Shown here: piece by piece, positions 1-64,000 of the stretch | Numbering within the stretch: the stretch's first letter is position 1 | Layout of the letters: each line of letters starts with the position of its first letter | IMG/VR virus record: IMGVR_UViG_3300021399_000102 | Location: 64,001-128,000 of that record | From: a virus | Taxonomy: Duplodnaviria > Caudoviricetes | Length of the DNA stretch: 64,000 bases | Direction: 5' to 3' (one strand) | The notes under the pieces: model-generated | Database searches by the model: none | The model's input: the letters and a program-made list of their open reading frames with translations, nothing else | What the model was told of the DNA's origin: nothing | Position numbers and translations under genes: made by a program

Positions 1-1
1 C

Positions 2-697
2 ATATGGACAGGAGAAGTTACGCAGTTGAACGAGCCAAGCAAGGACATCAACAAGGTCATGCTGGAGTTCGAGTGCTATGGTACGGATTCCCAATCCATC
101 CACATTCAAGGAAAGACGCTCATAAACAGGGCGTTGGACGATGGCGAGTATGGTTCTTCTTCTGAGAACGTTCCTTCTGATCCAATCAATCGCATCACAA
201 TTGCATTCAATGCAAATGGTGGTACAGTTGAGGAAACTTCAAGAACTGTGGTTGTTGGAGAATTGATAGGCGAGCTTCCAACTCCAACGAGAGATGGATA
301 TATGTTCGATGGCTGGTGGACTTCCTTGTCGGACGATTCTGGAATCAGAATATATGGAGGAGACGACAACAGTTTCATCACATAGGATATGGATACCCTT
401 TATGCGCATTGGATCCCGATATTGAGGAAGTCTATGACAATCTATGGAGATAACGACTTGACATCTGGTCAAACGAGCGTGTATGATTGCTTCGCCTCGT
501 TTGAGGATGGTTCTGTGGACAAGGTATCTCCAACATGGACTGTCCAAGAGGGTAGCATTGAATCAACTGGAATGTTTACTGCCCCAAATGTCACCAGTGA
601 AAAGCTTGTGACAATACACGCTGAGTATGAGGATGAGAATGGGCAGAGGGCAAGTGGAGATTTCCAAGTGAGAATAACACCAAATGCGGGGACATGA
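2..697 (+). CDS. 5'-truncated surface/virion protein with InlB B-repeat and Ig-like domain (one in-frame TAG at 383-385)
   Basis: ORFs 26..385 and 389..697 are in the same frame. B-repeat motif ITIAFNANGG..LPTPTRDGYMFDGWWT continues across the TAG to the terminal TLYAHW. Frame is open from base 2. Confidence 0.8.
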
Positions 698-698
698 C

Positions 699-1385
699 AT
701 GGCGACAACAGCAGATGTAAACAAGGAAATGGTTAAGAAGTACAAGGTGGATAACACCATCTTGGAATCCTACTTCAAGAATGCAAGCAATACGCCAGTT
801 GCTGGAGTGGTCTTTCCACTTCGTCTGGACAACAGGCAATATTGCTCCCCAACTGACTATCAGGGGAGCAAGCCATCTTGTTGTGGCTATTCAACTGCCC
901 AAATCTTGGAATCCTTGAATTGGATGGATACTGGCAACATCGTTCAGATGGATGCGGACCAAATATACGCCAAGGCAAAGGAAGTTGACAATCAAATGGG
1001 ACAAGGTGGAACATACCCAGACCTTGCCATGCAAAAGGGACTTGAACTGATTCCAGATGGAACAAAGAAGTACAAGGTGATGACTTCAACTTCCAGGGAC
1101 ATAAACGAGTTGAAGCGAATCATTCACAAGTCAATGTTCGCTTCTGTGAATATGGTTGTAACGAAAGACATCTACAATCTGGATGACAAGAACTTTGTCT
1201 ATGAGGGTTGGGACAAGAAGGCTGGTGGTCATTCCTTGGTGTGTTGCGGCTATGACGACCCCTCAAAGATGGTGATATTGCAGAACCACTGGGGTACTAT
1301 TTGGGGTCTAAAGGGCTTCTTCCTATGTCCATATGATGTTTGGAGGAGGCAATGCAACATCTTCTGTTGGTACGAGCGTATTTGA
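699..1385 (+). CDS. Papain-family (C1) cysteine protease
   Basis: QGSKPSCCGYS (catalytic Gln/Cys), GGHSLVCCGYDD (His), QNHWGTIWG (Asn); ATG at 699. Confidence 0.85.
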   Translation: MATTADVNKEMVKKYKVDNTILESYFKNASNTPVAGVVFPLRLDNRQYCSPTDYQGSKPSCCGYSTAQILESLNWMDTGNIVQMDADQIYAKAKEVDNQMGQGGTYPDLAMQKGLELIPDGTKKYKVMTSTSRDINELKRIIHKSMFASVNMVVTKDIYNLDDKNFVYEGWDKKAGGHSLVCCGYDDPSKMVILQNHWGTIWGLKGFFLCPYDVWRRQCNIFCWYERI

Positions 1386-1395
1386 ACCTATAATT

Positions 1396-1402
1396 GTAAA
1401 TA
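1396..1402 (+). promoter_or_regulatory. GTAAATA late-type promoter motif
   Basis: 40 nt upstream of ATG 1442; the same heptamer precedes about 18 genes in the window. Confidence 0.6.
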
Positions 1403-1441
1403 GATATACACAACTCAAAATCCAAACAAGGGTAAATTGAA

Positions 1442-4400
1442 ATGAGGATAGTCATAGACAAGGATATATCAGAGGTCAAGCTCCTTCAGGAGTCTTGGGA
1501 GAAGAGCAAGCCAACCTACAAGGTAGTTGCGGTAAATGATGTGGATAGGTTCGTGTATGCCAAGGGACTCAAGAGCATCAATGAAGCTGTGGATGCCACA
1601 TATGAGTCTGCTTGGGATGGTGCATTTGACGATTGCCACAAGGAGATTGTGGAGGTTGTTGGCGAGAGCGAAAAGACCATATTCTCCACCAACGACAAGG
1701 TTCAAGTTTGCGAGTCGGTTCTATTTTCTGAAGCTTCTGCACCAAAGAAGGGTGGTGGAAAGAATGACGCAAAGGATGCCAAGACTGGTCAGAACAAGCC
1801 TGGAATGTGGGACAAGATAAAGGGTGCTGCTGGAAAGTTGGCTGATGGTGCAAAAAAGGCACTTGATGGTCTCAAGAAGGGATTGAACATCGTTGGTGCG
1901 ATGACAAAGCAATTCTCCAAGGATATGCTTAAGAAGTGGCGTGAAGCTGGATATTTCAACAAGGATGGACGCATCACTGGGCTTGGATACAAGGTCATGA
2001 CAGGACAGGTGAAGAATACTGTTCCCGTGGATACCGGCAACGACAAGGCAGACGACATTACTCAGGCTTGGAAGATTGCGCAATCAAACGTTCAGAATGC
2101 TTGCAAGCAGCAAGGAATGAAAGTCACTGGCGAGGTCAAGGCTATTGTCAAGCAGGATAAAGACCCAATTACCCTGTCAGTTGATGTTACTGACAAGGAT
2201 GGCAACAATTCCACGATTGAACTCAACCAGGATGGAACTACAGTTGATGGTGACGCGCAGAATGCTGACCAAGGTGGTGGTGACAATGGAGGTGGCCAAA
2301 ATGGTGGAGGAGACAATGGTGGTGGTGCAGGAGGGGGCGCAAACATCCAGCAGATAACACCCGACCAGGCGCAGAAGAATCCCAAGGCCGCCCTTGGCAA
2401 CCTCGCCACTCGCGTTGCCAATCTCGAAAAGGAGGTTGGAATCGCAGCAGAGTCTTGGAACTTCAACAACGAGCAGTTCACCAACAAGGCTGGTCTTGAG
2501 CGTCTTACAATTCGCAGGTTCTTCAACGAGATGAACGACCCTTCCGTGAAGGAAATCGTGTTCGTCTCTGAATCTGGCGAGAAGAAGACCTATTACACCA
2601 ATTCTGGCTCCAGCGCATATGCGGCATTCAAGAAGGACTTCAGGGAATCCACAGACAAGTGCGCCAAGGTTTCCAACTTGGTTGGCTACAAGGTCACATT
2701 CGAGTCCTCAACGGCAAAGAGCAACAGAAGGGGATTCAAGTTCTCTGACTTCGGGTTGGATGACGACTTCGATTCCGAATCCAGAACGTTGGTCATCAAG
2801 GAAAGCGTCACGAGGGTGTCCAATGGTGGGGACAACAGAAAGTAGACTTCCACCAAGAAGGAAGTCGTGAAGGAGTCTTCGTCCAATGAAGATTCTGACG
2901 CCAGATTCTCTTCCACTACGGTTGATGCCAAGTCTCCAGAAGCAGACCCAGGAACAAGTGGCTTTGAACTTGAGATTGGGGAACTTGATCCAAAGAAGGA
3001 GGTTGAGGCTCTTCTCAAGTCAATGAACAAGTACAATGGACAGGAGAAGGACAAGCCAGCTGATGGAGATGGCACGATTGACACTGGTGTTTCCACTTAT
3101 CCAGATGTTCCAGAACCAAAGAAGCAGGAAATGAAAGGTGCCGAAACGGGGGAGGAAATCGTCAAGGAAGCCGAAGGGGACGAAGGTGGAGATGATGCTG
3201 GCGGTGACGACGCAGGTGGTGGAGACGCCGACCCATTTGCTGGAGGCGACGACGCAGGGGGTGGCGATGCTGGTGGTGGCGATGCAGATCCATTTGCTGG
3301 AGGAGACGATGCTGCCGGAGGCGACGACGCAGGGGGTGGAGACGACGCAGACCCCTTTGGTGGAGGCGATGATGCTGGCGGAGATGCAGGAGCTGAAGGG
3401 GGAGACGCTGGTGCAGAAGGTGGTGAAGATGCCACATCAGATGCAGGAGCCGCAGGTGGTGACGAGGCCACTGGCGAACCATCTCCAGAGCCAGCGGTGA
3501 ATACTGACGCCCAAGGCAATCCAAAGTCTCAGTACAACATCAACGTAACACGTCCATTCAACGTGGAAGATGATTTCTCCCTTACTGAGGACGAGCAAAA
3601 GGAGTTCTTTGGCAAGATTGATCAGTTGGTGAAGATTCCTGACATGGACAACTATTCGCTTTACCTCTATCAAATCACACCGGAGAACATGAATCTTGAC
3701 GATGTTCACTACATCCAAGCACTCTATGAACTCTCAGTGAAGCTGGGTCTGCTTGAGGATGTCTATGCTGACTCCAACTTGCTTGACAAGTACAACTCCT
3801 ACAAGTATTCAGTTGTGAAGAATGGAGAGGAGAACAAGGGAGAGGACTTCAACGTTCAGGAGCAGAAGAACCCAATCTGGGGCAACAAGATGATGCTTGA
3901 AGCCAAGGATAAGGACACCAAGAAGGTTCTTGGAATGCCAACGGTTCAGACCGACAACGAGGAGAAGAACAAGGAGTCCAGGGAGATTGGTGCGTCTGAG
4001 AAGGACGATGAACGCCGTGGCCCGAAGGACATGAAGCTTGACCTTGACAAGAACGGCGCCCCAAAGCCCAAAATCATCGACACCAGAAAAGATGGTTGGG
4101 AGAAGGAGGGACGTGAGAACAAGAAGTTGATTGATGGAACGGTAGAAGGTGCTTTCCACGGACTTGGCTGGGTTGTGACCTTCAAGGCAATGCAATTTGG
4201 TTCCCCAAGGTTCATGTCAATGTACATCAAGAGGAAAGGTGACGAGAAGGCAGAGAAGCAGTGCGAGGATTACCTCAAGAAGCTTTCCTACACTGAAATT
4301 GAAATCCTCAACATTGAGGAAATCGACCCCTACGAATACATCTATCGTCAAGGAGCTTCAGGGATGAAGACGCCAGAGGAATTGGCTACCGCAAAGGTTG

Positions 4401-4930
4401 CCAACAAGGACATGCCATATTTGGAGAGCAGCGAGGTTCCTGAACTTCCAACTGACATCAAGCGCGATGTCAAGAGGGTGATTACGAAACTCAATGCTGA
4501 GATTCGTGGCACAAAGCAGTTCAACTTCCTTGAGTCATGTGGAGTGGAGAAGCCACAGATTGTGGTAGAGGAGTTCCTTTCTGGCTACAAGAAGGCTCAA
4601 GTGAATGAAACTCTTTCTGAGACCACCTACAAGTGGGTGTTCAAGAAGAATGACGACTTGTTCTCCCGTATGTTCTATTCCAACATGAAGGAGAAGTTGA
4701 TGCAGTATCTTGGAAGTTTCGCTCAGAAGTTCAATTTGGAATGTGGTTGCGAGGTCACGCCTACTGCCATAAAGATTGACTTCATGCGTTCAGAACTTGG
4801 CAATCCAGGATATGACCTTGACACGATGATTGATGCTGACGTTGCGACCCAGCCTGTGGAAGAGCCAATTGAGCAATCCAACGTTGCTCCAACTCTCGAC
4901 CAGGCTATGGAGATTGCAAAGAGCCTGTGA
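1442..4930 (+). CDS. 1162-aa acidic, Gly/Asp-rich protein, probable head/internal virion protein (in-frame TAG at 2843-2845)
   Basis: ORFs 1442..2845 and 2867..4930 join in frame (NRK*TSTKKEVVKES). Low-complexity spacers and many hydrophobic-X-Glu sites resemble T4-like prohead-processed proteins (function is inference). Confidence 0.65.
3175..3465 (+). repeat. Coding low-complexity repeat, GGDDAGG / DADPFAGG units
   Basis: Three DADPF(A/G)GGDDA units and many GGDDA units in the translation. Confidence 0.85.
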
Positions 4931-4955
4931 TTGAACAAGTCACATGACAAAGCAG

Positions 4956-4982
4956 AAAGACCGAGGTTTGACCTCGGTCTTT
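4956..4982. terminator. Bidirectional intrinsic terminator
   Basis: AAAGACCGAGG-tttga-CCTCGGTCTTT between convergent genes. Confidence 0.8.
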
Positions 4983-5005
4983 TCGCCTTTATGGATTCCC
5001 TATGG

Positions 5006-5434
5006 TCAGTAGGACCAATGTCCAGGAGTCCAAATCCGTGTGGGGACTCCATTCACGTATGTGGTTGTGTACATCCCAGGGATCCACACCCTCTGAGGAT
5101 AGGTTGACACTACAGGAGTTGCCACAACTGGGCTTGTCACCACTGGAGCAACAACTGGAGCAACAACTGGCGGTGGAGCAGCAACAACCACTGGAGCAGG
5201 AGCAATTGCGCCCCCAACTACGCCACCCACAACCCCACCGACGAAGCCGGGCCAGAAGTGAGAACCCCCACGCCCCCAAACGCCGTGATGATGGTGATGG
5301 ATAGGACCGTGATGCATAATAGGTGGCGGTCTATGTCCTCCACCAAATCCCCCATGTGGTCCCCCATGCGGTCTTGCGAATACGCTGCATACGCACATTG
5401 CGATAGCAACTACGATTGTCAGTTTCTTGGTCAT
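5006..5434 (-). CDS. Secreted His/Gly/Pro/Val-rich protein
   Basis: Signal peptide MTKKLTIVVAIAMCVCSVFA, HGGPHGG and poly-His tract, C-terminal RVWIPG..RIWTPGHW. Confidence 0.7.
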   Translation of the reverse strand: MTKKLTIVVAIAMCVCSVFARPHGGPHGGFGGGHRPPPIMHHGPIHHHHHGVWGRGGSHFWPGFVGGVVGGVVGGAIAPAPVVVAAPPPVVAPVVAPVVTSPVVATPVVSTYPQRVWIPGMYTTTYVNGVPTRIWTPGHWSY

Positions 5435-5505
5435 TTCAGTACCTCCATTTACTTTGTTTGTTTGTTTATTTGGTATTTACAAGTGTCTTGTATCCCACTA
5501 ATGAC

Positions 5506-5535
5506 ATTATATCACAGTTGAACACCGAATGTCAA
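5506..5535 (-). promoter_or_regulatory. Sigma70-type promoter
   Basis: TTGACA-N18-TATAAT on the minus strand. Confidence 0.65.
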
Positions 5536-5542
5536 TACCCCT

Positions 5543-5899
5543 TTATGTGGATGAGTTTCTTGGCTTGAAACCTGACTTGATGTAGGGAGTGAACCTGTTG
5601 TGCGTCTTTGGCACTATCTTCAGGAGCAACTTGTACATCAATTCTGGTTTGTCTGCCAACCCCTCCAATATAGTAAGGTGGCCGAGTATCAAATTCCTTA
5701 CAAAAATATTTGAGTTCAGAGACAGATATCTGAGAATCATGTAGGACGAGAACACCGATGGGAACAATTCGTTCTTGATGTGGTATTCGTATAGGGCATC
5801 GTCCTTGTCAACGAGAATGTTGCCAAGAATCATGAATATGTCCAAACTTGGCTTTGTCTCGTCTGAACCTTTCTTGGCTTTCTTGTAGTTAAATGCCAT
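5543..5899 (-). CDS. Possible T4 gp62-like clamp-loader small subunit
   Basis: Size and FSSYMILRYLS...LMYKLLLKIVPK pattern recalled from gp62-like proteins; weak. Confidence 0.4.
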   Translation of the reverse strand: MAFNYKKAKKGSDETKPSLDIFMILGNILVDKDDALYEYHIKNELFPSVFSSYMILRYLSLNSNIFVRNLILGHLTILEGLADKPELMYKLLLKIVPKTHNRFTPYIKSGFKPRNSST

Positions 5900-6941
5900 T
5901 GTACCCACCCCTCGTCAATCTCTCGCAAGTCGCTTCATATTCCTTCTCGTCCATATTCAACCTCTTCAACAGTTCGGACTTCGACTTTGCTGCCTCTGAT
6001 ATGTAGGTTGTCAATCGCTTTCTGGATTCAGATGGGATGTCTGTTATTATGGTTGAACACTTGTTGAACACCTTCTTGAACAGATAGAGGAAAATTTGCT
6101 TGTTATCATAGGACTTTTCGTTCTGCTCCACAATGGACAATAGGTATCCCATCATTTGCTTGGCTTTGTCTTTCTCTATGTTATCAATGGCATTTCCCTT
6201 GAATCCCTTGATTGTGTTGTAGAGGTCTTGGTTTGCCTTTGTCCTCAACCTTTCCATTCTTTCCGACCCAGTTTCGCTACCTTCTCCATCTGAGGGGGAA
6301 TGATAGTCGGGGGCAATTGATTCTGGCGTAAGCACTTCCTCCAACGTGGTTGTGTTTCCAGGGTCATTCACCACCAAGGGGGAGCTTAAGGAAGTATGGT
6401 TCTCCATTGCGCCCTTCTCCTGATTGGGCTTCCTCACCCTGTTCAACATCCACCAGGTTGCGAATGTGATGAACTTGTTTCCGCGTTTGGGGTCGAACTT
6501 CTCTGCGGCTATCACCAACCCCTCGTTCGCCATCTGCTTGAAATCGTCCAAGTCATACCATTTGGTTGGAGAGTCTTTCATGTACCTCTTGAAATAGACC
6601 TCAGCAAGATTCTCGCCCGCCTTGGTGTTGTGCAGAACGAGCAATTTGTTCAACTCCGGACGATTGTCCTTGAACAACTCAATCATGCGGAGTTCTGACG
6701 CCTTGTCCAAGGGTATTAGATTCGTCTTGAAGAAGAGCTTCCACTCATCGTCCGTGAAATCCTCTCCGGTCTCTTGTTTCCCAATCTTCTCTGCAAACGC
6801 CTTTACTGCCTTCTTGACTTCCTTGAGATACTTGTCTCTATATCCCTTCGTTGCCCTATTCACATTGACATATGAAACCTTTGCTGGCACAACCTTGCGC
6901 TTCTTCTTGGTCTTCTTTGATGTATTGGCATTCTCTTCCAT
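5889..6941 (-). CDS. Phage sigma70-family RNA polymerase sigma factor
   Basis: Region 2 motif DFKQMANEGLVIAAEKFDPKRGNKFITFATWWM and SLSSPL. Confidence 0.8.
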   Translation of the reverse strand: MEENANTSKKTKKKRKVVPAKVSYVNVNRATKGYRDKYLKEVKKAVKAFAEKIGKQETGEDFTDDEWKLFFKTNLIPLDKASELRMIELFKDNRPELNKLLVLHNTKAGENLAEVYFKRYMKDSPTKWYDLDDFKQMANEGLVIAAEKFDPKRGNKFITFATWWMLNRVRKPNQEKGAMENHTSLSSPLVVNDPGNTTTLEEVLTPESIAPDYHSPSDGEGSETGSERMERLRTKANQDLYNTIKGFKGNAIDNIEKDKAKQMMGYLLSIVEQNEKSYDNKQIFLYLFKKVFNKCSTIITDIPSESRKRLTTYISEAAKSKSELLKRLNMDEKEYEATCERLTRGGYNGI

Positions 6942-6976
6942 AGATATGTTCCTTCTTCCCAATATATTGTACCACA

Positions 6977-7798
6977 TCAGGCGTTGTTTGGTAAACCGTA
7001 GTTCCTCCAGAGGGTCTCGGTCTTCGTCTTGGGTCTTCTATTCCCATCTATGGTATTCACGTTGAAGAGAACCTTGGTGAAGCCATTTGCCTCAAGTCTG
7101 TTGTAGATGGGATTGTCGTAGCCAGATATCAGAATCTTGGATTTGGATTCCAAGCACTTGTCGATGAACCGTTCATGGAAAGCATCGTCTTGGTCTATGT
7201 CATATCTGGTTGCGCCACGGGTAGACCATACATAGGGTGGATCGCAATAGAGGAAGCAATTGGATTGGTTGTACTTGTCCATCAATTCCAATGCGTCCCT
7301 ATTGAATATGACAAGGTGCTTGAGACGTTCGTGAAGTTCTGGCATTCTGTCAACCGAGGAAAGGAAATCTGACACCGACTTTGCCATGTTCCTTCTGACG
7401 AGAGAGTTTGTGGCGAATCCCCCTATGCCATTGATTGAGAGCCGATTGCAAATGAAATACCAATATGCTCTGTCAAGTTCTGACAAGTTTGTGTCCTTCA
7501 ACTTCTCCCTTGCGTCATATCTCATGTCCTCGGAGTATGGCGTGAGTTCAACAAGTTTGAGGAATTGTGGAAATAGGGTTTCGTCCCTCAGAATCTTGTA
7601 TAGGCAATAGACGTTCTTGTTGAGATCGTTGAATATCTCTATTGGTGGGATGTAGGGCATGTGTAGACCAATGGTGTAGGAGCCAGAGAACAATTCTGCG
7701 TAGATGTCATAACTTCCTTGCTCAGGAAATTGAGCAATGATATTCTTGAACATTAATGATTTCCCACCAAAGTATTTAATAGGTGCATTCATGCGCAT
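6977..7798 (-). CDS. Dam/D12-class DNA adenine methyltransferase
   Basis: PIKYFGGKS, YAELFSGS, EIFNDLN, FLYCDPPY, ETLWRNY. Confidence 0.9.
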   Translation of the reverse strand: MRMNAPIKYFGGKSLMFKNIIAQFPEQGSYDIYAELFSGSYTIGLHMPYIPPIEIFNDLNKNVYCLYKILRDETLFPQFLKLVELTPYSEDMRYDAREKLKDTNLSELDRAYWYFICNRLSINGIGGFATNSLVRRNMAKSVSDFLSSVDRMPELHERLKHLVIFNRDALELMDKYNQSNCFLYCDPPYVWSTRGATRYDIDQDDAFHERFIDKCLESKSKILISGYDNPIYNRLEANGFTKVLFNVNTIDGNRRPKTKTETLWRNYGLPNNA

Positions 7799-7862
7799 AT
7801 TATACAATAAACAAGGTTGGTCCGTAAAGAACCAACCTCTATGTTTATGTTGTTGAAAGCAA

Positions 7863-8315
7863 TTAGCTTGGCATGTTCCAAGTGATGTTGTCAGAGAATG
7901 ATGTATCAGCAATTGAAGTAATTATCATCTGCTTGACATTTTCAGCATTTCCACCATTTGCTGTGATCGTTACGCTTGTAAAATAGTTGCAATACTATAA
8001 CGCACCTTCCTCGATGCTCGTCACGCTGTCCGGTATCGTCAAACGCTCAAGGTCGCTTTCTTGGAACGCATCAGCTCCGATGCTCGTCACTGTGTTTCCA
8101 ATGTCGGCTTGGGTTATTGTCTTTAGCCATATGAAGTTATCTACATCATAATACCCATTATCAACCATCCATTGCCGGTCAAGTGTACCTGTTATGTCGT
8201 GAGTTTCAACGGTTCCATCTTGAAGAGTGAATCTTGTTTCTGGATGTCCAGAACTTCCACCACCTGTTCCAATGACGATGTTTCCACCATTAAGTCTATT
8301 TATGTGTATTGCCAT
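7863..8315 (-). CDS. BspA-like leucine-rich repeat protein 1 (in-frame TAG at 7995-7997)
   Basis: IGNTVTSIGADAF / IPDSVTSIEEGAL*YCNYFTSVTI: the repeat continues past the TAG to TAA at 7863. Confidence 0.8.
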
Positions 8316-8430
8316 TTTGCTTTACCTCGTTGTTATCATATGCTTGTGCATATACATATTTACATAAAATCAGAACGGTTGCCCATTTCTGAGCAACCAT
8401 TCTTCCCGCTTTGAGGTAAAAGTGAGGTGA

Positions 8431-8706
8431 TTAGCGGGCAACAACCGTGACCGTACCCGAGGCGTAGCGGCGACCAACCTTGACGCGCTTCGCCGTGCCA
8501 AGGTACGCAATGACCGCAGAACCGGCAATCTTGCCACGACCATTCATGCCAGGACGGCGCGTAAGCGCGGTGCCCTTGGAGAGTCCGAGGATGGAGCGAA
8601 CCTCGTCCTTCGTGTACTGAGCGCTCGGCTTCACAAGCGTAGCCTTCGTGCTGATGGTCTTCGTCGTCTTCTTCGTGGTCTTCTGAACCTTCGTGTTCTT
8701 CTTCAT
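8431..8706 (-). CDS. Small, very basic Lys/Thr-rich protein (possible nucleic-acid binding)
   Basis: MKKNTKVQKTTKKTTKT...; followed by a hairpin at about 8371-8403. Confidence 0.6.
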   Translation of the reverse strand: MKKNTKVQKTTKKTTKTISTKATLVKPSAQYTKDEVRSILGLSKGTALTRRPGMNGRGKIAGSAVIAYLGTAKRVKVGRRYASGTVTVVAR

Positions 8707-9086
8707 TTTGTTTCTTCTTTCTTTTTACTCGGACTTCCCAACCATTGGGCTGTCCAAATTGTTCTTCGTTGATAACATATCATACAACTTGCTTCGCAGA
8801 ATGTTAAGTGCTTTTCCGAACTTTCTCAACTTTTTCTGTCCTTCGCTTCGTTGCATACATTTGCCTCAACAACATAGTATACGTCAAATTCCCATAACTA
8901 TAAAGATCATTGTGTCTCTTTCATCCAATCTCGTTGATCCTGCTTGTGGAAATTGCCCACCATTCCTCCGGGTAGGGTCCAGACACAATCGTGAACTTCT
9001 CGTGGGTTTCGTCCTCCCACCTCACTACGTACCATTGGTCTGAAATCTGAATCGTTCCCATTTTCAGTTATTCCCTTATGTTGTGC

Positions 9087-9422
9087 TCAATCGCAATCGC
9101 AATCGCATTCCATTTCATAGCAATCAATTTCTGGCTCCAACATTGCGGCGCGTTCCCTTGCTTTCGCTTCCATCTCCAATCTTCTCAGTTTGCGATAGTA
9201 TTCAAGGTTTACCCACTTTGGATTGTTCTTTGCCCACTCTCTACGGCGAACTGACGTTCTGATGTCAGAATATTCAACGATGCCCTTAAGCCGTGTTTCG
9301 CAAATGAATCGTCTTGTCAAATTGGAAACATCAGAATCAATGACAACATTGACAAGGGTCTCCACCGGCATCTTGAACCACTTGGAATATCCTCTAATGA
9401 ACTTTACGTTGAACGTAGCCAT
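9087..9422 (-). CDS. Hypothetical early protein
   Basis: AGGAG SD and strong sigma70-type promoter directly upstream. Confidence 0.6.
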   Translation of the reverse strand: MATFNVKFIRGYSKWFKMPVETLVNVVIDSDVSNLTRRFICETRLKGIVEYSDIRTSVRRREWAKNNPKWVNLEYYRKLRRLEMEAKARERAAMLEPEIDCYEMECDCDCD

Positions 9423-9476
9423 TTCGCTTCTCCTTTTTCACTCAACACCAATATAATAGCATAAGTCCGATGGAAA

Positions 9477-9496
9477 GTCAATGGGGTTTCTAAAGA
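9477..9496 (-). promoter_or_regulatory. Conserved early-promoter element TCTTTAGAAACCCC(A/C)TTGAC, copy 1
   Basis: 19/20 identical to the copies at 9888-9907 and 42163-42182; ends in the -35 box. Confidence 0.75.
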
Positions 9497-9525
9497 GATA
9501 ACAAGGTTGTATCAAGTATGTTTGC

Positions 9526-9828
9526 TTACTTGGATTTCCAACTCAAAATGCACTCTTCCGCCCAATATTCCACAGTTATGACGCTCCCATTATCCATAAC
9601 CGAGTAGTCGAAGCAACCATTCTGCTCCAATAATACCTTTGCCTTGGAAACGTCCATCTTCTGGTACCAAGGAATATCAAAAGTGTAGAGGAACTTTCCC
9701 CTTCGTGCTTGCTTCAATGCTTCTTGCTCGTCCTTCCAAACTAGATATTTCTGAAGGGACTTGTCTCGGTAGAACTTGATGCCATCTACCTCTGCCACTA
9801 CGAATCTTTTCTTGATGAAGTCAAACAT
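9526..9828 (-). CDS. Hypothetical early protein
   Basis: AGGAG SD and promoter upstream. Confidence 0.6.
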   Translation of the reverse strand: MFDFIKKRFVVAEVDGIKFYRDKSLQKYLVWKDEQEALKQARRGKFLYTFDIPWYQKMDVSKAKVLLEQNGCFDYSVMDNGSVITVEYWAEECILSWKSK

Positions 9829-9887
9829 TTGCTTGTTTCTCCTTTTTGTCCATTACCCCTATATTATAGCACAACACTCCCTCTGTT

Positions 9888-9907
9888 GTCAAGGGGGTTT
9901 CTAAAGA
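9888..9907 (-). promoter_or_regulatory. Conserved early-promoter element, copy 2
   Basis: TCTTTAGAAACCCCCTTGACA-N18-TATAAT with TG extended -10. Confidence 0.75.
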
Positions 9908-9916
9908 AACAATGTA

Positions 9917-10741
9917 TTATTTGGTTCCGGATGAGCCAAATCCACCACCTCGGTCGCTTCCCTTGGTGATGTCGTCATAGACGCAATTGAGGCATTCGCT
10001 CAACTTGAGGTTTATCACTGGGACAATCAACCCTTGGGTAATCTTCATCCCGGGTTCAATCTTCACTGACCCGACATTGTGGTTGAAGAAGCAGAAGATG
10101 ATTTCATCCCTATATTCAGAATCAATCAAACATGCGCTATGGTCAAGTTTGAGTTTGGTGGCAACGCCAGACTTGTTCACCATCATCATAGCAAGTCCCG
10201 GTGGGATAATGGTCTTGATGCCAGATGGGATGGCGACATGTGCGTTTGGACTTACTTCAAGAACATTCCCATCAAACTTCAATCCATCAAATGTAGTCCC
10301 ATCCGGGTTGGGGGCTTCCATGTTCTTGGAATACTTCTTCACAGTATCCTTGAAGTCGTCGTTCCATGCCTTTGCGTCAGGGACAAAGAAGTCGATTCCT
10401 GCGTCGGTTGGATGCGCCTTGGCTGGCTTATTCACCTCTCTGATTCTCGTGAATATCAGGGGTTGGTTTGTGTGGCAATGGCATTTCTCCTTTTCACTTT
10501 CTTGTTCCATCATTTTTTCAATCTCCTTTTCCAAATGTGATTCCGGGAACGTGACCTTTGGCATTGGCACATTCTCGTTCTCTGCTTCCTCCATGTCCTT
10601 CTTCGCGCTTTCCTTGGACTTCTCCTAAAGACTGGTCATTATGTGGTCGATGGTTTCCTCTGTGGTGTTCTCGTCAGAAGCCGCTTCAGCAAGTTTCCCA
10701 ATCAAGTCCACAATGTTCTTCTCTCGTTCGTTCAGTTCCAT
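9917..10741 (-). CDS. dut: Trimeric dUTPase with N-terminal extension (in-frame TAG at 10625-10627)
   Basis: DAGIDF, NKSG, LIDSEYRDEI, KITQGL, RGGGFGSSG. The frame extends through the TAG to ATG 10741, adjacent to the upstream gene's stop. Confidence 0.9.
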
Positions 10742-10744
10742 GAT

Positions 10745-11068
10745 TCAGTTTCCTTTGTTGTTTCTCTCCACCGTACCGTCATTCAACAGCAATCCAAGGT
10801 ACTTTTCGGGATTCAGTGCGACAACCCTAATGTTCTCCCCATAGACAAACTCAATGAATTCAGCATCCAAGTTTGACATCTCTTCATCCTTGTCGTCTCC
10901 AATCAACACCCCATGGAATGTATCTGCGCAAACAACCTTGTCCAAGTCGATTATCTGCCTTCTATCCGAAACCAACTTGTACTTTGGTGGCAATGGCTTG
11001 TCCGATGTCGGCCCAAACCTTATTGGATAAGGTACTTTCTCCAAGTACGGAACTTCTATGAAACGCAT
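10745..11068 (-). CDS. Hypothetical protein
   Basis: ORF with AAAGGAAAG SD; operonic with dut. Confidence 0.55.
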   Translation of the reverse strand: MRFIEVPYLEKVPYPIRFGPTSDKPLPPKYKLVSDRRQIIDLDKVVCADTFHGVLIGDDKDEEMSNLDAEFIEFVYGENIRVVALNPEKYLGLLLNDGTVERNNKGN

Positions 11069-11100
11069 GACTTTCCTTTCAATATATATCTCAATTATAC

Positions 11101-11135
11101 AAAAGAAACCACCAAAGTTGATTGGTGGTTCTTTT
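11101..11135. terminator. Intrinsic terminator after LRR gene 2
   Basis: AACCACCAA-agttga-TTGGTGGTT flanked by A/T tracts. Confidence 0.7.
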
Positions 11136-11157
11136 GATGTTATATGGGAAGTATCTG

Positions 11158-11724
11158 TTATGCTACGTTGATGATGCTTGTGTTGGAAATATCCCATGGG
11201 TAGTTGTCCATCTCTTGAACTTCTTCAAGAGTCTTTCCAAGGAATGTCACGCTCGTAAGTCCGGTGCAGGCCTCGAACGCAGACTCCCCGATGCTCGTCA
11301 CGCCGTTCGGTATCGTCACGCTCGTAAGCCCGCTGCAACCAGAAAACGCAAAATCCCCAATGCTCGTCACGCTGTTGCCTATCGTCACGCTCGTAAGTTT
11401 GTCGCAGTCACAGAACGCCAAAGACCCAATGCTCGTTACGCTATCGGGGATTATCACGCTCGTAAGTCCGGTGCAGGCCTTGAACGCAGAATCCCCGATG
11501 CTCGTGACATCTGAACCGATTTCAAGCGCAACGACATTATAGATATTTGGAATCTATGCTGTTGCACTTCCATCATCATCACTGATTGCTCCAGTTATGC
11601 TGACCGTTCTCCATTCAGTGTCGCCAGCATACTTGTACCAAGTGTCGGCATGAGTTGTTGGAGCAGAACCACTTGAACCAACCGTAATGTTTCCACCATT
11701 TAGTCTGTTTATTTGTATTGCCAT
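11158..11724 (-). CDS. BspA-like leucine-rich repeat protein 2 (in-frame TAG at 11554-11556)
   Basis: Starts MAIQINRLNGGNITVG like paralog 1, reads through SATA*IPNI into four IPDSVTSIG..AF..C..LTSV repeats. Confidence 0.85.
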
Positions 11725-11755
11725 TTCTTTTCACCTCATTTTGTTTGTTGTGTTG

Positions 11756-12391
11756 TTATTTACACTTTCTTGTTTCTTCAATCTGCTGGCGTTCCATTTC
11801 CGCCATGCAGAATTGAAAGCTTCTTGGTGTCATTGCCATCCACGGCATCATTGAACCAACATTGAGAGAGTTCAGTGGATAGTTCTCGTTCTATGACTTG
11901 TACAACTCAGATTGGCACAACTTGAACGAGTCGTATTCCCAGGAGTTGTGTACATGACCATAGAACATTGGGTTGCCCTTGTATCGGCCATTCCAAGTGT
12001 AGAAGGGATAATGCGTCAGAACCAACCGAACGCCATCCCCAATGTTCTGCTCCTTGTAGTTCTTGATTTCCACGAACTAGTTTCTGAAATCGTTGTCGTA
12101 GAGGAACTGATAGTCGTGGTTTCCCAATATCAAGTGCTTCTGACCCTTCAAGTTCTTCAGGATGTTCACCGTGGTCTTTGTGTCGTAGCAAGACACGTCA
12201 CCTAGGATGAACACATGGTCAGTAGGCTGCACTATGGCATTCCAGTTCTTTGACATCCTGTTGTCGTAATCTTTCGGCCCATTCAACTTGTAGTGGGAGA
12301 ACGTCAGATTGTATGCTGACCTCCGAATGGGATTGGTGTCCGTTTGGTAGCCAAAGTGTATGTCAGATATGTAGAAATAGTTTGTCGTCAC
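11756..12391 (-). CDS. Calcineurin-like metallophosphoesterase (in-frame TAGs at 12077-12079 and 11891-11893)
   Basis: SDIHF, LGDVS, GNHD, then THYP, YGHVH, then NVGSMMPWM lie in three in-frame segments; AAAGGAG SD before GTG 12391. Confidence 0.9.
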
Positions 12392-12545
12392 GAGGCAATG
12401 CTCCTTTCGGCATTTGATGCCGTTGTGGAAGTATTTACAATTCAGAGACCCAATTTGTCCAATAGCCAACCGGTAAGACTTGGCAGTGCAGACAGGAACA
12501 TAAGCAGGTCAAATATGTAGAGGACACCTATTACGCCGAGCCATG

Positions 12546-13154
12546 TCATGATTTGCTTTCTCCCTTGTCGTTCTTTTCATATGTCTTTGTGAAGAAGGGA
12601 TTGAGATAGAGTGATTTGGCTATGTAGCATTTGCGCTTCACCAATCCAAGGAACTTCTTGACAATGTGGGTCTGGATGTTTGCTTGAGGATAGCAAGTGG
12701 CAATCAACTCAAAGCAATAGAGTTTGCCCCGGTCAGTCTTGTAGTCGAAGTCGTATGGCATCCCAATCTTGCCTATGGCAGTGGCAATTGCAATCATCTG
12801 ACCATCCTTGGGGCGAAGAACCATAATCCTGTCAGCTTGGCAAAAGTCTAGCATGTGGCATTTCTCAACGTAAGGGGAAACTGCATGCACCATTTGGTTC
12901 TTCCCAATGTATAGGCCAGCGTGGGAATAGCCTTTTTCGTCGGGGATGAACTTGCCATCTAGATACTTGTTGTAGCCACGAAGCAACACGTCACCCGGTT
13001 CAAGTATCTTCATCAAATGCTCCAAGTCATACCCAGTAATGTACAATGGATCAGGGTCATATGCCAAAATAGGCAGGAAGCCGAAGGACAGAACCTTCAG
13101 CTTTCCGAATTGGGTCAAGAACTCTGACCAAATCTTATATAGTAAACTCTTCAT
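12546..13154 (-). CDS. Permuted NlpC/P60 papain-like amidase (YiiX/YaeF family)
   Basis: PGDVLL, YSHAGLY, PYDFDY, LYCFELI. Confidence 0.8.
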   Translation of the reverse strand: MKSLLYKIWSEFLTQFGKLKVLSFGFLPILAYDPDPLYITGYDLEHLMKILEPGDVLLRGYNKYLDGKFIPDEKGYSHAGLYIGKNQMVHAVSPYVEKCHMLDFCQADRIMVLRPKDGQMIAIATAIGKIGMPYDFDYKTDRGKLYCFELIATCYPQANIQTHIVKKFLGLVKRKCYIAKSLYLNPFFTKTYEKNDKGESKS

Positions 13155-13166
13155 ATTGAAGAGTAT

Positions 13167-13400
13167 TTACAATCCAGACCAGCGATCTTCCCTTGAAGTA
13201 AGGCCAGCAGAAACAACTGCAACCACAAGCAAGAGGGCTATTGCCCCAAGTGCCAATCCAACAGGAATCCAAAGGGGAGCTGTCACCCACCACCAAGACC
13301 AATTGATGACGTGGGTCAGTTTAAGCACAAGAAATGTCAAGAACAAGAGATTGCAAAAGCTTGTTCCACCTACTGTTACGGACGGCTTTGTGTTTATCAT
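13167..13400 (-). CDS. Small phage membrane protein
   Basis: LFLTFLVLKLTHVINWSWWWVTAPLWIP, a motif common in phage membrane proteins. Confidence 0.7.
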   Translation of the reverse strand: MINTKPSVTVGGTSFCNLLFLTFLVLKLTHVINWSWWWVTAPLWIPVGLALGAIALLLVVAVVSAGLTSREDRWSGL

Positions 13401-13449
13401 ATATGTATCTCCATTTGAGGGTTCACATTTTATTATACATAGATTTGCT

Positions 13450-14430
13450 TCAGAGACCCTTGATGTAGTCAATCCATTGCTCGAATGTCTGCTTCTCCAT
13501 ATCCATTCCTGCCTTTATCTTGTTGGCGCGTACTTGGTTGGATATGGATAGCTTGAACGCCTTGTCAATCTTGTCAAACCTCTCCTTGTAGGTCTCGTAG
13601 AACTTCTTGAACCTCTTTTCTGTCGCAATCCTATATGTCTGATTGTCTTGCTTGAGCCATGCGTCTGTGTTCATGAGATAGTAGGTGTCGAACATCTGGG
13701 TGCAAATCAAGATGTCTGCATTCCCATCCTTCTTCCTTTCAATCAATTGATCCACCAATGCACTGATGGAGTCGATGTAGTTGTTGTAGGTCTTCTGCAT
13801 GTAGAGGGGGTCGTGTCTGCATACAGACTCGTCACGCCACTTCCACAGGTAGATTGGCACATCAGAATACTTGATGGAGTTTGGATCGTCAGCAAGCGTG
13901 GTTGCCATGTAGTTGAAGTAGGAATCCTCGTGAACAGTCAAAGATGGATTGAACCGGATGTTCTTGTCAATCAGATACTGACGTTTGTGGAACTTGCCAT
14001 GTACGAATGTCCTGTCCTTCTTGTGCTCTGTGAACCAGACCTTGCCATCCCGATGGACTTCCTCGTAGAACTTTGTGGTGAGGGAGTTGAAACCCTTGTC
14101 CATTTCTGCAAAGATGATGTTAAGACCCACCATCGAGAAGAACATGTCGTCAGCATCGCAGAACATAACATAGTCAGCAGTAGCATGGTCAAGGCATGCG
14201 TTCCTGGTGGCAGAAACCCCCTTGTTCTCCTTCTCCATGTAGTAGTCAATCTTGAATGGATACGACTTCAAGAACTTGTCCGGGAGCTTTGCCTTTGGAT
14301 AGCCGTCATTCACTATGATGACCCCAACCTCGTTGAAGTCAATGCCTTGTTGAAGGGCTATTGAATCGAGAAGAGGTTTCAATACGTCCTTCTTCTCCTT
14401 GTATTGTGGTACCAGAATCTGCAGTTTCAT
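13450..14430 (-). CDS. Family 2 glycosyltransferase
   Basis: ILVPQY, IIVNDG, NKGVSATRN, YVMFCDADD, HEDSYF. Confidence 0.9.
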   Translation of the reverse strand: MKLQILVPQYKEKKDVLKPLLDSIALQQGIDFNEVGVIIVNDGYPKAKLPDKFLKSYPFKIDYYMEKENKGVSATRNACLDHATADYVMFCDADDMFFSMVGLNIIFAEMDKGFNSLTTKFYEEVHRDGKVWFTEHKKDRTFVHGKFHKRQYLIDKNIRFNPSLTVHEDSYFNYMATTLADDPNSIKYSDVPIYLWKWRDESVCRHDPLYMQKTYNNYIDSISALVDQLIERKKDGNADILICTQMFDTYYLMNTDAWLKQDNQTYRIATEKRFKKFYETYKERFDKIDKAFKLSISNQVRANKIKAGMDMEKQTFEQWIDYIKGL

Positions 14431-14506
14431 TTTGGGTTGTTTCCTTCCATATGTCAATTATACAATGTTTGCTGTGTATATTTACATGTGGGGTTGCAAA
14501 AAACAA

Positions 14507-14528
14507 ACCACACGGAAATCCGTGTGGT
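14507..14528. terminator. Intrinsic terminator
   Basis: ACCACACGG-aaat-CCGTGTGGT with adjacent A/T run. Confidence 0.65.
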
Positions 14529-14566
14529 CGTTTTAGATGTGGTTTGTTGCTATCAAACCATTCTCA

Positions 14567-16117
14567 TTAGGCGAGTGGTGCGCCTTCAGCATCCAACCAG
14601 AGTAGATCTGCCGTAACACCCGTAACCTTGCCATCAACCTGCGTCACGCCAACCTTGATGCTGCTGTTCTCGCTTGAAGAGACGCTTGCATCCAATCCAG
14701 CGAACAATGTGGAAGATGTGACAACCACATCCACGGAAGGAGCGAGTGTCGTAGCATCAACGCTCACCGTGACAGAAACGCCTTGGTCAGCGTCCGAAGC
14801 GGAACCACCAACATATGCGTCAGTCTTGGTCTTGAGCGCGTCAATTGCAGCACCAGCAGCATTCAACGCACCAGGAACCGTCTCAACTCCAGCATACACT
14901 GTAGCCGTTGAGCTGTACGCATTCAACGTATAAACAGCATTGTCGCCAATGAGTTCCCACGTTGTGCTTGGATCAGTGCCCGTGCAAATTGCCTCAAGTC
15001 CAGATGTGGAGTCAATCACGATGTCGCCAGCAACTGGGGTCTTTCCAGCTGGAGGTGTGACATTCACGCCACTTGCCGTCTTTTCAACCGTGCCAACGCC
15101 AAGGAAGTGCATCGCGTTTGCGAAGGACTCGGCATTGAGGGATACTGCCGTAACAGAACCACCCTTGGTTGTCACGCCAACCGTGATGCCAGTAGCAGTG
15201 CTTGTGACCGTGCTTTCAGCGATTGCAGCAATCTGCTTGTCAGCCAACTGCTCAACCGTGCTTCCACCAATCGTAAGGGTGTCAGCAGAAACAGTCGTTG
15301 CGCTGAATGTAGCGGTGTCGGTGACCGTCAAGTTCTCGAATGTACCAGACTCAGCCGTGATTGCGTTTGCGCTTACCGAGACTCCTGTGACCTTGCCACT
15401 CTGCGTTGTGACACCAACTTCGATGCCATTTGCAGAAGCCGTCACGGTTGAAGCCGTAAGACCACCAATCGCATTGTCGATGAAATCAGGGATCGTGCTT
15501 CCACCAACCGTGAAGCTATTCTCATCGCCTCCCACAGTCAAGGTGCTTGCCGTAACCGTTGTAGCGTCGAATGTGGCATCGCTTGCGTAGATGCTGTTCA
15601 CGGAAAGGTTTGTTGCATCAACCTGAACGCCCGTCACAGAACCAGATGTCGTGACCACGCTCACCGTGATGCCATTTGCCGTGCCTGAAGCAGCACCATT
15701 ACCAATTGCTGCCTTCACATCCGTGGAGAATGTGGAGGTTTGCGCCGTAACCTTGCCATCTTCGTCCTGGGTTATGCCAGTGATATACTTGTCTTCACCT
15801 TCAGTAGCAAGACCTGCTGTCCATGTGGAGATATCGGCTTGCCACATGCTTTGGAGGGAAGAAACATCCCCACCAATGCTCTGCCAAGCAGAACCATCAA
15901 AGACCCAGCCAGCGCCAGAACCAGTTACAACGATGTCGCCACGAGCCTGCCCAGCCTTGGAGGATGTGGAAGGAACGAATGCAGCATCAACGGTCACGCG
16001 GCCAAGCCCGAACCTCTGACCACCCTTGTAGAGTTCGCCATTATTGACGAAATATACGCCACCTGCATCTGGCGTCTCTGGAAGGTTAGCCACAGAGTAG
16101 AATTTAACTTGTGCCAT
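14567..16117 (-). CDS. Ala/Thr/Val/Ser-rich repetitive fibre- or adhesin-like virion protein
   Basis: Repeated GITV.V.T..G.VT.V units and TLT.GGST repeats; late-type motif upstream. Confidence 0.6.
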   Translation of the reverse strand: MAQVKFYSVANLPETPDAGGVYFVNNGELYKGGQRFGLGRVTVDAAFVPSTSSKAGQARGDIVVTGSGAGWVFDGSAWQSIGGDVSSLQSMWQADISTWTAGLATEGEDKYITGITQDEDGKVTAQTSTFSTDVKAAIGNGAASGTANGITVSVVTTSGSVTGVQVDATNLSVNSIYASDATFDATTVTASTLTVGGDENSFTVGGSTIPDFIDNAIGGLTASTVTASANGIEVGVTTQSGKVTGVSVSANAITAESGTFENLTVTDTATFSATTVSADTLTIGGSTVEQLADKQIAAIAESTVTSTATGITVGVTTKGGSVTAVSLNAESFANAMHFLGVGTVEKTASGVNVTPPAGKTPVAGDIVIDSTSGLEAICTGTDPSTTWELIGDNAVYTLNAYSSTATVYAGVETVPGALNAAGAAIDALKTKTDAYVGGSASDADQGVSVTVSVDATTLAPSVDVVVTSSTLFAGLDASVSSSENSSIKVGVTQVDGKVTGVTADLLWLDAEGAPLA

Positions 16118-16282
16118 TATTGTTTACCTCATTTGTATGTGTGTTTGGATTTACGTAAATCTCACAAGAACATACCTATCCTCATGAGAAATCTTCAATC
16201 TATGTTATATTTACATTAAATCTATCGAAAAGAAAATGGAATCTCCAAATAAATATTGGAAATTCCACTTCTTTTGCGAAAA

Positions 16283-16984
16283 TTAAGCAACATTGATGAT
16301 GCTTGTATCTTCAATTCCCCAAGAATAATTAGACATTGCTTGAACTTGAGCAAGTGTCTTGCCAATGAATGTCACACTGGTCAAGTTAAGGCATTCGTTG
16401 AACGCCTGAAGCCCAATGCTCGTCACCGAATCCGGGATCGTCACGCTTGTCAGCCCACTGCAGTCGTCGAACGCATTATCCCCGATGATCGTCACGCTGT
16501 CGGGGATCGTCACGCTCGCAATACTGCCGCAAGCACTGAACGCCCAATCCCCGATTTCCGTAACGCCATTGCCGATCGTCACGCTCGTAAGCCCGCTGCA
16601 TGCGGAGAACGCGCCCTCTCCAATTGTCGTCACACTGTCTGGAATTGTTACATTCAGAATTCCGCTACTAGAGAATGCACTAGACCCGATGCTCGTCACG
16701 CTATTCGGAATCGTTACACTCGTAAGAGCGCAATACTCGAATACATAATCTCCAATGCTTGTAACTGTATTTCCGATATCAGCTTGAGTTATGGTCTTTA
16801 GCCATGTATATTCATTGTCATCAAAATACCCATTGTCAACCATCCATTGTTGATCAAGTGTTCCTGTTATGTTATGTGTCTCGACAGTTCCATCTTGCAA
16901 TGTGAATCTGGTCTCTGGATGTTCTGAAGAACCTCCTGTTCCAACAGTGATATCTCCACCAACCAATTTATTAATATAAACCAT
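16283..16984 (-). CDS. BspA-like leucine-rich repeat protein 3
   Basis: About six IP.SVT.IG..AF..C..L.SV repeats; N-domain shared with paralog 1 and C-cap with paralog 2. Confidence 0.9.
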   Translation of the reverse strand: MVYINKLVGGDITVGTGGSSEHPETRFTLQDGTVETHNITGTLDQQWMVDNGYFDDNEYTWLKTITQADIGNTVTSIGDYVFEYCALTSVTIPNSVTSIGSSAFSSSGILNVTIPDSVTTIGEGAFSACSGLTSVTIGNGVTEIGDWAFSACGSIASVTIPDSVTIIGDNAFDDCSGLTSVTIPDSVTSIGLQAFNECLNLTSVTFIGKTLAQVQAMSNYSWGIEDTSIINVA

Positions 16985-17030
16985 TTTGCTTTTACCTCGT
17001 TATTGCTTGTTATTTAATCGTGTGTTTCGA

Positions 17031-17423
17031 TTATATTTTCCATTCATCACCATTTTCCTAAAGCCAATCTGGGGATTCCTCGTCTCCAATTTCCATCCAC
17101 TTGAACTCGTTGTCGTCTTTGTCTTTTCGCCACATATATTCTTTCTTGCCATATACAACGACATCTTTCTCTTTTGGGGTTATCAATACATTATCAATCT
17201 TCCAAGTTTCTTTATCTGTGGCAACAAACCCATCGTCCATTATGCCAAGGTAGTTTATGCCACTTTGTGCTTCTGGCGTATAGCAAACCCTTTTTCCACC
17301 GTAATCAAGGTATATTTTGCCTATTCCAGAACTCACATCATGGACAAATAGCAATTGACCTTCGGTAAGCTATTCTGGCATTTTATCCTCGTTGCTGACT
17401 ACCTTGAATGTTACTTTCGCCAT
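17031..17423 (-). CDS. Hypothetical late protein (TAGs at 17370-17372 and 17058-17060)
   Basis: MAKVTFKVVSNEDKMPE*LTEGQLLFV...DWL*ENGDEWKI-TAA; N-terminus loosely resembles that of the 14567-16117 protein. Confidence 0.65.
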
Positions 17424-17425
17424 GA

Positions 17426-17767
17426 TTAATTTCCTCCACTTCCCCCATTGAAATCTCTGTCATCCCATTCCAGGTCAGAACCTTCTCCACCACCTCCACC
17501 AGATTTCACAGCCTTGGCTATCTCATATATCCAAGGTATTGTCATGTTGATGTTCGGTTGGTTCAGAAAGCACTGAAGATCCTTTGCGATTGGATCATCC
17601 TCGCTTCCACCATCTCTTGATTTAGGTTTAGCCATGTTCTTGTAGATGTCGTATATCCACGGAACCACCATGTTGATGTTTGGCTGATTCAGAAAGCACT
17701 CCAAATCCTTCATCTTTGGGTCAAATCCAGTTTCCCCTTGCGTCTTTCTATTCTATTTCCTTGCCAT
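17426..17767 (-). CDS. Hypothetical late protein with internal duplication (TAG at 17753-17755)
   Basis: MARK*NRK...; two copies of KDL.CFLNQPNINM..PWIY.I.K. Confidence 0.65.
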
Positions 17768-17852
17768 CTTTGGTGTTTGTGGTTATGTGTTCTCTTTGTA
17801 TATTTACTTCAGTTCAGATAAAATAACGACCATATAAGTAAATATTGTTTGT

Positions 17853-18077
17853 ATGAAGAAGACGATATTTACATATGTAGGATGCTTTCTTTCTGGCGTT
17901 GCCACAGGAATTGCCTTGTGTTTCTTTACCCCAGTGGGGAATTCCAATATTGAGGAACAATCCACCAATGCAGTTGTCGTGGCAACTTCCGAAACCAATC
18001 GTGCAAGCACCACGCAGAATGTAGATTGGTTTAAGGACAATTCCAACTACATTTGGGATGGTTGGAAAATTAAATGA
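17853..18077 (+). CDS. Small membrane-anchored protein
   Basis: N-terminal hydrophobic helix; GTAAATA at 17838. Confidence 0.5.
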   Translation: MKKTIFTYVGCFLSGVATGIALCFFTPVGNSNIEEQSTNAVVVATSETNRASTTQNVDWFKDNSNYIWDGWKIK

Positions 18078-18120
18078 TTGATGGTTGGGTTTCCCCAACC
18101 ATCTTTCCATTCATTGCCAT

Positions 18121-18522
18121 TTATGGCTATTCTTCCCCTTCACCACCTTCATCTGGCGTCTCTTCCTATTCAACAATTGGCTCAGAATACAAGATGCCAT
18201 TCACAACATATACCTTGTGCAAACTCTCTTTACCGTCTCCAATGTCACGAAGAATGATGTAATCCCACGGACCGAAGTATTTGGAAATCTTTTGGATGAT
18301 TCCCTTGAGCATCGTGTAGAGTTGTCTAACACGAACATCTATGTAGGCGTTTATGTACGCCATGCACCCTTGGAAAATCTTGCCGTGTGAATGTGGGCAA
18401 GGTGGTGGTATTGGATTGGGTCCAGGAATAGGGCAAGGGGGTGGGCAAGGAGGAATAGGAGGAATAGGAGGCATTGGGTGGCATCCTTGACACGCATTCT
18501 AGTTAAATTTCTTGGTATTCAT
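18121..18522 (-). CDS. Pro/Cys-rich late protein (TAGs at 18499, 18166, 18127)
   Basis: MNTKKFN*NACQGCHPMPPIPP...; continuous frame to TAA 18121. Confidence 0.6.
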
Positions 18523-18577
18523 TGTATCGTTCTCTCAATAAATGAAGTTTGTCTATAGATATTTACCATAAACTCCA

Positions 18578-18898
18578 TCAAAATGCAGAGAACTCATTGG
18601 CTTCAAGATATTCCTTGATTGAGCCGTAAACCCCAATCTTGCCAATGTACTTGGAGAACTGTTCAAGGTTCAACATATATTCCTGCGTACCATCAGAGAA
18701 CTTCAATGTCACCATTTTCCTTGGTTCTATTTCAAGTTCCACGCCAGAAATCTTCTTGATGTCGCAGAACTCTTTGACCAATCGACGTTCGTGATCCCAA
18801 GCACGTGTCCACTTTGCCACTGTCATCCCAACGAGTTTGGATATGGTTTCCACGTTATGTCCATATTCAATCGTTCCTTCAAGTTCTTCCATTGTCAT
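18578..18898 (-). CDS. Hypothetical protein
   Basis: ORF in operon. Confidence 0.55.
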   Translation of the reverse strand: MTMEELEGTIEYGHNVETISKLVGMTVAKWTRAWDHERRLVKEFCDIKKISGVELEIEPRKMVTLKFSDGTQEYMLNLEQFSKYIGKIGVYGSIKEYLEANEFSAF

Positions 18899-19163
18899 TT
18901 TTCCATGTTCCTTTCAAGTATAGTTCCAATGCCCTTGCCACTTGGTCTGGACAAGATGTTTCCCTTCTTCCACACTTTATCCCTGATAGGGCTTCAACGC
19001 ATTCTGAAACAGACTTCCCTTTCAACAATCTCATTATTGCGGTTAGGTTTCCGTGGCAACCACCCAAGATTGCCACAGACTTTATGGTGTTGGTATCCTC
19101 GTTGATAAACACCTTGATGAGAGACGAGCAAATGCCTTTTGGTATGTATTCATAGGAAATCAT
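18879..19163 (-). CDS. TSCPD-domain protein (class II ribonucleotide reductase-associated, TIGR03905-like)
   Basis: PKGICS, GGCHGNL, GIKCGRRETSCPDQVA. Confidence 0.85.
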   Translation of the reverse strand: MISYEYIPKGICSSLIKVFINEDTNTIKSVAILGGCHGNLTAIMRLLKGKSVSECVEALSGIKCGRRETSCPDQVARALELYLKGTWKNDNGRT

Positions 19164-19181
19164 GTCATTTCCTATTTACCA

Positions 19182-20198
19182 TTAGTCGCTCATCTGCTGA
19201 CCATACTTCTTCACCAAGTCCCAAATCTCGTTCCAGACTTTCTTGCCCTCGTCAAGCATCTTCTTGTAGTCGAGCATGTTGTATGTTCCCTCAATGAGAT
19301 ATACATGCATATCGTTTGTCAAGTTCTCCCTGGTGGGTTCTTTGTCGTCAATCTCTTGGTTGACGTAGAAGGTGTAGAGATCAACCAAATGGCAGATTCG
19401 CTCGTAGGTTTCCTTTTGCTTCTCTATTGCAAGGTTCTCCACTTCCTCAGCCTCGTCGCGGTTTGAGTTCATCATAATCTGATTCATGCGCTTCTCAATC
19501 TCGTCCTCAGATTCCTCGGAATGCTTGTCTCGCAATACGTCATACATGAACTCAGTGTTGATGGAATATCCCTCTTCGTTCAATTTCTTGAGGTTGTATT
19601 TCAAGTCCCTGAGTACGTGCATCTCCAATGCCCAGAATTCATCCAAGGAATGTCCAGTTTCCTTCCAGTTCTTGTAGTTCCTCTTGTCCCAACGCCAATT
19701 CTTGATTGCGTCCAAGGGACGCTCCCAACAATACCAAACGAGATTGTCCCAGAACTTAAGCCAGAGCCAAAGCAATCCACGAATGACCTTGCAAGCTGAT
19801 ATCCTTCTGATTCTGGCAATCTTCTTTATCCATTGCGTGTGATGTGTGAAGTCCTTGTCCTTGCGCATCTTTACTCTGGTACGCGCAATCCAATCAATGA
19901 ACACGCAATCAACGTCAGATGCGCCCCAAGAGCAGATTCCATCGCAATGCCAGAGACCGAAGTCCCCAAGGTCGTGGGAATGTCTCTGCCGCCAGAAGTA
20001 GGAGCAATTGTCCCCACTATGCTTTTCCCTGTACTTTCTCGCGTATTCAATGGCTTCATCGTATGAACTCACCTTGAAGGTGTCCACCACCCTCGCCTTT
20101 GGCTCGTCCAAGATTGTCTTGTTCTGCGATTCCTCGTCATCTATCACGTAGAACATTTCACAAACGAACCTTGTGTCCCTCCAATTCTTCTTGCTCAT
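19182..20198 (-). CDS. Hypothetical protein
   Basis: 338-aa ORF with overlapping ATGA junction. Confidence 0.6.
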   Translation of the reverse strand: MSKKNWRDTRFVCEMFYVIDDEESQNKTILDEPKARVVDTFKVSSYDEAIEYARKYREKHSGDNCSYFWRQRHSHDLGDFGLWHCDGICSWGASDVDCVFIDWIARTRVKMRKDKDFTHHTQWIKKIARIRRISACKVIRGLLWLWLKFWDNLVWYCWERPLDAIKNWRWDKRNYKNWKETGHSLDEFWALEMHVLRDLKYNLKKLNEEGYSINTEFMYDVLRDKHSEESEDEIEKRMNQIMMNSNRDEAEEVENLAIEKQKETYERICHLVDLYTFYVNQEIDDKEPTRENLTNDMHVYLIEGTYNMLDYKKMLDEGKKVWNEIWDLVKKYGQQMSD

Positions 20199-21429
20199 GA
20201 TTCGTATTTCTCCTTGAGATATTTCAACAAAGCGCGTTCTTCGACTTCTTTCTCCTTGGCTTCATTCACCAGATTTTCCTTGAACCTCTTGGCTTCGTCC
20301 TTCTCCCAATCAGAGATGACCCAAGAACCCTTGAGGTTTCCTTTCTTGTAGCCAGGGCAGAACTGCTGGCAATAGAAACCCTTTCCAACATTGCATTCCT
20401 GACAAGGAATGTCCTGGTTGTGGCACCAGTAGTATTTGCCAAGGTCGTCATAGTCGAACTCGTAGTGGTAGCACTCATATACCTTGGTCTTCTTTGGTGC
20501 TTTCTTCTTGGATTTCTTTTCAGCCATTGGTTATGTCTCCTCCACGTCAAAATCTCCCATGTCCCAGAGATATTCCCTGTCCTCTTCGTTCCTTCTATAC
20601 AAGGTTATCTTTCCAAGGCGAATGAATGGAAATGCCTTTGCTGGATATTTCCTCTCAATCTCCTTGGCGAGAGCATCCTTGATTTCATCAAAGGATTTCC
20701 AGTTGCCGAACTCAGGAAAGCCAAGTTGCCACATTCCAAACTCGTCATTTGGCAATTCAGTATAGTTCCTCACCCACACTGATTTACTGGCGTCAGAATA
20801 TCCACTTGCGAGATATACAACTTGTTTCGCTTTAAGTGTTCTGTGGATTTGCTCTTCTGTTGGCATTTCAATTACCTCTTTGTCATTATATTTTGTTTGG
20901 AATTGGAAAGACTTATTACCCTTGTGCTTCTTGTTGCTTCTTTTTGTTAAGTTCCTCCGCTACAAAATCTTCATTGACTTGAATTTCCGGATCCACCAAC
21001 AAGCTCTTTTTGCAACTCCACTTTCCACAGCACCAAAGCTCGTTCACTGCTATTCCAAGTTCAGAACATCCCATTGTTGTTGGACAATTGCCAAAATAAT
21101 TTCCATAACGGCCAAATGTCTTGAAGTGGTTGCAGGTTTTGCAACATTTAATGCAGAACGGATGGTTCAACGTTAAATTGTGCTTGCATTTTTCAACTTC
21201 ATTTTCAAGTTCGGTTCCAAGCTTATATTTGAGCAAGTCCATTGATGACTTTCGCATCATTCTTTCCCGTTCTATGGATTCTTGCGTAAATCCGCCTATT
21301 CTTCGATTAACCATGGTTCTCATTTCTCCTATTGTTATTATACGATATTTGGGTAAACTATTAAAGAAGTTCGGCGCAGAAACAATCTACGCCGAACCAG
21401 GAACACACGATGAATGAACGAACAACAAA

Positions 21430-22527
21430 TCAATCAAGCACCTCAATCAGTTTTGGTATAATCTCTCCGGACTTGAGGATTTTCACCTTCTTGCCTATTT
21501 CCACTTTCATGGACTCCATCCAGGATATGTTGTTGAGTGTGACGCGCTTGACAGTAGTGCCACAAAGCTGAAAGGGGTCGAGAATGCCCACCGGGGTGAA
21601 CTTGCCATTCGCAGAGGGAGTACCCCAGTCAATCCCAATGAGGGTGGTCACGCCAACGCCAAGGTTCTGCTTGTAGGCAACCGCAGCTTTGGGCCGATAT
21701 TCGTCCTCGTTGATCCAATCCACATCGCAGAGGATGATGCCATCAACCTCGTAGGGTAGTTCCTCGACATAGGTGGATGTTATCTTGAACAGAACATCGT
21801 TGATGGTGTTGAGGTTAATCTTGGACTTGTCAACCACGATGTTGTCGGCAACCTGAAACCCCATTTCCTTTAGCATCTTGAACTGCTCAACTTTCGTGTA
21901 GTCGTGTCCAAGGATTGTATAGGGGACGAATGTGATGAGGCCGAGTTCCTCGGCCTTGAACTTCTTATCTTCCTCCTTTCTGTTAACTGCTCCAGCAACG
22001 AAGTTTCTGGGATTGGCGTACTTGTCCTTGACTTGCTCAAAATCCTTCTTGAAGCAGACCAGTTCTCCCCTGATGTTGCCAGTGAAGCCATTTGGGAGAG
22101 TCGTTGGGATGCCCTTCACATGCTTGACTTTGGAGGTTGAAATCACGCCATAGTAGCCGTCCCCTCGGGTTGCTGAAAGAACCAACTTGCCGTTCTTGTA
22201 CTCGCATCTAAAGGAAATACCATCCACCTTTGCCGAAATTGACATCGCAGACTTGATGTTGGAAGCGACCCACTTCTTAACCTCTTCAGGTTCCTCAGCC
22301 TTGATTTTGGTCATGCTGCCCATAATGAAGGGATGCTTGACCTTGCCATCAATGTTCTTCTCAATAGTTCCCTCGTTCAAGGTGGCAACGAAAGCCTCAT
22401 ACTCGTCCTCGTCCATACGGGACTTCAGAGATTCAAGGAGGTCGTCATACTCCTGATCTGACATAAGTGGGTTGCCGGCTCGGTAGGCTTCATTCGCTTC
22501 TTTGACTTTGTTGATAAGGTCTTTCAT
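21430..22527 (-). CDS. ligA: NAD-dependent DNA ligase, N-terminal subunit (Ia, adenylation and OB domains)
   Basis: AYRAGNPLMSDQEYD, KVDG, ATRGDG, IRGE, NPRNFVAG, DGI, VTLNN, SGEIIPK; ends in TGA. Confidence 0.9.
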   Translation of the reverse strand: MKDLINKVKEANEAYRAGNPLMSDQEYDDLLESLKSRMDEDEYEAFVATLNEGTIEKNIDGKVKHPFIMGSMTKIKAEEPEEVKKWVASNIKSAMSISAKVDGISFRCEYKNGKLVLSATRGDGYYGVISTSKVKHVKGIPTTLPNGFTGNIRGELVCFKKDFEQVKDKYANPRNFVAGAVNRKEEDKKFKAEELGLITFVPYTILGHDYTKVEQFKMLKEMGFQVADNIVVDKSKINLNTINDVLFKITSTYVEELPYEVDGIILCDVDWINEDEYRPKAAVAYKQNLGVGVTTLIGIDWGTPSANGKFTPVGILDPFQLCGTTVKRVTLNNISWMESMKVEIGKKVKILKSGEIIPKLIEVLD

Positions 22528-23157
22528 CGTCTTGTTCTCCTTTACGCCATATATTATATCACATTGGGTCGATTATGTCAACCCACCTTGTAGATGCTTT
22601 GCGAAGTTGGCTTCATTGTCCTGATACCATCCTTAATCACAACGCAATCCTTGCCAAATGCCTTTGACAGACCAACGACTTTGCCAAATGCCAATTCTGC
22701 GCCACAATATACCCCCTTTTCAATGAACACAACCTTGTCTCCAACATGTACTGGAGTTCCGTTGAAGTCCTTGACCTCGGTAATCGCAGGTTTCTTCTTG
22801 CTTGCCATTGTCAATCTCCTATCTTTCTGCCATAGACATTGAGAAGCATAGGCATACTGTTGATTTTGCTTCCATAGTGAATCCAATACACGAACTCGTT
22901 CAACTCGTCATTTGATGTTCCTGGAATCCCTATGAAGCTGTCTATCAACTCGTTTGCTTGCTTCCTCTTGTCCTTTGTCTCGTAGAATGTCTCTTCTTGC
23001 CCAACGAACCTGAACCCATAGTGGGACAGGGTTGGTTCAATTGTCATTTTGTACGGAAACATCCCATCCGTCATTTCGTAGATGTCAGGGTTGTTCTTCC
23101 TCTTCCACGTATTCCAGGATTGGAGGTTTCGTTTCGTGCAGATGTTGGTTGTGGTCT

Positions 23158-23595
23158 TCATTCCAGTGAGTTGTTGTACTCGATTAGTTCATCAACCTTG
23201 AGGTTCAACTTCTGAATTTCCTCGAACGAAGCCGGTTCTCCACCCAATATGATGCTCGGCCATATTTGACCAAGCCAAATGTCATTGTCCGCAACATGCT
23301 CAAGTGCTACCTTGTTGTTGAGAACGAAATTGCGAAGTGCCTTGATGTCATTTATGCTTAATTCTCCGATATCCTTGCAATGGAGGTTTCCATCCAAGTC
23401 CATAGTTCCGAATCTTGAAAAGTTCATCCGATTTCCATGGTCAAGTTGAAACTTCACACGCTTGGAATGATGCCCCTTTACATAAGTCTTGGACTCATCA
23501 ATCCAGATGTTCATTGGTAGCAAAGTCTCGGACTTGTGCTTGTTCGCCATTTCGCAAACAAGAGCAGACTCGTCTATTGGAATCCAATCCGGCAT
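23158..23595 (-). CDS. Hypothetical phage protein
   Basis: ORF in operon between the ligase halves. Confidence 0.55.
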   Translation of the reverse strand: MPDWIPIDESALVCEMANKHKSETLLPMNIWIDESKTYVKGHHSKRVKFQLDHGNRMNFSRFGTMDLDGNLHCKDIGELSINDIKALRNFVLNNKVALEHVADNDIWLGQIWPSIILGGEPASFEEIQKLNLKVDELIEYNNSLE

Positions 23596-23607
23596 TTCGT
23601 TTCTCCC

Positions 23608-24402
23608 TTACAGAGCGTTGAACTCCGACTCGCTCATGATCTTGATGTTTAGTTTCATGGCTTTCTTCAACTTTGACGAAGGTTCTCCCTTCAACCCGGC
23701 ATCAGCAACAACCAACGTGCCAAGACCCTTTGCCACGGACTCGGAAATCTCATATCCAAGTTCACGAGCCTTTGTCTGCGCCTGGGTTCTGGTCATCGTC
23801 TCCAACTTGCCAGTGAAGCAAATGCTGCCTTTGGTGGATTCAACTTTGGGCTTTGCAACCCCAACCGGGGGCTGGTACCTCGCGTCCTCAACAATGAGCT
23901 TCCACATCTCACGAAGGTTGTCAAGGGAGTCCAGAACCAACTTCTCCTTCACGGAGGGATTGGATTCAACTGTGTTGATCCAACCTTCCTTAAGGCAATC
24001 CTCGCCCCCAAACTTGTCCCAGAACGCCTCCATCACGCGACGCCCCGTTCCATAGACGAAGGCAGAAAGCGCGATGAAGATGCTCTTCTTTGGAGCAATC
24101 CAAAGTTTCTTGTTCAACTCGTCCACGAAGTTCACCTCAGACTTGTATGCCGGATTCGCCTTGAACCCAACCACATCCTTCAGGGTCTTGACTCCCCAAC
24201 CCTCAAGAGTGGCGTTGGAGACATTCATGACATTCAATCGTTCAAGGAATGCAGATATGGTCTCGTTGAACCGAGAAGGGCAATTCTCGTTCACGCAAAA
24301 GAGGTTCTTGACCCCATCCTTGCTCTGAATGATCTTCAATTCGCCACCGCATACGGGGCAACACTCAGGAATTCCAATGTTCATCTCCCAATCTCCCATC
24401 AA
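23608..24402 (-). CDS. NAD-dependent DNA ligase, C-terminal subunit (Zn finger, HhH-like, BRCT)
   Basis: PECCPVCG..LFCVNENCP; ICFTGKLETMTRTQAQ..LVVAD..SSKLKKA..IMSESEF. Confidence 0.85.
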   Translation of the reverse strand: MMGDWEMNIGIPECCPVCGGELKIIQSKDGVKNLFCVNENCPSRFNETISAFLERLNVMNVSNATLEGWGVKTLKDVVGFKANPAYKSEVNFVDELNKKLWIAPKKSIFIALSAFVYGTGRRVMEAFWDKFGGEDCLKEGWINTVESNPSVKEKLVLDSLDNLREMWKLIVEDARYQPPVGVAKPKVESTKGSICFTGKLETMTRTQAQTKARELGYEISESVAKGLGTLVVADAGLKGEPSSKLKKAMKLNIKIMSESEFNAL

Positions 24403-24735
24403 TCTACGATATAGAACTTGCCATTATCCCACTGTTCGCCGACAAAGGTGGTATCACCATCGTTGTCATCCACGACGAACACCATGTTGTATCCCTCGTC
24501 GTCGTTCTCCAGTTTGACGAATGTTCCATTTGGAAGCTCATAGAGATTTCTGTTGTAGACCGATCCATCAGGGATATGTACCCCAATCTTCTCAAGGTCT
24601 TGACCCACATACTCTCTTACCATTTCCTTCGCATGTTCGCAGTCAATCATTGTGTTTCTCGCTTTCTTGTTGTTTTTTTGTCGTTAACACCTATAGTATA
24701 TCACATATAGGATGTGAAGTCAAGTACCCTTTGGG

Positions 24736-24939
24736 TCAGTTGTATCTACTGTGGAACCCATCATATCCCATCAGAATGTAGTAGATGCCCTCGAAAATTG
24801 AAATTATGCATGGGATTCCGCTTGCAGAGAACAACATGTACAGTATTCCCCACCACGGTTGCCCCAAGTAGAACTTGTGCGCCCCAAACCAACCGAAGAA
24901 GAACGCCAATATTACGGCTATCCAACGTTCACGTCTCAT
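24736..24939 (-). CDS. TM2/NINE-domain membrane protein
   Basis: ILAFFFGWFGAHKFYLGQ..GILYMLF..GIP.IIS.FEG. Confidence 0.8.
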   Translation of the reverse strand: MRRERWIAVILAFFFGWFGAHKFYLGQPWWGILYMLFSASGIPCIISIFEGIYYILMGYDGFHSRYN

Positions 24940-25235
24940 TCGATTGGTCTTATCTGATTGACAGGTATTGCCCTGTTTTCCCACTTCCTATAGGCATCCA
25001 AATAGTATAAGCCCTTGTGGTAGTCGTATGTGACTTCGTAGTACATTCCATCTGGAATTGTTGAGGATATGAGCCACTTTCTGCTTCCAAGTATGCAACA
25101 TTGCCAAACCACATACACTTGGAAGTCAATGTCCCCATCAGACTTGTCAAGGTGTTCCTTGATATAGTCCACAACCAACTTTTGTGCTTCAAAATTGTAA
25201 TCTGGAAGCCCGGATTTTTCATTGTCATCTGCCAT
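24936..25235 (-). CDS. Conserved phage protein (DUF6275-like)
   Basis: VYVVW..ILG..K.LISST.PDGMYYEVTY..YLDAY.KWEN. Confidence 0.7.
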   Translation of the reverse strand: MADDNEKSGLPDYNFEAQKLVVDYIKEHLDKSDGDIDFQVYVVWQCCILGSRKWLISSTIPDGMYYEVTYDYHKGLYYLDAYRKWENRAIPVNQIRPIE

Positions 25236-25247
25236 TGTATTTTCTCC

Positions 25248-25619
25248 TTAAAGTGTCATCATTATTCCAAAGGTCAAGAGAATCTGCCCAAGGTGGAGCA
25301 ATTGGTCTTGGATAAGGTTTATCTTCATCCTGTTCGCCTTGAGGTCATCCACGATTGCATGTACGATGGTATTGCCCATCACTGCACAAAGAAACCAAGG
25401 CGATGCGTAGAATGGTGCGCAAATGAATATGCTCCAATACAGCGCATGGCAATAAAGTGCCGCAATATAGTCGTGCTTGTACTTGTCAGGGGTTTCTCCT
25501 CCACAAACTTTCTTCCACCAGGACTTTTGCTTTCCATCTGACAACCAACCTTGCAGGGTATAGTCGGCAACGAGATGCCCAAGCAGCATCAGAATCAAAA
25601 TGAGTTGCCAAGTCAGCAT
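25248..25619 (-). CDS. DUF3307-like membrane protein
   Basis: GHLVADYTLQ, HAIVDDLK, DQLLHL. Confidence 0.75.
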   Translation of the reverse strand: MLTWQLILILMLLGHLVADYTLQGWLSDGKQKSWWKKVCGGETPDKYKHDYIAALYCHALYWSIFICAPFYASPWFLCAVMGNTIVHAIVDDLKANRMKINLIQDQLLHLGQILLTFGIMMTL

Positions 25620-26088
25620 AGAAAGTCCCCATCAACACAACAAGTCACGATTGGCGTTCCATCCCAATTGCGTCTTCCCCAAGGCCAATCGGGGTTTGTT
25701 GGATAGTTTGGAACTTCCGGTGGCCAGGTTGGATATGTTGGTGTCTCAGATGGCCAGCATGGATATGGTCTGTTGATTTGTGGATATCCATTGTTTGGGG
25801 GATTCTCAACGATCCTGCGAATCTCCTCTTCTGAACCCTCGTATGTAATTCCATTTATGGTTGCTTTCATAATAGTCTCCTGTTCAATCTAAATGCTTAC
25901 CCTTCTTTCCACGCTTTTCATATACTGCGGAAATGCCAATGAGTCTCCTACCCTTGTTGTCTTTGCCCTTGAAGAATGCAGTAAGGGCATCAACAGTCTT
26001 TTCTCCAGAAACCCGGACTATGCCACTTTCTTTTGTGACGTTCCCTTCAGAAGAAATCTCCCAGGTTATGTCCCACTCCATGATGCCG

Positions 26089-26784
26089 TCATTTGCCTCC
26101 ACTTTGCTCTTTTCCCTTTACCTTGCCACAACCACGCTTCTCAGGGCAATAGCCCAGTTCCTGACACTTTGGCTTGAATACCTTGAGGTCGTAGGAAAGC
26201 TCCTCCCATTCGTCAGAATAGTTCTCCAACTGCCAAAGAATCTCCTTCATCAATTCACGATATTCCCAATATGCTCTGTTGCAAAGCCTCTGTCTAGTCA
26301 TGTCAATCAAGTGTCGAAGATTGGTTCTCACCACAACCTTTGTCGTGGATGCCAGAGGAAGCACGTTTGTGGCATCCTCGTTTGGGATTCCAAGTTGCTT
26401 CAACTTCTCAATCGTACCAGGGACTTGAGAAACCAACTCTGACCATACCTTCTTCGCTTCCATGTTGTTCTCAATGGACTTCGGCGTAACAACCTCAAAG
26501 CACTTGGAATAGTCGATGTATCGCGTGGAAGCCTGAAGTCTGGAGGGACCACCAGCAATGTGCGTGTAGAACTCGCGTATGACCTTCGCTGACCATCCAT
26601 CCAACACCATGTAGATTTGTGGGAACTCCATCGCACGTCCATGGTTGGACTGTATGCAATCAACCCCTCGCTTGTGGTTCTTCTCTGCGTCAGATATGTC
26701 GGCTCCCCAGCAGATTCCTGCTTCTTCGCCAATAAGTGTGATTGGATTCGTTGTCGTGTACTTCTGGATTGCTACTGTTCCCAT
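26089..26784 (-). CDS. thyX: FAD-dependent thymidylate synthase
   Basis: HGRAMEF, REFYTH..SRLQASTRY, EDATNVLP, NLRHL, RLCNRAYWEYR. Confidence 0.9.
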   Translation of the reverse strand: MGTVAIQKYTTTNPITLIGEEAGICWGADISDAEKNHKRGVDCIQSNHGRAMEFPQIYMVLDGWSAKVIREFYTHIAGGPSRLQASTRYIDYSKCFEVVTPKSIENNMEAKKVWSELVSQVPGTIEKLKQLGIPNEDATNVLPLASTTKVVVRTNLRHLIDMTRQRLCNRAYWEYRELMKEILWQLENYSDEWEELSYDLKVFKPKCQELGYCPEKRGCGKVKGKEQSGGK

Positions 26785-26841
26785 GTTCTTTATCCTCAAT
26801 TGCCAATCCAATTATACAACTTTTTGCGCTTGAAGAGATAA

Positions 26842-27843
26842 TCAATATCCTGATGTGGTGTAGGATATGTCAGGTGGATCATTGGAAATGGTCAATCCAG
26901 ATCCAAAGTCAGATGGCAGTGTGAAATATTGGCCTGTGATATTGTTTATCAACGGAATCATGTCGCTTATTGAATCTCCGGAATATTCGTCCCATTTGAT
27001 GTTGCCATTCGAGTCGAACTTGACGCCGTGTTCCTCCAACAGGTTCATTGCGTCTGCTCCATCCTCATAGAGCTTGTTCAACTTTCCTTCAAGGTCAGAT
27101 ATTCGGTCTTGTTGTTCATTGATTATGCTTCTGGACTCGTTTATTTCTTCCTCAAGTTGGCTTGAACTCATCTGCATTCTGCTGATCTTGTTCATGGCTT
27201 CCTTCAGAAGCTCTATGTTACTGAATTCAGTTTCGTTGGGGAACTTGCGCCAATCGTTGTACATTGAGACAAGTTCATATACGATTCCATATATGTCCGA
27301 TGTTTCTGGAACGCCAAATGCGCCTCTCAACTCGCCATTTTCAAGTATTGTGATGTTGTCAGGAATGCCATAGCCCTTTCTAAACACCATGTTCGCATAG
27401 ACTGTGTTTATGGCCGGTATGGATGGAGAAGACGAATATATGTCCTTTGCCTTTGCCTTTTCCTCGCTCCTTTTTCTCAACTCCTTCCACATTTCCTTCA
27501 TCTTCCCAAATGGCTTTTGGCTTGATTTCTCCACTATGAACACACGTTTGTAGCCAATTCCCAGGGTGGTGTTTGGGGCATATGTGACTATCAGAGGATA
27601 GTCTTCGGCTTGCCCAAACTTCTCAGCAGTAACTGGATGGTAGTCCTTATCCATCTTTGACCAATCAGGAATCTTGACCTTGGTGATGAACTTGTTGTTG
27701 GAGTTGTGGATAGACATCTCAGGATATTCTTGGAACATATCGTTCCAATCTACGTCAATTTCGTCCTTCTGAACAGCCCACCCTGTTGCCCAACTGTCGT
27801 TGTTCATGGAATCCTCCTTATTGGTCTGCGTTGTTGTACCCAT
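26842..27843 (-). CDS. Coiled-coil paralog family, member 3
   Basis: Shared W..FP...LYE..ADAMNLLEE.G module. Confidence 0.65.
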   Translation of the reverse strand: MGTTTQTNKEDSMNNDSWATGWAVQKDEIDVDWNDMFQEYPEMSIHNSNNKFITKVKIPDWSKMDKDYHPVTAEKFGQAEDYPLIVTYAPNTTLGIGYKRVFIVEKSSQKPFGKMKEMWKELRKRSEEKAKAKDIYSSSPSIPAINTVYANMVFRKGYGIPDNITILENGELRGAFGVPETSDIYGIVYELVSMYNDWRKFPNETEFSNIELLKEAMNKISRMQMSSSQLEEEINESRSIINEQQDRISDLEGKLNKLYEDGADAMNLLEEHGVKFDSNGNIKWDEYSGDSISDMIPLINNITGQYFTLPSDFGSGLTISNDPPDISYTTSGY

Positions 27844-28903
27844 TGAATGCCTTGAGTGACATATTCAGGCTTCTTGACAACTTCTGCAACAATTCTGTTG
27901 GCATCTCCATCTTTACATCCAAGTCCTTCTTCTGGAATTTCTCAATCTTCGTCAAGTCGTAGCCATATTCCTCAAGTAGATTCAATGCGTCTGCTGCCTT
28001 CTCGTACATTTCGTTCTGTTCGCGTTCAAGTTCAGCAATTTTCTCTTGACTTGACTTGATGCTTGTGCGAATGTCATCAATCTTGTTCTTGATTCTCCCT
28101 GAACTTTCCTCCTTCTGCATTTCCTCAACAGCATTCCACGCAAACGTCAATTTGGCTACAATGTCAGAGGATTCCACGTCAGGGAACCTTCTCCAATTCT
28201 CGTATTGCAAATAGAGATCGTCAACTGCGCAATTCACGAGATATGCGTCTGGGAGAAATTCGCCAGTCTTGTCACGAATCTTGCCATCCATTCCCATTTT
28301 ATATGGTCTATCCACAAACCTACCGTGTGCCTCAAGCTCGTCTTGGTTGTACTTGGCAACAGATGCGCAAAGGTTATTCATTTGCTTGAACGGAATGTTG
28401 TCCTCTGTGAACACAATCTTTGCGAAAGGATGTTCTTCAAATGCATCTGGCGAAGATGGCATATAGGTGACAAGATTCACTATGGTGTTGGTTCTTTGCT
28501 TGTCTCCAATGTTCCAAGCTGTTGCGCTGAATCCAGGATATTGCTCAACCCAACTTGGGAGAACTTCGTATTTCTTTGGCTTGGGACTGTTTTTGATGAG
28601 TGTGCTTCTTTGGGAACGTGGATCAAATGCAATTTTTCCAGGCGTCCCTTCCCACCAATAGTGTTGGTCGTCTGAATAATTGGAATTCTCTTGTCCCCAA
28701 TTTAATGGACGTTCTGTTGTTTGAGACCATCCAGGTGGAAGCTCACCTCCAATGTAATTCCCATTGGAAGATTTGTATGCAGAATCGTCAGAATCGCCAC
28801 TCTTCTTGTATATGTCCTCCAAAGAAGAGCGCATATGTGCGACAGCAAGATTCCTTTGCTGCTCAGCCTTTGCCATGTTGCTTTTCTTGAAAATGTTCCA
28901 CAT
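27818..28903 (-). CDS. Coiled-coil paralog family, member 2
   Basis: WRRFP...MYEKAADALNLLEEYG. Confidence 0.65.
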   Translation of the reverse strand: MWNIFKKSNMAKAEQQRNLAVAHMRSSLEDIYKKSGDSDDSAYKSSNGNYIGGELPPGWSQTTERPLNWGQENSNYSDDQHYWWEGTPGKIAFDPRSQRSTLIKNSPKPKKYEVLPSWVEQYPGFSATAWNIGDKQRTNTIVNLVTYMPSSPDAFEEHPFAKIVFTEDNIPFKQMNNLCASVAKYNQDELEAHGRFVDRPYKMGMDGKIRDKTGEFLPDAYLVNCAVDDLYLQYENWRRFPDVESSDIVAKLTFAWNAVEEMQKEESSGRIKNKIDDIRTSIKSSQEKIAELEREQNEMYEKAADALNLLEEYGYDLTKIEKFQKKDLDVKMEMPTELLQKLSRSLNMSLKAFNGYNNADQ

Positions 28904-28926
28904 ACTACATTATACCACTTCAGGTG

Positions 28927-29895
28927 TCATTGGATTAATGTCCACTTGTTGTTTCCACAATAGACAGCTTGCTTGTTGTTATTTGGATTAACCACAATAT
29001 CCCCAATTTCAATGCTTCCTGGGATTGTGGAGAATCCAACTGATACTCCACCACTTGAATTGGCTGAAATGGACGCTGTTCCAATGAACTTTGAACCCCA
29101 ATAATGAGAACCACTGGATACTGACCCTGGGTACAACGAGCTAAAGTCAAGATTGTTTATTATGGAATTAATTTCCCGAGATAGGTCGGCTTTCCTTGGT
29201 TCTCCATCCCCATCCATGTCAGCCTTGATTCCATTTTCCTCAAAGAGGTTCATGGCATCAGCGGCTTGCTCATAAATCTCGTTCAGGGATTTCTCCAACT
29301 TGACAATCTTCTCTTGCTCGGCCTTGATTGTCTCTTGGGCTTCCTTGATTTGGTTGGCTATCCAATTGTGGGATTCCTCGATATTGAGCTTATTTATTGC
29401 CTCTTGACCTTCAATGAGCTTCCTTACGGTGTCCAACTCGTTTATGGTAGGGAAATCCTTCCACTGACTCCACATGGTGATTGCTTCCTTGAGGATTGGC
29501 CAGATTTCATTGGCTTTCACAATCATCTTGCAATGCGTCAATCTGCCTTCAGAATCAATCTCGTAGTCGGGTTGAGATTGCTTCGCAAATATCTTGCCAA
29601 GCTCCCTCCACATATCCTTCATGTAGGGGACAGGCTGACCATTCTTCTCCACAAGATACAGCCTCGTGAAGTCGCTCAAATGTGGGAAACCTGGCTTTGC
29701 CTTGTATTCGACAACAACAACCTTTGGATCTTGAAGGTTCATGTCGTAGGCAACATCAAGGTAGTTGTCCTCCCTCGGCGCCCAAAGGGGAGTCCCAACC
29801 ATATCCGGCTTTGTCTTGAAGACAGGGGGTCTCCGATTGAAACCTGATGGTGAAGGTTTCTTGAAGATTGGCAGGGGAAGAACGGAAAAGCTCAT
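28927..29895 (-). CDS. Coiled-coil paralog family, member 1
   Basis: WKDFP...IYEQAADAMNLFEENG. Confidence 0.65.
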   Translation of the reverse strand: MSFSVLPLPIFKKPSPSGFNRRPPVFKTKPDMVGTPLWAPREDNYLDVAYDMNLQDPKVVVVEYKAKPGFPHLSDFTRLYLVEKNGQPVPYMKDMWRELGKIFAKQSQPDYEIDSEGRLTHCKMIVKANEIWPILKEAITMWSQWKDFPTINELDTVRKLIEGQEAINKLNIEESHNWIANQIKEAQETIKAEQEKIVKLEKSLNEIYEQAADAMNLFEENGIKADMDGDGEPRKADLSREINSIINNLDFSSLYPGSVSSGSHYWGSKFIGTASISANSSGGVSVGFSTIPGSIEIGDIVVNPNNNKQAVYCGNNKWTLIQ

Positions 29896-31603
29896 ATTAC
29901 CTCGTTAGGTTTCTCTCTCTCTTCTTCTCATCTTGCCATGAAGATTGAATAGGCGATTGCGTTGGATTCTCGGACTTTCAGTTCCTTGATTATCCATTCA
30001 TTGCCATTTGCGCATATGAATCCGTGCTTTGGCTTCTTCCTATCGCAGACGACCACCATCCCACCAACAGGAACGTCACATCCCATAATCATGTCGTCAA
30101 CGTGTGACAATTCGTTGTAGGAGAGCGCGTCAAGAATGTCCTGTTCGCTCTTGCAATTGGCATCATCCTCGCTTTGGGTGATGTGAGTCCAGTCCCACTT
30201 CACCTTTGACAGATCAACCTCCTTGGTCTTCAACGTGAGGTTGATTATGTCCTTTGGATTCTTCGCGGTTATGATGTACTTCTTCATCATAGTTCAATCA
30301 TGTCAAAGTCATTGGACTTGGTGTGTGATGGCTGGGCAACCACAGAATACCATCCATCTTCTATGTCCCTGACCGCATCCTTGATGTGGTCTTTGACGAC
30401 ATAGGAATTGCCCTTGTATAGCATCGTCTTCTTGCCGAGTACATGTGCCTGGAGCAGAGCTGTCATGAAGCTCGTGTTGTATCTCGGACCGTCTGGTATA
30501 GTTGGCATAATCTTCTCCTGTTGTCTCTTTCCAAACTTCACCTATATTATATCACAAACCGCCTCGGGCTGTCAATAGCCCTTTGCGGATTTGTTTGGGG
30601 TCAATATGTCCTTGATATATTAGGTCAGAACGAACACAACCCTATAATCCTCGCCATATTCAGTATATTCGCTGAGAACAAGGTCGATTGCTTCCTTCTG
30701 ACCAATGCTTCTCATCTCCTCATATCCAAGCTGAAGATCCTCAACAAGTTGCTTGTTGATGGGGAACGTCATTTTGTCCTTCTCATCGTCTCCCCAAGGC
30801 TCAAGCTCGTCACCATCGTCAGAATAGACCCGAGGGCAACCCAACGCCTTTACAACCATGTTGAGCTTGGTGTAGGCATTGTGAATCTTGGAGGATACTG
30901 CATCTTCAAGCTCTTGTGTGGTCTTGGTATAGAAGCTGGCGTAGCACCTTGCTTCTCCTGTAGTGTCGTCCTTCTCCTGCGGATAGATTCCCTTGAGACC
31001 ATCAGACAAATCTTCCCACTTGAGCTTGGGATATTCGTTGTAGTCCTCAAAGATGTACTTCAGATAGCTGGAGATTGGCTTTTCTGTGACAAGTTCCCAC
31101 TTGTCAGTGTCCTTATTCTTGTGTTCAACGTATGCTGCAATGTTGTAGCCCATTAGTGTGTCCTTTCTTTTTCGTTGTTCTCTTTTGGAGGATTCCCAAA
31201 CCAATAACTTGGCGCAAGTTCATCTGACTTGTAGATGTAGTGGAATTCAGTGTTCCCATTCTCGTCCTCGACTTCTTCGCCACCCTCTATGTCTGCTTCT
31301 GCAACGAGAGTGTCCTTTGGGCCGGTTGGTGGCTTTGGGACTTTCGCTGGTTCTGGAGGGGGAGGTGGAGGGTCATCTTCAAGGTCGTCTGGCCATCTTG
31401 TATTTGACAGATTGATTCCGTATCCCATGCTTTTCTTTCCAAACAGGAGAAGAATGAATTCATATGTCATGTACACAAACCCCATAAAGCAAAGGGTAAG
31501 GATTACGAGTAGAACTGGGTGTTCCAATAATGTCAATAGGAATTGCATAGTTGTTTGTCTCCTTTAGTATACTATATTATACGTCTTTTCGGAATTAAAG
31601 TAA

Positions 31604-31632
31604 AGGCGGGTCAGCTTTCGCCAACCCACCCT
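31604..31632 (-). terminator. Intrinsic terminator
   Basis: AGGGTGGGTTGGC-GAAA-GCTGACCCGCCTTTA on the minus strand. Confidence 0.65.
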
Positions 31633-31660
31633 GTATCATTCTGCTTGAATGGCTTGTATG

Positions 31661-32263
31661 TTACCACTTCTTGCCATCAACAGTCTTGAGAATGAACGAT
31701 GCTGCGGCGCCATAGACTGTCATCTCGTCAACGGTCTCATCGGCATCAATCTCGCAAGAACCATCCCACTCAGTGAATGAACCACCACAAGGGCAGATGT
31801 ACTTGCCACCAACAACGCCCTTGAGCGTCTTGACGCGGGAGCAGGTCTCAGTAGTGTCGCCACAAGGGGTGCATCCACCTGTCGTCTTCGTCTTGAGCGT
31901 TCCCCACCCAAAGAACGTGAGCTCGGTAAGACCCTCAGTAGGATCTTCATTCACGAACTTGAGCGTAGTGGCGCAATCTGTTCCCTTCTTGCCAAACACG
32001 GCATATGCAGTCTCGCTGTCGAGAGCAAGCGTATACGTCGCCTTCGTCTTCTTGAGTGTGACAACCAACGTTGCGGTCGTGTTCGTTTCGGACTCGTCAT
32101 CCTCAATGGTCAGAGTGCCAGTGACAGGGGTGGTAGCACCCTCGAACGCGGTCTTTCCAACCTTGGGATACTTAATCGTCGTCTTGAACGTATAGACATC
32201 CGTGGATGCCATTGCGAACATAGAACCAGCAACAAGTGCCAGCATCATGATTATCTTCTTCAT
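31661..32263 (-). CDS. Secreted Thr/Cys-containing host-like protein
   Basis: Signal peptide MKKIIMMLALVAGSMFAMA; own promoter and terminator. Confidence 0.65.
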   Translation of the reverse strand: MKKIIMMLALVAGSMFAMASTDVYTFKTTIKYPKVGKTAFEGATTPVTGTLTIEDDESETNTTATLVVTLKKTKATYTLALDSETAYAVFGKKGTDCATTLKFVNEDPTEGLTELTFFGWGTLKTKTTGGCTPCGDTTETCSRVKTLKGVVGGKYICPCGGSFTEWDGSCEIDADETVDEMTVYGAAASFILKTVDGKKW

Positions 32264-32829
32264 TTCTTTGTTTCCTCTTTGTTGTTATTACTTGCTTTTA
32301 TGCAGGTTTATAGGGACTTGTGTTGTGTTGTTTATCCCAAACCAACTTTCAAGCATTGTATCAATTATACAAGATTCCTGGTCCCGTATAAAGCTTTGTT
32401 GTTGTTAAGATATATTTACGCTGTTAAAGATAACTCGGCAGACCCTCTATGCTCCCTTTTTCTTGTTTCCAGCGCTTTTTGAATGCTTTTCCCAACATTT
32501 TCATAGTGTCTTTGTTCCCTGTCACCTCTTCATAAATCGGTATCATGTATAGATAAAGGAAGGGAAAGAGGCTTATGTCATTGGGTTTGGATAGATATGA
32601 CTTGCTCACTTCAATTGGGTTATCTGAATCCAGATAAAGCCTACACCCCTCGTTGCATTTGCCGTGTTCCTTCAACCAGCAATCCTTGCATCTTTGCTTT
32701 TTGGCATTGAGTATGGATTGTCCATGCAAGGCAAGAATCTTGTCTCGCACTTTCACGTCTTCCGGATTTGTCAAGTCAAGATGAAGTTGTGTAAGGGCAG
32801 TATTGAGTTCATCCAAGGTCATGGTTCAA

Positions 32830-33441
32830 TTATACATTGAACTGCTTTTTGATGAAGTCATATTCAATTGGAGCGCAATTCCAACGTTCAACGCAAGCGC
32901 ATAGCCGATTTGGGTCTATTGTGTTGAAGTATTTACTGCCGTGTACATGCCCATAGATGTTGATAAGTCCATCTGGAATCACGTCCAATGGCTCGTGCGA
33001 GAACACAAACTTTCCATCCAACAGGAAAGGATGCTTGAATGTCCTGTTGAACCCAAGCTCCTTCCAATCGTAGTGTTGCTCTCTATCGTGGTTTCCCATC
33101 AAGAGCCATATTCGTCCATTTAGCCTTGACACGATGTCCTTGATTCTGTTCTTGTTGCCAAAGGAGAAGTCACCCAGATGGAGAACCAAGTCTCTCTTTG
33201 AGACTTTTTCGTTCCACCTCTGAATCATGGCTTCGTTCATTTCATCCCTGTCCTTGAATGGTCTGTTGGCAGCCTCGTAGATTAAAATCCGACGATGGCA
33301 GAAATGCGTGTCAGATACGATCCACAACTTTGCGTCAGATGGCTTGAGATATTCAGACTTGCCCAAGTTGTTCTCTGCGCAAGGGACGTATATTGAACGC
33401 ATCCCTGTGTTGTTTGGCTCTCTGTTTGTTGCTTCGTCCAT
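32830..33441 (-). CDS. Calcineurin-like metallophosphoesterase (no TAG)
   Basis: SDTHF, LGDFS, GNHD, SHEP, YGHVH. Confidence 0.9.
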   Translation of the reverse strand: MDEATNREPNNTGMRSIYVPCAENNLGKSEYLKPSDAKLWIVSDTHFCHRRILIYEAANRPFKDRDEMNEAMIQRWNEKVSKRDLVLHLGDFSFGNKNRIKDIVSRLNGRIWLLMGNHDREQHYDWKELGFNRTFKHPFLLDGKFVFSHEPLDVIPDGLINIYGHVHGSKYFNTIDPNRLCACVERWNCAPIEYDFIKKQFNV

Positions 33442-35276
33442 TATGGTGTAACCTTCTCAAACGTTGGCTTCTGACCGGCTTGGCAACTCGTAAGCTTGTT
33501 CTTGCCAATGTGTTGGTCGTATATCAATCCATCTTCGTGGCAGCGCAATGGCTGCTTGGCAACCCCAAGTCCTGCGCAAAGTTTGCACACGATGTCATCG
33601 GTGTTCTCGTCTCCATGAACTATGGTCAAGTCAACCTTGTCCATCAATTCAATCATCAACTTGCCCAAGGCTCTCGGGTCTATGTTGTCCATGCCATCCA
33701 CCACAATCTCGAAATATGGCTTGCTTGGCTTGACAACTTCCTCCACTGGCTTCTCTGTTGCAACTGCCACCATGTTCTTGGGTGCTTCAACTATGGTTGG
33801 TGTTGGTGTGGGAGTTGTGTCTTCTTTCCAAACAGAAACGATGTGAAGTTCCTTATTCTTTGGCAAAGGTGGTGCTTGAATGACCTTCTCTGGCTCAACC
33901 TTGATTGCTTCTGCCGTGTTGGGGCAATCAACGCCATAGATGTAGTCGGGGGCGTTTGCGTACTTCTCTTCCAACATCGACTTGGTGTCGTAGGTGTCCT
34001 CTTCTTGCGTGTTGATTACCCTCATTCCATAGTTGTTCACGCCAGGAACAGGGACAACACCCTCCTTGAGCTTCAGCTCTTGCTTGAACACAGAGTAATC
34101 CACCTCGTGATGCCACCTGTGGAACTTCCACACGACCTTCGCCACGTCTGGGTGGAGCCGAGCAATCATTTCTGACTTCTCCTTCGTTCCATTGACGTAT
34201 ATTGAGGTCGTGTTTCCACCTTTAACCTTCATCGTAGTGGACTTTCCAAACAAAGCCCAGTTTGCAAGGACAGTACACCAACCATCCTTGAGTATTCGGA
34301 GCGAAAGGTCAGTGTCCTCGTTGAACCTCGCCCTCCACCTGTAGGGCTTCCCATCCTTGCCAACAATGTCGTTTCTGTTGAGGATGCAGGAGTAGATTCG
34401 TGTGTTCATCGTAAATGGGGCATGGTATGCATCCATCGTCACGAACATCTTGTAGTTCAGTCCAAACTGGCCAATGTTCTCGTATCTGTCCACGAAGTCC
34501 TCGCAAGCAGCAAGCAATGCGCCAGTACGGCACTTCACCTTCACGTTGTGCCAGAACCAATGGAATCCCTCTGTGGCGTTGTCATCCATAATCCAATGCC
34601 ACTTCGCGCCACGCCTTACAGAATCGTCCCAAACGAAGTTTCTCGCTGGACCAGACCCCTTTGGAAACTCTGGACCAACATCGTCGCAAGTGTCGTACCT
34701 GTCCTTGTAGCTCATGTCAAGCTGAAGCAAGGTTGCGTATTGGTTCTCTACGTGTGCCTTGTAGTCGTTGTACTCAGAAGGTTCGCAAACCACGAAATGC
34801 TTGACCTCCATCTGCGTGAGGAAGCGTGAGGTGTAGCATTTCTCTGCCCTTCCCTTGGAGATTACGTAGATTGGATATCTATGCTCTGAACTTCCACCAA
34901 CGACCCTCAATTGGGAATACCAACCTGGAATCAACTTTGGATACCAAACTGAAATCGTCTTCTCAGAAATGTTCTGGTCGAACAGCTTGTTGGCAAGCTC
35001 CAAGTCGCCCTCGTTGAACTTGAAATCAACTTGAGCATATGGGGGTGCAGAATCGTGGGATTCGTACATGGGCATCTGCCACCACTGGTCTTTCCACTTT
35101 GCATCCCTCGCAGAATCGTCCTTCTTGGCTTTCTTCTTTGCAGGTTTCTTCTCAACTTTCGTCTTGGAATTGACATCGTATTCCTTCGTCAAACAGGTAA
35201 TGTCCGTCCCATTGCGCTTGTTGAAATCATCCAATGCCTCTTGGTTGGCGAATCTGCAAATAATCCTCGTATTCAT
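33441..35276 (-). CDS. DNA-modification-type GT-A glycosyltransferase (TET/JBP-associated, GREB1-like)
   Basis: YPIYVISKGRA, ARNFVWD, HWIMDDN, RIYSCIL, WRARFNEDTDLSLRIL, KGGNT. Confidence 0.75.
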   Translation of the reverse strand: MNTRIICRFANQEALDDFNKRNGTDITCLTKEYDVNSKTKVEKKPAKKKAKKDDSARDAKWKDQWWQMPMYESHDSAPPYAQVDFKFNEGDLELANKLFDQNISEKTISVWYPKLIPGWYSQLRVVGGSSEHRYPIYVISKGRAEKCYTSRFLTQMEVKHFVVCEPSEYNDYKAHVENQYATLLQLDMSYKDRYDTCDDVGPEFPKGSGPARNFVWDDSVRRGAKWHWIMDDNATEGFHWFWHNVKVKCRTGALLAACEDFVDRYENIGQFGLNYKMFVTMDAYHAPFTMNTRIYSCILNRNDIVGKDGKPYRWRARFNEDTDLSLRILKDGWCTVLANWALFGKSTTMKVKGGNTTSIYVNGTKEKSEMIARLHPDVAKVVWKFHRWHHEVDYSVFKQELKLKEGVVPVPGVNNYGMRVINTQEEDTYDTKSMLEEKYANAPDYIYGVDCPNTAEAIKVEPEKVIQAPPLPKNKELHIVSVWKEDTTPTPTPTIVEAPKNMVAVATEKPVEEVVKPSKPYFEIVVDGMDNIDPRALGKLMIELMDKVDLTIVHGDENTDDIVCKLCAGLGVAKQPLRCHEDGLIYDQHIGKNKLTSCQAGQKPTFEKVTP

Positions 35277-35301
35277 GTCAGAAATCTCCTTGTTCCATGT
35301 A

Positions 35302-35853
35302 TTATACCACAAACGATGTGACTCCGTTAAGGTTATTTACCGAAAGGCTTGTGAAATCGGAGACCCTCTCTGTGTCAAACGCCACGATATTCACTTTCCC
35401 CTTGAAGTCCTTTACGAAGTTTCTGCAAGTGGTATCTATGCGTTTCGCTTGCTCCAACGTGAGTTTGTTTCCAAACTTCTGATTTCTGGCGAAACTCGTC
35501 TCTGGTGAAATGTGAATCCAGATTATCCCAACATCCACTCCATTCTCCAACAACTTGTTCATCATTGGACGCGAGACGCAACGCATTCCCTCCAGAACTA
35601 TGATCTTGTTCTTTGGCAGAAGGTTCATGACTTGTTGAGCGAAGTTTCCAACTTGCTTCCGTTCTACAGAATCAGTTCCATCGCGCCTCTTCTCGCCGGT
35701 GTCGTATCTTCCAATGAGAATGCAATCGTCAAACTCTGTATAGGACATCAAGTCCCGATTGAGTTCACCAGTTCTGCCACGGACAAATGTGTTTCTGACG
35801 AAAGATGACTTCCCAGAATGTGAGCCTCCTATTATGACAACGACCTTGCTCAT
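35302..35853 (-). CDS. P-loop nucleotide kinase
   Basis: IGGSHSGKS, GRYD..DGTD, VLEGMR; directly upstream of the glycosyltransferase. Confidence 0.7.
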   Translation of the reverse strand: MSKVVVIIGGSHSGKSSFVRNTFVRGRTGELNRDLMSYTEFDDCILIGRYDTGEKRRDGTDSVERKQVGNFAQQVMNLLPKNKIIVLEGMRCVSRPMMNKLLENGVDVGIIWIHISPETSFARNQKFGNKLTLEQAKRIDTTCRNFVKDFKGKVNIVAFDTERVSDFTSLSVNNLNGVTSFVV

Positions 35854-37766
35854 TTAATCTCAATGCCATGTGGGGACAGCACAAATTCTACGATAGACCA
35901 TTCGTCCTCTGGCTCAATCTTCCAACAGAACTTGAGGTGGAATTGGTTCTTCTCAACCACCTCTTGGGTGTTCACAGTGTCGTTGCATATCACATTCCAT
36001 GCAGAAAGGAAGTCTGAATATTCGCTGATGAGGTTGTTCACCACCACATTGACCCTGTCCCATGTCTCAGAGTTGTTGGGTTCGTAGATGGCGCAACCCT
36101 CTATCGCCTGTGCGATTTCTTCATATACCTTTGGCTTTACAGCCGTCCAATTTTCCTTGTTCGTTGTCATTTCGTTATTCTCCATTTCCCTTGAACGTTT
36201 GCAATCCACCCAATGATTCCTGGCACACCTCGTTGAATCTCTTGATGTTGAATGGCTCTTTGAGCAACCTTATTTCTTCTATGGGTGAAGTGTCCTTGTT
36301 CCCCATTTCCTTGTCGTGACCATAGCAATTGTAGCCGCGTTCAACCACATTCTCGACCCTGACTATCCTCAACCAATCAGATGGATGCTTGCCAGATTCC
36401 TTGTCAGAGAACATATAAGCCTGAAGCTTGGACAACTCCATTCCATGAGTCAAATTGGACCAGGTCTGTCCCTTGTTTCTGCTTCTATGCACCTCCCAGT
36501 ACGTCTTTGTCTTGTACATTCCATCCATCATCACTTGAACCTCATTTGACTTCCCTCCGAAGCCTTGTGTGCTGCTTCAAGTTCCCTTACGAATCTATTT
36601 ACCGATTCGACATGATCTTCCCCGATTCAGCTTCCTTTCGCTTCTTCCCACTCCATTCCTCGACATCATGGATATCCAACTTATGCTTTGGCACGACAAG
36701 CACTTCCCCCTGATGCCAGTCAATTCCCATGCAGACGCTATTCACATCCACCACGCAACCATCAGGACATATCCATCCAGAGGGGGAGTTTACGCAGATT
36801 CCAACTTTCGCATCATCGTCCATCAATTCAAGTACATCTTTCAGTTCCTTCACTGTCATTTCATCCTCCTGCCTTCCTTTAGTGCGTCCTTGGCAAGTCC
36901 AACTGCTCTCCAAAAATAATGAACACCAATCTTCTCCTTGGTTGTTCCATGGTTGATGATGTTTGACCGCATTTCTGCGTCAAGCGCAATGATTCCATTC
37001 AAAGCTTTCTTATAGATATCGTTCATTTCTTCAACTCCCCTTTCTCGTCATATTCCTCAAACTTCTCCAATACGTCCATTGGAAACCAAATCTTCGTGTA
37101 TCCTGTTGGATATATCACGCCAACCAACGTGGAGAATCCATTTTCGCTCACCCTGTTCACTGTCTCAATTTCAAGCAAGCAACTCTGATTTCCATCAATG
37201 ACCTTTCTGTCCCAAATGATTCCACGCTTTCCTCGGCAATATGGATCAGGATGCTTGAACGAGACACGGGCATAGGTCTTGCCAGCACGAAACTCCCTGT
37301 TGAGCTTCTCTGCTTCCTCTGGAGTCAGTTGCATAGGAATGTAGTTGCAGTAGACAATGCCAGAGTTCCCCGGCCTTGACGTGCCAAATGTCCTTGTACC
37401 CAATAATCCTACGTCATCTTTCACAAGGAGTTGTCCGTTGTCCATCTTAAGCTTCATCCTTAGATTTCCCTTCCACAGCTTCCTTGATGACATTCTTGAT
37501 AAGCATGAACCCCTCCCCAGGGGAAACGTCCTCTGGTGGAGCATCCCCGCACTTCATCGCTTCAAGCCATTTCTCGTGACACCATTTTGCCAGGTCGTCC
37601 AGCATTTTGTACACTTCGTCTATGTCCTTGGGGGCAATGCTCCAACCCATACGCCAAATGTCTTGCGCAGCCTTTTCCATCAGGGCTTCACAATCCTTGT
37701 TGAACAAGTCTCGCTTGTCCGACCTTGCGTCGTCCCATATCCTTTGCTTTGGCGTTTCAAAGTCAG

Positions 37767-38426
37767 TCATTGGTTGTCTCCTTTGCTTTCAATTATACTA
37801 CGTCTGGTCTTGCGATACACGATTATCCATCCAATGTCGTCGAAGATGCATCCAACGCCCCACATCAGAATTGCGGTCTTGAGCGTTGGCATGGCAAGCA
37901 TCGCAAGGGCGAAACCAACCATGGCGACAGCGTTCCTGGCAATCGACGCTGTGTTGTCGTACATTTCCCTCTCCCTGCCATTCCAAAGCTTGGATTGGAA
38001 CATCATGATGCACTTGCCAATGAAGGTGGTGATTATGGAAGAGTAGAACAAAGTCAAGATTGCGAATATCCACACGTTGTAGTTCACGAACACGAGATAG
38101 CAAGCCAGAAGGAAACTCCCAATGGATTCTGCCAATGCAAACCAGGTGAAGAACCTCATTGCGAATTCCCTGGTTCTGTTCTTCCATATCGCGCCAATGA
38201 CCAAGGCAGACATGCAGAACCACGCACCCTCGAACGAAATGTACTCTGCTGGGAGCTTGGATATGATTTCCTTGACTATTGGAGGATTGGAGTAGGTGTA
38301 AATCAAGCCAGATATGGCAGACGAAAACAGGAGAAACCCTTGGTTCTCCTGAACTTGGATGTTGAACACCCGCTTGAAGAATTGCCAGAATCTCGTCATT
38401 TGGTGAAGGTCTTGAGTGGAAACCAA
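37767..38426 (-). CDS. Multi-pass membrane protein
   Basis: About six hydrophobic helices. Confidence 0.6.
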   Translation of the reverse strand: MVSTQDLHQMTRFWQFFKRVFNIQVQENQGFLLFSSAISGLIYTYSNPPIVKEIISKLPAEYISFEGAWFCMSALVIGAIWKNRTREFAMRFFTWFALAESIGSFLLACYLVFVNYNVWIFAILTLFYSSIITTFIGKCIMMFQSKLWNGREREMYDNTASIARNAVAMVGFALAMLAMPTLKTAILMWGVGCIFDDIGWIIVYRKTRRSIIESKGDNQ

Positions 38427-39594
38427 TTGCTGCCATCAAATCCCTTCTTGTTGTATCCATCTTTCACTGCCCAACCATACATTATCAAGTTGCAGTTTGA
38501 TTTGTCTTCAAGGTTGTCGAAGATGGCTTTCGCCTCCGCATAGTCCTTGAACTTTGACGCCTGCGCCTTGTCGTCAACCCAGGATTCGTTCTCCCAGCAC
38601 TGGCACTCGTCCTCTGTCCCAATGCAATCAACCTCGTTGAAGAACTCACTGAAGAACGTCACTTTGCCATTGTGGGGATCTTGGCGAACGATGAGGTATC
38701 TTCTGTCGATTTGCATTCCAACTACACATTTGTCAATCTTCTTTTCCATAGTCAGCATTCTCCCATGTTCTCCATTGTCCTTGTTGCCATTGTTGCCTTG
38801 CTCAAGGTCTCTGTGGATTCCTCGTACCACTGATCTATTGCTGGTTCCTCCACCTGGATGTTCTGAAGAATCTGATGGAAACGCCAATCTGGAAACCTTT
38901 CAACTGCTTTCCTCACCAATTCAACAATGGCACGGTTCGCTGCTTGTCTTGTCATCATTGCTCTATTTCCTCCCATTTTCCATTGACCTTCTTTCCACGC
39001 CAATAGATGATTTCACTCTCAGAGGATGGCAATTTGCTCCATTCTTGGTATCTCTTGTACGTGGAAGTCTTGCGATAGTCTCCATAGGCGTTCCAGAACT
39101 TTACGTTGAGATTTCCCCAGAACCCGATTGGAAACCGGCTTTTCGTCTTGCACAGAACCTCAACCCCATTGTTGGTGACGATATGCGCCCCATAGGAAGT
39201 CGTGTACATCCCATCATAGGGAACGGGATTGAACGATTCAGCAAGATCGTTCATCAAAATGCATCCCGAGAAGAATGAACATGCGATTAGGGCAATCACC
39301 ATGAACTTCAAGTCTTTCATAGAGCCTCCTTTCAATTTGCAAGCCGTTCCTTTACGCCATCCCAATAGCCCTTGTGGAAGCTCAAGTATTCCTTTGAGCA
39401 ACCATCCTTGATTGCGATTACACGTTCAACCGCGAGGCCGTGAACAGCGTCCTGGAGGTTGTTGAGAGCATAGCACATTGGCTTGGGAAGGTGGTGGTAG
39501 TCTCCCGCAACGATGGAATGGGTGAGGTTGAATGCCCATTCAATGACCTTCTTCTCGTTCTCAGTCAATCGTTCAACCTTTGGCAATTCAGATT

Positions 39595-40107
39595 TCATTT
39601 TGTTTCTCCCTTGTTGTTCAACACATCTATTATACGCCTCATATCCTCAATCGTAAAGCCGTATCTCCTGTCGGTTTTCACAATCTTGTCTTTGTCAATA
39701 TATGGCTCTATGTCCACAATCTCGTCATCCACAACGCAATATGCGTCCACTTCTGGATGCTCGGCAAGCCATTGTTTGATCTCCATGCCCCTTCTGCCCT
39801 TTTTGTCGTAGCCAGTCTCGCCGGCAAATACTTCCTCCCTTGGACAGCGAAGTTTCTCTGAGAGAATGTCCCTCCAATTCCTGTCGGGTTGATATGGAGC
39901 GTAGTTTGTGTGGTGTCTCCAAGAGGATGATACCACAATCTTGCAATTGGTGTTGGCTATGATGAACCGAAGTCTGGCAACAAGTTCTGGGTTGAAGCCA
40001 TAACGCCACTCGTCAAGGTCAATCCATTCGTGACTGTCAGATGGTGTTGGGTACATGCAATTCAGAACCCCATCTATGTCCAGGAATAGAACCTTCATGT
40101 CCATCAT
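39595..40107 (-). CDS. HAD-domain protein (Swiss-army-knife RNA repair type)
   Basis: KVLFLDIDGVLN, IVVSSSWR, RGMEI..WL, YCVVDD. Confidence 0.85.
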   Translation of the reverse strand: MMDMKVLFLDIDGVLNCMYPTPSDSHEWIDLDEWRYGFNPELVARLRFIIANTNCKIVVSSSWRHHTNYAPYQPDRNWRDILSEKLRCPREEVFAGETGYDKKGRRGMEIKQWLAEHPEVDAYCVVDDEIVDIEPYIDKDKIVKTDRRYGFTIEDMRRIIDVLNNKGETK

Positions 40108-41533
40108 GCCACTTTCCTGTACACAGGCTTGTGTCCAGGCTTGAGCGAGACCATCTTGCTCTTGCCGAGATGGCGTTTGGGGATGTGCGACTCTCCCTTC
40201 TGAGTGGTGTAGAGCAGTTCGGTTCTGATGCCAAGTTCGCAGCAAATGTCGTTGATTGCCGTCTTTTCCTTTATCTTCCCATGCACCACGGTGATGTAGT
40301 TCTTCTTCTTCAGCTCCACAAGCATCTTGCGCATTTCCTTCATGTCGATGTTCGTGAGGGAGTCTATCACAATCTCTGTGTGGGGTTTCGTGGCGAAGTC
40401 CTCACCCATATACTCGTAGGAATACCGCTCGGAGTTCACGATGTACATGTTCTGATTCCGTCCATTGATCTTTCCATTGGATACATCGCCCTTCTTGCCA
40501 TTCCTCGGTCCTTCCTTCCAAAGGATGGAGTTCGCAAAATGGTGGGCAAGGGATTCGTGGGCGGTTCTGATGAACACCTTGTATCCCTTGTTCACATACA
40601 TCTTGCACAAAGCCTCCATGAACTTCGTGCCAAGTCCAAGCCCCTGGAAGTCAGGAAGTATGACCAGACGGTGAATTGCCTTGCCGAAGTTCAACGAGCC
40701 GTTGGGATATGGTCGGACCGCGCAGAATCCAACATATGCGTCATTCCACTTTAGAACCCAACATTCTGCGGCGATGAGAAGGTCGTGGCTCAGATAGTGA
40801 TGCGGAGCAAATATTTTCCAGACCTCTCGCTTCCGCTCCGGCTCGTCAATTCGCTCGAAGGAGAGGTCGATGCTTTTCCCAGGCAGAACCCCCGAAGGTC
40901 ATATATCTTTTCGGTGTTCAAGTCGATGAGGATGTCTGGCTTGAGCATTGGAATGATGTCGTAGTGGCAACCACAAAAGACCACATTCTTGAGCCCGTTC
41001 TTTCGGATGTACTTCTGAATGCTGTTGCTTGCGCTCATCGCACATTCCCTGTTGACCACGCTCGTGTATTCGTCAATCATGACCTTGGACTCAAGGTTTA
41101 GCGCAAGATCAGCTCGGAATCCCTCGCCTGTGGAGAGGACATTCCTTGGGCGGCACCACTTGGGGATTGAACTCAACCCAACAGCATTGAGTGTCGCCTT
41201 GCCCTTCTTGGGGTTCTCAGGGAAGTTGGAAATGATGGCCTTGGAATTGTCGTAGACCTTCTTGGGGAAGTGCCATCCTGCCTTCTCAAATGCCTTGAGG
41301 AATGTGGACTTTCCAGCTCCAGAAGGGCCGACAATCTGAATGATGTTCACATCCAGATTCAGAATCTCCTGTGGAATGACAAAGGGATATACCTTCGATT
41401 CCCCAGTGAACTCGTAGTCAAACGCCTTTTTGACAAGGTTGATTCCCTCGTCAATCGGCACTTTGCTCACCAATGGCACGTCACTTCGCTTCAATTTGCA
41501 AAGTACGGGCGCGTTCTCCCAACTTTCGCTCAT
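40104..41533 (-). CDS. ABC-type ATPase / GNAT acetyltransferase fusion via probable -1 frameshift at 40874-40880
   Basis: Frame 0: GPSGAGKST, LSTGE, IDEYTSVV, CHYD. Frame -1: WKIFAPHHYL..RLVILPDFQGLGLG. G_GGA_AAA slippery site followed by a hairpin. Confidence 0.8.
40821..40880 (-). promoter_or_regulatory. -1 ribosomal frameshift signal (slippery heptamer plus 3' stem-loop)
   Basis: GGGAAAA, 5-nt spacer, GACCTCTC-CTTC...GAAG-c-GAGAGGTC. Confidence 0.7.
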
Positions 41534-42137
41534 TTCTTGTGTTTCTCCTTGTTTGTTGGCAAATCACCATCCATAGAAGCCATCGGGTGCTTCTTCAGTC
41601 CCAATGGTCAATGTCTCGTTCTTGAACATTCCGGTCTTCTTCCAGAAGTCGAGACGTGCCTTCGCGTCACGCTTTCGGGGATACCCCTCTCCTGCCCACG
41701 CAGAATGTGCGAACTCCCCATTAGGGTCGCTCGTCTCAATCACATACATGATGCTCTTCTTCGCCATTTTGCTTCCATTCGTCATACGATTTCCACGAAC
41801 TTCTCAAGAATGTTCTCGTAGGTCTTCTTCGTCACCCAAAAGCCCTCGAAATCCACTCCATTGATTCCTCGCCCCTTGGCAATGGTAGTCTGAACGTGAT
41901 ACATCTCTGTCGGCGTCCCTGCCTTGTCATAGGACGAAGAGTTGTACTTGAACACCTGGTCTGTAATCGGCTTGTCTGACATGGAAACGATGGTTGTCGG
42001 GTCAATCAAGATGGATGATGGAACATCACCCTCGTTGAGCTTGAACCTATATTCACTGCCATCCCAAACCTGACGGTAGAACTCAATTCGTGTCAATTTC
42101 TTAATCATTGCTTCTCCTTGTCTTTCAACAACATCTA

Positions 42138-42182
42138 TATTATCTCATATCTGCGTCTGAAAGTCAAGGGGGTTTCTAAAGA
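42138..42182 (-). promoter_or_regulatory. Early promoter with conserved upstream element, copy 3
   Basis: TCTTTAGAAACCCCCTTGACT-N17-GATAAT; core 27/30 identical to 45058-45087. Confidence 0.7.
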
Positions 42183-42222
42183 AACAACCTTGTTGTATCA
42201 AGGGGGTTTGGAAGAAAATCTG

Positions 42223-42450
42223 TCACTGTCCCAAACGCGCCATACGCGCTTTTGCCAAACGTTCAGCAGCAGCCTTGCGCTGCTCGTCTGTCATGTTGCG
42301 CGAACGGTTGGGGTTCTTGCCCAGACGATACTGCCAAAGAGGGCAGTCCTTCGCAGGGCATTCCTTGACCTCTCCACGGTCTCCACAACAACAATCCAGA
42401 CATTTTGCCTTGATTGCCTTGATTGGCGTGATGTTCAGTTCTTCGCTCAT
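42223..42450 (-). CDS. Small Cys-rich (Zn-binding) phage protein
   Basis: AIKAKCLDCC..EVKECP..CPLW.YR.G. Confidence 0.65.
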   Translation of the reverse strand: MSEELNITPIKAIKAKCLDCCCGDRGEVKECPAKDCPLWQYRLGKNPNRSRNMTDEQRKAAAERLAKARMARLGQ

Positions 42451-42820
42451 TTCTATTGCCTTTCTTGTTGTATTATACCACTTTTAGGTCGTTATCGTAA
42501 ATCACATCGTCCCTTCAACATTTCGTCAAGCTGATTCCAGACTTCCCATTCATACTTCCCAGATTTGACTTGGATTGACAAGAGTTTGTTCAGATTGTGC
42601 AATTTGTTTATGTGGAGAATCCCATATGTCCACAAACCACCTTGATTCTGAACCCGGATGATGGGGTTGTCTTTCCTCTCGGTATCCTCCACGCAGAACT
42701 CAGAATCCTCAAACACGAACTTGAAGGTGCGTTTGAAGGATGCTTCGCCGCTATATGCCTTGACTATCCCATAGAGATATGGGATATGTCCGACGTTCCC
42801 CAATAATACAAGTTCCTCCA

Positions 42821-43693
42821 TTATACGTTTCCCCTACAAGTTTCATCCAAGGAATTCCACACCACATCTGGAGTTTCATCCTCTATATCAACATGATTGG
42901 GGTCGAATATCATCAAGAGGTCGTCCAAGTAGAACACTTCCTTCTTCACCGTCTTGATTTTCACGTCCTTGTAGATTGACTTCACATATTGGGTCTTCAC
43001 GCCCGTTATGAACCGAGGAGGCAGACTCTCCCATTTTTCGTAACCTATGGGTGGAATGCTATATCTCAGCTTTTCTACTTGCATTGAGTGGAAGTTGTCA
43101 TCAAGATCCAGGGGAATTTGACCCATTGGCAATACATCAATCCATCTGTTCAAGCAACTCCTCAATTTGTTTGACTTGGAATTGACGAACCAATATAGTT
43201 TGCAATAGTCGTCCATTGTTCCAAAGTGTAGATTGAGCTTTGACATGTCCTTGGCTTCCACAGCTTTTTCCATGCCATCGCAATAGAAATTCAGCTTCTG
43301 ACCCAGTGTGTCGTCTGGTGCATCGTTGTATAGGGTTCCCGGCCATTCCCAATCTCTTGTGTATGGATTTTTCAACTTTTTGACGTACAACGACACAAGT
43401 TCCCTGCCAATCGTCTGCTCAACTTGACGAAATCCCACAATGCCATATCTCCAAGAGCCATCTTTCCTATATATCTTCGCCAACTTGCTGTATGAACCCT
43501 GTTCGATGTTAGGGTCTCCAACCACGAAGGAGCGGTTGTAGGTGCGTTCAACCAACGTCCCATTCACGTCAAACACAAACTTGTACTTCTTGTTCTCAGA
43601 AGTATGATAAAGGATGCTTTTGACAAGCTTGGACTCCATCTGCTCCTGAATGGAAAGCCGAGTGATGTACTTTATGTCGCTTTGGCTTCCCAT
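42821..43693 (-). CDS. Hypothetical protein, tandem paralog B
   Basis: Shares DGSW.YG, YVKSIY and C-terminal VWNSLDETC.GNV with 43698-44639. Confidence 0.65.
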   Translation of the reverse strand: MGSQSDIKYITRLSIQEQMESKLVKSILYHTSENKKYKFVFDVNGTLVERTYNRSFVVGDPNIEQGSYSKLAKIYRKDGSWRYGIVGFRQVEQTIGRELVSLYVKKLKNPYTRDWEWPGTLYNDAPDDTLGQKLNFYCDGMEKAVEAKDMSKLNLHFGTMDDYCKLYWFVNSKSNKLRSCLNRWIDVLPMGQIPLDLDDNFHSMQVEKLRYSIPPIGYEKWESLPPRFITGVKTQYVKSIYKDVKIKTVKKEVFYLDDLLMIFDPNHVDIEDETPDVVWNSLDETCRGNV

Positions 43694-43697
43694 CGTA

Positions 43698-44639
43698 TTA
43701 CACATTTCCTTTGCAGGTCTCGTCAAGTGAGTTCCAAACCTCGTTCTCAACCCACTCGTGGGTATCCCCATTCCATTTCCGGACGTTAAGCGCAAGCACG
43801 TCGGCCAACGGAATCACCTTGTACTGCTTGACGCTCTTGTAGTTGTTGCAGTAGATGGACTTGATGTAGGTGTAGCAAAAGACCTTCATTGCGTCCTTTT
43901 CAAGCATGTCAGAGAACGCGCCGAATTCCTCCTTGCAAACCTTGTCCTTCCATTCAGTTAGGACAGGATGCCACCAATCATGTCTATCGAACACAAGGTC
44001 AATGGGCATCTTGACCTTCTCCTTGCCAACGGAAACCTCTTTCCACCTTGCCTTGTTGGTCACGTACTCAGAGCAAAGGGTGTCCTGAACCTTCTGCCAA
44101 TCTGCCAAGGAAACCGTATTGGTCTCTATGGACTTGTCGTCGTTCCGAATCCCATCCCGGATTCGCTCGTTGTACATGGGGATGAGTTCCAGAATCCAAG
44201 CAGGAATCCTGCTGTCCTTATCCACGTCAAAGATGTCCTCAATCTCCCCTGTCTCCTCATTCACAACGCCAACCTTTGCGAACAACGACTGAAGCTTGCA
44301 ATTCTTCTGATAGATTCGCTCCTTGCGCTCCCACAACTTGAAGCCATATTCCCAAGAGCCATCTGACCAAATGAGCTTCACTGCGCAAAGAGTACGACCA
44401 TCCGAGAATGCATCCACGAAATCGTCCTTTCGGCAGACAATCTCCTCAATCTCCATCGTCTTGATGTCTCCATTTGGCGTTGTGACGATCATCCGCATAT
44501 CGTGGTCGTGTCCCTTGATGGGAGAATGCTCCTTGAATCTCTCAATCATGCTCTGAAACACGCCAAGGGTCTTGAATTCCTCCTCAGGAATAAGCTCAAC
44601 CCTCTTGATGTACCTCGTTCCTCTCTTTGACTTCTTCAC
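43698..44639 (-). CDS. Hypothetical protein, tandem paralog A
   Basis: DGSWEYG, YIKSIY, VWNSLDETCKGNV. Confidence 0.65.
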   Translation of the reverse strand: MKKSKRGTRYIKRVELIPEEEFKTLGVFQSMIERFKEHSPIKGHDHDMRMIVTTPNGDIKTMEIEEIVCRKDDFVDAFSDGRTLCAVKLIWSDGSWEYGFKLWERKERIYQKNCKLQSLFAKVGVVNEETGEIEDIFDVDKDSRIPAWILELIPMYNERIRDGIRNDDKSIETNTVSLADWQKVQDTLCSEYVTNKARWKEVSVGKEKVKMPIDLVFDRHDWWHPVLTEWKDKVCKEEFGAFSDMLEKDAMKVFCYTYIKSIYCNNYKSVKQYKVIPLADVLALNVRKWNGDTHEWVENEVWNSLDETCKGNV

Positions 44640-45049
44640 TAGTACAACTCCTCTCCAATCCGATTTTCGTCAAACCCACTCAACTTCCTTTTGCCATACT
44701 CAATGCAACGTAGAATATCCTCGTTGATGAGCTTCGTTCCCTTGAACGTGGAAACCAACAACCGAATCTCCTTTATGTTCATCTTGCTGGGGGAATATTC
44801 CTTTCCGGTCTCTATGAAATATCTCCCTTGCGCCTGATGGAACTGACCATAGTCCATCCGAATGATTTTCCTCTTCGCCAAGGCAGGGACGTGATAGGTC
44901 AATACAACGGAATAGATGTTCCTGTACCCCTTGTCGTGGAATTTCTTGATTCGGCAAGCAGAGTCGTCGTAATATACTATTCCCCTATGTGGTTCTACGA
45001 CAACACTCTTGCCAATTGGCGCAATCTTGCTTTGATTCTTCTTTCGCAT
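44636..45049 (-). CDS. Hypothetical protein ending TAG-TGA
   Basis: Only gene I found that appears to stop at TAG; the next codon is TGA. Confidence 0.6.
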
Positions 45050-45157
45050 GACACCAATATTATCTCATATTCGCGTCAGAAAGTCAATAACCCCGTTTGG
45101 GATTTATGTCAGATTTATTTCTTACCAAAAGTGGTCAGATTTAGGAGATTTGGTCAA

Positions 45158-45553
45158 TTATAGTTGGAATTCCGAAACCTTGGCGTCAGTGTTGGTGGAA
45201 AGCCAATCGGCAATCAAGTGCCTATGGCAAAAGTCCCCAATCTTCTCGTAGCAAAGCATTACGGCATTGTCTCCAAGTTTCTCCAACACATTGTGAGGAT
45301 TCAATTTTGACAATACGGTTTCAAGGTATATGTTCTTGTACCATTCCATAGATTCCGGAGAACTTGGATTGTCCTTGAACTTGTCGTGCCATATTCTCCA
45401 CCAGCATCTCTTTGGGGCAAGTTCTGGCATGAACCTTGCATTGGGTGTGTCATAGAAGAACTTTGGCGCATAGCCAGAAACGCACACCAGGTTGTTCAAT
45501 CCACACTCTTGGAGTTTCTTTACTCTTGCGAAATAGGATGTGTAGATGGTCAT
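45158..45553 (-). CDS. DUF488-family protein
   Basis: IYTSYF, LAPK, LCYEK..FCHRHLIA.WL. Confidence 0.8.
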   Translation of the reverse strand: MTIYTSYFARVKKLQECGLNNLVCVSGYAPKFFYDTPNARFMPELAPKRCWWRIWHDKFKDNPSSPESMEWYKNIYLETVLSKLNPHNVLEKLGDNAVMLCYEKIGDFCHRHLIADWLSTNTDAKVSEFQL

Positions 45554-46002
45554 GCCAGCATTTCCTTGAGCAGATTGGAGCAGAGTTTCTTGTCGCAATT
45601 TGATGGCAGAGACTTCATCATCAATCCAAAGTCCTTCTTCGTCAGACTTCTGCCAAGCTCCTTCTTCTTGTTCGCAATTATTTCCTTGATGATGCCCTCA
45701 AGCATGTCGTCTGGTATCGTAGGTGGAATAAACAAGGACAGGTCAGCAAGTTCATCCTTCGCTTTCTCCTCCAAGTCGGGTCTGTTGGCTGCCTTTGCCG
45801 AGGCTATGGTGTCCTCCAATTGCTTCACTGCCCTCTTTACGCAACCTATGACAACATCCTCAGTGATTTCCTTGCCCTCGTTCACAGTCTTGTTCTTGAT
45901 GTCAGAAACGACCATGCGAAGGGTGTCCCTCGTGGATGCGTTTCCTGACTTCATCGCGTTCTTGATTGTCTCTTGGATTCTCTCGTATGTCTCGCTTGCC
46001 AT
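45550..46002 (-). CDS. Free-standing GatB/YqeY-domain protein
   Basis: IKNAMKSG..RDTLRMV.SDIKN, ANRPDL.EK..E, FGLMMK. Confidence 0.8.
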   Translation of the reverse strand: MASETYERIQETIKNAMKSGNASTRDTLRMVVSDIKNKTVNEGKEITEDVVIGCVKRAVKQLEDTIASAKAANRPDLEEKAKDELADLSLFIPPTIPDDMLEGIIKEIIANKKKELGRSLTKKDFGLMMKSLPSNCDKKLCSNLLKEMLA

Positions 46003-46485
46003 TGTTGAATTCCTTTCTCTTCATCTGATGATTGGCATATTTGGTGATGGTTCCGAAAGAGGTTTGGTTTCTTTTGGATATTTCCTCGCCAGTTCTTTTG
46101 CTGTGAGCATTTCGTCGGCGTTGTGATATCCCTCTGATGCGTACATTATCTTGCAAAGGTTTGACAGCAACTCATCTGATGGATAGCCACCTGGACAGTC
46201 ACCCTCGCATTGGGCTGCAGAATGCAATTCCCTGTCAATCTTGCGCAACGTCCAAGCCATATCCAACGCCTTGTCTCGCAGGCTTTCGTAGTTCAATGTT
46301 TCTTCAGAAGTCATATGATACATTATACCACTTTTGGCTTCAAGTGTTTAACCTTAATCTCGAATATCCTTGGTCTGGTGTTCTTGTCTGGGAATTCTGA
46401 ATGGAATGACAATCTGGCGTCGTCGAACTTCTCAACGTCATATTCCCGACAGTCTTCTTCATTGAAATCTGTCATAAAGTAGAAT

Positions 46486-47109
46486 TCAACATGTTCCATT
46501 TCTTTTCAGAAGCAACAACGATACTCCAATCAAGAACAAAAGCGAAGATGAAGGTTCGGGGACAAAAGGTGGATTATATGTGTAGAAATCAGTTGGAGTC
46601 CATTGCCCATCAGCTGGCGGCCAAACACCACCTTCCCATATGTAATGTTCTCTTAAATAATTTATTGTTGCTGTATTGGATTCAGCTATTGTCTCATCCC
46701 ATATAAACAGATCCAATGCTTCGCTATATGATAAACTTCCAAGTTGTATTTGAAACAGTGCTTCCGAAAACATTTCTGAACTTATATTTACTGGTGATTG
46801 CGATGCCCAGTTTCCAGTGCTTATACCCCTTCCATCACCTGATTCATCAAAAGAGGAATAATCCCAATATTGACCATTGTTATAAATCGGAAGGACGGTG
46901 CTTGTTCCATCATTGAATGTCACCTTTACCCTAGCACCAACGTCATAACCACTATAACCATCTTCTTCCCACGCATAAGGCTCAATAAACGAAACCAAAC
47001 TCATACCATCAACGGTCGCCGTTTCATTTACTAGCCACCACAACATATCCCCCCATCCAGTGAATGGGAGTAGCATCAATAGCAGTCCATATGTCAGTTT
47101 CTTCAACAT
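46486..47109 (-). CDS. PEP-CTERM sorting-domain protein
   Basis: Signal peptide; C-terminal VPEPSSSLLFLIGVSLLLLKR. Confidence 0.85.
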   Translation of the reverse strand: MLKKLTYGLLLMLLPFTGWGDMLWWLVNETATVDGMSLVSFIEPYAWEEDGYSGYDVGARVKVTFNDGTSTVLPIYNNGQYWDYSSFDESGDGRGISTGNWASQSPVNISSEMFSEALFQIQLGSLSYSEALDLFIWDETIAESNTATINYLREHYIWEGGVWPPADGQWTPTDFYTYNPPFVPEPSSSLLFLIGVSLLLLKRNGTC

Positions 47110-47217
47110 CTCTTCTTTCTACAAAAGCATATTTACATAATTGTACACCAAACGGCAAACAAAAATTATATGGACTGATAATCTCCAGCCCAAAGCTACA
47201 TTCAATTCAATGTTATG

Positions 47218-47817
47218 TCAAAGGCTCTGCAAACGATATGGCTGTGGCTCAACCCAATCTGGATTTACCTTGCTCCCTCTCTTCGTTGGGATCTTATCCT
47301 TTGCAGGAACACGAAGCACCCCAATGTCAGATTGCATGTTGTCGGTGGTGGTTCTGTCCACCCGATATACCGAGTTGGTGGATAGCGTCTGAAGTTCCGA
47401 CATCATCCCCTCCACCCCAGAAGAGGCGTTTGGCATAATGTGATTCACTGCATTTCTGCGCTTCACATCCAAAACCACAAGAACATCGTCCTTCATGTCG
47501 ATTGGAACAGCATCCATAGCCACCATCTCAACAAACCTCTTGACATCTGGATTGGAGAACTCAACCAAGTCCAAAATGGTGTCCGACATCCTGGAAATCA
47601 ATCTCGCCCGTGGATTTGGAAACAGTGATATGGATTTCACCACATCCCTTGCGAACAACGCCTGCTTGGCAGAATTCAATTTCCCCATCTCGGATTTCAA
47701 TGTTTCACTTGAACCAAATGCGCATCTCGTCACTCGGTCGTTCCAATCATATGTTGGAGGTTCCGCAGACAACGAAACCACAAGCATAGCCATAGATATC
47801 ACAGCCAGTATTTTCAT
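47218..47817 (-). CDS. Secreted host-like protein
   Basis: Signal peptide MKILAVISMAMLVVSLSA. Confidence 0.55.
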   Translation of the reverse strand: MKILAVISMAMLVVSLSAEPPTYDWNDRVTRCAFGSSETLKSEMGKLNSAKQALFARDVVKSISLFPNPRARLISRMSDTILDLVEFSNPDVKRFVEMVAMDAVPIDMKDDVLVVLDVKRRNAVNHIMPNASSGVEGMMSELQTLSTNSVYRVDRTTTDNMQSDIGVLRVPAKDKIPTKRGSKVNPDWVEPQPYRLQSL

Positions 47818-47873
47818 CTTGTTTCCTTTCAAAAGAAATTGAACCACAAACGCAAAGAACCGTAAAGTTGGCA

Positions 47874-48452
47874 TCACTTGTCAAATGCCCCGTAGAGCTT
47901 GAACTTCTTTGAGATAAGATGGGCTTGTTCGTCAGGAAGTGGCTTGAACCACGCCCCAACTGTGCATGTACCATCTGGATTCTCTGGCGTCAGATCGGTA
48001 AGGCACTTGTCGTTGATGTAGCCCCAATCAACCCCCTCAACAAGCCCAAGTTCCTGCACCACTGGCTCAATCTTCGTCTTCAACTGATTGAGATTCTTGC
48101 ATTCGCATATTGTCTTCGTGAAGATGTCGTTGATGTAGCCATTCCATATGTCCTTTGGGATTTCAACAGTAATGCTCACCGACTTCTTTGGAAATTGTGT
48201 CTTTACCTTGAAATATTTTTCCCCAGCCTTGAATGCTTCCTCTGCTTTCTTGCAGACTTCCGGATGCTTGTAGACAGCATACTGACCTGGACGCCACGGA
48301 TCTTCTGCCATCAAGGTGTCAAACTCGTTGTCAACGCAAGGAAACGACTTCAGCATGTTGGTGAAGTATGCTTCTGCACAGTGTCCAATCATGGCAGCAA
48401 GCTTCCCTGGCTTCAGATTCAGGTCTTTCCTGATTATGAACACTCTTCTCAT
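47874..48452 (-). CDS. Peptidyl-tRNA hydrolase, Pth2 family
   Basis: VFIIRKDLNLKPGKLAAMIGH, TKTICE, INDKCLTDL, TCTV, KFKLY. Confidence 0.75.
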   Translation of the reverse strand: MRRVFIIRKDLNLKPGKLAAMIGHCAEAYFTNMLKSFPCVDNEFDTLMAEDPWRPGQYAVYKHPEVCKKAEEAFKAGEKYFKVKTQFPKKSVSITVEIPKDIWNGYINDIFTKTICECKNLNQLKTKIEPVVQELGLVEGVDWGYINDKCLTDLTPENPDGTCTVGAWFKPLPDEQAHLISKKFKLYGAFDK

Positions 48453-48453
48453 T

Positions 48454-48735
48454 TCACAATTCCTCGTTCGTAACGTCCGTGTATTGTCCTCTTGCGCAAG
48501 CCAAGTCCATCATCAGAACATCATGCGCCATCTTCTCGGCTTCTTCGTTTGGATCTTCAACTTTCCTATTTCCCAACATAACGTCCATGGGCGTGGAGAC
48601 ATGAAATCCAATCAATCCCCTGTTCGCCTTTTTCCACTCAATCACCTTGTCCAAAGCATCTACGCAACTCCTTGATTCAGATATCGCCGACTCAATGGCC
48701 TTCACCAACTCTAAATCCACTTTACCTTCCATCAT
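48454..48735 (-). CDS. Hypothetical protein, paralog of 48996-49280
   Basis: AISES..ALDKVI.W.K.NR.LIG.H..TP.DVM.G.RKVEDP. Confidence 0.65.
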   Translation of the reverse strand: MMEGKVDLELVKAIESAISESRSCVDALDKVIEWKKANRGLIGFHVSTPMDVMLGNRKVEDPNEEAEKMAHDVLMMDLACARGQYTDVTNEEL

Positions 48736-48995
48736 ATTCTCTCCTTCACAAATCCTCGAATTGCTCTATGGGTTCTGAACCACCGATTTCAAGCATCCTT
48801 CTCACGTATTGCCTATATTCCTCTAAATCAAGTTGACGAATGAACTTCTCGCAACTGGGGTATTTCCTCAATTGACGTTCATATTCATAACGTCTCTCAA
48901 AGTATTTCATCTTGGCAGCTTCTGCTGGGTTCTCGCGCTCCCATTCATCTTCCAATCTGCTGCCAAACAATCCCCACCAGAACAAGCCAAACATA

Positions 48996-49280
48996 TCACA
49001 TTCCCTCCAATTCCTCAGGAGTGACTTCCATCAACTGTCCCCTTGCAGATTCAAGCAATATCGCCAAGGTGTCTTTGGCAATCTTGTTGGCTTCATTCCA
49101 TGGGTCTTCAACTTTCCTTTGACCACACATGACATCAAGAGGTGTGCCAATATGTATGCCAATCAAGTTCCTGTTCTTCTTCTGCCATTTAATAACCTTG
49201 TCCAATGCCTCGCAATAGTCAACGGACTCTGATATTGCGTTCTCTATGAAGGTCGCAAGTTCCTCGTCAATTTCGTTCAT
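48996..49280 (-). CDS. Hypothetical protein, paralog of 48454-48735
   Basis: Same motifs as above. Confidence 0.65.
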   Translation of the reverse strand: MNEIDEELATFIENAISESVDYCEALDKVIKWQKKNRNLIGIHIGTPLDVMCGQRKVEDPWNEANKIAKDTLAILLESARGQLMEVTPEELEGM

Positions 49281-49549
49281 TGTTGTTTCTCCATTTCGTC
49301 AAGATTCATTGGCGACATTGAATTGATGCGTCCATAGCATCCCCATCTTGGACTGCCGCAACTTGGGTTCTCCACGACTATGCGAGATATTCCCGAGTTC
49401 TTGTTCTCCAATATGCCCTTGATGCAATCCAATGCGGAATGGATGTTGTCAGTCTCATAGGTGTTCGATGGGAAACCCTCAATGCCAGTTGGCTCAAAGC
49501 AATGTATGCGTATCTTGTTGTTGTCCATGATAAGAATTATACGAGAAGA

Positions 49550-50536
49550 TCACAAGTCGTCCTTGCCAATGCAGAGGTTGTCGTCAAATGCGCATTTACC
49601 CTCGATGAAATCCTGATATTGCTTGTGGATGAAATATATCTTCTTCTCAGGATGTTGTTCGACAACCAATCGCATCTTCTCTCTATCTGAATCTGGATAT
49701 CCACCCTTTACTTCAACATAGATGTCTCTGTCGGGGATATATAGGTCAGGAATATAGTTATGCCAATAGTCCTTGAAATACTTGATTGGAGCAGCTTTCA
49801 CCCACAATATGCCGAGCGCGTTCAATCTCAATGCCACATTCTCCTCCCAATGCCCACGCACAGAGAATTCCTTGCCCTCCAAGTTCTTTACCTTGTACCA
49901 CTTTACCTTCACATGTTCTTTATTGAGATACTGGTTCATGACTTGTTCGGCACGTTTGGCAGAGATTTTTTGGCGGGTTTCAAGGGTGTGTCTATGCTGT
50001 ACTGCGGACTTTGATATCTCTCCATTCTTGTACCTTTCAGAATATGTTCTTCCACCTTTTTTATATGCTTCATCATGCTGACTTTTTAGCGGATGTTTAT
50101 CGCAATGTGCAAGATGACCACCTAATTTTCCTGGACTTGATAACAATTCCTCACAATACGGACATCTCCACAAAGTTTCTCCATTTATTATGACTTTTTT
50201 GGCATGTTCGGCATTGTGTTCATCTTCAATATGTTTCTTTAATTCTTTTCTTGTCAATAGAACTTTACCGCACACTTTACAGGTCCAAGTGCCATACGGC
50301 GATTGCTTTGCAACTTTTCCTTCGGCTCTCAATTTGTCGAGATGTGCCTTTACCTTTGGGCTGTTGTGTTCAATCTCTTTGTTTATAGAACCAACATATG
50401 CTTCTTTACATTCCTTGGAGCAGAATCTTCCTGATCCATATGTGTGGTCATGTGGTTCTCCACAATTTTCACAAGGCTTGTCTTTGTTTGCAAGGCGTTT
50501 CTATGCCATTGCTTTACGATAGCGTTCTTTATTCAT
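49550..50536 (-). CDS. Zinc-finger PD-(D/E)XK endonuclease, homing-endonuclease-like (TAG at 50501-50503)
   Basis: CENCG..FCSKEC, two C2H2-like fingers, HTLETRQKIS (NUMOD3-like), YIPDLY..YVEVKG. Confidence 0.75.
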
Positions 50537-50608
50537 ATTATTTTTACCTTTTTGTTGTTGAAGTCATTCGCGTGACTCCAAATGTATTTACTAATAATTA
50601 TACAAGAA

Positions 50609-50638
50609 ATCTACACTAGGCGCGAACCTAGTGTAGAT
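50609..50638 (-). terminator. Terminator/processing hairpin downstream of the tRNA
   Basis: Perfect 12-bp stem ATCTACACTAGG-TTCGCG-CCTAGTGTAGAT followed by TTCTT. Confidence 0.75.
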
Positions 50639-50645
50639 ATAACTG

Positions 50646-50724
50646 TGGCTGATCCATCCCCTTCACCACGAGGAACCCGGCGGGTTAGGGCCGCCTGTGC
50701 TTTTAGGTATTACACCATGGATCA
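50646..50724 (-). tRNA. Amber suppressor tRNA (anticodon CUA), tRNA-Gln-like, non-canonical D and T loops
   Basis: TGATCCA-TG-GTGT-AATACCTAAAA-GCAC-A-GGCGG-CCCTAAC-CCGCC-GGGT-TCCTC-GTGGTGAA-GGGGA-TGGATCA-G-CCA: all four stems pair and CCA is encoded. Confidence 0.85.
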
Positions 50725-50774
50725 ATTGAAACTGTCTCGTTTCTCATCACATTCAATTATACGAAATCTCGGCA

Positions 50775-53700
50775 TCAAGAGTCGCCCAAATCGACAGCAT
50801 CACTGTCTTGCATCATCACTGGTTGTGTCGCGTTTCCTCCTGGTGCATTCTCAATCGCCAACACGCTGCCAACGGGTATCTTGTTGACTTCCTCTATGTA
50901 CTCTTGGAGATTTCCATGCAAGCCAATTGCAGTCTCCTTGATTTCACTAAACGTCTTCTCTGAAATCTTGTCTCCTCTTATGAGTGCAAGCTTCAGTTCG
51001 CGCTCTTCCCTTGGCAAGTTTGCAATCTTGTTCTCGGCCTCTTGCTTGAGGTTCTTCACTTCGTCGCCCAATGACTTCAACTCCTTGTCCGTAACAGATC
51101 CTGGGTCGTTTATCATCTTCTCCAATATGGCTTCGTAGTTCTGCTCCTGCTTTCTGATGGCTTCCATAGCCTTTATCTTTGCGTTGGCGATAGCCAATGC
51201 TTCCTTGCGCTTTGCCTCCTCCTTGAGCTTCTTCTCGCGTTCTTCCTTTTCCTTCGCTTCTTTCTCTGCCTTGCGCTTGGCTTCCTCTGCCTCTTGCTTC
51301 CTCTTTTCCTCCTCAATCTCAGTCATCGTCTTCGGAGGTGGTTCAAGCACCTTGGTCTGAACGTCGCCAGCCTTCTTGACAATCTTGTTCCCTGAGGATT
51401 GCGCATCAAGTCTGGCTTGCTTCTCCTTCTCCAACCTGTCCCAGAATTGCTTTAGTTGCTTGAGGTAGGTGTAGTCCCCTGAGAATCTGGCCTCGAACTC
51501 GGCCTTCTGCATCAGCTTCTTGAGGTCGTTGATGGAACTTTCGAGTTGGACGTCAGACATGCTTCCAATCTTCCCCCAAATGCCCTGCCAAGACTTCAGA
51601 ATCTTGTCCTTGCCCTTGGCGTCAGGGATACCCATCTGCTCCCTGTAGGAATCAAGCTTCCACTTCTGCCAGAAATGTGCGTTGGAATAGTCTATGACCT
51701 TTATCTTCATGTTGGGGAATCGGAGATGCTTGTACATGAAGGCGAAGATTCCCTTTTGGGACATCAAGGTGTTGAGCTTGACGACACCCTTCAGCAATTT
51801 GGCGTTGGTGTCTTCGGTCTTGTATGTGATTTCGTCAGAAAGAAGTTTCTCAACTATGTTCCATTGTGGGAGTACCTTGTACTTGAGGTATTCGAGGAAC
51901 ACCTGAGCGAAGCCAGCTTGGGTTGGCTCGTCACCCATCACTTGCTTCCAATCATAGCCAGATATGCTGGCCATGTTGAAGAACCAGCTCATCAAGTCGT
52001 GGATTCTGTTCGCCTTTTCAACCTTTGTTCCCTTTGGCAATATCCCTTTTCCAATAAGGAAGTCAATCAATGGGATTGCTGCCCCGACAGTTCCCATTAT
52101 CTGACCATTGGCAAACAAGTCCAACGCGCCAGAATCAAGCCAGAAGTCACGGACGTCTCCATATGTGACTCCTGCCGCCTTTGTTCCCCTCCATTCAGCA
52201 ATCGTGGCGAGAGCTTGCGCTTTTCTCTTCTGTCTATTGGCAAACCTCTTTGTGCGTTCCCACCAACCAAGGTTCTTGCCGTCAGAGAGTTCTCCATTTA
52301 CGTCATCTTTAGCCTTGTCGTAGTCGAGGATTCTCTTTGTGTTCTGAATCCCCTTCTTTGCAGCTTGGAATCCCTTTACAGTAAGGAACGCGGCGCCAAC
52401 TGCTGCTGCCCCCACGACTCCACCAACGGCTACACCTGCAAATGCTGCCGTCTTCCATTTCTATCCTGGGCTTAAGTCATCCCATTTCTCGGAAAGCCAA
52501 CCCTGAGATTGCCCCTTCGCAGTCTCCAAGTTGTTGTCCTTGCCTTGAATCTTACCGGCTCGGAGCTTCTTTAGGAACCTTACAAATCTGTCCTTGAACA
52601 GAACATCCTCTTCCTTTTCATATCCACCAATCTTGTGGCTCACCAAAGCGCTGTTCCATTCTGTCCAATATTTTGCCAATTCCTTCGTGTCTATGGCAAG
52701 AGGCTTTCCTGACCATATTGAATACCCATCCCATCCCTTTAGATATCTGTTGTATATTTCACGTATTGCTTTCGCCCTTGCCAATTCATAGAGAATTGGA
52801 TGCACAGAAATCTTTGCCCCATCTTGCATCCATGTGAATGGCATGAATCCTATGGAATCGGCTTCGGCGTCTGCTGGCTTGCCGAAATACACGTCTGCTG
52901 TCTTGTGCAACGCCTCAAAAGGCTTCAATGGGATGATGGAGCGCAAATCAGATGCCATCACCCTATATCCCCTGTTCCATCCTGTATTTGGATCGTACAA
53001 TGGACCTTTTACGTTCTTGAAGCGTTGGGACTTCGACAACTGAAGGATATATGAATCCAATGTCCTTATCTGAGGGACAATGGCGTCTGCCAAATTCTGT
53101 CTGATCTTTTCAGCCTTCTTGTGCATCGCCTCAATCAGCTATGGAGATGCATTCCCCTGCATTCGGGCAATTTGGATGTATTTAAGTTCGTCTGTGAACT
53201 TTTGGGAGGCGTTGTGAATCGTAACAAGAAGGTCGCCAGAATTTTTGGACTTGAGCCTCTTTTCGACATCTTCCTCTGCTGCATCCTTGCTCTTGTCCAT
53301 CTTGTCCTTTTGCATTTTCTCAGCATTGGCGAAGTTCTTGTTTGTGTGGACAGGGACATGGCGCATTATGGCACCCTTCGTGGGCATCTTGCCTCCAGCT
53401 CTGCTTGACGTCTGAAGTCCCTCTATTGCGTTCAATTGACCCTTGAATGGCTTTACTCCCTTGGCATTGGAGAGCAACATCCCCTTGAATTGGGCAACCT
53501 TGCTCTTTCCACTGGCCATTTGGTCCGCAGCCATGTTCTATGCTTGCTTTTCTACTGATGCCCTCTTGCCAGACCACAACGCCATCACCTGGTTCATTAT
53601 GAACGTGAATATCGCAGGGACGAACTTGGATATGAATATCAAGGTGGAGCCAGCACCAGGGAGAAACAGATTGAGGATGAATCCAATCGCAGCAACAATC

Positions 53701-55871
53701 GCGCCAGCCGCCTTCTTCGTGTGTCCTATGATGATTGAGGCAAATATTCGTATCAGATTGTATTTGGTCGTTATCAAGTCCTTGAAGATGCCCTTCTTGC
53801 CAAAGAGCTTATTCTTCATGTCGCCAAAGAAGAACTTTAACCTGTCCCAATAGTTGGGAAGTCCAACTGTTATGAAGTTCCATATGCCAAGGCCAATGGC
53901 TTTCAACGTGTCCCATCCAGGGATTGGAATTCCGAATATGGAGAACTTAGAACCATCAGATTTTGGCATGTAGGTGGCGCACCATTTTCTGAGAGCCAAT
54001 CTGGCGAGGGTGATGAGAATGAGACCACCTATGATGGTGAATGCAATTGGGGCGATTCCACCCATGAGCAATCCAAGAAGTCCTGGTCCCTTTGGCTTCT
54101 TCTTGAGATCCTTTATGCCTTTCTTGGTTGCATCCAAGTCCTTGGATATGGTGGCTTCAGAATTGTCAATCTTCTTCATCTGCTTTTGCAGACCACCCTG
54201 AATCTTCGTGAAGTTCATCGTGAAGCCATTCTTGAACTTCTTGTTGTTCAATTGTTGTTGAACATTCTGATGCACCTTTCCAAGCGCATTGAGGACTCCA
54301 TTTTTGGTAATCTTGCTTCCACCCTCGCCATCTTCAGAAGATGGTTGTGGAGCTGGAAGTTGAGCTTTCTATGGACTTACATGTGGTACACCAGGTAGAT
54401 GTAAATATCCGCAAATTGGGCAAGGATGTTCCCCATTTTTGGACGGCTTCACATTGAGTTTCGTGTCTTTGGGCTTCTGTGGTGGTTGAAGCTTTGTCTC
54501 ACCGGCCTTCTTCGCTTCCTCTCCTGCCTTGGAAACCTTCGGAACCAATGGACTCAATTCATCCTTCGGTGGTTGTTCCTCCTTTGGATTCTTCTTTGCG
54601 TCAAGATTATCTGTGTCCTTTAGGGTTATCCTCTCCTGATCTTGCTACTTCATCTTCTGAGCAAGGTCTTGTTGAAGCTTGGACTTGTCAAATCCAACTT
54701 CGGGATTGGATATTTTAGTGTCTGCCTTCTATGTAAGGGCGTCAGATTTGTCTGTGTCTTTGTTGTACGCTTCCTCAACCTTCGCCATTGGGCGAATCAA
54801 TGGTGCGGGGATTGGGGTCTTTATCTTTCCATCAAGGATGTTCTTGGCGTATATCGTTCGGAGATATTTTTCCTTTTCCTTTGGATCTTGTATCTCCTGA
54901 AGTGCCTTTGCTTGCTCTGGGGTTATGTTTGGGATAGGAACCTTTGGCGCACCTTCCATTGCAAGAACTTTTCTCCCAAGCTCGTTCTTGGAGGTGTCTA
55001 TCGCAGAGGTTCCTTGTCCAGAAGCCTTTGGTTGTTGGGCTTCCTTCCAAGACTTCTCCTTCGCCTTGAGTTCCTCAACTGCCTTCAACTGCCCCTTTAC
55101 GCCAGCAACGAGCTTGTCCCAATTGATTTTTCTCTGCTCCTTTGCCGCGTCAGTTAGGTTCTTGTCCTCCATCAAGGTTTGGGCGAGAATGTTCTTGCTT
55201 GCATTGCCAGTTGCTTGGTTGAACTTCTCCATCAACTTGGAAAGTTCATTGAGGTGTTCGTCCTTCCATTTCGTCTCGTCTTCTGCAACTTGCCCAAGTG
55301 TCTCTGATATCTCAGTTGTTTGCTGCGAAGATTCTGCCTTCAGATTGTCCAAGTCCTCTTGCTGTCCAGCCAAGGACTTCGCATACTCCAACCTGCGTCT
55401 CTCGTATTCCCTGGAGAGATTCAACTTGACTTGCAATATTGAAGTTTGCAATTCGTCTATGAAGTCAAGCACAACCTGCATTGGGTCGCAGGTCTCTGGG
55501 TCGAGGGTCTTTGTGACAACCTTCTTGGTTGTTTCTGAGACCAATGCCTCATCCACCTTGTCTGGCTCTATTCCCTCTTGCTTGCTCTTGATTACCTCAA
55601 TGAGCTTGTCAACGGCATCCGTATCTTGGACGATTTCAAGAAAGTCGTCGTTCAAGGAACGATATACTGTACGCAACAAGGTCTCTGAATTAGCACCTTG
55701 CTTCAACAACGCCCCATTTGTGAATGCGTCGAAGAGCTTGGTCATGTTGGCATAGATTTCCTCCATGTTCTTTGTCTTGGATACGTTCTCTACGCTTCCG
55801 ACAAAGGACTTGAAGTTCTCTGTGGCCGAATTAAAGACCTTTTGGTTGTCTATTGTGCTTGATTGTGCCAT
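50775..55871 (-). CDS. 1698-aa helical protein, probable tape-measure/baseplate-hub-like virion protein (six in-frame TAGs)
   Basis: Six listed ORFs join in one frame across TAGs at 54729, 54645, 54369, 53538, 53139 and 52461; coiled coils and TM-like Gly/Ala segments; function inferred. Confidence 0.75.
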
Positions 55872-55991
55872 TATGTCACATTTCCATCGTTATCGGTATT
55901 TACCATTTTTGTGATTGGTTTGCAACTGACATATAGCATAACGGTGGTCAATTGCTTGGCCACCGTGTGTTCCTTTTTGTTCTGCTTTATG

Positions 55992-56630
55992 TTATGGAAG
56001 TGTAGTTGCTCCTGGATGCATGGAATCAAGAGATACCCAATTCTCCCCGAAATTGTCGTCGTCAGAATCCTCGTATGGCTCGTCAGCCCTTGGGTCAAGT
56101 GATATTGTCTTGAATGTGCTTGGATCGTAGTGTAACCTGTTGCAAATTGCCTCGATTCTGTTCTGACCAAGTTCCTCGTGTTGGAACCTCTGCGCCTCAT
56201 CTATGTTGTCTGTGAGGACAAGCTCCTTTCCATCCATCGTGGAGACGTAGCCGTGCATGTCGAGGTCGTCGTCATCCATGCGTATCACGATTTCCTCGGA
56301 AATGTCAGCTTCTTCATCGCTTTCGTTCTTAACCTTGTCGTTGTTGAGAGTGGCATCCAAAGCTCCATCAAGTTCCTTGTCATCCTTGAGATTGTCAATG
56401 GCTTTTTGATCTACACCCTTGTCAAGTAGAATGTCCTGCTTTTGCTCTGGCGTCAGAGAATCCTTTGAGATTTCAATGGTATTTTCGTCATCTTCCTTCA
56501 CTATGTCGGTCTTGTCGTCCTTTACGAGCTTGTTGTTGGCGTTTAGCTCTATATTGACAACGCCCTTTTCCATCAATTCCTTGTCAAGGTTCTCGTTAAT
56601 CTGAATCAGTTTATCATAATACTTTCCCAT
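55992..56630 (-). CDS. Acidic late protein
   Basis: GTAAATA at 56656-56662; Asp/Glu-rich. Confidence 0.6.
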   Translation of the reverse strand: MGKYYDKLIQINENLDKELMEKGVVNIELNANNKLVKDDKTDIVKEDDENTIEISKDSLTPEQKQDILLDKGVDQKAIDNLKDDKELDGALDATLNNDKVKNESDEEADISEEIVIRMDDDDLDMHGYVSTMDGKELVLTDNIDEAQRFQHEELGQNRIEAICNRLHYDPSTFKTISLDPRADEPYEDSDDDNFGENWVSLDSMHPGATTLP

Positions 56631-56669
56631 GTCATAACCTCTGTTGGTTTGGTTCTATTTACAATCATT

Positions 56670-57788
56670 TCAGCGAAATGGTCTCATTGCGTCGGCCACC
56701 ACCTTGAACAATTTGTTTCTTGTATCTGAATCCTGAAAGTCCATCAATCCTCTTGCCATCTTGTAGAACTCCCTATCGGTCATCATTTGGAGCAAGAAGT
56801 CAGTGGCATCCACGTTGTGCAAGGTGCAGTCAAGTTCAAACGACTCGAACACCCCATCTGCTGTCTTCATCCATTCATCCACCATCAAAGTGGAAAGGTC
56901 TTTCTTCTCCAATTTCTCGAAGTTCTCGTTCCAATTCTTCTCAATTTTCTCTTGACTGAACAACTTGTATGTTCCACCAGTAGGGGATAGTTTGTCCAGT
57001 TCTTGGCAGAGTTGATTCCAAGCCATCATCTTCACCCTGTTGGTGTATATCCCCTTCTCGTCAGCAAGTATGTGCTTTATGAGCAATTGGGGTGGGTTCA
57101 ATTCATGTCCAGGTTTCCAGGTTCCGCGCAAGTTGAAGCCCATCTTGTTGAACTTTGACAGGAACTCAAAGTATTTGGAGAGGTTTCCAACAAGCACGAT
57201 ATGCTCTGCCTCTGACAATTCTTGGAAGAACTTTGGGTGCAAGAACTCCGGCAAGAACAAGGAATAGCTGAAGTCAATCTTGCTCTTGTCCTTTGTCTCT
57301 AGAAACTCTTGAATCTTGTTCAGAAGCATTTGCCTTGGGAGCAGTCCTCTTTGGAGTACTGTCAAGTCTGCGTCCTTCATGTTGTTTCCAAGCATGGTCA
57401 ATGGATTGTGAAGGGGATCTCCACCAAGAAAGCCAGTTTCAAGCAAGAACCTCTTGTAGTCGATGATAAGTTCCTTGTTGCTTGAAGATTCCATCTGATA
57501 GTTGAAGTACATTCTGGTGATTCTTGGCATTCCTGGGATGCAAGCGAACAATCTGTGCCTGAATGGAATGCTGAACTTGTCCAATACGTCAAGCTTGAAC
57601 ATCCAATATGAACAAAGGGACATTCTCACTGCGTCAAAGAGAATGTTGTCGTCAGCGAGAGAACAGTTCAATTCGACCACAGCAGGTGTGGTCGCTGGAG
57701 ACATAATCAAGTCATCCAAGTTCAAGGGACATTGAATGTAGTCCTTTGGATTTGGTGGAGCAATGTTCTTCTTCTTTCCTGGCATCAT
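56670..57788 (-). CDS. Hypothetical protein
   Basis: Long ORF; likely start MMPGKKK, since the listed longer start overlaps the divergent gene. Confidence 0.6.
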   Translation of the reverse strand: MMPGKKKNIAPPNPKDYIQCPLNLDDLIMSPATTPAVVELNCSLADDNILFDAVRMSLCSYWMFKLDVLDKFSIPFRHRLFACIPGMPRITRMYFNYQMESSSNKELIIDYKRFLLETGFLGGDPLHNPLTMLGNNMKDADLTVLQRGLLPRQMLLNKIQEFLETKDKSKIDFSYSLFLPEFLHPKFFQELSEAEHIVLVGNLSKYFEFLSKFNKMGFNLRGTWKPGHELNPPQLLIKHILADEKGIYTNRVKMMAWNQLCQELDKLSPTGGTYKLFSQEKIEKNWNENFEKLEKKDLSTLMVDEWMKTADGVFESFELDCTLHNVDATDFLLQMMTDREFYKMARGLMDFQDSDTRNKLFKVVADAMRPFR

Positions 57789-57829
57789 ATGAAGTATACA
57801 ACTTGCGCCAAAAATGGTAAATACAGTTG

Positions 57830-60463
57830 ATGGATACTGAAATGACAACAAGAGGCGAGACTGGAGCGCAAATTGGCGGCCAGATGGGCGCACAAGCTGG
57901 TGGTTCTGCTGGCGCTGCGATTGGTTCTGCCTATGGCGGCCCCATTGGAGGAATGATTGGCCAGTACATTGGCGAGAAAGTGGGAGAACAAGTTGGCTCT
58001 GCTGTTGGAGACTATGCTGAAGATACTGCCACTGACATGGCGAAGGACATGTTGAACAGCGAAGAACCACAGAAGAAGAAAGGTGGTGGATGTGGCGGTG
58101 GAGCTGGAAAAGGCGACTCAAGTTCTGACAGTGCAGAATATCCATCTGGGGGAGATCCAGAGAAAGACTTGGGCGACGTTGGCATGGACGATGTTGATGA
58201 TTCTGTCAACAGGATGTGCAAGAAGGTCTTTACAGTATATAGGGCAATTCCAAAATTCGCCTCCTGCCCAACTGCATATCGAGACAACGTTTCCGATCAA
58301 TTCACGCCACAAGACGACTTGCTTACGATGGAGAAGACCGTAAGGGACTTCTTGAAGCTTGAAGGGAAGATATACGATCCTCAAACAACCAATCCAAGGT
58401 TCTTCGCCCCAGAGGGATGGGTGCAACACTACGAGAAGGACAAGAACGTGGTGCTTGCTGCCCTTGACCAATACAAGGCGAACATCCTCAGGATGGAACA
58501 CCTCTACACATTGGTGGACAAGAACTCATACGACAAGTTGAAGTCCATTCCAAACCAAGATTGCAAGGAGAAGTTTCAGACCAACATAATGTGGACGTCC
58601 AGAAGCTTGAAGGATTGGGCGAACAATTGGTTCATCAATCGGATTCCATATTCTTTCACCAAACTCTACTTTCAGGACTATTGGGTTCCTGGTCTCACAG
58701 GACAAATGGTGGAATGGATGAAGCTCGGTACGTATGTTGAGTATGGTGGCGTAAGGGCAATCTCAAACGAAACTTCCATAAGGTTGGTGGATAGGCTTGA
58801 AGCTGTGATTGACAGGTTGATGAACAAGGCAGCAGTGGAGCAAACGATTTCCCAATACGTCAATATCAAGGAGCAAATAGAGGCTACGGCAAAGCAGAAG
58901 GAGGAAAAGATTTTCACCTCCAGGATAATAGACTCCCAGATGGGCAAGAAATTGGGGGTGACAGATACAGGAGTGGAGAACCAAAAGATTGAGGGTACGA
59001 CATACATTGCTCCAAAGGAGGATTAGGTGGAGCAATTCAATCTGATATGCAAATTGAGTTGCGTCAAGAACCTCTTCAAGACGTTTCGGGAGAAGTCCCT
59101 TGAAGCAATGAAGGGATGCAGATGCGTTGCTCCTTCTGGTCCTGGTCCATTTCCCCTCATTTGGTGCAACATAGATGTTCTCGCGGCAAAGGTATATTGT
59201 GCTCTGGGCGTGTTGAACGAACTCATAGAAGACAAGAAAACCGACCATGAGAATCTTGGATGGCATTGCTCAGTGACACACGCCCCATTGTGTCCGAAGC
59301 AACTCAAAATGCACATAACAGCATTCAAGTGCGTGATACGTTAGGGTGTCATAGACGTTATGGTAAATCAAGCGTTGTTGCCAAAGAAAGGCAAGAACAT
59401 CTTGGATTCCATGTTCAACCAACTTTGGGAATATGGAGAGAAGGGACCGACGATTGAGCTTCCAAGTTGGTGTCAAATGGCGATTGACAGTGTCAATGCC
59501 TTTGAGGATTCCTTGTTGGATGCTTGGACTGAGGTATATGACTGCTGGGAGCGCGAATTCTTGACCAGACTTTGGTGGATACAAGTTGAACACCATGGTG
59601 GGGGAACAGATGGAATCATAAATTGCAAGAACAATTGGTTGAGGTTGCAAGAAGTTCCGGTTACCACAGAACATGACCATACGCACGTAATACCAAGTCA
59701 AACCATTATGGATCCTGGCCCAATCGTCATTGAAACTGAAGCACCAACAGAATAGGTTGTGATAAACCAATATGTTGAGTCAGAGACAGCGGCAAGTACA
59801 GGATACGATTCTTACAACTTCGACACTTGTGCATTGAAGGGGCATTTCGTTTGTCCCGGACATCTTACCAAATTGCTCAAGCCATTATGCGTCTGCTACA
59901 AGGTGCATAACATAGAGTATTTGGCTTGCAACTACCGTGCATTTGTGAAGGAACTTTGTCAGTGGATGGTTGCTGCGATAGAAGCGGTTGGAATCAAGCA
60001 AGCTGCAATCTCTGCGGTCATGGCTGACCCAACTCTCAATGGAAATTGTGGCAACGCTGGATGCCAAGGGCCGCTTGGGAAGATAAACGAGCTGAGGGAG
60101 AAGAACCACAAGCTTCTTGAAAAGGTTGAACACGCCTACGGCATATATTATGATGTCAATAACATGAAGAACAAGAAGGAATACGATGAAGAGATAGCCT
60201 TGCACGAACTCCAGCCAAACAAGTATTCCAACGAGGACATGCTGAACATGTCGTCAAGTCTCCAATCCGAATCCAACGAGTCTGGGCTTGACGCCGATCT
60301 TTGCCAAGGTGGTATAGACATCCCCGAGTTGAAGCCGTGGAACCACCTCAGCTTGTCGGAGAACAAGGTGAAGCCAGAATGCTTGCCATCCAAGTGCGCC
60401 TGCAACAAGTTTGACAAGCTCATCAAGAGCATTGCCAATTTCGAGACTTGGTTCTCCAAATGA
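57830..60463 (+). CDS. 877-aa late protein with N-terminal glycine zipper and Cys-rich C-terminal half (TAGs at 59024, 59342, 59753)
   Basis: Four consecutive listed ORFs in one frame separated only by TAG; ends in TGA. Confidence 0.75.
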
Positions 60464-60502
60464 TTTGGCTCAGGAAATGATTGATTGTTCCATGTGGAAC
60501 AA

Positions 60503-61027
60503 TCAGCCAAATGTGGTGCTGAACACCCTCAACACCTCGCAGTTGAAGTGAATCTTCTCGTGGATGTTGATTGCGTTGTTGGCAACGTAGTCCTCAAGAT
60601 TGCGCTCCAACATCAAGTTGAAGTACATGTTGAGCCAATACGCAACAGCCTGGGAACGGGAACGTCCTGCCCAACAATGAATCTTGATGGTGGCGTTGTG
60701 GTCTTTCTTCCAAATGTCCATCACCCAGTTCATTATGTCAGACGCAATTTCCTTGGTGAAGAATATGGGCTGACGCTTCCCATCACCAAACTTTGCCTTG
60801 ATTATGGGATGCTCCATATCGTGATAGAAACGATATGGGTCTATGTCGTCAAAGTGGACAACCTTGGCGTTGATGTTGTTCCTCGCAATGCGCCTGTCAA
60901 GGGCAGCGTGCTTCTCATCTGTGTCATCGTGACCAGTATAGGAGTCCCGAATGGACAGAAGGTTGCACCCAGGACACTTCTCTGCGACCTTCAACACCTT
61001 GTTCAAGCTGTATACTTCAATCTTCAT
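60503..61027 (-). CDS. Protein-tyrosine/dual-specificity phosphatase-like protein
   Basis: HCWAGRSRS (CX5R) and FDDI loop. Confidence 0.8.
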   Translation of the reverse strand: MKIEVYSLNKVLKVAEKCPGCNLLSIRDSYTGHDDTDEKHAALDRRIARNNINAKVVHFDDIDPYRFYHDMEHPIIKAKFGDGKRQPIFFTKEIASDIMNWVMDIWKKDHNATIKIHCWAGRSRSQAVAYWLNMYFNLMLERNLEDYVANNAINIHEKIHFNCEVLRVFSTTFG

Positions 61028-61395
61028 GTTTGTTATTTACTACTTCTTCTATTTCAGATATGGGAATGTCGTCCTTGTATATGAAGCTCCTGCCATATTC
61101 TCGTTTGGATACATGCCCATCATATTCAATCTTCGACTTGTTGAGGTTCTTTGTCTTTACCTTTAGAACAATATCCCCTTTCCAAACCAAGCCATTTGTA
61201 AGTTCAATGCTGTCAGCGAGAAACACGCCCCAATCTGACACTTCGTTTCCCATCACATCAAACTTCAACCTCTTGAACCTCCAATGAGATGCTGGTGTTC
61301 CTGAATGTCGAATCTTGCCATCATACTTGATTTGAGTATAGGCTTTCATCGTGGTTCTGTGATAGAGATATTCAGGAACATCAAACATACCCATA
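61017..61395 (-). CDS. Possible ADP-ribosyltransferase-fold protein
   Basis: YLYHRT, GVFLA, IVLKV, Y.DDIP pattern; weak. Confidence 0.35.
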
Positions 61396-61431
61396 TTATA
61401 GTGCATCAAGGTCGGAAAGTCAATGACCCTT

Positions 61432-62295
61432 TCACAGCAGTTCCTTCAATTCCTTTGGGGACATGAACTCCTTTACAACGTCAGGGAGAACCCTTGCGAA
61501 GTTCCTGAAGTCGTAGAGATGGTTTGTGGCAGCATAGAGCAGAACCTTTCTGGGGTTTATCCTGGGGTTCATCAATTGGATGTCAAACCCAGGATCCACC
61601 ATCGTTGGGTTCTTTGCGAACCAACTATCGACAAGCCGTTTCTCTTCTGTGTAATGGATGACGACGAATTGATCAGAGTATTCGTCCTCCAACTTTGCAA
61701 GTTCTTCCTTTCCACGGCCGTTCCAAGCAATCACGTATTTCGTCTTTGGACGTTTGACCTTCCCCTCCCAACCAACGATGATTCTGCTGTCGGAGTTCTC
61801 CACCTCAGGATAGTTGAATCCATTTGACTTTACTATCTCAGCAAGTATCTCGCTTCCATCCGAATCGTCTGTTGATGGATATGACGCCTTTGGTGTCCAG
61901 TTAGCATTCAAGATCCATTCGTCAGCCAATTGTGGGTTCTCTGGCAAGGAATCGTGCATGTACAGAATGTTGCTTCCATCAACCTTGCTTGACAATGACC
62001 TTGCGAAGTCAATTGTATAGGGAAATCCATTTCTCGCCCCACAGTTGCAGATTCCAATTGACCGATATTCCTTCGCAAGTTTCAACCCAGCGTAGAAGCC
62101 CATCAAGCGCAAGGAACTGTACTCTGCATTGTGGTGATATTCAACAATGACGTTCCTCTTGGAGAAGAACATCTTGTTGAATTCATCCCAATCCACCGGG
62201 AATCCAACGTTGGGGTCGGAATCAGGAGGCATGCAATCCAGTTGCTTGCGCTTGTACTGAATCAACTTCTTGAGGTCGAACTTCTTGCCACTCAT
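61432..62295 (-). CDS. Hypothetical protein
   Basis: 287-aa ORF coupled to the sigma factor gene. Confidence 0.6.
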   Translation of the reverse strand: MSGKKFDLKKLIQYKRKQLDCMPPDSDPNVGFPVDWDEFNKMFFSKRNVIVEYHHNAEYSSLRLMGFYAGLKLAKEYRSIGICNCGARNGFPYTIDFARSLSSKVDGSNILYMHDSLPENPQLADEWILNANWTPKASYPSTDDSDGSEILAEIVKSNGFNYPEVENSDSRIIVGWEGKVKRPKTKYVIAWNGRGKEELAKLEDEYSDQFVVIHYTEEKRLVDSWFAKNPTMVDPGFDIQLMNPRINPRKVLLYAATNHLYDFRNFARVLPDVVKEFMSPKELKELL

Positions 62296-63086
62296 TTCAC
62301 GAGTTTCCTGAGGTAACTTGCCATTGGAGAATTGCGAATCTTCTCGAACGCACTTGCCTGAAGTTGGGAGATGCGAACTTTGCTGAGGTGAAGTTCAACA
62401 GAGATGTCGGTCTGGGTCTTTCCCTTGAGAACGCCCTTCACTACCAGTATCTCCTTCTTGTTGAGAATCTTTGGAAGTTTCTTCATCATAGCCCCTACAG
62501 CATTCACCATATCCCGTTCCAACATGAGCTCGTCCTCGTTCTTGAAGTTACGACCCATGATGTAGTTCGTGTCCAAGCTGCTCTTGGAGATTACGGTTGC
62601 GATGGTGTCGTTGTCCTCTTCGCCCCCAATGGGCGCGTCTATGGAGATTACGCTCATGTTCATCTGAAACTTGTGGTTGAGGGCAGAAATCTCCTCAGCA
62701 ACAGTACCACTCTTGGCGTATGCGTTCTGATGCTGCATGATTGCCCAGCGGATTGGATTGGTAATCCAAGTGGAAATCTTGCCCTTCCTCTTGGGGTCGT
62801 ATTTCTTCAACGCCTCCACCATTCCAATCACTGCCTTCTGAAACACGTCCTCGTTCTTGTTGAACGCCATCTTGTTGACGAGCTTGAACACCAAGCCCAG
62901 GTTGTGCTTCAAGGCTTCGTTGACAAACTTGTCCTTCATTGCGTTGCTGCGCCACTTCCCGGTCTTGGTGGTGCAGGATTTCACGAATTCAGCTTCCTCT
63001 TGCGCCGTCCAAGTTGGATTGGACTTCGCAATCTCAGAATACACATCTATTACGCTTTTCACCATTTCTTGTATTTCTCCGTTCAT
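62292..63086 (-). CDS. Phage sigma70-family RNA polymerase sigma factor (regions 2-4)
   Basis: HNLGLV, FQKAVIGMVEALKKYDP, SIDAPI, TQTDIS..LSKVRISQL..AFEKIR. Confidence 0.85.
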   Translation of the reverse strand: MNGEIQEMVKSVIDVYSEIAKSNPTWTAQEEAEFVKSCTTKTGKWRSNAMKDKFVNEALKHNLGLVFKLVNKMAFNKNEDVFQKAVIGMVEALKKYDPKRKGKISTWITNPIRWAIMQHQNAYAKSGTVAEEISALNHKFQMNMSVISIDAPIGGEEDNDTIATVISKSSLDTNYIMGRNFKNEDELMLERDMVNAVGAMMKKLPKILNKKEILVVKGVLKGKTQTDISVELHLSKVRISQLQASAFEKIRNSPMASYLRKLVK

Positions 63087-63633
63087 GTTTGAGTGTCAAG
63101 ATTGCAGCAGACTACCCACGCATCCCTTACCTTCTCCATGGCTGCGCAAGCGACTACTTCTCCTTTGACTTCGCCAATAGTATATCATATCTCAGGAGCG
63201 TTTGTCAATACCCCTTTGGTATTCCTATCAACGTTGTTGATACTCAATAGACCTTTGACAAGAAAAAGACCACATTTGCATGTGGTCTTCTGATTTCAGA
63301 TTGGAATGTCCATTCATCAATTTTCTTCACTCTCGTCCGTTTCTTCGTCGCTTAACCCTGCATATTCCTTGTCCACTTCATCGTAATAGTCATCGTCTTC
63401 CAAGTCATCCCAATCATCCCAATTCTCGTCATCCAAATCGTCATATTGACAAGATGAACCGTTCAGTCAATAGGGGATGTGGATATCCACGCTATTGACC
63501 TCATCCTTCACGTCAAATACGTCTAGATCATCGCCAATAACGTCCCCATGGTTGTCAATGATTCTGACCTTTGCGGTATCCCGAAACTTCTCGTCACCAC
63601 ATTCTTGAAGCCGTTGTACCAATTCGTTGATTG

Positions 63634-64000
63634 TCATTGTTCTGTTCCTTCGTTTAAGCTTTCCTTCTTCCCTATTATACCAGAAGTGGAATCTGGCGTA
63701 AAGTCCTTCTGCGCTTCCTCAACCCTTTTCTTGGCGACATCAAAGTATTTCTGCTCCAACTCAATGCCAATGCCCCTTCTCCCCTCCAATACTGCTGCCA
63801 CCATCGTAGTCCCAGAACCCATGGTTGCGTCAAGTACTGTCTCCCCTTCGTTGGTGTATGTGCGTATGAGCCATCGGCAAAGATCCACGCTCTTCTCGGT
63901 TGGGTGGTTTCCAGTGCAATGCGGTCTTGGAAAGCTCAATATGGACTTCGGGAACTTCTTGCCATCGACGCCAGCCACATGTGCCGTCGGCCATCTCTCC
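63634..64000 (-). CDS. N4/N6 DNA methyltransferase (beta class), 5'-truncated
   Basis: HPTEKSV.L..WLI.TYTNEG.TVLDATMGSGTT..GIEL. Confidence 0.9.
   Translation of the reverse strand, partial: ERWPTAHVAGVDGKKFPKSILSFPRPHCTGNHPTEKSVDLCRWLIRTYTNEGETVLDATMGSGTTMVAAVLEGRRGIGIELEQKYFDVAKKRVEEAQKDFTPDSTSGIIGKKESLNEGTEQ

Follow-up and report, generated by a model that had tools for sequence, protein, structure and literature searches.

TAG read as glutamine in a T4-like jumbo phage clade, with a bias to late-type genes and a likely amber suppressor tRNA of unusual form

INTRODUCTION

The 64,000-nucleotide stretch of phage DNA analysed here (the window; positions 64,001 to 128,000 of IMG/VR record IMGVR_UViG_3300021399_000102) contains 24 in-frame TAG triplets, which raises the questions of whether TAG is a sense codon in this phage, which residue it specifies, and by what means and in which genes it is decoded. 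An initial annotation had proposed that TAG is reassigned, probably to Gln, across the whole window. Recoding of TAG to Gln is already known from Lak phages, crAss-like phages and the clades of Borges; UAG as Gln was proven by mass spectrometry in crAss-like phages (PMC9523058), and the bias of recoding to late genes has a precedent (10.1101/2021.08.26.457843).

The window is part of the genome of a gut-type, T4-like jumbo phage of about 420 kb, for which three complete relatives are available (414-434 kb, with terminal repeats; GC 45-48%). The clade has a T4-like Gp23 capsid protein (E 1e-72), a family B polymerase and sigma factors, and the nearest cultured phages are only 25-31% identical. 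We found no description of this virus lineage, or of the tRNA form reported below, in the literature.

RESULTS

TAG triplets within conserved genes

All 24 coordinates read TAG on the plus strand or CTA on the minus strand. The genes concerned are the following.

1..697, plus strand, 3′ end of a 3613-codon gene with a Listeria-Bacteroides repeat (Pfam); TAG 383
1442..4930, plus strand, 1162-aa gene; TAG 2843; GTAAATA at 1396
7863..8315, minus strand, BspA-type leucine-rich repeat gene (Pfam LRR_5); TAG 7995
9917..10741, minus strand, dUTPase (Pfam); TAG at codon 39 (10625); sigma70-type class, an exception
11158..11724, minus strand, BspA-type leucine-rich repeat gene (Pfam LRR_5); TAG 11554
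11756..12391, minus strand, 211-aa metallophosphoesterase; TAGs 12077 and 11891; full-length homologues of 183-250 aa
17031..18522, minus strand, three small genes; TAGs 17058 and 17370, 17753, and 18127, 18166 and 18499, respectively; GTAAATA at 17807/17872 and 18566
44636..45049, minus strand, 137-codon gene ending in TAG-TGA (44639); nearly the same protein in both readings
49550..50536, minus strand, zinc-finger endonuclease (Pfam Phage_endo_I); TAG at codon 12 (50501)
50775..55871, minus strand, 1698-codon gene; TAGs 54729, 54645, 54369, 53538, 53139 and 52461; GTAAATA at 55903
57827..60463, plus strand, 877-aa tape-measure-like gene (weak PHROG tape measure match); TAGs 59024, 59342 and 59753; GTAAATA at 57817

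The 3613-codon gene starts 10 kb before the window and holds 13 TAGs in total. The 1698-codon gene had no family match; its homologues, at the same place in three relatives, comprise 1524-2118 aa with 6-11 TAGs, and its product is probably a virion or ejection protein. The endonuclease has a homologue in genome G002 (76% over residues 1-328) with a TAG at the same codon.

According to the initial annotation, all TAGs except 44639 lie in frames that continue. This holds for 18 of the 24, which fall within protein alignments to one or more of the complete relatives (383, 2843, 7995, 10625, 11554, 11891, 12077, 17058, 17370, 18166 at the edge of its alignment, 50501, 52461, 53139, 53538, 54369, 59024, 59342 and 59753). 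The alignments of the 1698-codon gene begin only at residue 446, and TAGs 54729 and 54645 are supported by the continuity of its frame. TAG 17753 (codon 5) is probably a sense codon, as homology begins at residue 8 and there is no start codon in between. TAGs 18499 (codon 8, with a possible later ATG), 18127 (second-last codon) and 44639 do not discriminate. The metallophosphoesterase was confirmed to span two TAGs, both within Pfam matches, and TAG 7995 lies inside an LRR_5 match, whereas TAG 11554, in the second BspA gene, lies just before one. TAG 383 is not within an InlB B-repeat as had been claimed: the Pfam Flg_new (InlB B-type) match stops at residue 103, and the TAG is residue 120. 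Recoding "across the window" proved too broad a description, with zero supported TAGs from 18.6 to 44.6 kb. Apparent further TAGs in 20531-20974 (codon 5), 25613-26026, 46486-47205, 48454-48792 and 55871-56275 were rejected, since each either precedes the likely start or belongs to a shadow frame.

In a code-blind six-frame test, run with a codon-usage filter against antisense-frame alignments, the stops flanked on both sides by conserved coding sequence were 11 TAG, 2 TGA and 1 TAA in the whole genome, and 3 TAG, 0 TGA and 0 TAA in the window alone. TAG is thus in excess above chance, despite the TGA triplet being three times commoner than TAG. Coding density rose under code 15, but modestly, from 0.829 under code 11 to 0.874 in the window and by 3.5-4.8 points per genome in four genomes; these figures are from an in-house gene caller, not Prodigal, and the comparison threshold for recoded phages is a gain of >5%. 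Plain six-frame ORF cover did not discriminate between the codes, since read-through of TAG and of TAA looks alike by this measure.

The window derives from a metagenome assembly, so that its TAGs might reflect assembly errors (TAG for CAG) or decayed genes. However, all 22 covered sites were 100% identical in a Logan contig and in a 422,011-bp ENA assembly, both probably derived from the same sample as the window's record with other assemblers. Moreover, the same TAGs occur in other genomes, and the frames are interrupted by TAG only and not by TAA or TGA. Error or decay is in effect already excluded.

Glutamine as the leading residue opposite TAG

Gln was the leading residue aligned to TAG in all four genomes, in agreement with the residue proposed initially. 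Where flanking identity was 70% or higher, the TAGs of this genome were aligned to Gln (16), TAG (6), Asp (5) and others (9), and those of the three relatives to Gln (34, 39 and 41) and TAG (9, 13 and 16), with the next residue reaching at most 14. The substitution profile of TAG resembled that of the CAA/CAG control, unlike the Tyr, Trp, Leu and Ser controls. At well-conserved sites, each of the four genomes had TAG aligned with a Gln codon or with another TAG, which identifies the code as code 15. The metallophosphoesterase gives the best in-window support for Gln by alignment: opposite TAG 12077, four relatives have CAG and one has CAA; opposite TAG 11891, four have TAG and one has CAG. TAG 59342 is opposite CAG in two relatives, and at TAG 10625 of the dUTPase the relatives carry Arg or Lys. 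Most TAG sites are not common to the relatives and their positions vary; a few, such as 11891, are kept in all four genomes.

It could be argued that TAG specifies a residue other than Gln, or a mixture of residues (Glu through incomplete transamidation, Lys or Tyr), or that its meaning differs by relative, for example in G001, where the CUA tRNA combines a long variable arm with A73. Glu, Lys and Asp do follow Gln in the ranking, but the CAA/CAG control shows the same secondary residues. Gln is first in every genome, including G001 (41 Gln, 16 TAG, 11 Lys), and tRNAs of the clade, its tRNA-Gln included, often have A73 and long variable arms. We therefore consider a different or mixed residue very improbable; by sequence comparison, use of code 15 with TAG read as Gln was confirmed.

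Concentration of TAG in genes behind GTAAATA motifs

Promoter classes were assigned by the nearest motif and not from transcripts, with GTAAATA taken as late-type and GTATAAT as sigma70-type. A -35 consensus resembling TTTACA lies 17 nt ahead of the GTATAAT sites; the GTAAATA sites have none. In homology-bracketed regions, TAG made up 7.6% of the Gln codons of the GTAAATA class versus 0.2% of the GTATAAT class in this genome, and 6-7% versus 1-2% in the relatives (block permutation p = 1e-4). In GTATAAT-class genes, 22% of the TAGs fell in the last 10 codons compared to 4.6% of CAA/CAG, whereas no such excess was found in the GTAAATA class. This crowding is expected if UAG stops translation early in infection. 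The genes for DNA polymerase, helicases, topoisomerase and ligase are free of TAG, and TAG is biased to late and structural genes, as in code 15 phages. A few early-class genes such as the dUTPase carry TAG, and many late genes lack it, among them the major capsid gene of each of the three complete relatives. TGA is the stop codon of about two thirds of the genes.

T4-like late transcription involves gp55 and the promoter TATAAATA. The clade resembles T4 in having an AT-rich, -10-only motif without a -35 box before structural genes, and also in its capsid, tail sheath stabilizer and topoisomerase, but GTAAATA differs from TATAAATA. Two TAG-free proteins of the sigma70 family are encoded in the window, neither of which matched the gp55 models of NCBIfam and Pfam.

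5889..6977, minus strand, sigma70-family protein (profile match), candidate reader of the GTAAATA class
62292..63086, minus strand, second sigma70-family protein (profile match), candidate phage sigma factor

A CUA tRNA of unusual form

Reading the cloverleaf directly from the sequence revealed a tRNA with the anticodon CUA within the window. Both this tRNA and the confinement of most recoding to one promoter class had been overlooked initially.

50756..50762, minus strand, GTATAAT motif (sigma70-type -10 box of the TAG-poor class), directly upstream of the tRNA
50646..50724, minus strand, likely amber suppressor tRNA, anticodon CUA, Gln-type
50609..50638, minus strand, 12-bp hairpin, then a T-rich run, terminator-like, 3′ of the tRNA
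47874..48452, minus strand, Pth2-type peptidyl-tRNA hydrolase (Pfam), TAG-free, conserved near the suppressor by synteny
45550..46002, minus strand, free-standing YqeY protein (Pfam, 2e-25), TAG-free

The tRNA has a 7-bp acceptor stem, 5-bp anticodon and T stems, and an encoded CCA. It carries U1-A72, G2-C71 and G73, and its D stem (GUGU/GCAC) has a pattern in common with the phage tRNA-Gln(UUG). The loops are non-canonical, with an 11-nt D loop that contains CC and no GG, and an 8-nt T loop, GUGGUGAA, that contains GG; position 33 is C instead of U, while two homologues have U33. The molecule thus departs from the Rfam RF00005 canon in G18-G19, the UUCRA T loop, U33 and a score over the cut-off. 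Neither ARAGORN, also with relaxed settings, nor Rfam detected a CUA tRNA in this genome; an Rfam search at the locus gave no tRNA match at E up to 10, and an anticodon scan demanding a UUC T loop missed it as well. Among three homologues, 98% of the cells were paired and five pairs were altered on both sides, and five shuffled genomes yielded 0 such CUA tRNA matches.

A CUA tRNA is found at the locus in all relatives checked, with the same promoter and four different tRNA bodies; its position and the leader before it are the same across G000 to G003, L121, L150 and L152. The leader GTATAATTGAA precedes it in every relative whose locus was read, and scans with the leader pattern gave only chance matches beyond the known relatives. 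The GTATAAT motif, which has no good -35 box here, may be the promoter of the tRNA, and the hairpin, also present in G003, a putative terminator. The CUA tRNA is likely the decoder of TAG.

With first-look filters, which distant forms may escape, no phage RF-1/PCRF release factor and no phage GlnRS or GluRS was found in this genome and the three complete relatives; such filters also gave no convincing S21 family match there. YqeY is present in G000, in G003 and at L150 and absent from the complete genomes G001 and G002; as a lead, it is a possible helper of the odd suppressor.

DISCUSSION

We propose, with a probability of about 0.92, that a virulent T4-like jumbo phage infects a host with the standard code and, in the course of infection, turns UAG from a stop into a Gln codon. 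Through GTATAAT promoters, host sigma70 would transcribe the suppressor tRNA together with the early genes, this timing being suggested by promoter class; genes of this class avoid TAG or hold it in their last codons. The CUA tRNA, with its Gln identity elements, would be derived from a phage tRNA-Gln. As no phage synthetase was found, it would be charged with Gln by host enzymes, either GlnRS or GluRS plus GatCAB reading U1-A72. A phage sigma factor probably transcribes the genes behind GTAAATA, and the suppressor would outcompete host RF1 at their UAG codons, which the alignments read as Gln. Late proteins would then depend on the late promoter and the suppressor together. Several observations speak against this mechanism: the suppressor has C33 and lacks the usual D- and T-loop residues, late genes such as capsid are TAG-free while a few early-class genes contain TAG, and Gln or TAG is conserved at about 45-65% of TAG sites compared to about 70% of CAA/CAG sites.

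A host that itself decodes UAG as Gln, with the phage merely following, would fit the observation that no gene needs TAG as a stop and that no phage release factor or synthetase was found. In such a host, however, early genes would hardly avoid TAG or collect it at their ends, and the phage retains its own suppressor; we know of no bacterium with UAG as a Gln codon and consider this explanation very improbable. Far more serious is the view that TAG is Gln but the late bias permissive, TAGs drifting in once the suppressor is present and being purged from early genes, without any lock on late expression. It contests the purpose alone and leaves the code untouched. The variable positions of TAG, mostly not shared by relatives, the absence of TAG from the major capsid gene and many other late genes, and the low share of TAG among late Gln codons (about 7%) all favor it. 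On the other hand, a few TAGs such as 11891 are kept in all four genomes, and retention of a suppressor at one locus despite its repeated replacement indicates dependence, though not purpose. We give permissive drift slightly less than an even chance.

Like the window's phage, the Borges clades combine TAG-to-Gln recoding with a structural and late bias and a phage suppressor tRNA, and they rely on a host synthetase, as proposed here. The 414-434 kb of the present clade fit none of their mean sizes (562, 210, 201, 154, 34, 34 and 22 kb), and its density gain, from the in-house caller, is near or below the 5% screen used there. For the Borges clades, the described route has low GC and a preference for TAA as its point of departure, in contrast to GC 45-48% and TGA as the main stop here, and promoters, of which there are two classes in our clade, are not mentioned in that paper. 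Lak phages (Grandevirales; PMC11165621) are likewise very large gut phages with TAG as Gln and many tRNAs. Their genomes are larger (about 540-660 kb), their density rises under code 15 from 69% to 89%, a gain of 20 points compared to about 4-5 points here, and they recode replication genes, some with RF2, whereas our clade keeps replication genes TAG-free and had no detected release factor. In size and density gain it thus differs from Lak, and the phage collection gave no Lak record among its best matches. The recoded crAss-like phages (PMC9523058) share a two-zone genome and use UAG as Gln late in infection, as established there by mass spectrometry. Our clade has a T4-like gp23 capsid instead of the crAss type, a family B polymerase and sigma factors, and is four times the size of those phages (about 100-190 kb); it does not belong to Crassvirales.

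The Borges hosts are Firmicutes and Bacteroidetes, and the Pribnow-type promoters of our clade together with the following gene point elsewhere.

46486..47112, minus strand, PEP-CTERM exported protein (TIGR02595 above cut-off), syntenic in three of four genomes

This gene is a host clue, and the host possibly differs from those of known recoded phages. No phage exosortase was found with first-look filters, which distant forms may escape, in this genome or the three complete relatives. Host searches gave one match of YqeY in GTDB (Bacilli, 30%), a sub-0.9 lead to PEP-CTERM clusters in Atlas, and metagenome contigs among NCBI-sourced homologues; a Verrucomicrobia-linked recoded huge phage was not found in the literature. 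All strands could be joined into an undescribed clade of ~420-kb, medium-GC jumbo phages that infect a PEP-CTERM/exosortase host outside Bacteroidetes/Firmicutes (most likely rumen Verrucomicrobiota such as Kiritimatiellae) and reached code 15 without the low-GC route. Their late genes would be gated twice, by late promoter and amber codon, and the suppressor body would have been swapped several times at one promoter, one branch having a tRNA in which the D/T-loop elbow is reversed and whose charging depends on phage YqeY. Taken as a whole, this picture is speculative and rather unlikely.

The clade differs from known recoded phages in its GC of 45-48% with TGA as the main stop, in the form of the suppressor and possibly in the host. 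The two clean promoter classes allow the timing model to be approached at the sequence level, and the TAGs crowding at early gene ends are a sign that UAG still stops these genes. Work on code expansion can also draw on natural suppressors with new bodies as raw material. Because of medium GC, TGA as the main stop and a small density gain, screens may miss such a clade, and a low-GC route is not required for recoding. Public code-11 gene calls split the clade's largest genes into pieces.

TAG codons and the residue they specify

The initial annotation had reported 24 in-frame TAGs, and all 24 triplets were present at their places. An ENA contig of 422,011 bp, 100% identical at every part compared, is probably the whole genome of this phage; the source record, of which the window covers positions 64001-128000, is a linear virus of 201,557 bp with 45% GC and a completeness rating of 48%. 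Three complete relatives, G001, G002, and G003 (434, 418, and 414 kb; terminal repeats; 47-48% GC), showed a median protein identity of 58-69%. The claim that the frames continue past TAG held within alignments with relatives for 18 of the 24 sites and by frame continuity for 2 others; 1 was probable, and 3 were non-discriminating.

In a code-blind test of the best coding frame, stops with conserved sequence on both sides comprised 11 TAG, 2 TGA, and 1 TAA, where the background counts of these triplets were 2804, 8982, and 2619, respectively. With TAG read as Gln (code 15), fragments merged into genes of 3613, 2586, 1784, and 1698 codons, which appear in pieces in public calls made with TAG as stop (code 11). 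The gain in coding density under code 15 was present but small (3.5-4.8 points with our own gene caller), because the majority of genes contain no TAG. The ENA annotation of a 39% GC locus in a more distant relative already uses TAG as Gln.

Gln had been proposed as the residue, and it was the leading aligned residue in all four genomes. At TAG sites with ≥70% flanking identity, TAG of this genome was aligned with Gln 16 times, TAG 6 times, Asp 5 times, and each other residue at most twice; for G003, G002, and G001 the counts were 34, 39, and 41 for Gln and 9, 13, and 16 for TAG. Among the control codons, CAA/CAG stood opposite Gln in ~70% of cases, with Lys and Glu next, and TAT/TAC, TGG, and TTG stood opposite Tyr, Trp, and Leu. 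The clearest case in the window was the phosphoesterase: five relatives have CAG or CAA at position 12077, and at position 11891 four relatives have TAG and one has CAG. At the level of sequence alignment, these data show TAG to be read as Gln.

A probable CUA suppressor tRNA at an early-type promoter

The suppressor tRNA and its neighbors are located as follows.

45550-46002: YqeY
46486-47112: PEP-CTERM gene
47874-48452: Pth2
49550-50536: endonuclease
50646-50724, minus strand: tRNA with CUA anticodon (suppressor)

The suppressor, which was missed by ARAGORN and Rfam, follows directly after the 1698-codon gene, behind a GTATAAT motif and ahead of a hairpin. It forms a cloverleaf with CUA centered in a 7-nt loop, U1-A72, G73, and an encoded CCA; unusual features are a D loop containing CC, an 8-nt T loop containing GG, and C33. 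The fold is kept in two homologues (G003 and the related locus L150), with 62 of 63 cells pairing in only three sequences; in these three sequences, five pairs changed on both sides, compared to none to one in slid controls. Its D stem agrees with that of the phage tRNA-Gln(UUG). Bacterial GatCAB recognizes U1-A72 (PMC2811023), although tRNA-Tyr and tRNA-Ile of this clade share this pair. Neither a release factor nor a Glu/Gln synthetase was found in this genome or the complete relatives.

A CUA tRNA behind an identical GTATAATTGAA leader was present in every relative read at this locus; its position at an early-type promoter is conserved, but four different bodies occur there.

Suppressor bodies at the conserved locus
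Window-type body (non-canonical D and T loops): this genome, G003, L150
Standard T-loop body: G002
Long-variable-arm body: G001, L152
Short body: L121; also L149, in another context

G001 retains the 5′ half of an older, L121-type suppressor (G001:C1:410577-410640, locus L086), placed after the promoter and ahead of its present long-arm suppressor; this is a trace of tRNA replacement.

YqeY and Pth2 both lie less than 5 kb from the suppressor. All three genomes or loci that have the window-type tRNA also encode YqeY, which the complete G001 and G002 lack; as the three carriers look like one branch, this co-occurrence counts as a single event and is only a lead. In locus L125, YqeY was present and the suppressor was not found. 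The adjoining endonuclease is 76% identical to its G002 counterpart (98% over the last 129 amino acids), while G002 has a different tRNA body and the closer relative G003 has no endonuclease at this place; the endonuclease thus looks mobile. The tRNA array (L001, genome 182.9-194.6 kb) holds at least 35 tRNAs, many with non-canonical T loops or long variable arms and several with low Rfam scores; a group I intron-like element (L001:12813-13047) interrupts one of them.

TAG usage differs between promoter classes

GTATAAT and GTAAATA were the dominant intergenic motifs in all four genomes. GTATAAT, with a TTTACA-like box 17 nt upstream, is a sigma70-type promoter; GTAAATA lacks a −35 box and is similar to T4 late promoters. 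When genes were classed by the nearest upstream motif, TAG in this genome made up 7.6% of Gln codons for GTAAATA genes but 0.2% for GTATAAT genes (6-7% versus 1-2% in the relatives). This bias had a p value of 1e-4 by permutation over 299 gene blocks, although the genomes are related and cannot count as four independent trials. Of the TAGs in GTATAAT-class genes, 22% fell in the last ten codons, compared to 4.6% of CAA/CAG, an excess not seen in the GTAAATA class. Such crowding, exemplified by the TAG-TGA at 44639, is what one would expect if UAG were still a stop during early-gene translation. In three relatives, none of the 59 Gln codons of the major capsid gene is TAG, which fits incomplete suppression.

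We propose that the suppressor would be made early in infection, charged by host enzymes, and compete with host RF1 at UAG, and that one of two TAG-free sigma-like proteins would direct late transcription. Whether the in-frame ambers are a selected lock or merely tolerated appears about even. Two divergent sigma70-family proteins are encoded at 5889-6977 and 62292-63086.

Phage group and host

This phage functions in the manner of the code-15 phages described by Borges et al. and by Peters et al., with which it shares in-frame TAGs in genes whose homologues continue, Gln as the aligned residue, a CUA tRNA, and a bias of TAG to late-type genes. Genome size and density gain set it apart from Lak, and the capsid from crAss; its origin is probably independent. 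Recoding alone is of a known kind, and what adds interest is a suppressor that standard programs miss, the series of its replacements, and the coupling to promoter class. Within the limits of the library searched, no description of this clade was found.

The three complete relatives encode a capsid of the T4-like Gp23 type, a family B polymerase, and topoisomerase II, and they carry a large array of tRNAs; the nearest cultured phages show 25-31% identity. Study labels in record names, as we read them, point to rumen metagenomes as the source of the relatives. The host search found no host. The PEP-CTERM gene is present in three of the four genomes, and no phage exosortase was found for it. This combination implies a Gram-negative host that has an exosortase, and promoters of the Pribnow type speak against Bacteroidetes. 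The PEP-CTERM protein, which is conserved in the clade, is a clue pointing outside Bacteroidetes and Firmicutes, with rumen Verrucomicrobiota as an unproven best guess.

In locus L003 the DNA polymerase is split into two genes (2676-4781 and 6740-8056) with another frame between them, the first ~125 residues of the second part lying outside the polymerase match. In the related phages of L156-L158, Pth2 adjoins an RNA ligase, two VWA genes, and a Ser/Thr kinase; code-11 gene calls are very sparse upstream in L157, and this phage is possibly also recoded. A TAGT-family glycosyltransferase (33441-35312; HMC glucosyltransferase-like PHROG) suggests that the phage DNA is modified. At the right end of the window and past it are three N6/N4 methyltransferase genes.

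Follow-up and report, generated by a model that had tools for sequence, protein, structure and literature searches.

Amber codons partition with a putative GTAAATA late promoter in a T4-like phage that reads TAG as glutamine

In a giant T4-like phage that reads TAG as glutamine, TAG codons are nearly confined to genes that lie behind the motif GTAAATA, and this partition was replicated in an independent complete relative. The window analyzed is a 64,000-nt stretch (positions 64,001 to 128,000 of IMG/VR record IMGVR_UViG_3300021399_000102) of a contig that is 48% complete according to CheckV, with a source genome of roughly 415 kb. Our best explanation, to which we give a probability of roughly 60%, is that GTAAATA is a late promoter and that a suppressor RNA, a late sigma factor and the late genes would be connected in a feed-forward loop. 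Gut and rumen viromes commonly contain phages that alter the meaning of a stop codon in the course of infection. That this phage is T4-like, with a capsid protein of the Gp23 family, is new in this analysis.

We refer to transcription units behind GTAAATA as L units and to those behind TATAAT as E units, the latter divided into E1 (with a -35) and E2 (without a -35); early and late are labels deduced from promoter type and gene function. Gene models were home-made, with a start choice that favors motif-proximal ATGs, and terminators were disregarded in the definition of units. G001, a complete 414-kb relative, served as the independent replication genome, and G002 and G003 are further complete relatives.

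Distribution of TAG between promoter classes

TAG is read as glutamine (code 15) in this phage. Read-through is real, given the 13, 6, 1 and 3 in-frame TAGs in ORFs of 3613, 1698, 1162 and 877 amino acids, respectively; read-through genes in the window include those at 1-697 (+), 50775-55871 (-) and 57830-60463. Across 166 ortholog pairs, glutamine was the top partner of TAG (34 cases). Every TAG position in the phosphoesterase aligns with glutamine or TAG, and one TAG in G002 sits on a glutamine that is invariant even in T4 gp55.

In the window, 9 of 24 genes in GTAAATA units contain TAG, compared to 3 of 71 in TATAAT units (Fisher p = 1.5e-4), and robust internal TAGs number 28 and 0, respectively. 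Over the genome as available, there are 78 robust internal TAGs in L units and 0 in E units, compared to 219 and 28 in G001. Per 1000 codons, L units carry 3.33 TAGs and E units 0.29 here (Fisher p = 4e-9), compared to 4.06 and 0.76 in G001 (p = 5e-21). The difference is also seen between whole units (Mann-Whitney p = 1e-4 here and 1.6e-10 in G001), and none of 5000 label permutations matched it. TAG use climbs stepwise from E1 to E2 to L, and dual-promoter genes avoid TAG (2/15 vs 56/110, p = 0.006).

The initial annotation had proposed this association and named a contingency test controlled for gene length as a check; the association holds in every length stratum, and the TAG densities that it had said should differ between the classes do so. 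Its description of early genes as code-neutral agrees with the lack of robust internal TAGs in TATAAT-unit genes, from which TAG stops are also almost absent. Likewise, the block of about 31 kb that it had described as free of internal TAG contains no true case: one apparent TAG is a start miscall at codon 5, and the other is a terminal TAG with TGA directly after it. Two genes had been listed as TAG-containing exceptions outside GTAAATA units. The dut exception is real, with an N-terminus ahead of the TAG that is conserved in a relative, and it is the single true exception within the window. The truncated first gene is no exception, because its start, beyond the window edge, has a GTAAATA 36 nt ahead of it. 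The dut TAG and the 28 robust TAGs in E units of G001 are counter-evidence to our best explanation. The further proposal that late genes need both the late promoter and the code switch fits about half of the L units, of which 46% here and 62% in G001 contain TAG; the remaining units, and the major capsid gene, are TAG-free.

GTAAATA as a candidate late promoter

GTAAATA ranked first among 7-mers in an unbiased scan upstream of genes, the kind of motif discovery that had been suggested for it. The window holds 25 copies, a count that none of 100 dinucleotide-preserving shuffles attained (2.96 ± 1.5 copies). All 18 sites that had been listed previously are present, one of them off by a base (55897, not 55896), along with 7 unlisted copies. 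Genome-wide, 43 of 62 copies are intergenic, although intergenic DNA makes up 11.7% of the genome; shuffled intergenic DNA, with which equal frequency would have spoken against the motif, yields 3.6 ± 1.95. Within intergenic DNA the motif is 12-16 times enriched, and 35 of the 43 copies point toward the 5' end of the neighboring gene.

In logos of 44 sites from this genome and 118 from G001, information is confined to AAT[G/T]GTAAATA, with no -35. TTgACA is visible in the same analysis of the TATAAT class, which comprises two subclasses, with and without a -35, a distinction that is new here; the tRNA and gp55 promoters fall in the subclass without. The distance from GTAAATA to the ATG is bimodal in two genomes, at 5-10 nt (leaderless) or 18-50 nt (with a Shine-Dalgarno sequence), and spacings of 11-17 nt are almost empty. 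TATAAT has parallel spacing classes with a 2-nt offset. Back-to-back GTAAATA pairs between divergent genes have a fixed 18-nt spacing. Of the G001 genes, those for the Gp23 capsid, terminase and sheath-like proteins all lie in L units and that for DNA polymerase in an E unit; in this genome, the tail sheath stabilizer and a tape-measure-like gene are in L units. Orthologs retain their promoter class (odds ratio 69, p = 7e-19). These features support the view that GTAAATA behaves as a T4-type late promoter, a -10-only element, and it would most likely be read by host RNA polymerase with a phage gp55-type late sigma factor.

The late promoter is TATAAATA in T4 and KVP40 and NATAAATA in cyanomyoviruses, and gp55 is the late sigma factor (PMC2988020, PMC2984593). 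AAT[G/T]GTAAATA is probably this clade's variant of these elements. As in T4 late transcription, an 8-11 bp -10-only element with no -35 precedes capsid, terminase and tail genes, the capsid belongs to the Gp23 family, and the complete relatives have a gp55 homolog of T4 size. Unlike in T4, the consensus has G in place of A ([G/T]GTAAATA), one or two positions off TATAAATA, between about a quarter and a third of all promoters are of the leaderless type, 5-10 nt ahead of the ATG, back-to-back pairs with a fixed spacing occur often, and the gp55 gene of the relatives has an N-terminal extension bearing an amber codon.

Table 1. Features of the window (L element, GTAAATA; coordinates are window positions unless stated)
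Feature	Position	Strand	Remarks
3' end of 3613-aa gene	1-697	+	13 TAGs in whole gene; L element 36 nt before its start, beyond the window (genome position 53813)
L element	1396-1402	+	39 nt before 1162-aa gene 1442-4930 (1 TAG)
L element	5474-5480	-	39 nt before ORF 5006-5434 (GGAGG ribosome-binding site, TAG-free)
Sigma-70-family protein, region 2 only	5889-6941	-	350 aa, TAG-free, E1 unit
L element	8357-8363	-	41 nt before gene 7863-8315 (1 TAG)
dUTPase gene (dut)	9917-10741	-	One real TAG, at codon 39; TATAAT unit without -35
L element	11757-11763	-	32 nt before BspA-like LRR gene 11158-11724 (1 TAG)
L element	12432-12438	-	40 nt before phosphoesterase gene 11756-12391 (2 TAGs, at positions that are Gln and TAG in G001)
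L element	13164-13170	-	9 nt before ATG of 12546-13154 (leaderless type, TAG-free); motif within inverted repeat
L element	14479-14485	-	48 nt before glycosyltransferase gene 13450-14430 (TAG-free); TATAAT in between, dual promoter
L element	16208-16214	-	90 nt before gene 14567-16117 (TAG-free)
Divergent L pair (17801-17844), (-) member	17801-17807	-	Serves 17426-17767 (1 TAG) and 17031-17423 (2 TAGs)
Divergent L pair, (+) member	17838-17844	+	8 nt before ATG of 17853-18077
L element	18560-18566	-	37 nt before read-through ORF 18121-18522 (3 TAGs)
TATAAT-dominated block, about 31 kb	18578-49528	-	NAD ligase, thymidylate synthase, many small genes; no true internal TAG
L element	19173-19179	-	9 nt before ATG of 18879-19163 (leaderless type, TAG-free)
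L element	35334-35340	-	21 nt before 623-aa glucosyltransferase-like gene 33441-35312 (TAG-free), within TAG-free block
L element	36596-36602	-	64 nt before gene 36175-36531 (TAG-free)
Tandem stop TAG-TGA	44636-44641	-	Ends gene 44639-45049; rare TAG stop in early-type units
L element	47130-47136	-	20 nt before ORF 46486-47109 (TAG-free from that ATG)
Composite promoter	50585-50602	-	TATAAT 50597-50602 then GTAAATA 50585-50591, before ORF 49550-50536 (TAG at codon 12 if ATG at 50536 is used)
Terminator-like hairpin, then T run	50609-50638	-	Just past CUA cloverleaf; read from sequence
Non-canonical cloverleaf RNA, candidate amber suppressor	50646-50724	-	CUA centered in 7-nt anticodon loop
Promoter without -35 and leader of CUA RNA	50725-50761	-	TATAAT at 50756-50761, then TGA
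1698-aa gene	50775-55871	-	6 in-frame TAGs; G001 ortholog with 8
L element	55897-55903	-	25 nt before 1698-aa gene
L element	56656-56662	-	25 nt before gene 55992-56630 (TAG-free)
L element	57817-57823	+	6 nt before ATG of 877-aa gene 57830-60463 (leaderless type)
Tape-measure/lysin-like gene	57830-60463		877 aa, 3 TAGs
L element	61034-61040	-	6 nt before ATG of 60503-61027 (leaderless type, TAG-free)
Second sigma-70-family protein, regions 2 and 4	62292-63065	-	257 aa, TAG-free

The candidate suppressor RNA and the late sigma gene

The suppressor tRNA of the initial annotation does have the TATAAT of its own that was described there (50756-50761, minus strand), and this promoter is conserved, but the cloverleaf is non-canonical in this genome. 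It has neither the D-loop GG nor the T-loop TTC, was undetected by ARAGORN in standard mode and by Rfam, was found only in the permissive mitochondrial mode of ARAGORN, and folds no better than shuffled sequence (z = -0.37). G001 shares the conserved non-canonical cloverleaf at that place (86% conserved, with a compensatory G-C to A-T change), and G002 and G003 have canonical tRNA(CUA) genes in this position, preceded by the same promoter and leader. The promoter and leader cassette is conserved in all three relatives, and the TTTCAA spacer at the CUA RNA is the one found for the array tRNAs. No canonical tRNA has a CUA anticodon here (0/32) or in G001 (0/28).

A search with T4 gp55 identified ORFs of 188-192 amino acids in G001, G002 and G003 (E = 1e-6 to 3e-7 per genome) and gave no match on this 48%-complete contig. 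The region-2-only sigma of the window is not related to gp55. All 10 distinct copies of the gp55-like gene that were found have an in-frame TAG at codons 24-26, with the exact codon shifting within this 3-codon window. The N-terminus before the TAG is conserved, and G001 offers no alternative start codon. In the complete relatives, this gene has the same kind of -35-less promoter as the suppressor. Because the gp55-like gene of the relatives carries a conserved TAG, the two layers of control would be in series and not only in parallel, the late sigma factor being made only once the suppressor works; the serial arrangement is carried over to this genome by extrapolation from relatives with 57-62% sigma identity. 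The change of code probably must precede the start of late transcription. We put at about even odds the stronger claim that the suppressor RNA is the master timer, with the amber codon in the gp55-type sigma tying late transcription to the code switch; this would entail three promoter tiers, namely host-type promoters that have a -35, TATAATTGA promoters that lack one, and GTAAATA.

In the proposed circuit, the amber-suppressor RNA would be transcribed from its own -35-less promoter (TATAATTGA). Genes transcribed solely from GTAAATA may hold TAG because they would be translated after the suppressor RNA accumulates, and genes behind sigma-70-type promoters would be kept TAG-free, in sense and stop positions, because they would have to be translatable before the suppressor RNA has built up. 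The suppressor would allow synthesis of the late sigma, which would act on the late promoters and thereby on the late genes, many of which may also be suppressor-dependent, making the circuit a coherent feed-forward loop. Three elements of this scheme are inferred, namely the timing, the pairing of sigma factors with promoters, and the ability of the cloverleaf in this genome to be charged and to decode TAG.

In code-15 phages of the gut and rumen, TAG encodes glutamine, recoded codons concentrate in structural and late genes, early genes are compatible with the standard code, and a suppressor tRNA has been proposed as the switch (Borges et al., bioRxiv 10.1101/2021.08.26.457843; Kienbeck et al., PMC10879173). 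Promoters were unanalyzed in both studies (the word "promoter" occurs 0 times in Borges et al.), and the trigger of the code switch and its link to the transcription cascade have been called poorly understood (PMC10879173). The phage described here resembles these phages in its use of TAG as glutamine, late and structural enrichment, and code-compatible early genes. Unlike in those accounts, TAG content sorts by defined promoter classes, the candidate suppressor is driven by its own conserved promoter, the late sigma gene is itself recoded (in the relatives), and neither a release factor nor GlnRS is encoded here. The double-requirement logic also resembles a synthetic "leak dampener", a coherent feed-forward circuit engineered in E. 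coli, in which output needs both transcriptional activation and a suppressor tRNA reading silent nonsense codons, with less leak and added delay (Ho et al. 2020, PMC7969014). Here this logic is deduced from sequence only, the arrangement is natural, and the suppressor would also gate a transcription factor. The clade offers a concrete, testable wiring diagram composed of promoter classes, a conserved promoter for the candidate suppressor and a putatively suppressor-dependent late sigma gene. It also suggests annotation rules for such genomes, concerning which code applies to which genes and the many leaderless starts. If true, the circuit would be a natural coherent feed-forward loop coupling a genetic-code change to a sigma cascade, and a natural counterpart to engineered suppressor-tRNA circuits.

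Alternative explanations

One alternative, possible but in our view doubtful, is that TAG is only tolerated, drifting from CAG or CAA where translation follows an abundant suppressor and being removed from genes that act sooner. A shared cause, expression time, would then underlie both promoter class and TAG content, and individual late genes would gain no further control from TAG. The positions of TAG are spread uniformly over genes (KS p > 0.1) and turn over fast between orthologs (7 of about 57 sites shared), a pattern closer to tolerance than to a lock designed for every late gene. Consistent with this, TAG is a steady 9.5-9.7% of glutamine codons in L units of both genomes, 38-54% of L units and the capsid gene are TAG-free, and TAG density drops with rising codon adaptation (rho = -0.41 and -0.38). 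However, drift does not readily account for the gp55-like gene, in which TAG is kept within three codons in 10/10 copies though the exact codon moves, and in whose gene class TAG is 1-3% of glutamine codons. Tolerance elsewhere is compatible with a true gate at gp55.

Our best explanation assigns GTAAATA to a gp55-type factor. It seems unlikely that the motif is instead read by a sigma-70-family protein of the window, such as the region-2-only sigma. Its absence of region 4 would suit a -35-less promoter, and its gene has no TAG, belongs to an E1 unit in both genomes and is conserved across the clade. However, this protein retains the sigma-70 TYATWW signature in region 2.3-2.4, which fits a TATAAT-like -10, a second -35-less promoter class (GTATAATTGA) is available for it to read, and GTAAATA matches the gp55-type consensus in a clade where all complete relatives have gp55 homologs. 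A role for GTAAATA at the RNA level, marking processing sites or enhancing translation within 5' leaders, is very improbable: the motif does lie in or adjoin leaders, and its short-spacing class occupies the place of the Shine-Dalgarno sequence, but the divergent pairs at fixed 18-nt spacing, the spacing classes equal to those of TATAAT, and the resemblance to T4-type late promoters in a clade with gp55 all argue for a promoter. We attach almost no weight to an artefact of gene calling or regional clustering. Although our gene caller gives start codons a bonus near motifs, and L units and TAGs both concentrate in structural modules, TAG counts are independent of the motif, and the effect persists when transcription units are compared, when labels are permuted, within each length stratum and in G001 as an independent complete genome. 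Even at 5-20 kb in the window, where L and E units are interleaved, they still sort by TAG content.

Promoter classes and the distribution of TAG codons

TAG codons are partitioned near-completely by promoter class in this genome, and the partition is replicated in an independent genome. The window represents bases 64001-128000 of a single virus contig of 201,557 bp and 45% G+C, which has sequencing adapter remnants at both ends (genome positions 1-12 and 201546-201557). The contig encodes a family-B DNA polymerase and a C-terminal portion of the major capsid protein, which belongs to the T4-type Gp23 family. CheckV estimated its completeness at 48%, and the contig covers about half of a roughly 415-kb genome. 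Three relatives, G001, G002 and G003 (414, 434 and 418 kb), all complete with direct terminal repeats, were reached by way of homologs of a sigma-like protein that the window encodes. Genes were modeled with TAG read through and with codon-usage scores, which gave 252 genes for this contig and 452 for G001. A gene took the class of the nearest upstream promoter word on its own strand, and the assignment was inherited along co-directional runs. The gene caller is simple, as are the promoter words (the exact 7-mer GTAAATA for late-type L units, exact TATAAT for E units, and a -35 score threshold), and transcription units were defined without regard to terminators.

In this contig, L units contain 3.33 TAGs per 1000 codons compared to 0.29 in E units, and TAG occurs in 23 of 69 L genes and 6 of 164 E genes (Fisher p = 4e-9). 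The corresponding values in G001 are 4.06 and 0.76 TAGs per 1000 codons, and 69/137 and 26/296 genes (Fisher p = 5e-21). The difference holds when whole units are compared (Mann-Whitney p = 1e-4 in this contig and 1.6e-10 in G001), was reached by 0 of 5000 unit-label shuffles in each genome, and persists in all four gene-length strata. When the first 40 and last 5 codons are excluded, because TAGs at those positions mostly reflect miscalled starts or genuine stops, the remaining robust TAGs number 78 in L and 0 in E units in this contig, 219 and 28 in G001, and 28 and 0 in the window alone (Fisher p = 1.5e-4). Across this contig and G001, TAG accounts for 9.5-9.7% of the Gln codons of L units and for 1-2.7% of those of E units. 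Orthologs in these two genomes keep their promoter class (odds ratio 69, p = 7e-19). Genes with both promoter words upstream are TAG-poor (2/15, compared to 56/110 with GTAAATA only; p = 0.006), as expected if the decisive condition is that a gene be expressed only late. Most apparent exceptions to the partition dissolved into starts miscalled upstream of leaderless promoters (genes of 2575, 606 and 381 aa) or an uncalled gene. The dut gene, already singled out in the initial annotation, is a true exception, since the N-terminus preceding its TAG is conserved in G001.

Alignments indicate that TAG is most likely read as Gln. Reading through TAG joins fragments into ORFs of 3613, 2575, 1825, 1698, 1162 and 877 aa that contain as many as 13 TAGs. 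Across 166 pairs of orthologs from this contig and G001, Gln is by far the most frequent partner of TAG (34 cases), and in a phosphoesterase that is 86% identical, each TAG is aligned to Gln or TAG. In G002, a TAG occupies the Gln of a FAYFTQxCW motif, a residue that is invariant even in gp55, the late sigma factor of T4. For the 1698-aa protein, neither tblastn against annotated phages nor a peptide-pattern search of IMG/VR gave a match. One gene in an early-type unit terminates in TAG followed immediately by TGA, a backup stop that would curb read-through once the suppressor is present.

The word GTAAATA is a promoter-like motif of the T4 late type. It occurs 25 times in the window, compared to 2.96 expected, and 62 times across the contig, with 40 of the 62 copies in the correct orientation within 100 nt upstream of genes. 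In a prior-free k-mer scan of the 100 nt before genes it ranked first among 7-mers, followed by GTATAAT. The initial annotation had named a comparison with shuffled intergenic DNA as a test that could refute its reading; dinucleotide-preserving shuffles of intergenic sequence gave 3.6 +/- 1.95 copies compared to 43 observed in this contig, and 5.7 +/- 2.3 compared to 90 in G001. These intergenic copies are aimed at the 5' end of the neighboring gene in 35 of 43 and 85 of 90 cases, respectively. Genome-wide, GTAAATA outnumbers its reversed control word 118 to 31 in G001 and 117 to 23 in G003, with a weaker excess in G002 (128 to 70). The extended L consensus is AAT[G/T]GTAAATA without a -35 element, and identical analysis of TATAAT sites yields an extended -10 plus a -35 that resembles TTgACA. 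The late promoters known from T4-type phages read TATAAATA, and the cyanomyovirus version is NATAAATA (PMC2984593).

In this contig and G001, the distance from GTAAATA to the start codon is bimodal. A short class of 5-10 nt has its mode at 8 nt and lacks a Shine-Dalgarno, a long class covers 18-50 nt, and distances of 11-17 nt are nearly absent. TATAAT falls into the same two spacing classes, the short one lying 4-7 nt from the ATG (mode 6), likewise with no Shine-Dalgarno. Bimodal spacing is expected of a -10 element if many transcripts are leaderless. Leaderless mRNAs seem to be common for both promoter types, including those of the genes for the 1825- and 2575-aa proteins. Back-to-back L promoters of the form TATTTAC-N18-GTAAATA separate divergent genes 10 times in G001 and once in this contig.

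Coordinates of promoter, sigma factor, CUA RNA and other features (window positions unless marked otherwise)
Feature	Source	Position	Remarks
Sigma-70-family protein, region 2 only	Window	5889-6941	TAG-free E1 unit in both genomes; clade-conserved
Sigma-70-family protein, regions 2 and 4	Window	62292-63065	TAG-free; clade-conserved
CUA RNA of the cassette, non-canonical cloverleaf	Window	50646-50724 (-)	Likewise in G001
CUA RNA of the cassette, ordinary tRNA	G003 (locus L112)	1424-1500	
CUA RNA of the cassette, long-variable-arm tRNA	G002 (locus L114)	1369-1458	
TATAAT and GTAAATA separated by 5 nt	Window	50585-50602	Upstream of conserved post-suppressor gene
Back-to-back L pairs, fixed spacing	G001 (loci L091-L111)	e.g. 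36052, 86844, 100260, 149283	
Back-to-back L pair, fixed spacing	This contig	147299 (genome position)	
Divergent L pair	Window	17801/17838	Spacer of 30 nt
GTAAATA within inverted repeat	Window	13140-13170 (-)	GTAAATA at 13164; GTAAATACTCTTCA / TGAAGAGTTTAC; repeat covers start codon of gene 12546-13154
ATG 5-10 nt after GTAAATA, no Shine-Dalgarno	Window	13164, 17838, 19173, 57817, 61034	
Short-spacing sites	This contig	37837, 149441, 160655, 166426, 168077 (genome positions)	
Gp23-family major capsid gene	G001	204540-206198	Late unit; TAG-free
TAG stop followed by TGA	Window	44636-44641	Early-type unit

Relatives carry a conserved TAG in their gp55-like late sigma gene

G001, G002 and G003 yielded ORFs of 188-192 aa when queried with T4 gp55, and this half-genome contig yielded no match. 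The gp55-like genes (13 loci, 10 distinct sequences) share the conserved N-terminus MPRRK[T/S]ESLEEFQKKNL, and every copy has at least one TAG at codons 24-26 (patterns xRx, xKQ, QxQ, QKx and xKx). These TAGs precede the core of the protein that is homologous to T4 gp55, and the G001 gene has no ATG, GTG or TTG between them and this core. Elsewhere, only 7 of about 57 TAG sites are shared between genomes, so the retention of TAG in the gp55-like gene suggests that it is kept by selection. All copies have a TATAAT 93-102 nt upstream of the ATG, mostly followed by TG. About 28 nt downstream of this TATAAT, 62-68 nt upstream of the ATG, every copy (loci L119-L124 and L127-L133) also has an antisense TATTTAC, the late-promoter word in the opposite orientation, which could serve in feedback or interference. 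We infer that gp55 reads GTAAATA and that the same TAG gate operates in this genome.

Borges et al. have already published both the concentration of recoded codons in late genes and a model of code-compatible early genes and recoded late genes; their study contains no promoter analysis. The trigger of recoding has been described as poorly understood (PMC10879173), and a synthetic feed-forward circuit with a suppressor tRNA exists (PMC7969014). Full-text literature searches turned up no account linking a promoter class to recoding, nor one of a late sigma factor that is itself recoded.

The candidate suppressor locus

Neither the 32 tRNAs of this contig nor the 28 of the complete G001 include a canonical one with a CUA anticodon. 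What the initial annotation called a suppressor tRNA is a conserved locus with its own TATAAT promoter, as proposed, but its cloverleaf is non-canonical. It has an acceptor stem of 7-8 bp and a 5-bp stem with CUA centered in a 7-nt loop, without the usual D-loop and T-loop signatures, and its fold is no more stable than that of shuffled sequence. ARAGORN called it in mitochondrial mode alone; it was not called a tRNA in standard mode, with lowered thresholds or introns allowed, or by Rfam at E <= 10. The cloverleaf is 86% conserved in G001, where CUA is retained and a G-C pair of the anticodon stem has undergone a compensatory change to A-T. The TTTCAA spacer preceding it also lies directly before 14 of the 32 array tRNAs. 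Its promoter and leader (TATAAT TGAATGTGA... AAACGAGACA) are found again in G003 and G002, followed there by canonical tRNA(CUA) genes, and its position and promoter are thus those of the clade's amber suppressor. This cloverleaf may decode TAG in this genome. The suppressor gene appears to have been replaced by another at the same site, behind a conserved promoter and leader cassette.

An exact anticodon-arm search matched only two unrelated contigs, the CUA tRNAs, when crudely compared with the other tRNAs of the phage, showed no Gln-like identity, and searches of the four genomes returned neither a release factor nor a GlnRS domain. Past the suppressor, TATAAT and GTAAATA lie close together in the window, and directly past the G003 tRNA they overlap as TATAATTGTAAATA. 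This composite may act as a promoter both early and late.

Late-unit functions and promoter tiers

Judged by gene function, from which we infer the temporal order, L units are late. In G001 they include the Gp23 capsid gene, and the genes for the terminase (5 TAGs) and a sheath-like protein (3 TAGs), and the DNA polymerase gene is in an E unit and has no TAG. Directly behind L elements in this contig are genes for a tail sheath stabilizer (7 TAGs) and a tape-measure/lysin-like protein (3 TAGs); its E units include NAD ligase, thymidylate synthase, a helicase and many small genes. Most of the TAG-rich giant proteins matched no PHROG family, so the late label rests on a few hallmark genes.

The initial annotation envisioned late genes held by two parallel locks, promoter and code. 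For individual late genes this is only half right, as 38-54% of L units are TAG-free and the G001 capsid gene has no TAG. These observations are consistent with tolerance of TAG in late genes, as are the uniform positions of TAG along genes (KS p > 0.1) and the lower TAG density of late genes with higher codon adaptation (rho about -0.4). The stronger regulatory link would lie upstream, at gp55.

The TATAAT class itself divides in both genomes into E1 promoters with a -35 (TGTGGTATAATAT) and E2 promoters without one (GTATAATTGA), at an arbitrary cut. TAGs per 1000 codons rise from 0.12 in E1 to 0.51 in E2 and 3.33 in L units in this contig, and from 0.29 to 1.61 and 4.06 in G001. The suppressor and the G001 gp55 gene have E2-type promoters. 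The window also encodes two sigma-70-family proteins, neither of which is gp55; for the region-2-only protein the hhalign probability was 0.1%, and it matched no annotated late sigma factor. Homologs of this protein, with 44-97% identity, occur on contigs of up to 433 kb, among them an 87%-identical one on contigs of 414 kb. That a sigma factor without region 4 reads -35-less promoters is offered only as an attractive guess.

Follow-up and report, generated by a model that had tools for sequence, protein, structure and literature searches.

On the minus strand of the window (the whole stretch of viral DNA analyzed, 64,000 nucleotides), the reading frame of an ABC-type ATPase overlaps a second open frame, lying at -1, which encodes a GNAT acetyltransferase domain. 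The features are listed in Table 1, with all coordinates checked base by base against the letters of the window. In the zero frame, the slippery heptamer is read through codons 218 (CTG, whose last base is G 40880), 219 (GGA, 40879-40877) and 220 (AAA, 40876-40874). The -1 frame has no start codon over 68 codons from its opening: its first ATG, GTG or TTG is the TTG at 40694, 60 codons past the slip and well 3′ of the W..F..HHYL motif. The predicted products are a protein of 247 aa and another of 220+256 = 476 aa (junction ..FCLGK/SIDLSFER.., the slash marking the slip). Every stop involved is a TGA, so that any reading of TAG as Gln would leave this gene unaffected. An earlier note on this DNA had described the in-frame G_GGA_AAA, a 12-bp bulged stem 5 nt after it, a -1 frame closed by a TGA and without start before WKIFAPHHYL, and products of 247 and ~476 aa; we found each of these elements in place. 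The junction peptide proposed there holds an internal Lys and hence would be cut by trypsin. The number of heptamers in the ATPase frame (one per 247 codons) is about that expected under uniform composition (1/256 per codon), and a position this close to the frame switch (within ~8 codons) would arise by chance with a probability of ~0.03.

Table 1. Features of the ATPase-GNAT locus, in coordinates of the window
Feature	Coordinates	Strand	Remarks
Zero-frame ORF, ABC-type ATPase, 247 codons	40790..41533	-	ends with TGA; the last 27 aa form a tail encoded in the overlap
TGA closing the -1 frame	40899..40901	-	6 codons 5′ of the heptamer
Slippery heptamer G_GGA_AAA	40874..40880	-	X_XXY_YYZ register; sole such heptamer in the ATPase ORF
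Spacer GCAUC, 5 nt	40869..40873	-	between heptamer and hairpin
Putative stimulatory hairpin	40821..40868	-	8 bp, one bulged C, 4 bp; variable loop of 20-23 nt; from folding and relatives
Candidate pseudoknot stem 2, GCUCCG	40803..40808	-	complementary to loop CGGAGC 40835-40840; from duplex search, weak
Zero-frame stop TGA	40790..40792	-	overlies the codon for Leu in the -1-frame HHYL
-1-frame part, 256 codons and TGA (40106-40104)	40104..40874	-	GNAT ~1-160, C-terminal α/β domain ~165-256
Next gene, HAD_SAK_2 phosphatase-like	39595..40107	-	its ATG overlaps the GNAT stop as ATGA

The ATPase half carries a Walker A motif (GPSGAGKST, residues 69-77), a signature (LSTGEGFR, 133-140), a Walker B motif (VMIDEY, 151-156) and an H-loop (CH, 189-190). 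Its profile matches solved ABC ATPases (best E 1.5e-14), and it aligns with positions 8-191 of phrog_11143 (E 1.3e-45), a family of 357 profile positions and unknown function. The -1-frame half aligns with positions 211-352 of the same profile, clears the Pfam threshold for Acetyltransf_1 (E 4.4e-10) and carries a Q/RxxGxG acyl-CoA-binding motif in addition to W..F..HHYL. Since both halves match phrog_11143, the family is normally one polypeptide, and the break observed here falls in its linker. Searches of NCBIfam and PADLOC returned matches at the P-loop level only, and no significant match was obtained when the sequences of solved structures were searched with the GNAT half.

The AlphaFold2 model of the -1 product (pLDDT 87.8) was matched by Foldseek to ordinary GNATs, RimI among them. 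In this model, strand β1 (residues 4-9) and helix α1 (residues 12-25) of the GNAT fold lie inside the overlap, and a start at TTG 40694 would remove residues 1-60, corresponding to four secondary-structure elements of the fold. As modelled, an intact GNAT fold is thus predicted to need the frameshift, β1 and α1 being unreachable from any ATG, GTG or TTG start. The C-terminal α/β domain that follows (40107-40380, residues ~165-256) is confidently modelled. Most family members lack this domain, which is shared by the window's clade and TR-TP1; a weak match to Pfam HTH_46 (E 0.0096) is the sole hint to its nature.

We compared the locus with 14 close relatives from independent assemblies (69-91% ATPase identity): L005, L010/L011 and L012 from IMG/VR, and L092-L101, ten metagenome contigs from other samples. 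ATPase and GNAT frames stand in the -1 relation in 14 out of 14. C_CTG_GGA_AAA is kept in ten of them (L005, L010/L011, identical here, L092-L097 and L101), and L012 and L098-L100 carry GCT_AAA_AAA_A in place of the heptamer, an A7 run that contains A_AAA_AAA. Both arms of the hairpin, GACCUCUCCUUC and GAAGCGAGAGGUC, are the same in all of them, except that the bulge is paired in one relative, while the loop of 20-23 nt varies freely. The conservation of slippery site and stem, which the earlier note had proposed to check, was found in all 14 relatives, as heptamer or A7 together with the arms, and lies far beyond chance. At the protein level, the zero frame is the better conserved 5′ of the heptamer (0.53 vs 0.35 for the -1 frame) and the -1 frame is the better conserved 3′ of it (0.77 vs 0.68 for the zero frame). 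Such a switch of the better-conserved frame at the heptamer, with a conserved signal, does not fit an assembly error or a recent lesion. A DNA-level search of the phage collection, with the gene or with the 20 kb around it, gave no match, and only protein-level searches worked. L005/L009, L011/L094, L012 and L098 lie on contigs of 414-434 kb, about twice the size of this 201.5-kb genome; these may be larger megaphages or head-to-tail assemblies.

Codon identity at same-residue sites was calculated from a codon alignment of the recoded gene (mean/expected 0.61). Over the whole gene it peaks twice, at 0.90-0.93 where slip site and 5′ arm lie and at 0.89-0.94 on the 3′ arm, and it drops to 0.65 in the hairpin loop. 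These values are to be read with the dual coding of the overlap in mind, since this alone raises synonymous conservation and counts against the frameshift reading. The arms also encode conserved residues (DLSF, KREVW). The hairpin of the window folds at -20.8 kcal/mol with a z of -1.7, a moderate gain over shuffles (13 of 200 as stable), and the same hairpin in relatives reaches z of -2.6 to -3.4, all 12 pairs being preserved in 10 of 10 distinct relatives. The 86-nt context of the window folded no better than shuffles (z 0.15). No covariation of the hairpin was seen in the window's own clade, where the arms are invariant; compensatory pairs, two in number, were observed only between L024 and L048, which belong to another clade with different stems. 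Pairing of the loop with downstream sequence (CGGAGC/GCUCCG) was the best duplex in all 10 relatives, with z of only -0.3 to -2.6, and a loop-to-downstream pseudoknot in the window is possible, though statistically weak. All ten relatives have the core of this pair (GGAGC/GCUCC), in differing codon registers, and GCUCCG lies 12 nt past the stem in the window.

The frame relation was then tallied over the 91 loci, from isolate phages, IMG/VR and the window, in which both halves occur. The halves are in frame in 61 loci, at -1 in 30 and at +1 in none, counts of related loci and not of independent events. In a quick maximum-likelihood tree of the family, the -1 state is found in at least four clades spanning branch lengths of 0.2-1.2: one with Oenococcus, Lactococcus P335 and Streptococcus Javan phages, one formed by L007 by itself, the window's clade plus Thomasclavelia TR-TP1, and the loci with T9 runs. 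Shift-prone motifs of several kinds lie at this one domain joint (G_GGA_AAA/G, A_AAA_AAA, A_AAT_TTT, A_AAG_GGC, T9, and G5 or C5 runs) and are swapped inside clades (GGGAAAA for A7, T9 for A_AAT_TTT, A_AAG_GGC for a C5 run). In every -1 locus, the zero frame stops on the Leu codon of the -1-frame W..F..HHYL, and the GNAT frame is open and conserved as protein, at identities down to 45%. In-frame, fused homologues show continuous protein across the joint. No ATG, GTG or TTG precedes the conserved motif in the window, L004, L005, L012 and L055. We also searched protein clusters covering 5.8 billion proteins. Each of the 120 best clusters (51-96% identity) lacks the GNAT and is a short form, 204-332 aa in length; 117 of them finish with ITI, III or FTI, the hallmark of the stop over HHYL.

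The signals at the joint differ in their surroundings. In loci with a canonical heptamer, a strong stem lies 3-6 nt past it: one of 13 bp after the A7 of L014, one after the G_GGA_AAG of L007, and stems of 10 and 11-12 bp, differing in sequence, after the A_AAT_TTT of L024 and L048. The median fold z is -2.26 for heptamer loci, below the -0.57 found for in-frame loci (p 0.0075) and the +0.76 found for T9 loci (p 0.0005), both comparisons resting on few, related loci and being indicative only. This difference emerges only when heptamer and T9 loci are split apart; whole-segment folding energy did not separate -1 from in-frame loci as groups, the in-frame ones being lower in raw energy. The pattern fits ribosomal frameshifting at the heptamer loci and slippage without stimulator, perhaps by polymerase, at the T9 runs. 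In the T-run clade, T9 is out of frame in 13 loci (L017, L020, L021, L023 and others) and T10 is in frame in L025 and L039, so that the frame is toggled by the length of the run itself, which would also allow phase variation or polymerase slippage. No canonical heptamer was found at the joint in the G5 loci (L001 of Thomasclavelia TR-TP1, L013 and L015; YTG_GGG_GAR) nor in the C5 loci (L003, Lactococcus P335 Orf24/25, and L004, Streptococcus Javan464; TWC_CCC_CAC). For the C5 run of P335, a pairing partner (GUGGGGG) lies downstream.

In a single assembly, a one-base indel would produce the same frame picture, the true sequence then being one continuous frame such as GGGAAAAA or another in-frame variant. 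We give virtually no weight to this explanation: genomes of isolate phages and all 14 close relatives, independently assembled, show the same frame relation, and an A4 run is not error-prone. A real but fixed frameshift mutation would leave the ATPase as the only product, with the GNAT a dead remnant or rescued by background error only. Although the in-frame majority of the family makes it conceivable that the split is a lesion, the GNAT frame has stayed open over 256 codons and under protein conservation in all the -1 loci, no locus has gone to +1, more than 110 clusters keep the split, and shift motif and hairpin are themselves conserved; a mere lesion is thus very improbable.

Two separate genes, as called by database annotation in TR-TP1, P335, Vinitor-27 and Javan464, would require the GNAT to start at a non-standard codon in the overlap (e.g. 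CTG 40886-40884) or by reinitiation. A TTG does overlap the stop in L002 and L003, but it is not conserved (CTG, TTA or CTA elsewhere) and its use would still delete β1 and α1. The five loci lacking any standard start ahead of the motif, the window included, and the fused homologues that run unbroken through the joint also speak against this arrangement, to which we attach very little likelihood. Transcriptional slippage, in which RNA polymerase adds a base so that part of the mRNA encodes the fusion as a single frame, as for Thermus dnaX, finds its arguments in the relatives: T9 (13 loci) or A7 runs occupy the same joint, T9 loci have no hairpin, and their T10 versions (L025 and L039) are in frame. 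Polymerase slippage requires a run of roughly 7-9 bases, however, and the window offers only G3A4, too short for the known process, followed by a conserved hairpin at ribosomal spacing. For the window, we hold this route to be very unlikely as well.

We consider it highly probable that the locus is one gene of the ABC-ATPase/GNAT family, expressed via a programmed -1 ribosomal frameshift that gives products of 247 and 476 aa. The earlier note had proposed that the GNAT is reachable only in this way, and comparison across the family, with -1 loci in several clades and none at +1, as well as the position of β1 and α1 in the overlap, lend support to the proposal. Conservation of the arrangement in more than 110 related clusters is best read as that of a programmed feature and not of an error. 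The anatomy of the locus, its conservation and the onset of the GNAT fold within the overlap are shown here; that the slip is ribosomal, how efficient it is and that the two products are used are inferred.

According to this frameshift model, most ribosomes would stay in the zero frame, stop at the TGA at 40790 and yield the 247-aa ATPase with its short tail. In a fraction of them, the hairpin 5 nt downstream would impose a pause while GGA occupies the P site and AAA the A site; the two tRNAs would then slip back by one base, re-pairing on GGG and AAA, and reading would continue at -1 to the TGA at 40104, giving a 476-aa fusion of ATPase, GNAT and C-terminal domain. A single ABC-type ATPase dimer might contain both the short and the long form. 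A point against the model is that, in E. coli, which may not represent the host of this phage, X_XXA_AAA shifts less readily than X_XXA_AAG. As only frameshifted ribosomes would terminate at the ATGA (40104-40107), translation of the HAD_SAK_2 gene could be coupled to the frameshift.

A bolder proposal, to which we lend only tentative credence, is that recoding at this joint arose or was kept many times (at least five kinds of signal), under selection to fix the ratio of ATPase-only to ATPase-GNAT protein. The outcome might be an asymmetric ABC-type dimer with a single acyltransferase head, a dosage device similar to that of dnaX within a phage nucleic-acid modification enzyme, and one that, in this phage, may also gate translation of the overlapping HAD phosphatase gene.

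Concerning function, Iyer et al. (2021; PMC7824862) described phages, Tenacibaculum pT24 among them, in which a GNAT is coupled with, and fused to, an ABC ATPase, treated ABC-GNAT as a member of the GNATs apart from Mom, and predicted for the ABC ATPase-GNAT an uncharacterised modification in which a DNA base is acylated. Phage pT24 is itself a tblastn match of the window gene, and the JGI label of the family reads ‘ABC-type ATPase with predicted acetyltransferase domain’. In isolate phages, the gene adjoins DNA methylases, a ParB-like nuclease, DNA polymerase or terminase. In the window, a protein of 623 aa is encoded 5 kb from the gene (33441-35312, minus strand); Pfam detects in it a TET-associated glycosyltransferase domain (TAGT, E 3.5e-35), as would fit a hypermodified phage DNA. 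This genomic context is compatible with the predicted acylation of DNA bases.

The mechanism proposed is of a known kind, its closest counterparts being lambda G/GT, dnaX and the OrfAB of IS3-type elements. To our knowledge, few phage genes outside the tail chaperones use programmed frameshifting. The gpG/gpGT tail chaperone of phage lambda, as Levin et al. reportedly described in 1993, is made by a -1 shift at G_GGA_AAG. Both cases involve a phage gene, a -1 ribosomal slip and a near-identical heptamer (that of L007 is exactly G_GGA_AAG), and in both the longer fusion has its N-terminal part in common with the short product. Gene family and role are unrelated, however, and in the present case a conserved hairpin follows the heptamer and about two thirds of the sampled family are plain in-frame fusions. 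The OrfAB transposase of IS3/IS911, also treated in the recoding review PMC5009743, is likewise produced by -1 frameshifting. There too, a heptamer with downstream structure serves to fuse two functional domains and the zero-frame product is a separate protein; here, in contrast, no transposase is involved and the downstream ORF is without independent start. For dnaX, tau and gamma are obtained by A_AAA_AAG and a hairpin in E. coli, and by transcriptional slippage on an A run in Thermus (PMC5009743). The likeness lies in one family giving two products by heptamer and hairpin or by a long homopolymer run, depending on the lineage; the difference, in the shifted dnaX product being the shorter one, whereas the shift here adds a whole catalytic domain.

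Regarding the protein itself, both window halves match the ABC ATPase-GNAT family (phrog_11143; PMC7824862), but the description in that paper is of a fused protein and we found no mention of recoding in it. Similarly, no description of recoding in this family was found in the 2016 recoding review, in the PRFect paper or by full-text searches. Mom of phage Mu, a GNAT-fold DNA adenine modifier, is likewise a phage domain of the GNAT superfamily with a DNA base as proposed target, but it has no ABC ATPase partner. The label ‘Mom-like’ given by the earlier note was not upheld, as Pfam (generic Acetyltransf_1/7/10) and Foldseek (RimI-like matches, from a structure library that may lack Mom) showed no Mom-specific similarity.

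For annotation, two ‘genes’ of which one has no start would become one recoded gene. The recoding enzyme family thus delineated would be widespread, from jumbo phages to phages of Lactococcus, Streptococcus, Oenococcus and Thomasclavelia, and its lineages differ at one and the same joint, some with a classic heptamer and hairpin and others with long homopolymer runs. It forms a natural series in which ribosomal and transcriptional slippage can be compared. For the phages themselves, our results suggest that the proportion of ATPase relative to ATPase-acetyltransferase is of importance, in an enzyme predicted to modify phage DNA.

What the first reader, a model, noticed from the sequence alone, without database searches (positions are those of the whole stretch)
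50646..50724. Amber suppressor tRNA with an inverted D-loop/T-loop elbow
Seen: a full cloverleaf with a perfect 7-bp acceptor stem, G discriminator, encoded CCA, perfect 5-bp anticodon stem and CUA centred in a 7-nt loop. It lacks near-universal residues: the D loop has ACC instead of GG, the T loop is GUGGUGAA instead of UUCRA, the T stem closes C-G instead of G53-C61, and position 33 is C. The D-loop CC is complementary to the T-loop GG, which looks like a compensatory swap of the elbow contact. Known: U1-A72, G2-C71, G73 and the UGGUGUAA..AGCAC D arm are tRNA-Gln-like. Inference: a functional, divergent suppressor that standard finders may miss. It might evade host tRNA nucleases or modification enzymes, or need a dedicated phage synthetase.
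Basis: partly seen in the sequence, partly recalled or inferred. Interest (0 to 1): 0.95.

Follow-up and report, generated by a model that had tools for sequence, protein, structure and literature searches.

The report
Phage amber tRNA with rebuilt elbow
A jumbo phage that reads the stop codon UAG as glutamine carries a stop-reading tRNA whose near-universal corner contacts appear to be replaced by a short base-paired helix; the same design recurs in other recoded phages, where tRNA finders miss it.

Summary
Real, on the minus strand (50646-50724). It is most likely the amber suppressor tRNA-Gln of a TAG=Gln jumbo phage. Six distinct homologues (75-97% identical) keep all 144 stem and loop-loop pairs, with 9 compensated positions. 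In a complete 414-kb relative it is the only CUA tRNA, and no GlnRS or release factor was found. The elbow is more than a GG/CC swap: D-loop RCC can pair with T-loop GGY (ACC/GGU here, GCC/GGC elsewhere), a 3-bp Watson-Crick helix in place of G18-Psi55 and T54-A58. A second family, in crAss-like phages, shows the same design with different covarying letters. It is the only CUA tRNA in three complete, heavily recoded genomes, and default ARAGORN misses it. Inverting the 19-56 pair alone is ordinary in these phages, and C33 is private to this copy. Lab-selected suppressors with a D/T helix were published in 2007 (title checked only); I found no natural example in print. Expression, charging and 3D fold are untested. 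The scan noted this stretch before, and other amber tRNAs, but not this design on other DNA.

The parts
50646..50724 (-). Amber (CUA) suppressor tRNA gene, 79 nt, Gln-type frame, 'type C' elbow
   Evidence: Cloverleaf; 144/144 cells paired in 6 distinct homologues
50706..50708 (-). D-loop strand of the inter-loop helix, ACC (nt 17-19 of the RNA)
   Evidence: RCC in 6/6; A here, G in five homologues
50665..50667 (-). T-loop strand of the inter-loop helix, GGU (nt 58-60 of the RNA)
   Evidence: GGY in 6/6; U here, C in five homologues, compensating nt 17
50662..50669 (-). 8-nt T loop: G54, 4-nt mini-loop, purine 58, 2-nt RA bulge (model)
   Evidence: Purine 54, purine 58 and an RA bulge in all type C and D sequences tabulated; the 54.58 pair itself is inferred
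50686..50688 (-). CUA anticodon (C33 at 50689)
   Evidence: Sequence; CUA invariant, U33 in 5 of 6
50646..50649 (-). G73 discriminator and encoded CCA
   Evidence: Sequence; G73 in 5 of 6, A73 in one
50756..50761 (-). TATAAT -10-like box, 31 nt upstream; likely the tRNA's own promoter
   Evidence: Present 17-54 nt upstream of 13/13 tRNAs at this site; background about 1.5% per 60 nt. No consensus -35 box was found
50609..50638 (-). 13-bp hairpin with T tail, terminator-like
   Evidence: same hairpin behind the tRNA in G003, L040, L044, L058
50775..55871 (-). 1698-aa gene with 6 in-frame TAG; fixed upstream neighbour of the suppressor site
   Evidence: no Pfam match
49550..50536 (-). 328-aa zinc-finger / phage endonuclease I-type nuclease with TAG at codon 12, directly downstream
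   Evidence: nuclease genes of varying kind follow the tRNA in some relatives only

Best explanation
The gene makes the phage's working amber suppressor. It is transcribed from its own TATAAT promoter, matured by host enzymes, charged with glutamine by the host GlnRS (U1-A72, G2-C71, G10, CUA, G73) and reads UAG in the recoded genes. Its L-shape is held by a different corner. Three Watson-Crick pairs between D-loop nt 17-19 and T-loop nt 60-58 (A-U, C-G, C-G) replace the three canonical layers G18.Psi55 / R57 / G19-C56. A purine-purine 54.58 pair stands in for T54.A58, the 2-nt bulge is kept, and the outer C-G pair offers the flat face on which RNase P and the ribosomal L1 stalk stack. Shown: sequence, secondary structure, recoding to Gln, covariation, sole CUA tRNA in complete recoded genomes. 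Inferred: expression, charging by host GlnRS, the 3D model.
For: TAG read-through: coding-like sequence continues after TAG but not after TAA or TGA; about 35 predicted genes with TAG, up to 3613 aa. TAG lies opposite Gln codons in 9 of 20 non-TAG columns against G001 and 9 of 19 against G003. Six distinct homologues: 100% of 144 cells paired, 9 pairs with two-sided change, including 17-60 A-U/G-C. Nt 17-60 is the only all-Watson-Crick varying D x T column pair. Complete relative G003 is recoded and has this type as its only credible CUA tRNA. Ordinary suppressors occupy the same site in other relatives, so the types are interchangeable. Second family (type D): loop letters differ and covary (G-C vs C-G, U-A vs G-C). 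Ten more copies came from a scan that left the loops unspecified, and all fit; 25 pairs against 18.6 on shuffling, P 0.008. It is the only credible CUA tRNA in three complete crAss-like genomes whose ORF coverage rises from 34-43% to 75-82% when TAG is read. Core contacts U8-A14 and 15-48 are kept. Lab-selected suppressors with a D/T helix are reported active (PMID 17822715; title seen).
Against: Within type C the loop-loop covariation is one event (permutation P 0.17); the two C-G pairs never vary. The sequences are related, so the permutation P values are too optimistic, and the register for the 6-nt type D loops was chosen after the fact. The five GCC/GGC homologues also fit a canonical fold with G18.U55 and C19-G56. 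Minimum-energy folds of several homologues are not the cloverleaf, which lies 1-5 kcal/mol above. No transcript, charging or structure data exist. The window's genome is only about 48% complete.
Confidence: 0.72

Rival explanations
1. It is a working Gln suppressor, but with a canonical T-loop fold: only the 19-56 pair is inverted (R18.U55, C19-G56), with one extra bulged base. The 17-60 covariation is a coincidence.
For: U55 and purine 57 lie where the canonical U-turn has them. G18/C19 with U55/G56 occurs in 4 ordinary tRNAs of these phages, and A18.G55 in 18. Type C covariation is one event.
Against: It needs G54.C58 or G54.U58, seen in 0 of 96 ordinary T loops, and A18.U55 in this copy. 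It does not explain the invariant second C. Type D loops such as AGCAGAA with D-loop UGC, or ACAUGAA, fit antiparallel pairing at two or three positions.
Confidence: 0.15
2. The odd elbow makes it depend on a phage helper (for example the nearby YqeY protein or an unrecognised synthetase), or it carries another amino acid such as pyrrolysine.
For: YqeY and PTH2 genes lie 2-5 kb downstream and are conserved in relatives. YqeY domains bind the tRNA-Gln elbow in GatB and Deinococcus GlnRS (own knowledge). tRNA-Pyl also lacks GG and TPsiC (PMC1851642).
Against: YqeY is also present beside ordinary suppressors (L043, L058, L059). No GlnRS/GluRS, PheRS/PylRS-like or release-factor gene was found in complete relatives. 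The tRNA-Pyl secondary-structure features tested are not met. TAG aligns with Gln most often.
Confidence: 0.08
3. It is a decayed or non-decoding tRNA-like RNA (decoy), and UAG is read by something else.
For: No finder scores it as a tRNA; C33 is atypical; one relative (L045) carries a canonical suppressor right beside it.
Against: No broken pair in 144 cells despite up to 25% divergence; invariant CUA and CCA; sole CUA tRNA in four complete recoded genomes.
Confidence: 0.05

Closest known systems
Amber suppressor tRNA-Gln of TAG-recoded (code 15) phages, e.g. crAssphage cr53_1 KNV47_gt01 (NC_055889.1); Borges et al., 10.1101/2021.08.26.457843
   Same: CUA anticodon, U1-A72, the same D stem and anticodon-arm frame, TAG=Gln genome, no phage synthetase
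   Different: Those have D-loop GG, a 7-nt UUCGA T loop and G53-C61, and standard finders detect them; this one has none of these
[quoted passage not shown]
   Same: From the title: active suppressors with an inter-loop helix. From memory: three base pairs that make up for a missing T54-A58
   Different: Synthetic E. coli library clones, not natural genes; paper not held, so the register could not be compared
tRNA-Pyl (pylT)
   Same: CUA anticodon, G73, no G18G19, no TPsiC (PMC1851642)
   Different: Pyl has a 6-bp anticodon stem, 3-nt variable loop, one base between acceptor and D stem, 5-nt D loop, G1-C72, and keeps U54.A58; none of these holds here
Phage tRNAs with single elbow swaps (C19-G56, A19-U56, A18.G55) in the same genomes
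   Same: The elbow letters change in a compensated way
   Different: They keep 7-nt T loops and the canonical register

Membership tests
Phage amber suppressor tRNA-Gln (code 15) | Cloverleaf with CUA centred in a 7-nt loop and a 3' CCA | tested here: met
Phage amber suppressor tRNA-Gln (code 15) | Genome reads TAG as Gln | tested here: met
Phage amber suppressor tRNA-Gln (code 15) | Gln identity set (U1-A72, G2-C71, G10, Y34-U35, G/A73) | tested here: met
   Sequence; acceptor and D stem match the phage's own tRNA-Gln(UUG). Pair 3-70 is A-U or U-A, not E. coli's G-C
Phage amber suppressor tRNA-Gln (code 15) | Expressed, charged with Gln, suppresses UAG | not testable with these tools
   No RNA contig covered the gene; this shows neither presence nor absence
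Canonical tRNA elbow (Rfam tRNA model) | G18G19, U54-Psi55-C56-R57-A58, 7-nt T loop, G53-C61 | tested here: not met
tRNA-Pyl | 6-bp anticodon stem, 3-nt variable loop, single base 8, 5-nt D loop, G1-C72, U54.A58 | tested here: not met
   5-bp stem, 4-nt loop, two bases, 11-nt D loop, U1-A72, G54
tRNA-Pyl | PylRS encoded with it | tested here: not met
   No PF01409 match in G000, G001 or G003
D/T double-helix suppressors (Kotlova 2007) | Complementary 3-nt stretches in D and T loops, no U54-A58 | tested here: met
   the feature list rests on the title and on memory
D/T double-helix suppressors (Kotlova 2007) | The helix actually forms, in the same register as in the selected clones | not testable with these tools
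   Paper not held; no RNA structure data

The most novel reading that the evidence does not exclude
Recoded phages of at least two unrelated groups (about 420-kb jumbo phages and crAss-like phages) translate on ordinary bacterial ribosomes with a natural tRNA class whose elbow is a sequence-free Watson-Crick D/T helix. This class accounts for part of the TAG-recoded phages in which no suppressor could be found, and it may be selected because it escapes host factors that read the canonical elbow.
Probability: 0.55. Interest if true: 0.85.

Novelty: new variant of a known kind. Interest (0 to 1): 0.72.

Why it matters
The G18/G19-TPsiC elbow is one of the most conserved features of non-mitochondrial tRNAs. 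A natural, apparently essential bacterial-system tRNA that replaces it by a covarying helix would turn a synthetic curiosity into an evolved solution. It would give natural variants for testing what RNase P, EF-Tu, GlnRS and the ribosome need. It also bears on a stated gap: suppressor tRNAs were found in only 40% of TAG-recoded phage genomes, and non-canonical ones were suspected (10.1101/2021.08.26.457843; also PMC12386605). Here four complete recoded genomes have such a tRNA as their only CUA tRNA, unseen by default ARAGORN, so a model built on these sequences can measure how much of the gap they fill. They are also candidate scaffolds for orthogonal amber suppression.

Tried and rejected
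Rfam (gathering and E<=10) and ARAGORN tRNA mode: no hit. Exact anticodon-arm pattern in viral contigs: two chance matches in coding DNA. BLAST of the tRNA against named phages: only short chance matches. GTDB genome scan: one match, not a tRNA, so no sign of this design in bacterial genomes under that pattern. TGA recoding: rejected, sequence after TGA is not coding-like. GlnRS/GluRS, release factors, PheRS/PylRS-like genes: none. RNA-seq: three runs of one sample, kept as contigs; one 170-nt contig lay on the downstream nuclease gene and none on the tRNA, which is uninformative. Host: PEP-CTERM gene and Atlas leads (Verrucomicrobiota, Lentisphaerota; scores under 0.9) are hints only. Papers: Kotlova 2007 and Zagryadskaya 2003 are not held; four searches found no natural D/T-helix tRNA. 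Two papers on anti-phage tRNA nucleases do not mention the elbow, D loop or T loop, and one finds the anticodon arm decisive, so nuclease evasion through the elbow has no direct support. Whether types C and D share an origin was not resolved: model scores of D (40-58 bits) overlap those of canonical suppressors (38-50 bits).

Full report
1. Observation. The feature lies on the minus strand, 50724 to 50646. ARAGORN's tRNA mode misses it even at 70% of its threshold, Rfam gives nothing, and only the mitochondrial mode calls it. One sequence alone does not make the D/T complementarity significant: 17 of 97 ordinary tRNAs of this phage group have a complement of 3 bp or more somewhere.

2. Setting. 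The window belongs to a 201.6-kb virus record, about 48% complete; complete relatives are 414 and 434 kb. Record names of relatives suggest ruminant gut (inference). TAG is read through: sequence behind TAG stays coding-like, behind TAA and TGA it does not. Reading TAG restores genes of 1162 to 3613 aa. TAG lies opposite Gln codons more often than any other residue: 9 of 20 non-TAG columns against G001, 9 of 19 against G003. About 40 further tRNAs lie in a cluster 70 kb away. This gene stands alone behind a 1698-aa gene, with a TATAAT box 31 nt upstream and a terminator-like hairpin behind.

3. The site is a suppressor slot. In relatives the same position holds one of three kinds of CUA tRNA: a canonical short one (type A), one with a long variable arm (type B), or the kind studied here (type C). 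All 13 have TATAAT upstream. One phage has A and C in tandem; another keeps a stub of A before B. Three more distant relatives have no tRNA there. In the complete genome G003, type C is the only credible CUA tRNA and TAG is recoded. No GlnRS/GluRS, release factor or PheRS/PylRS-like gene was found in G000, G001 or G003. So the host synthetase most likely charges it, as Borges et al. proposed for such phages.

4. Conservation. Six distinct type C sequences, 75-97% identical, came from synteny and from a metagenome scan that left both loops unspecified. All 144 cells of the cloverleaf plus the loop-loop helix are paired, and 9 pairs change on both sides; no shuffle or slid register comes close. 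U8-A14 and the 15-48 pair are kept. C33 is private to this copy and its identical twins; it recurs in two other amber tRNAs.

5. The elbow. D-loop RCC faces T-loop GGY: ACC/GGU here, GCC/GGC in the five others. This is the only varying D x T column pair that is always Watson-Crick, but it is one event (P 0.17). Stronger support comes from a second family, type D. It was found first in nine metagenome contigs beside dUTPase-like genes, with outer pair G-C in four and C-G in three (P 0.029). After the helix had been proposed, a last scan with unspecified loops gave ten more copies with new letters, UGC facing GCA or GC facing GC, all complementary. Over distinct type D loop pairs there are 25 Watson-Crick pairs against 18.6 on shuffling (P 0.008; related sequences, so optimistic). 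The phage of L122 is close to human-gut crAss-like phages such as cr60_1, whose matching region carries an annotated tRNA-Gln. In three complete genomes ORF coverage rises from 34-43% to 75-82% when TAG is read, type D is the only credible CUA tRNA, and default ARAGORN misses it.

6. Model. In both types the T loop reads purine 54, a mini-loop of 2-4 nt, purine 58, and a 2-nt RA bulge. I infer that the purine pair mimics T54.A58 (G54.A58 and G54.G58 were reported to do so by Zagryadskaya 2003; from memory). The mini-loop pairs with the D loop in up to three layers, the number of layers in the canonical G18.Psi55 / R57 / G19-C56 stack (PMC7912444). The outer pair would give the flat face on which RNase P and the L1 stalk stack (PMC4810234). 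A plain inversion of 19-56 is not special in these phages: all 9 ordinary tRNAs without C56 have the complementary base at 19. What sets types C and D apart is the changed register: 96 of 97 ordinary T loops have 7 nt and 89 have U54-A58 or A54-U58.

7. Why. Unknown. The types replace each other at one site, sometimes beside a free-standing nuclease gene, which fits turnover driven by homing or by host defence. Phage tRNAs are known to evade nucleases through anticodon-loop changes (PMC10264068, title), but I found nothing linking this to the elbow. Independence from T-loop modification enzymes or plain drift among equivalent folds are as likely.

8. Comparison and verdict. It works like, and by all testable features is, a code-15 phage suppressor tRNA-Gln. 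It fails the tests for a canonical elbow and for tRNA-Pyl. Its nearest structural precedent is synthetic (PMID 17822715). I found no natural example in the held literature, which lacks most subscription papers. New variant of a known kind; interest 0.72. Confidence is about 0.9 that it is the working suppressor and about 0.72 for the whole model with the 3-bp helix.

Noticed in passing
L121-L130 (e.g. L122:1911-1989:+), L063-L081; genomes G004, G005, G006: Second family (type D) of CUA tRNAs with a covarying D/T helix in crAss-like phages; sole CUA tRNA in three complete recoded genomes; missed by default ARAGORN except two copies with 8-nt T loops.
   Followed up: yes
L011:17241-17330, L043:6376-6465, L044:6814-6901, L058 about 4800-4893, L092:5168-5259: Amber tRNAs with a Gln-like acceptor end but a long variable arm (type B) in TAG-recoded relatives. 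In G001 TAG lies opposite Lys as often as Gln (8 and 8), which is unexplained.
   Followed up: partly
G000 182-195 kb (L010), G001 310-324 kb, G003 362-371 kb: Ordinary tRNAs of these phages covary at the elbow: C19-G56 (4), A19-U56 (5), A18.G55 (18), A54-U58 (9).
   Followed up: yes
window 49550-50536 (-); L040 behind 11452; L044 7365-7988: Free-standing nuclease genes of different kinds follow the suppressor in some relatives, and two carry in-frame TAG codons, so their synthesis would depend on the tRNA.
   Followed up: partly
window 45550-46002 (-) and 47874-48452 (-): YqeY and PTH2-type peptidyl-tRNA hydrolase genes downstream of the suppressor site, conserved in relatives whichever tRNA type is present.
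   Followed up: partly
window 46486-47109 (-): PEP-CTERM-tailed protein in the phage; weak hint of a Verrucomicrobiota/Lentisphaerota-type host.
   Followed up: partly
L011 about 17205-17235; L045:4985-5194: A truncated stub of a type A suppressor precedes type B in G001; types A and C stand in tandem, each with its own TATAAT, in L045.
   Followed up: no
G000 192758-192849 (-) and 190809-190896 (-): Odd cluster tRNAs: one called Tyr only at lowered threshold with an irregular arm layout, and a tRNA-Ile(GAU) with a long variable arm; long arms also occur on Thr, Asn, Arg and Pro tRNAs of the group.
   Followed up: no
window 33441-35276 (-): TET-associated glycosyltransferase (PF20691), a hint of DNA base modification in this phage.
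   Followed up: no
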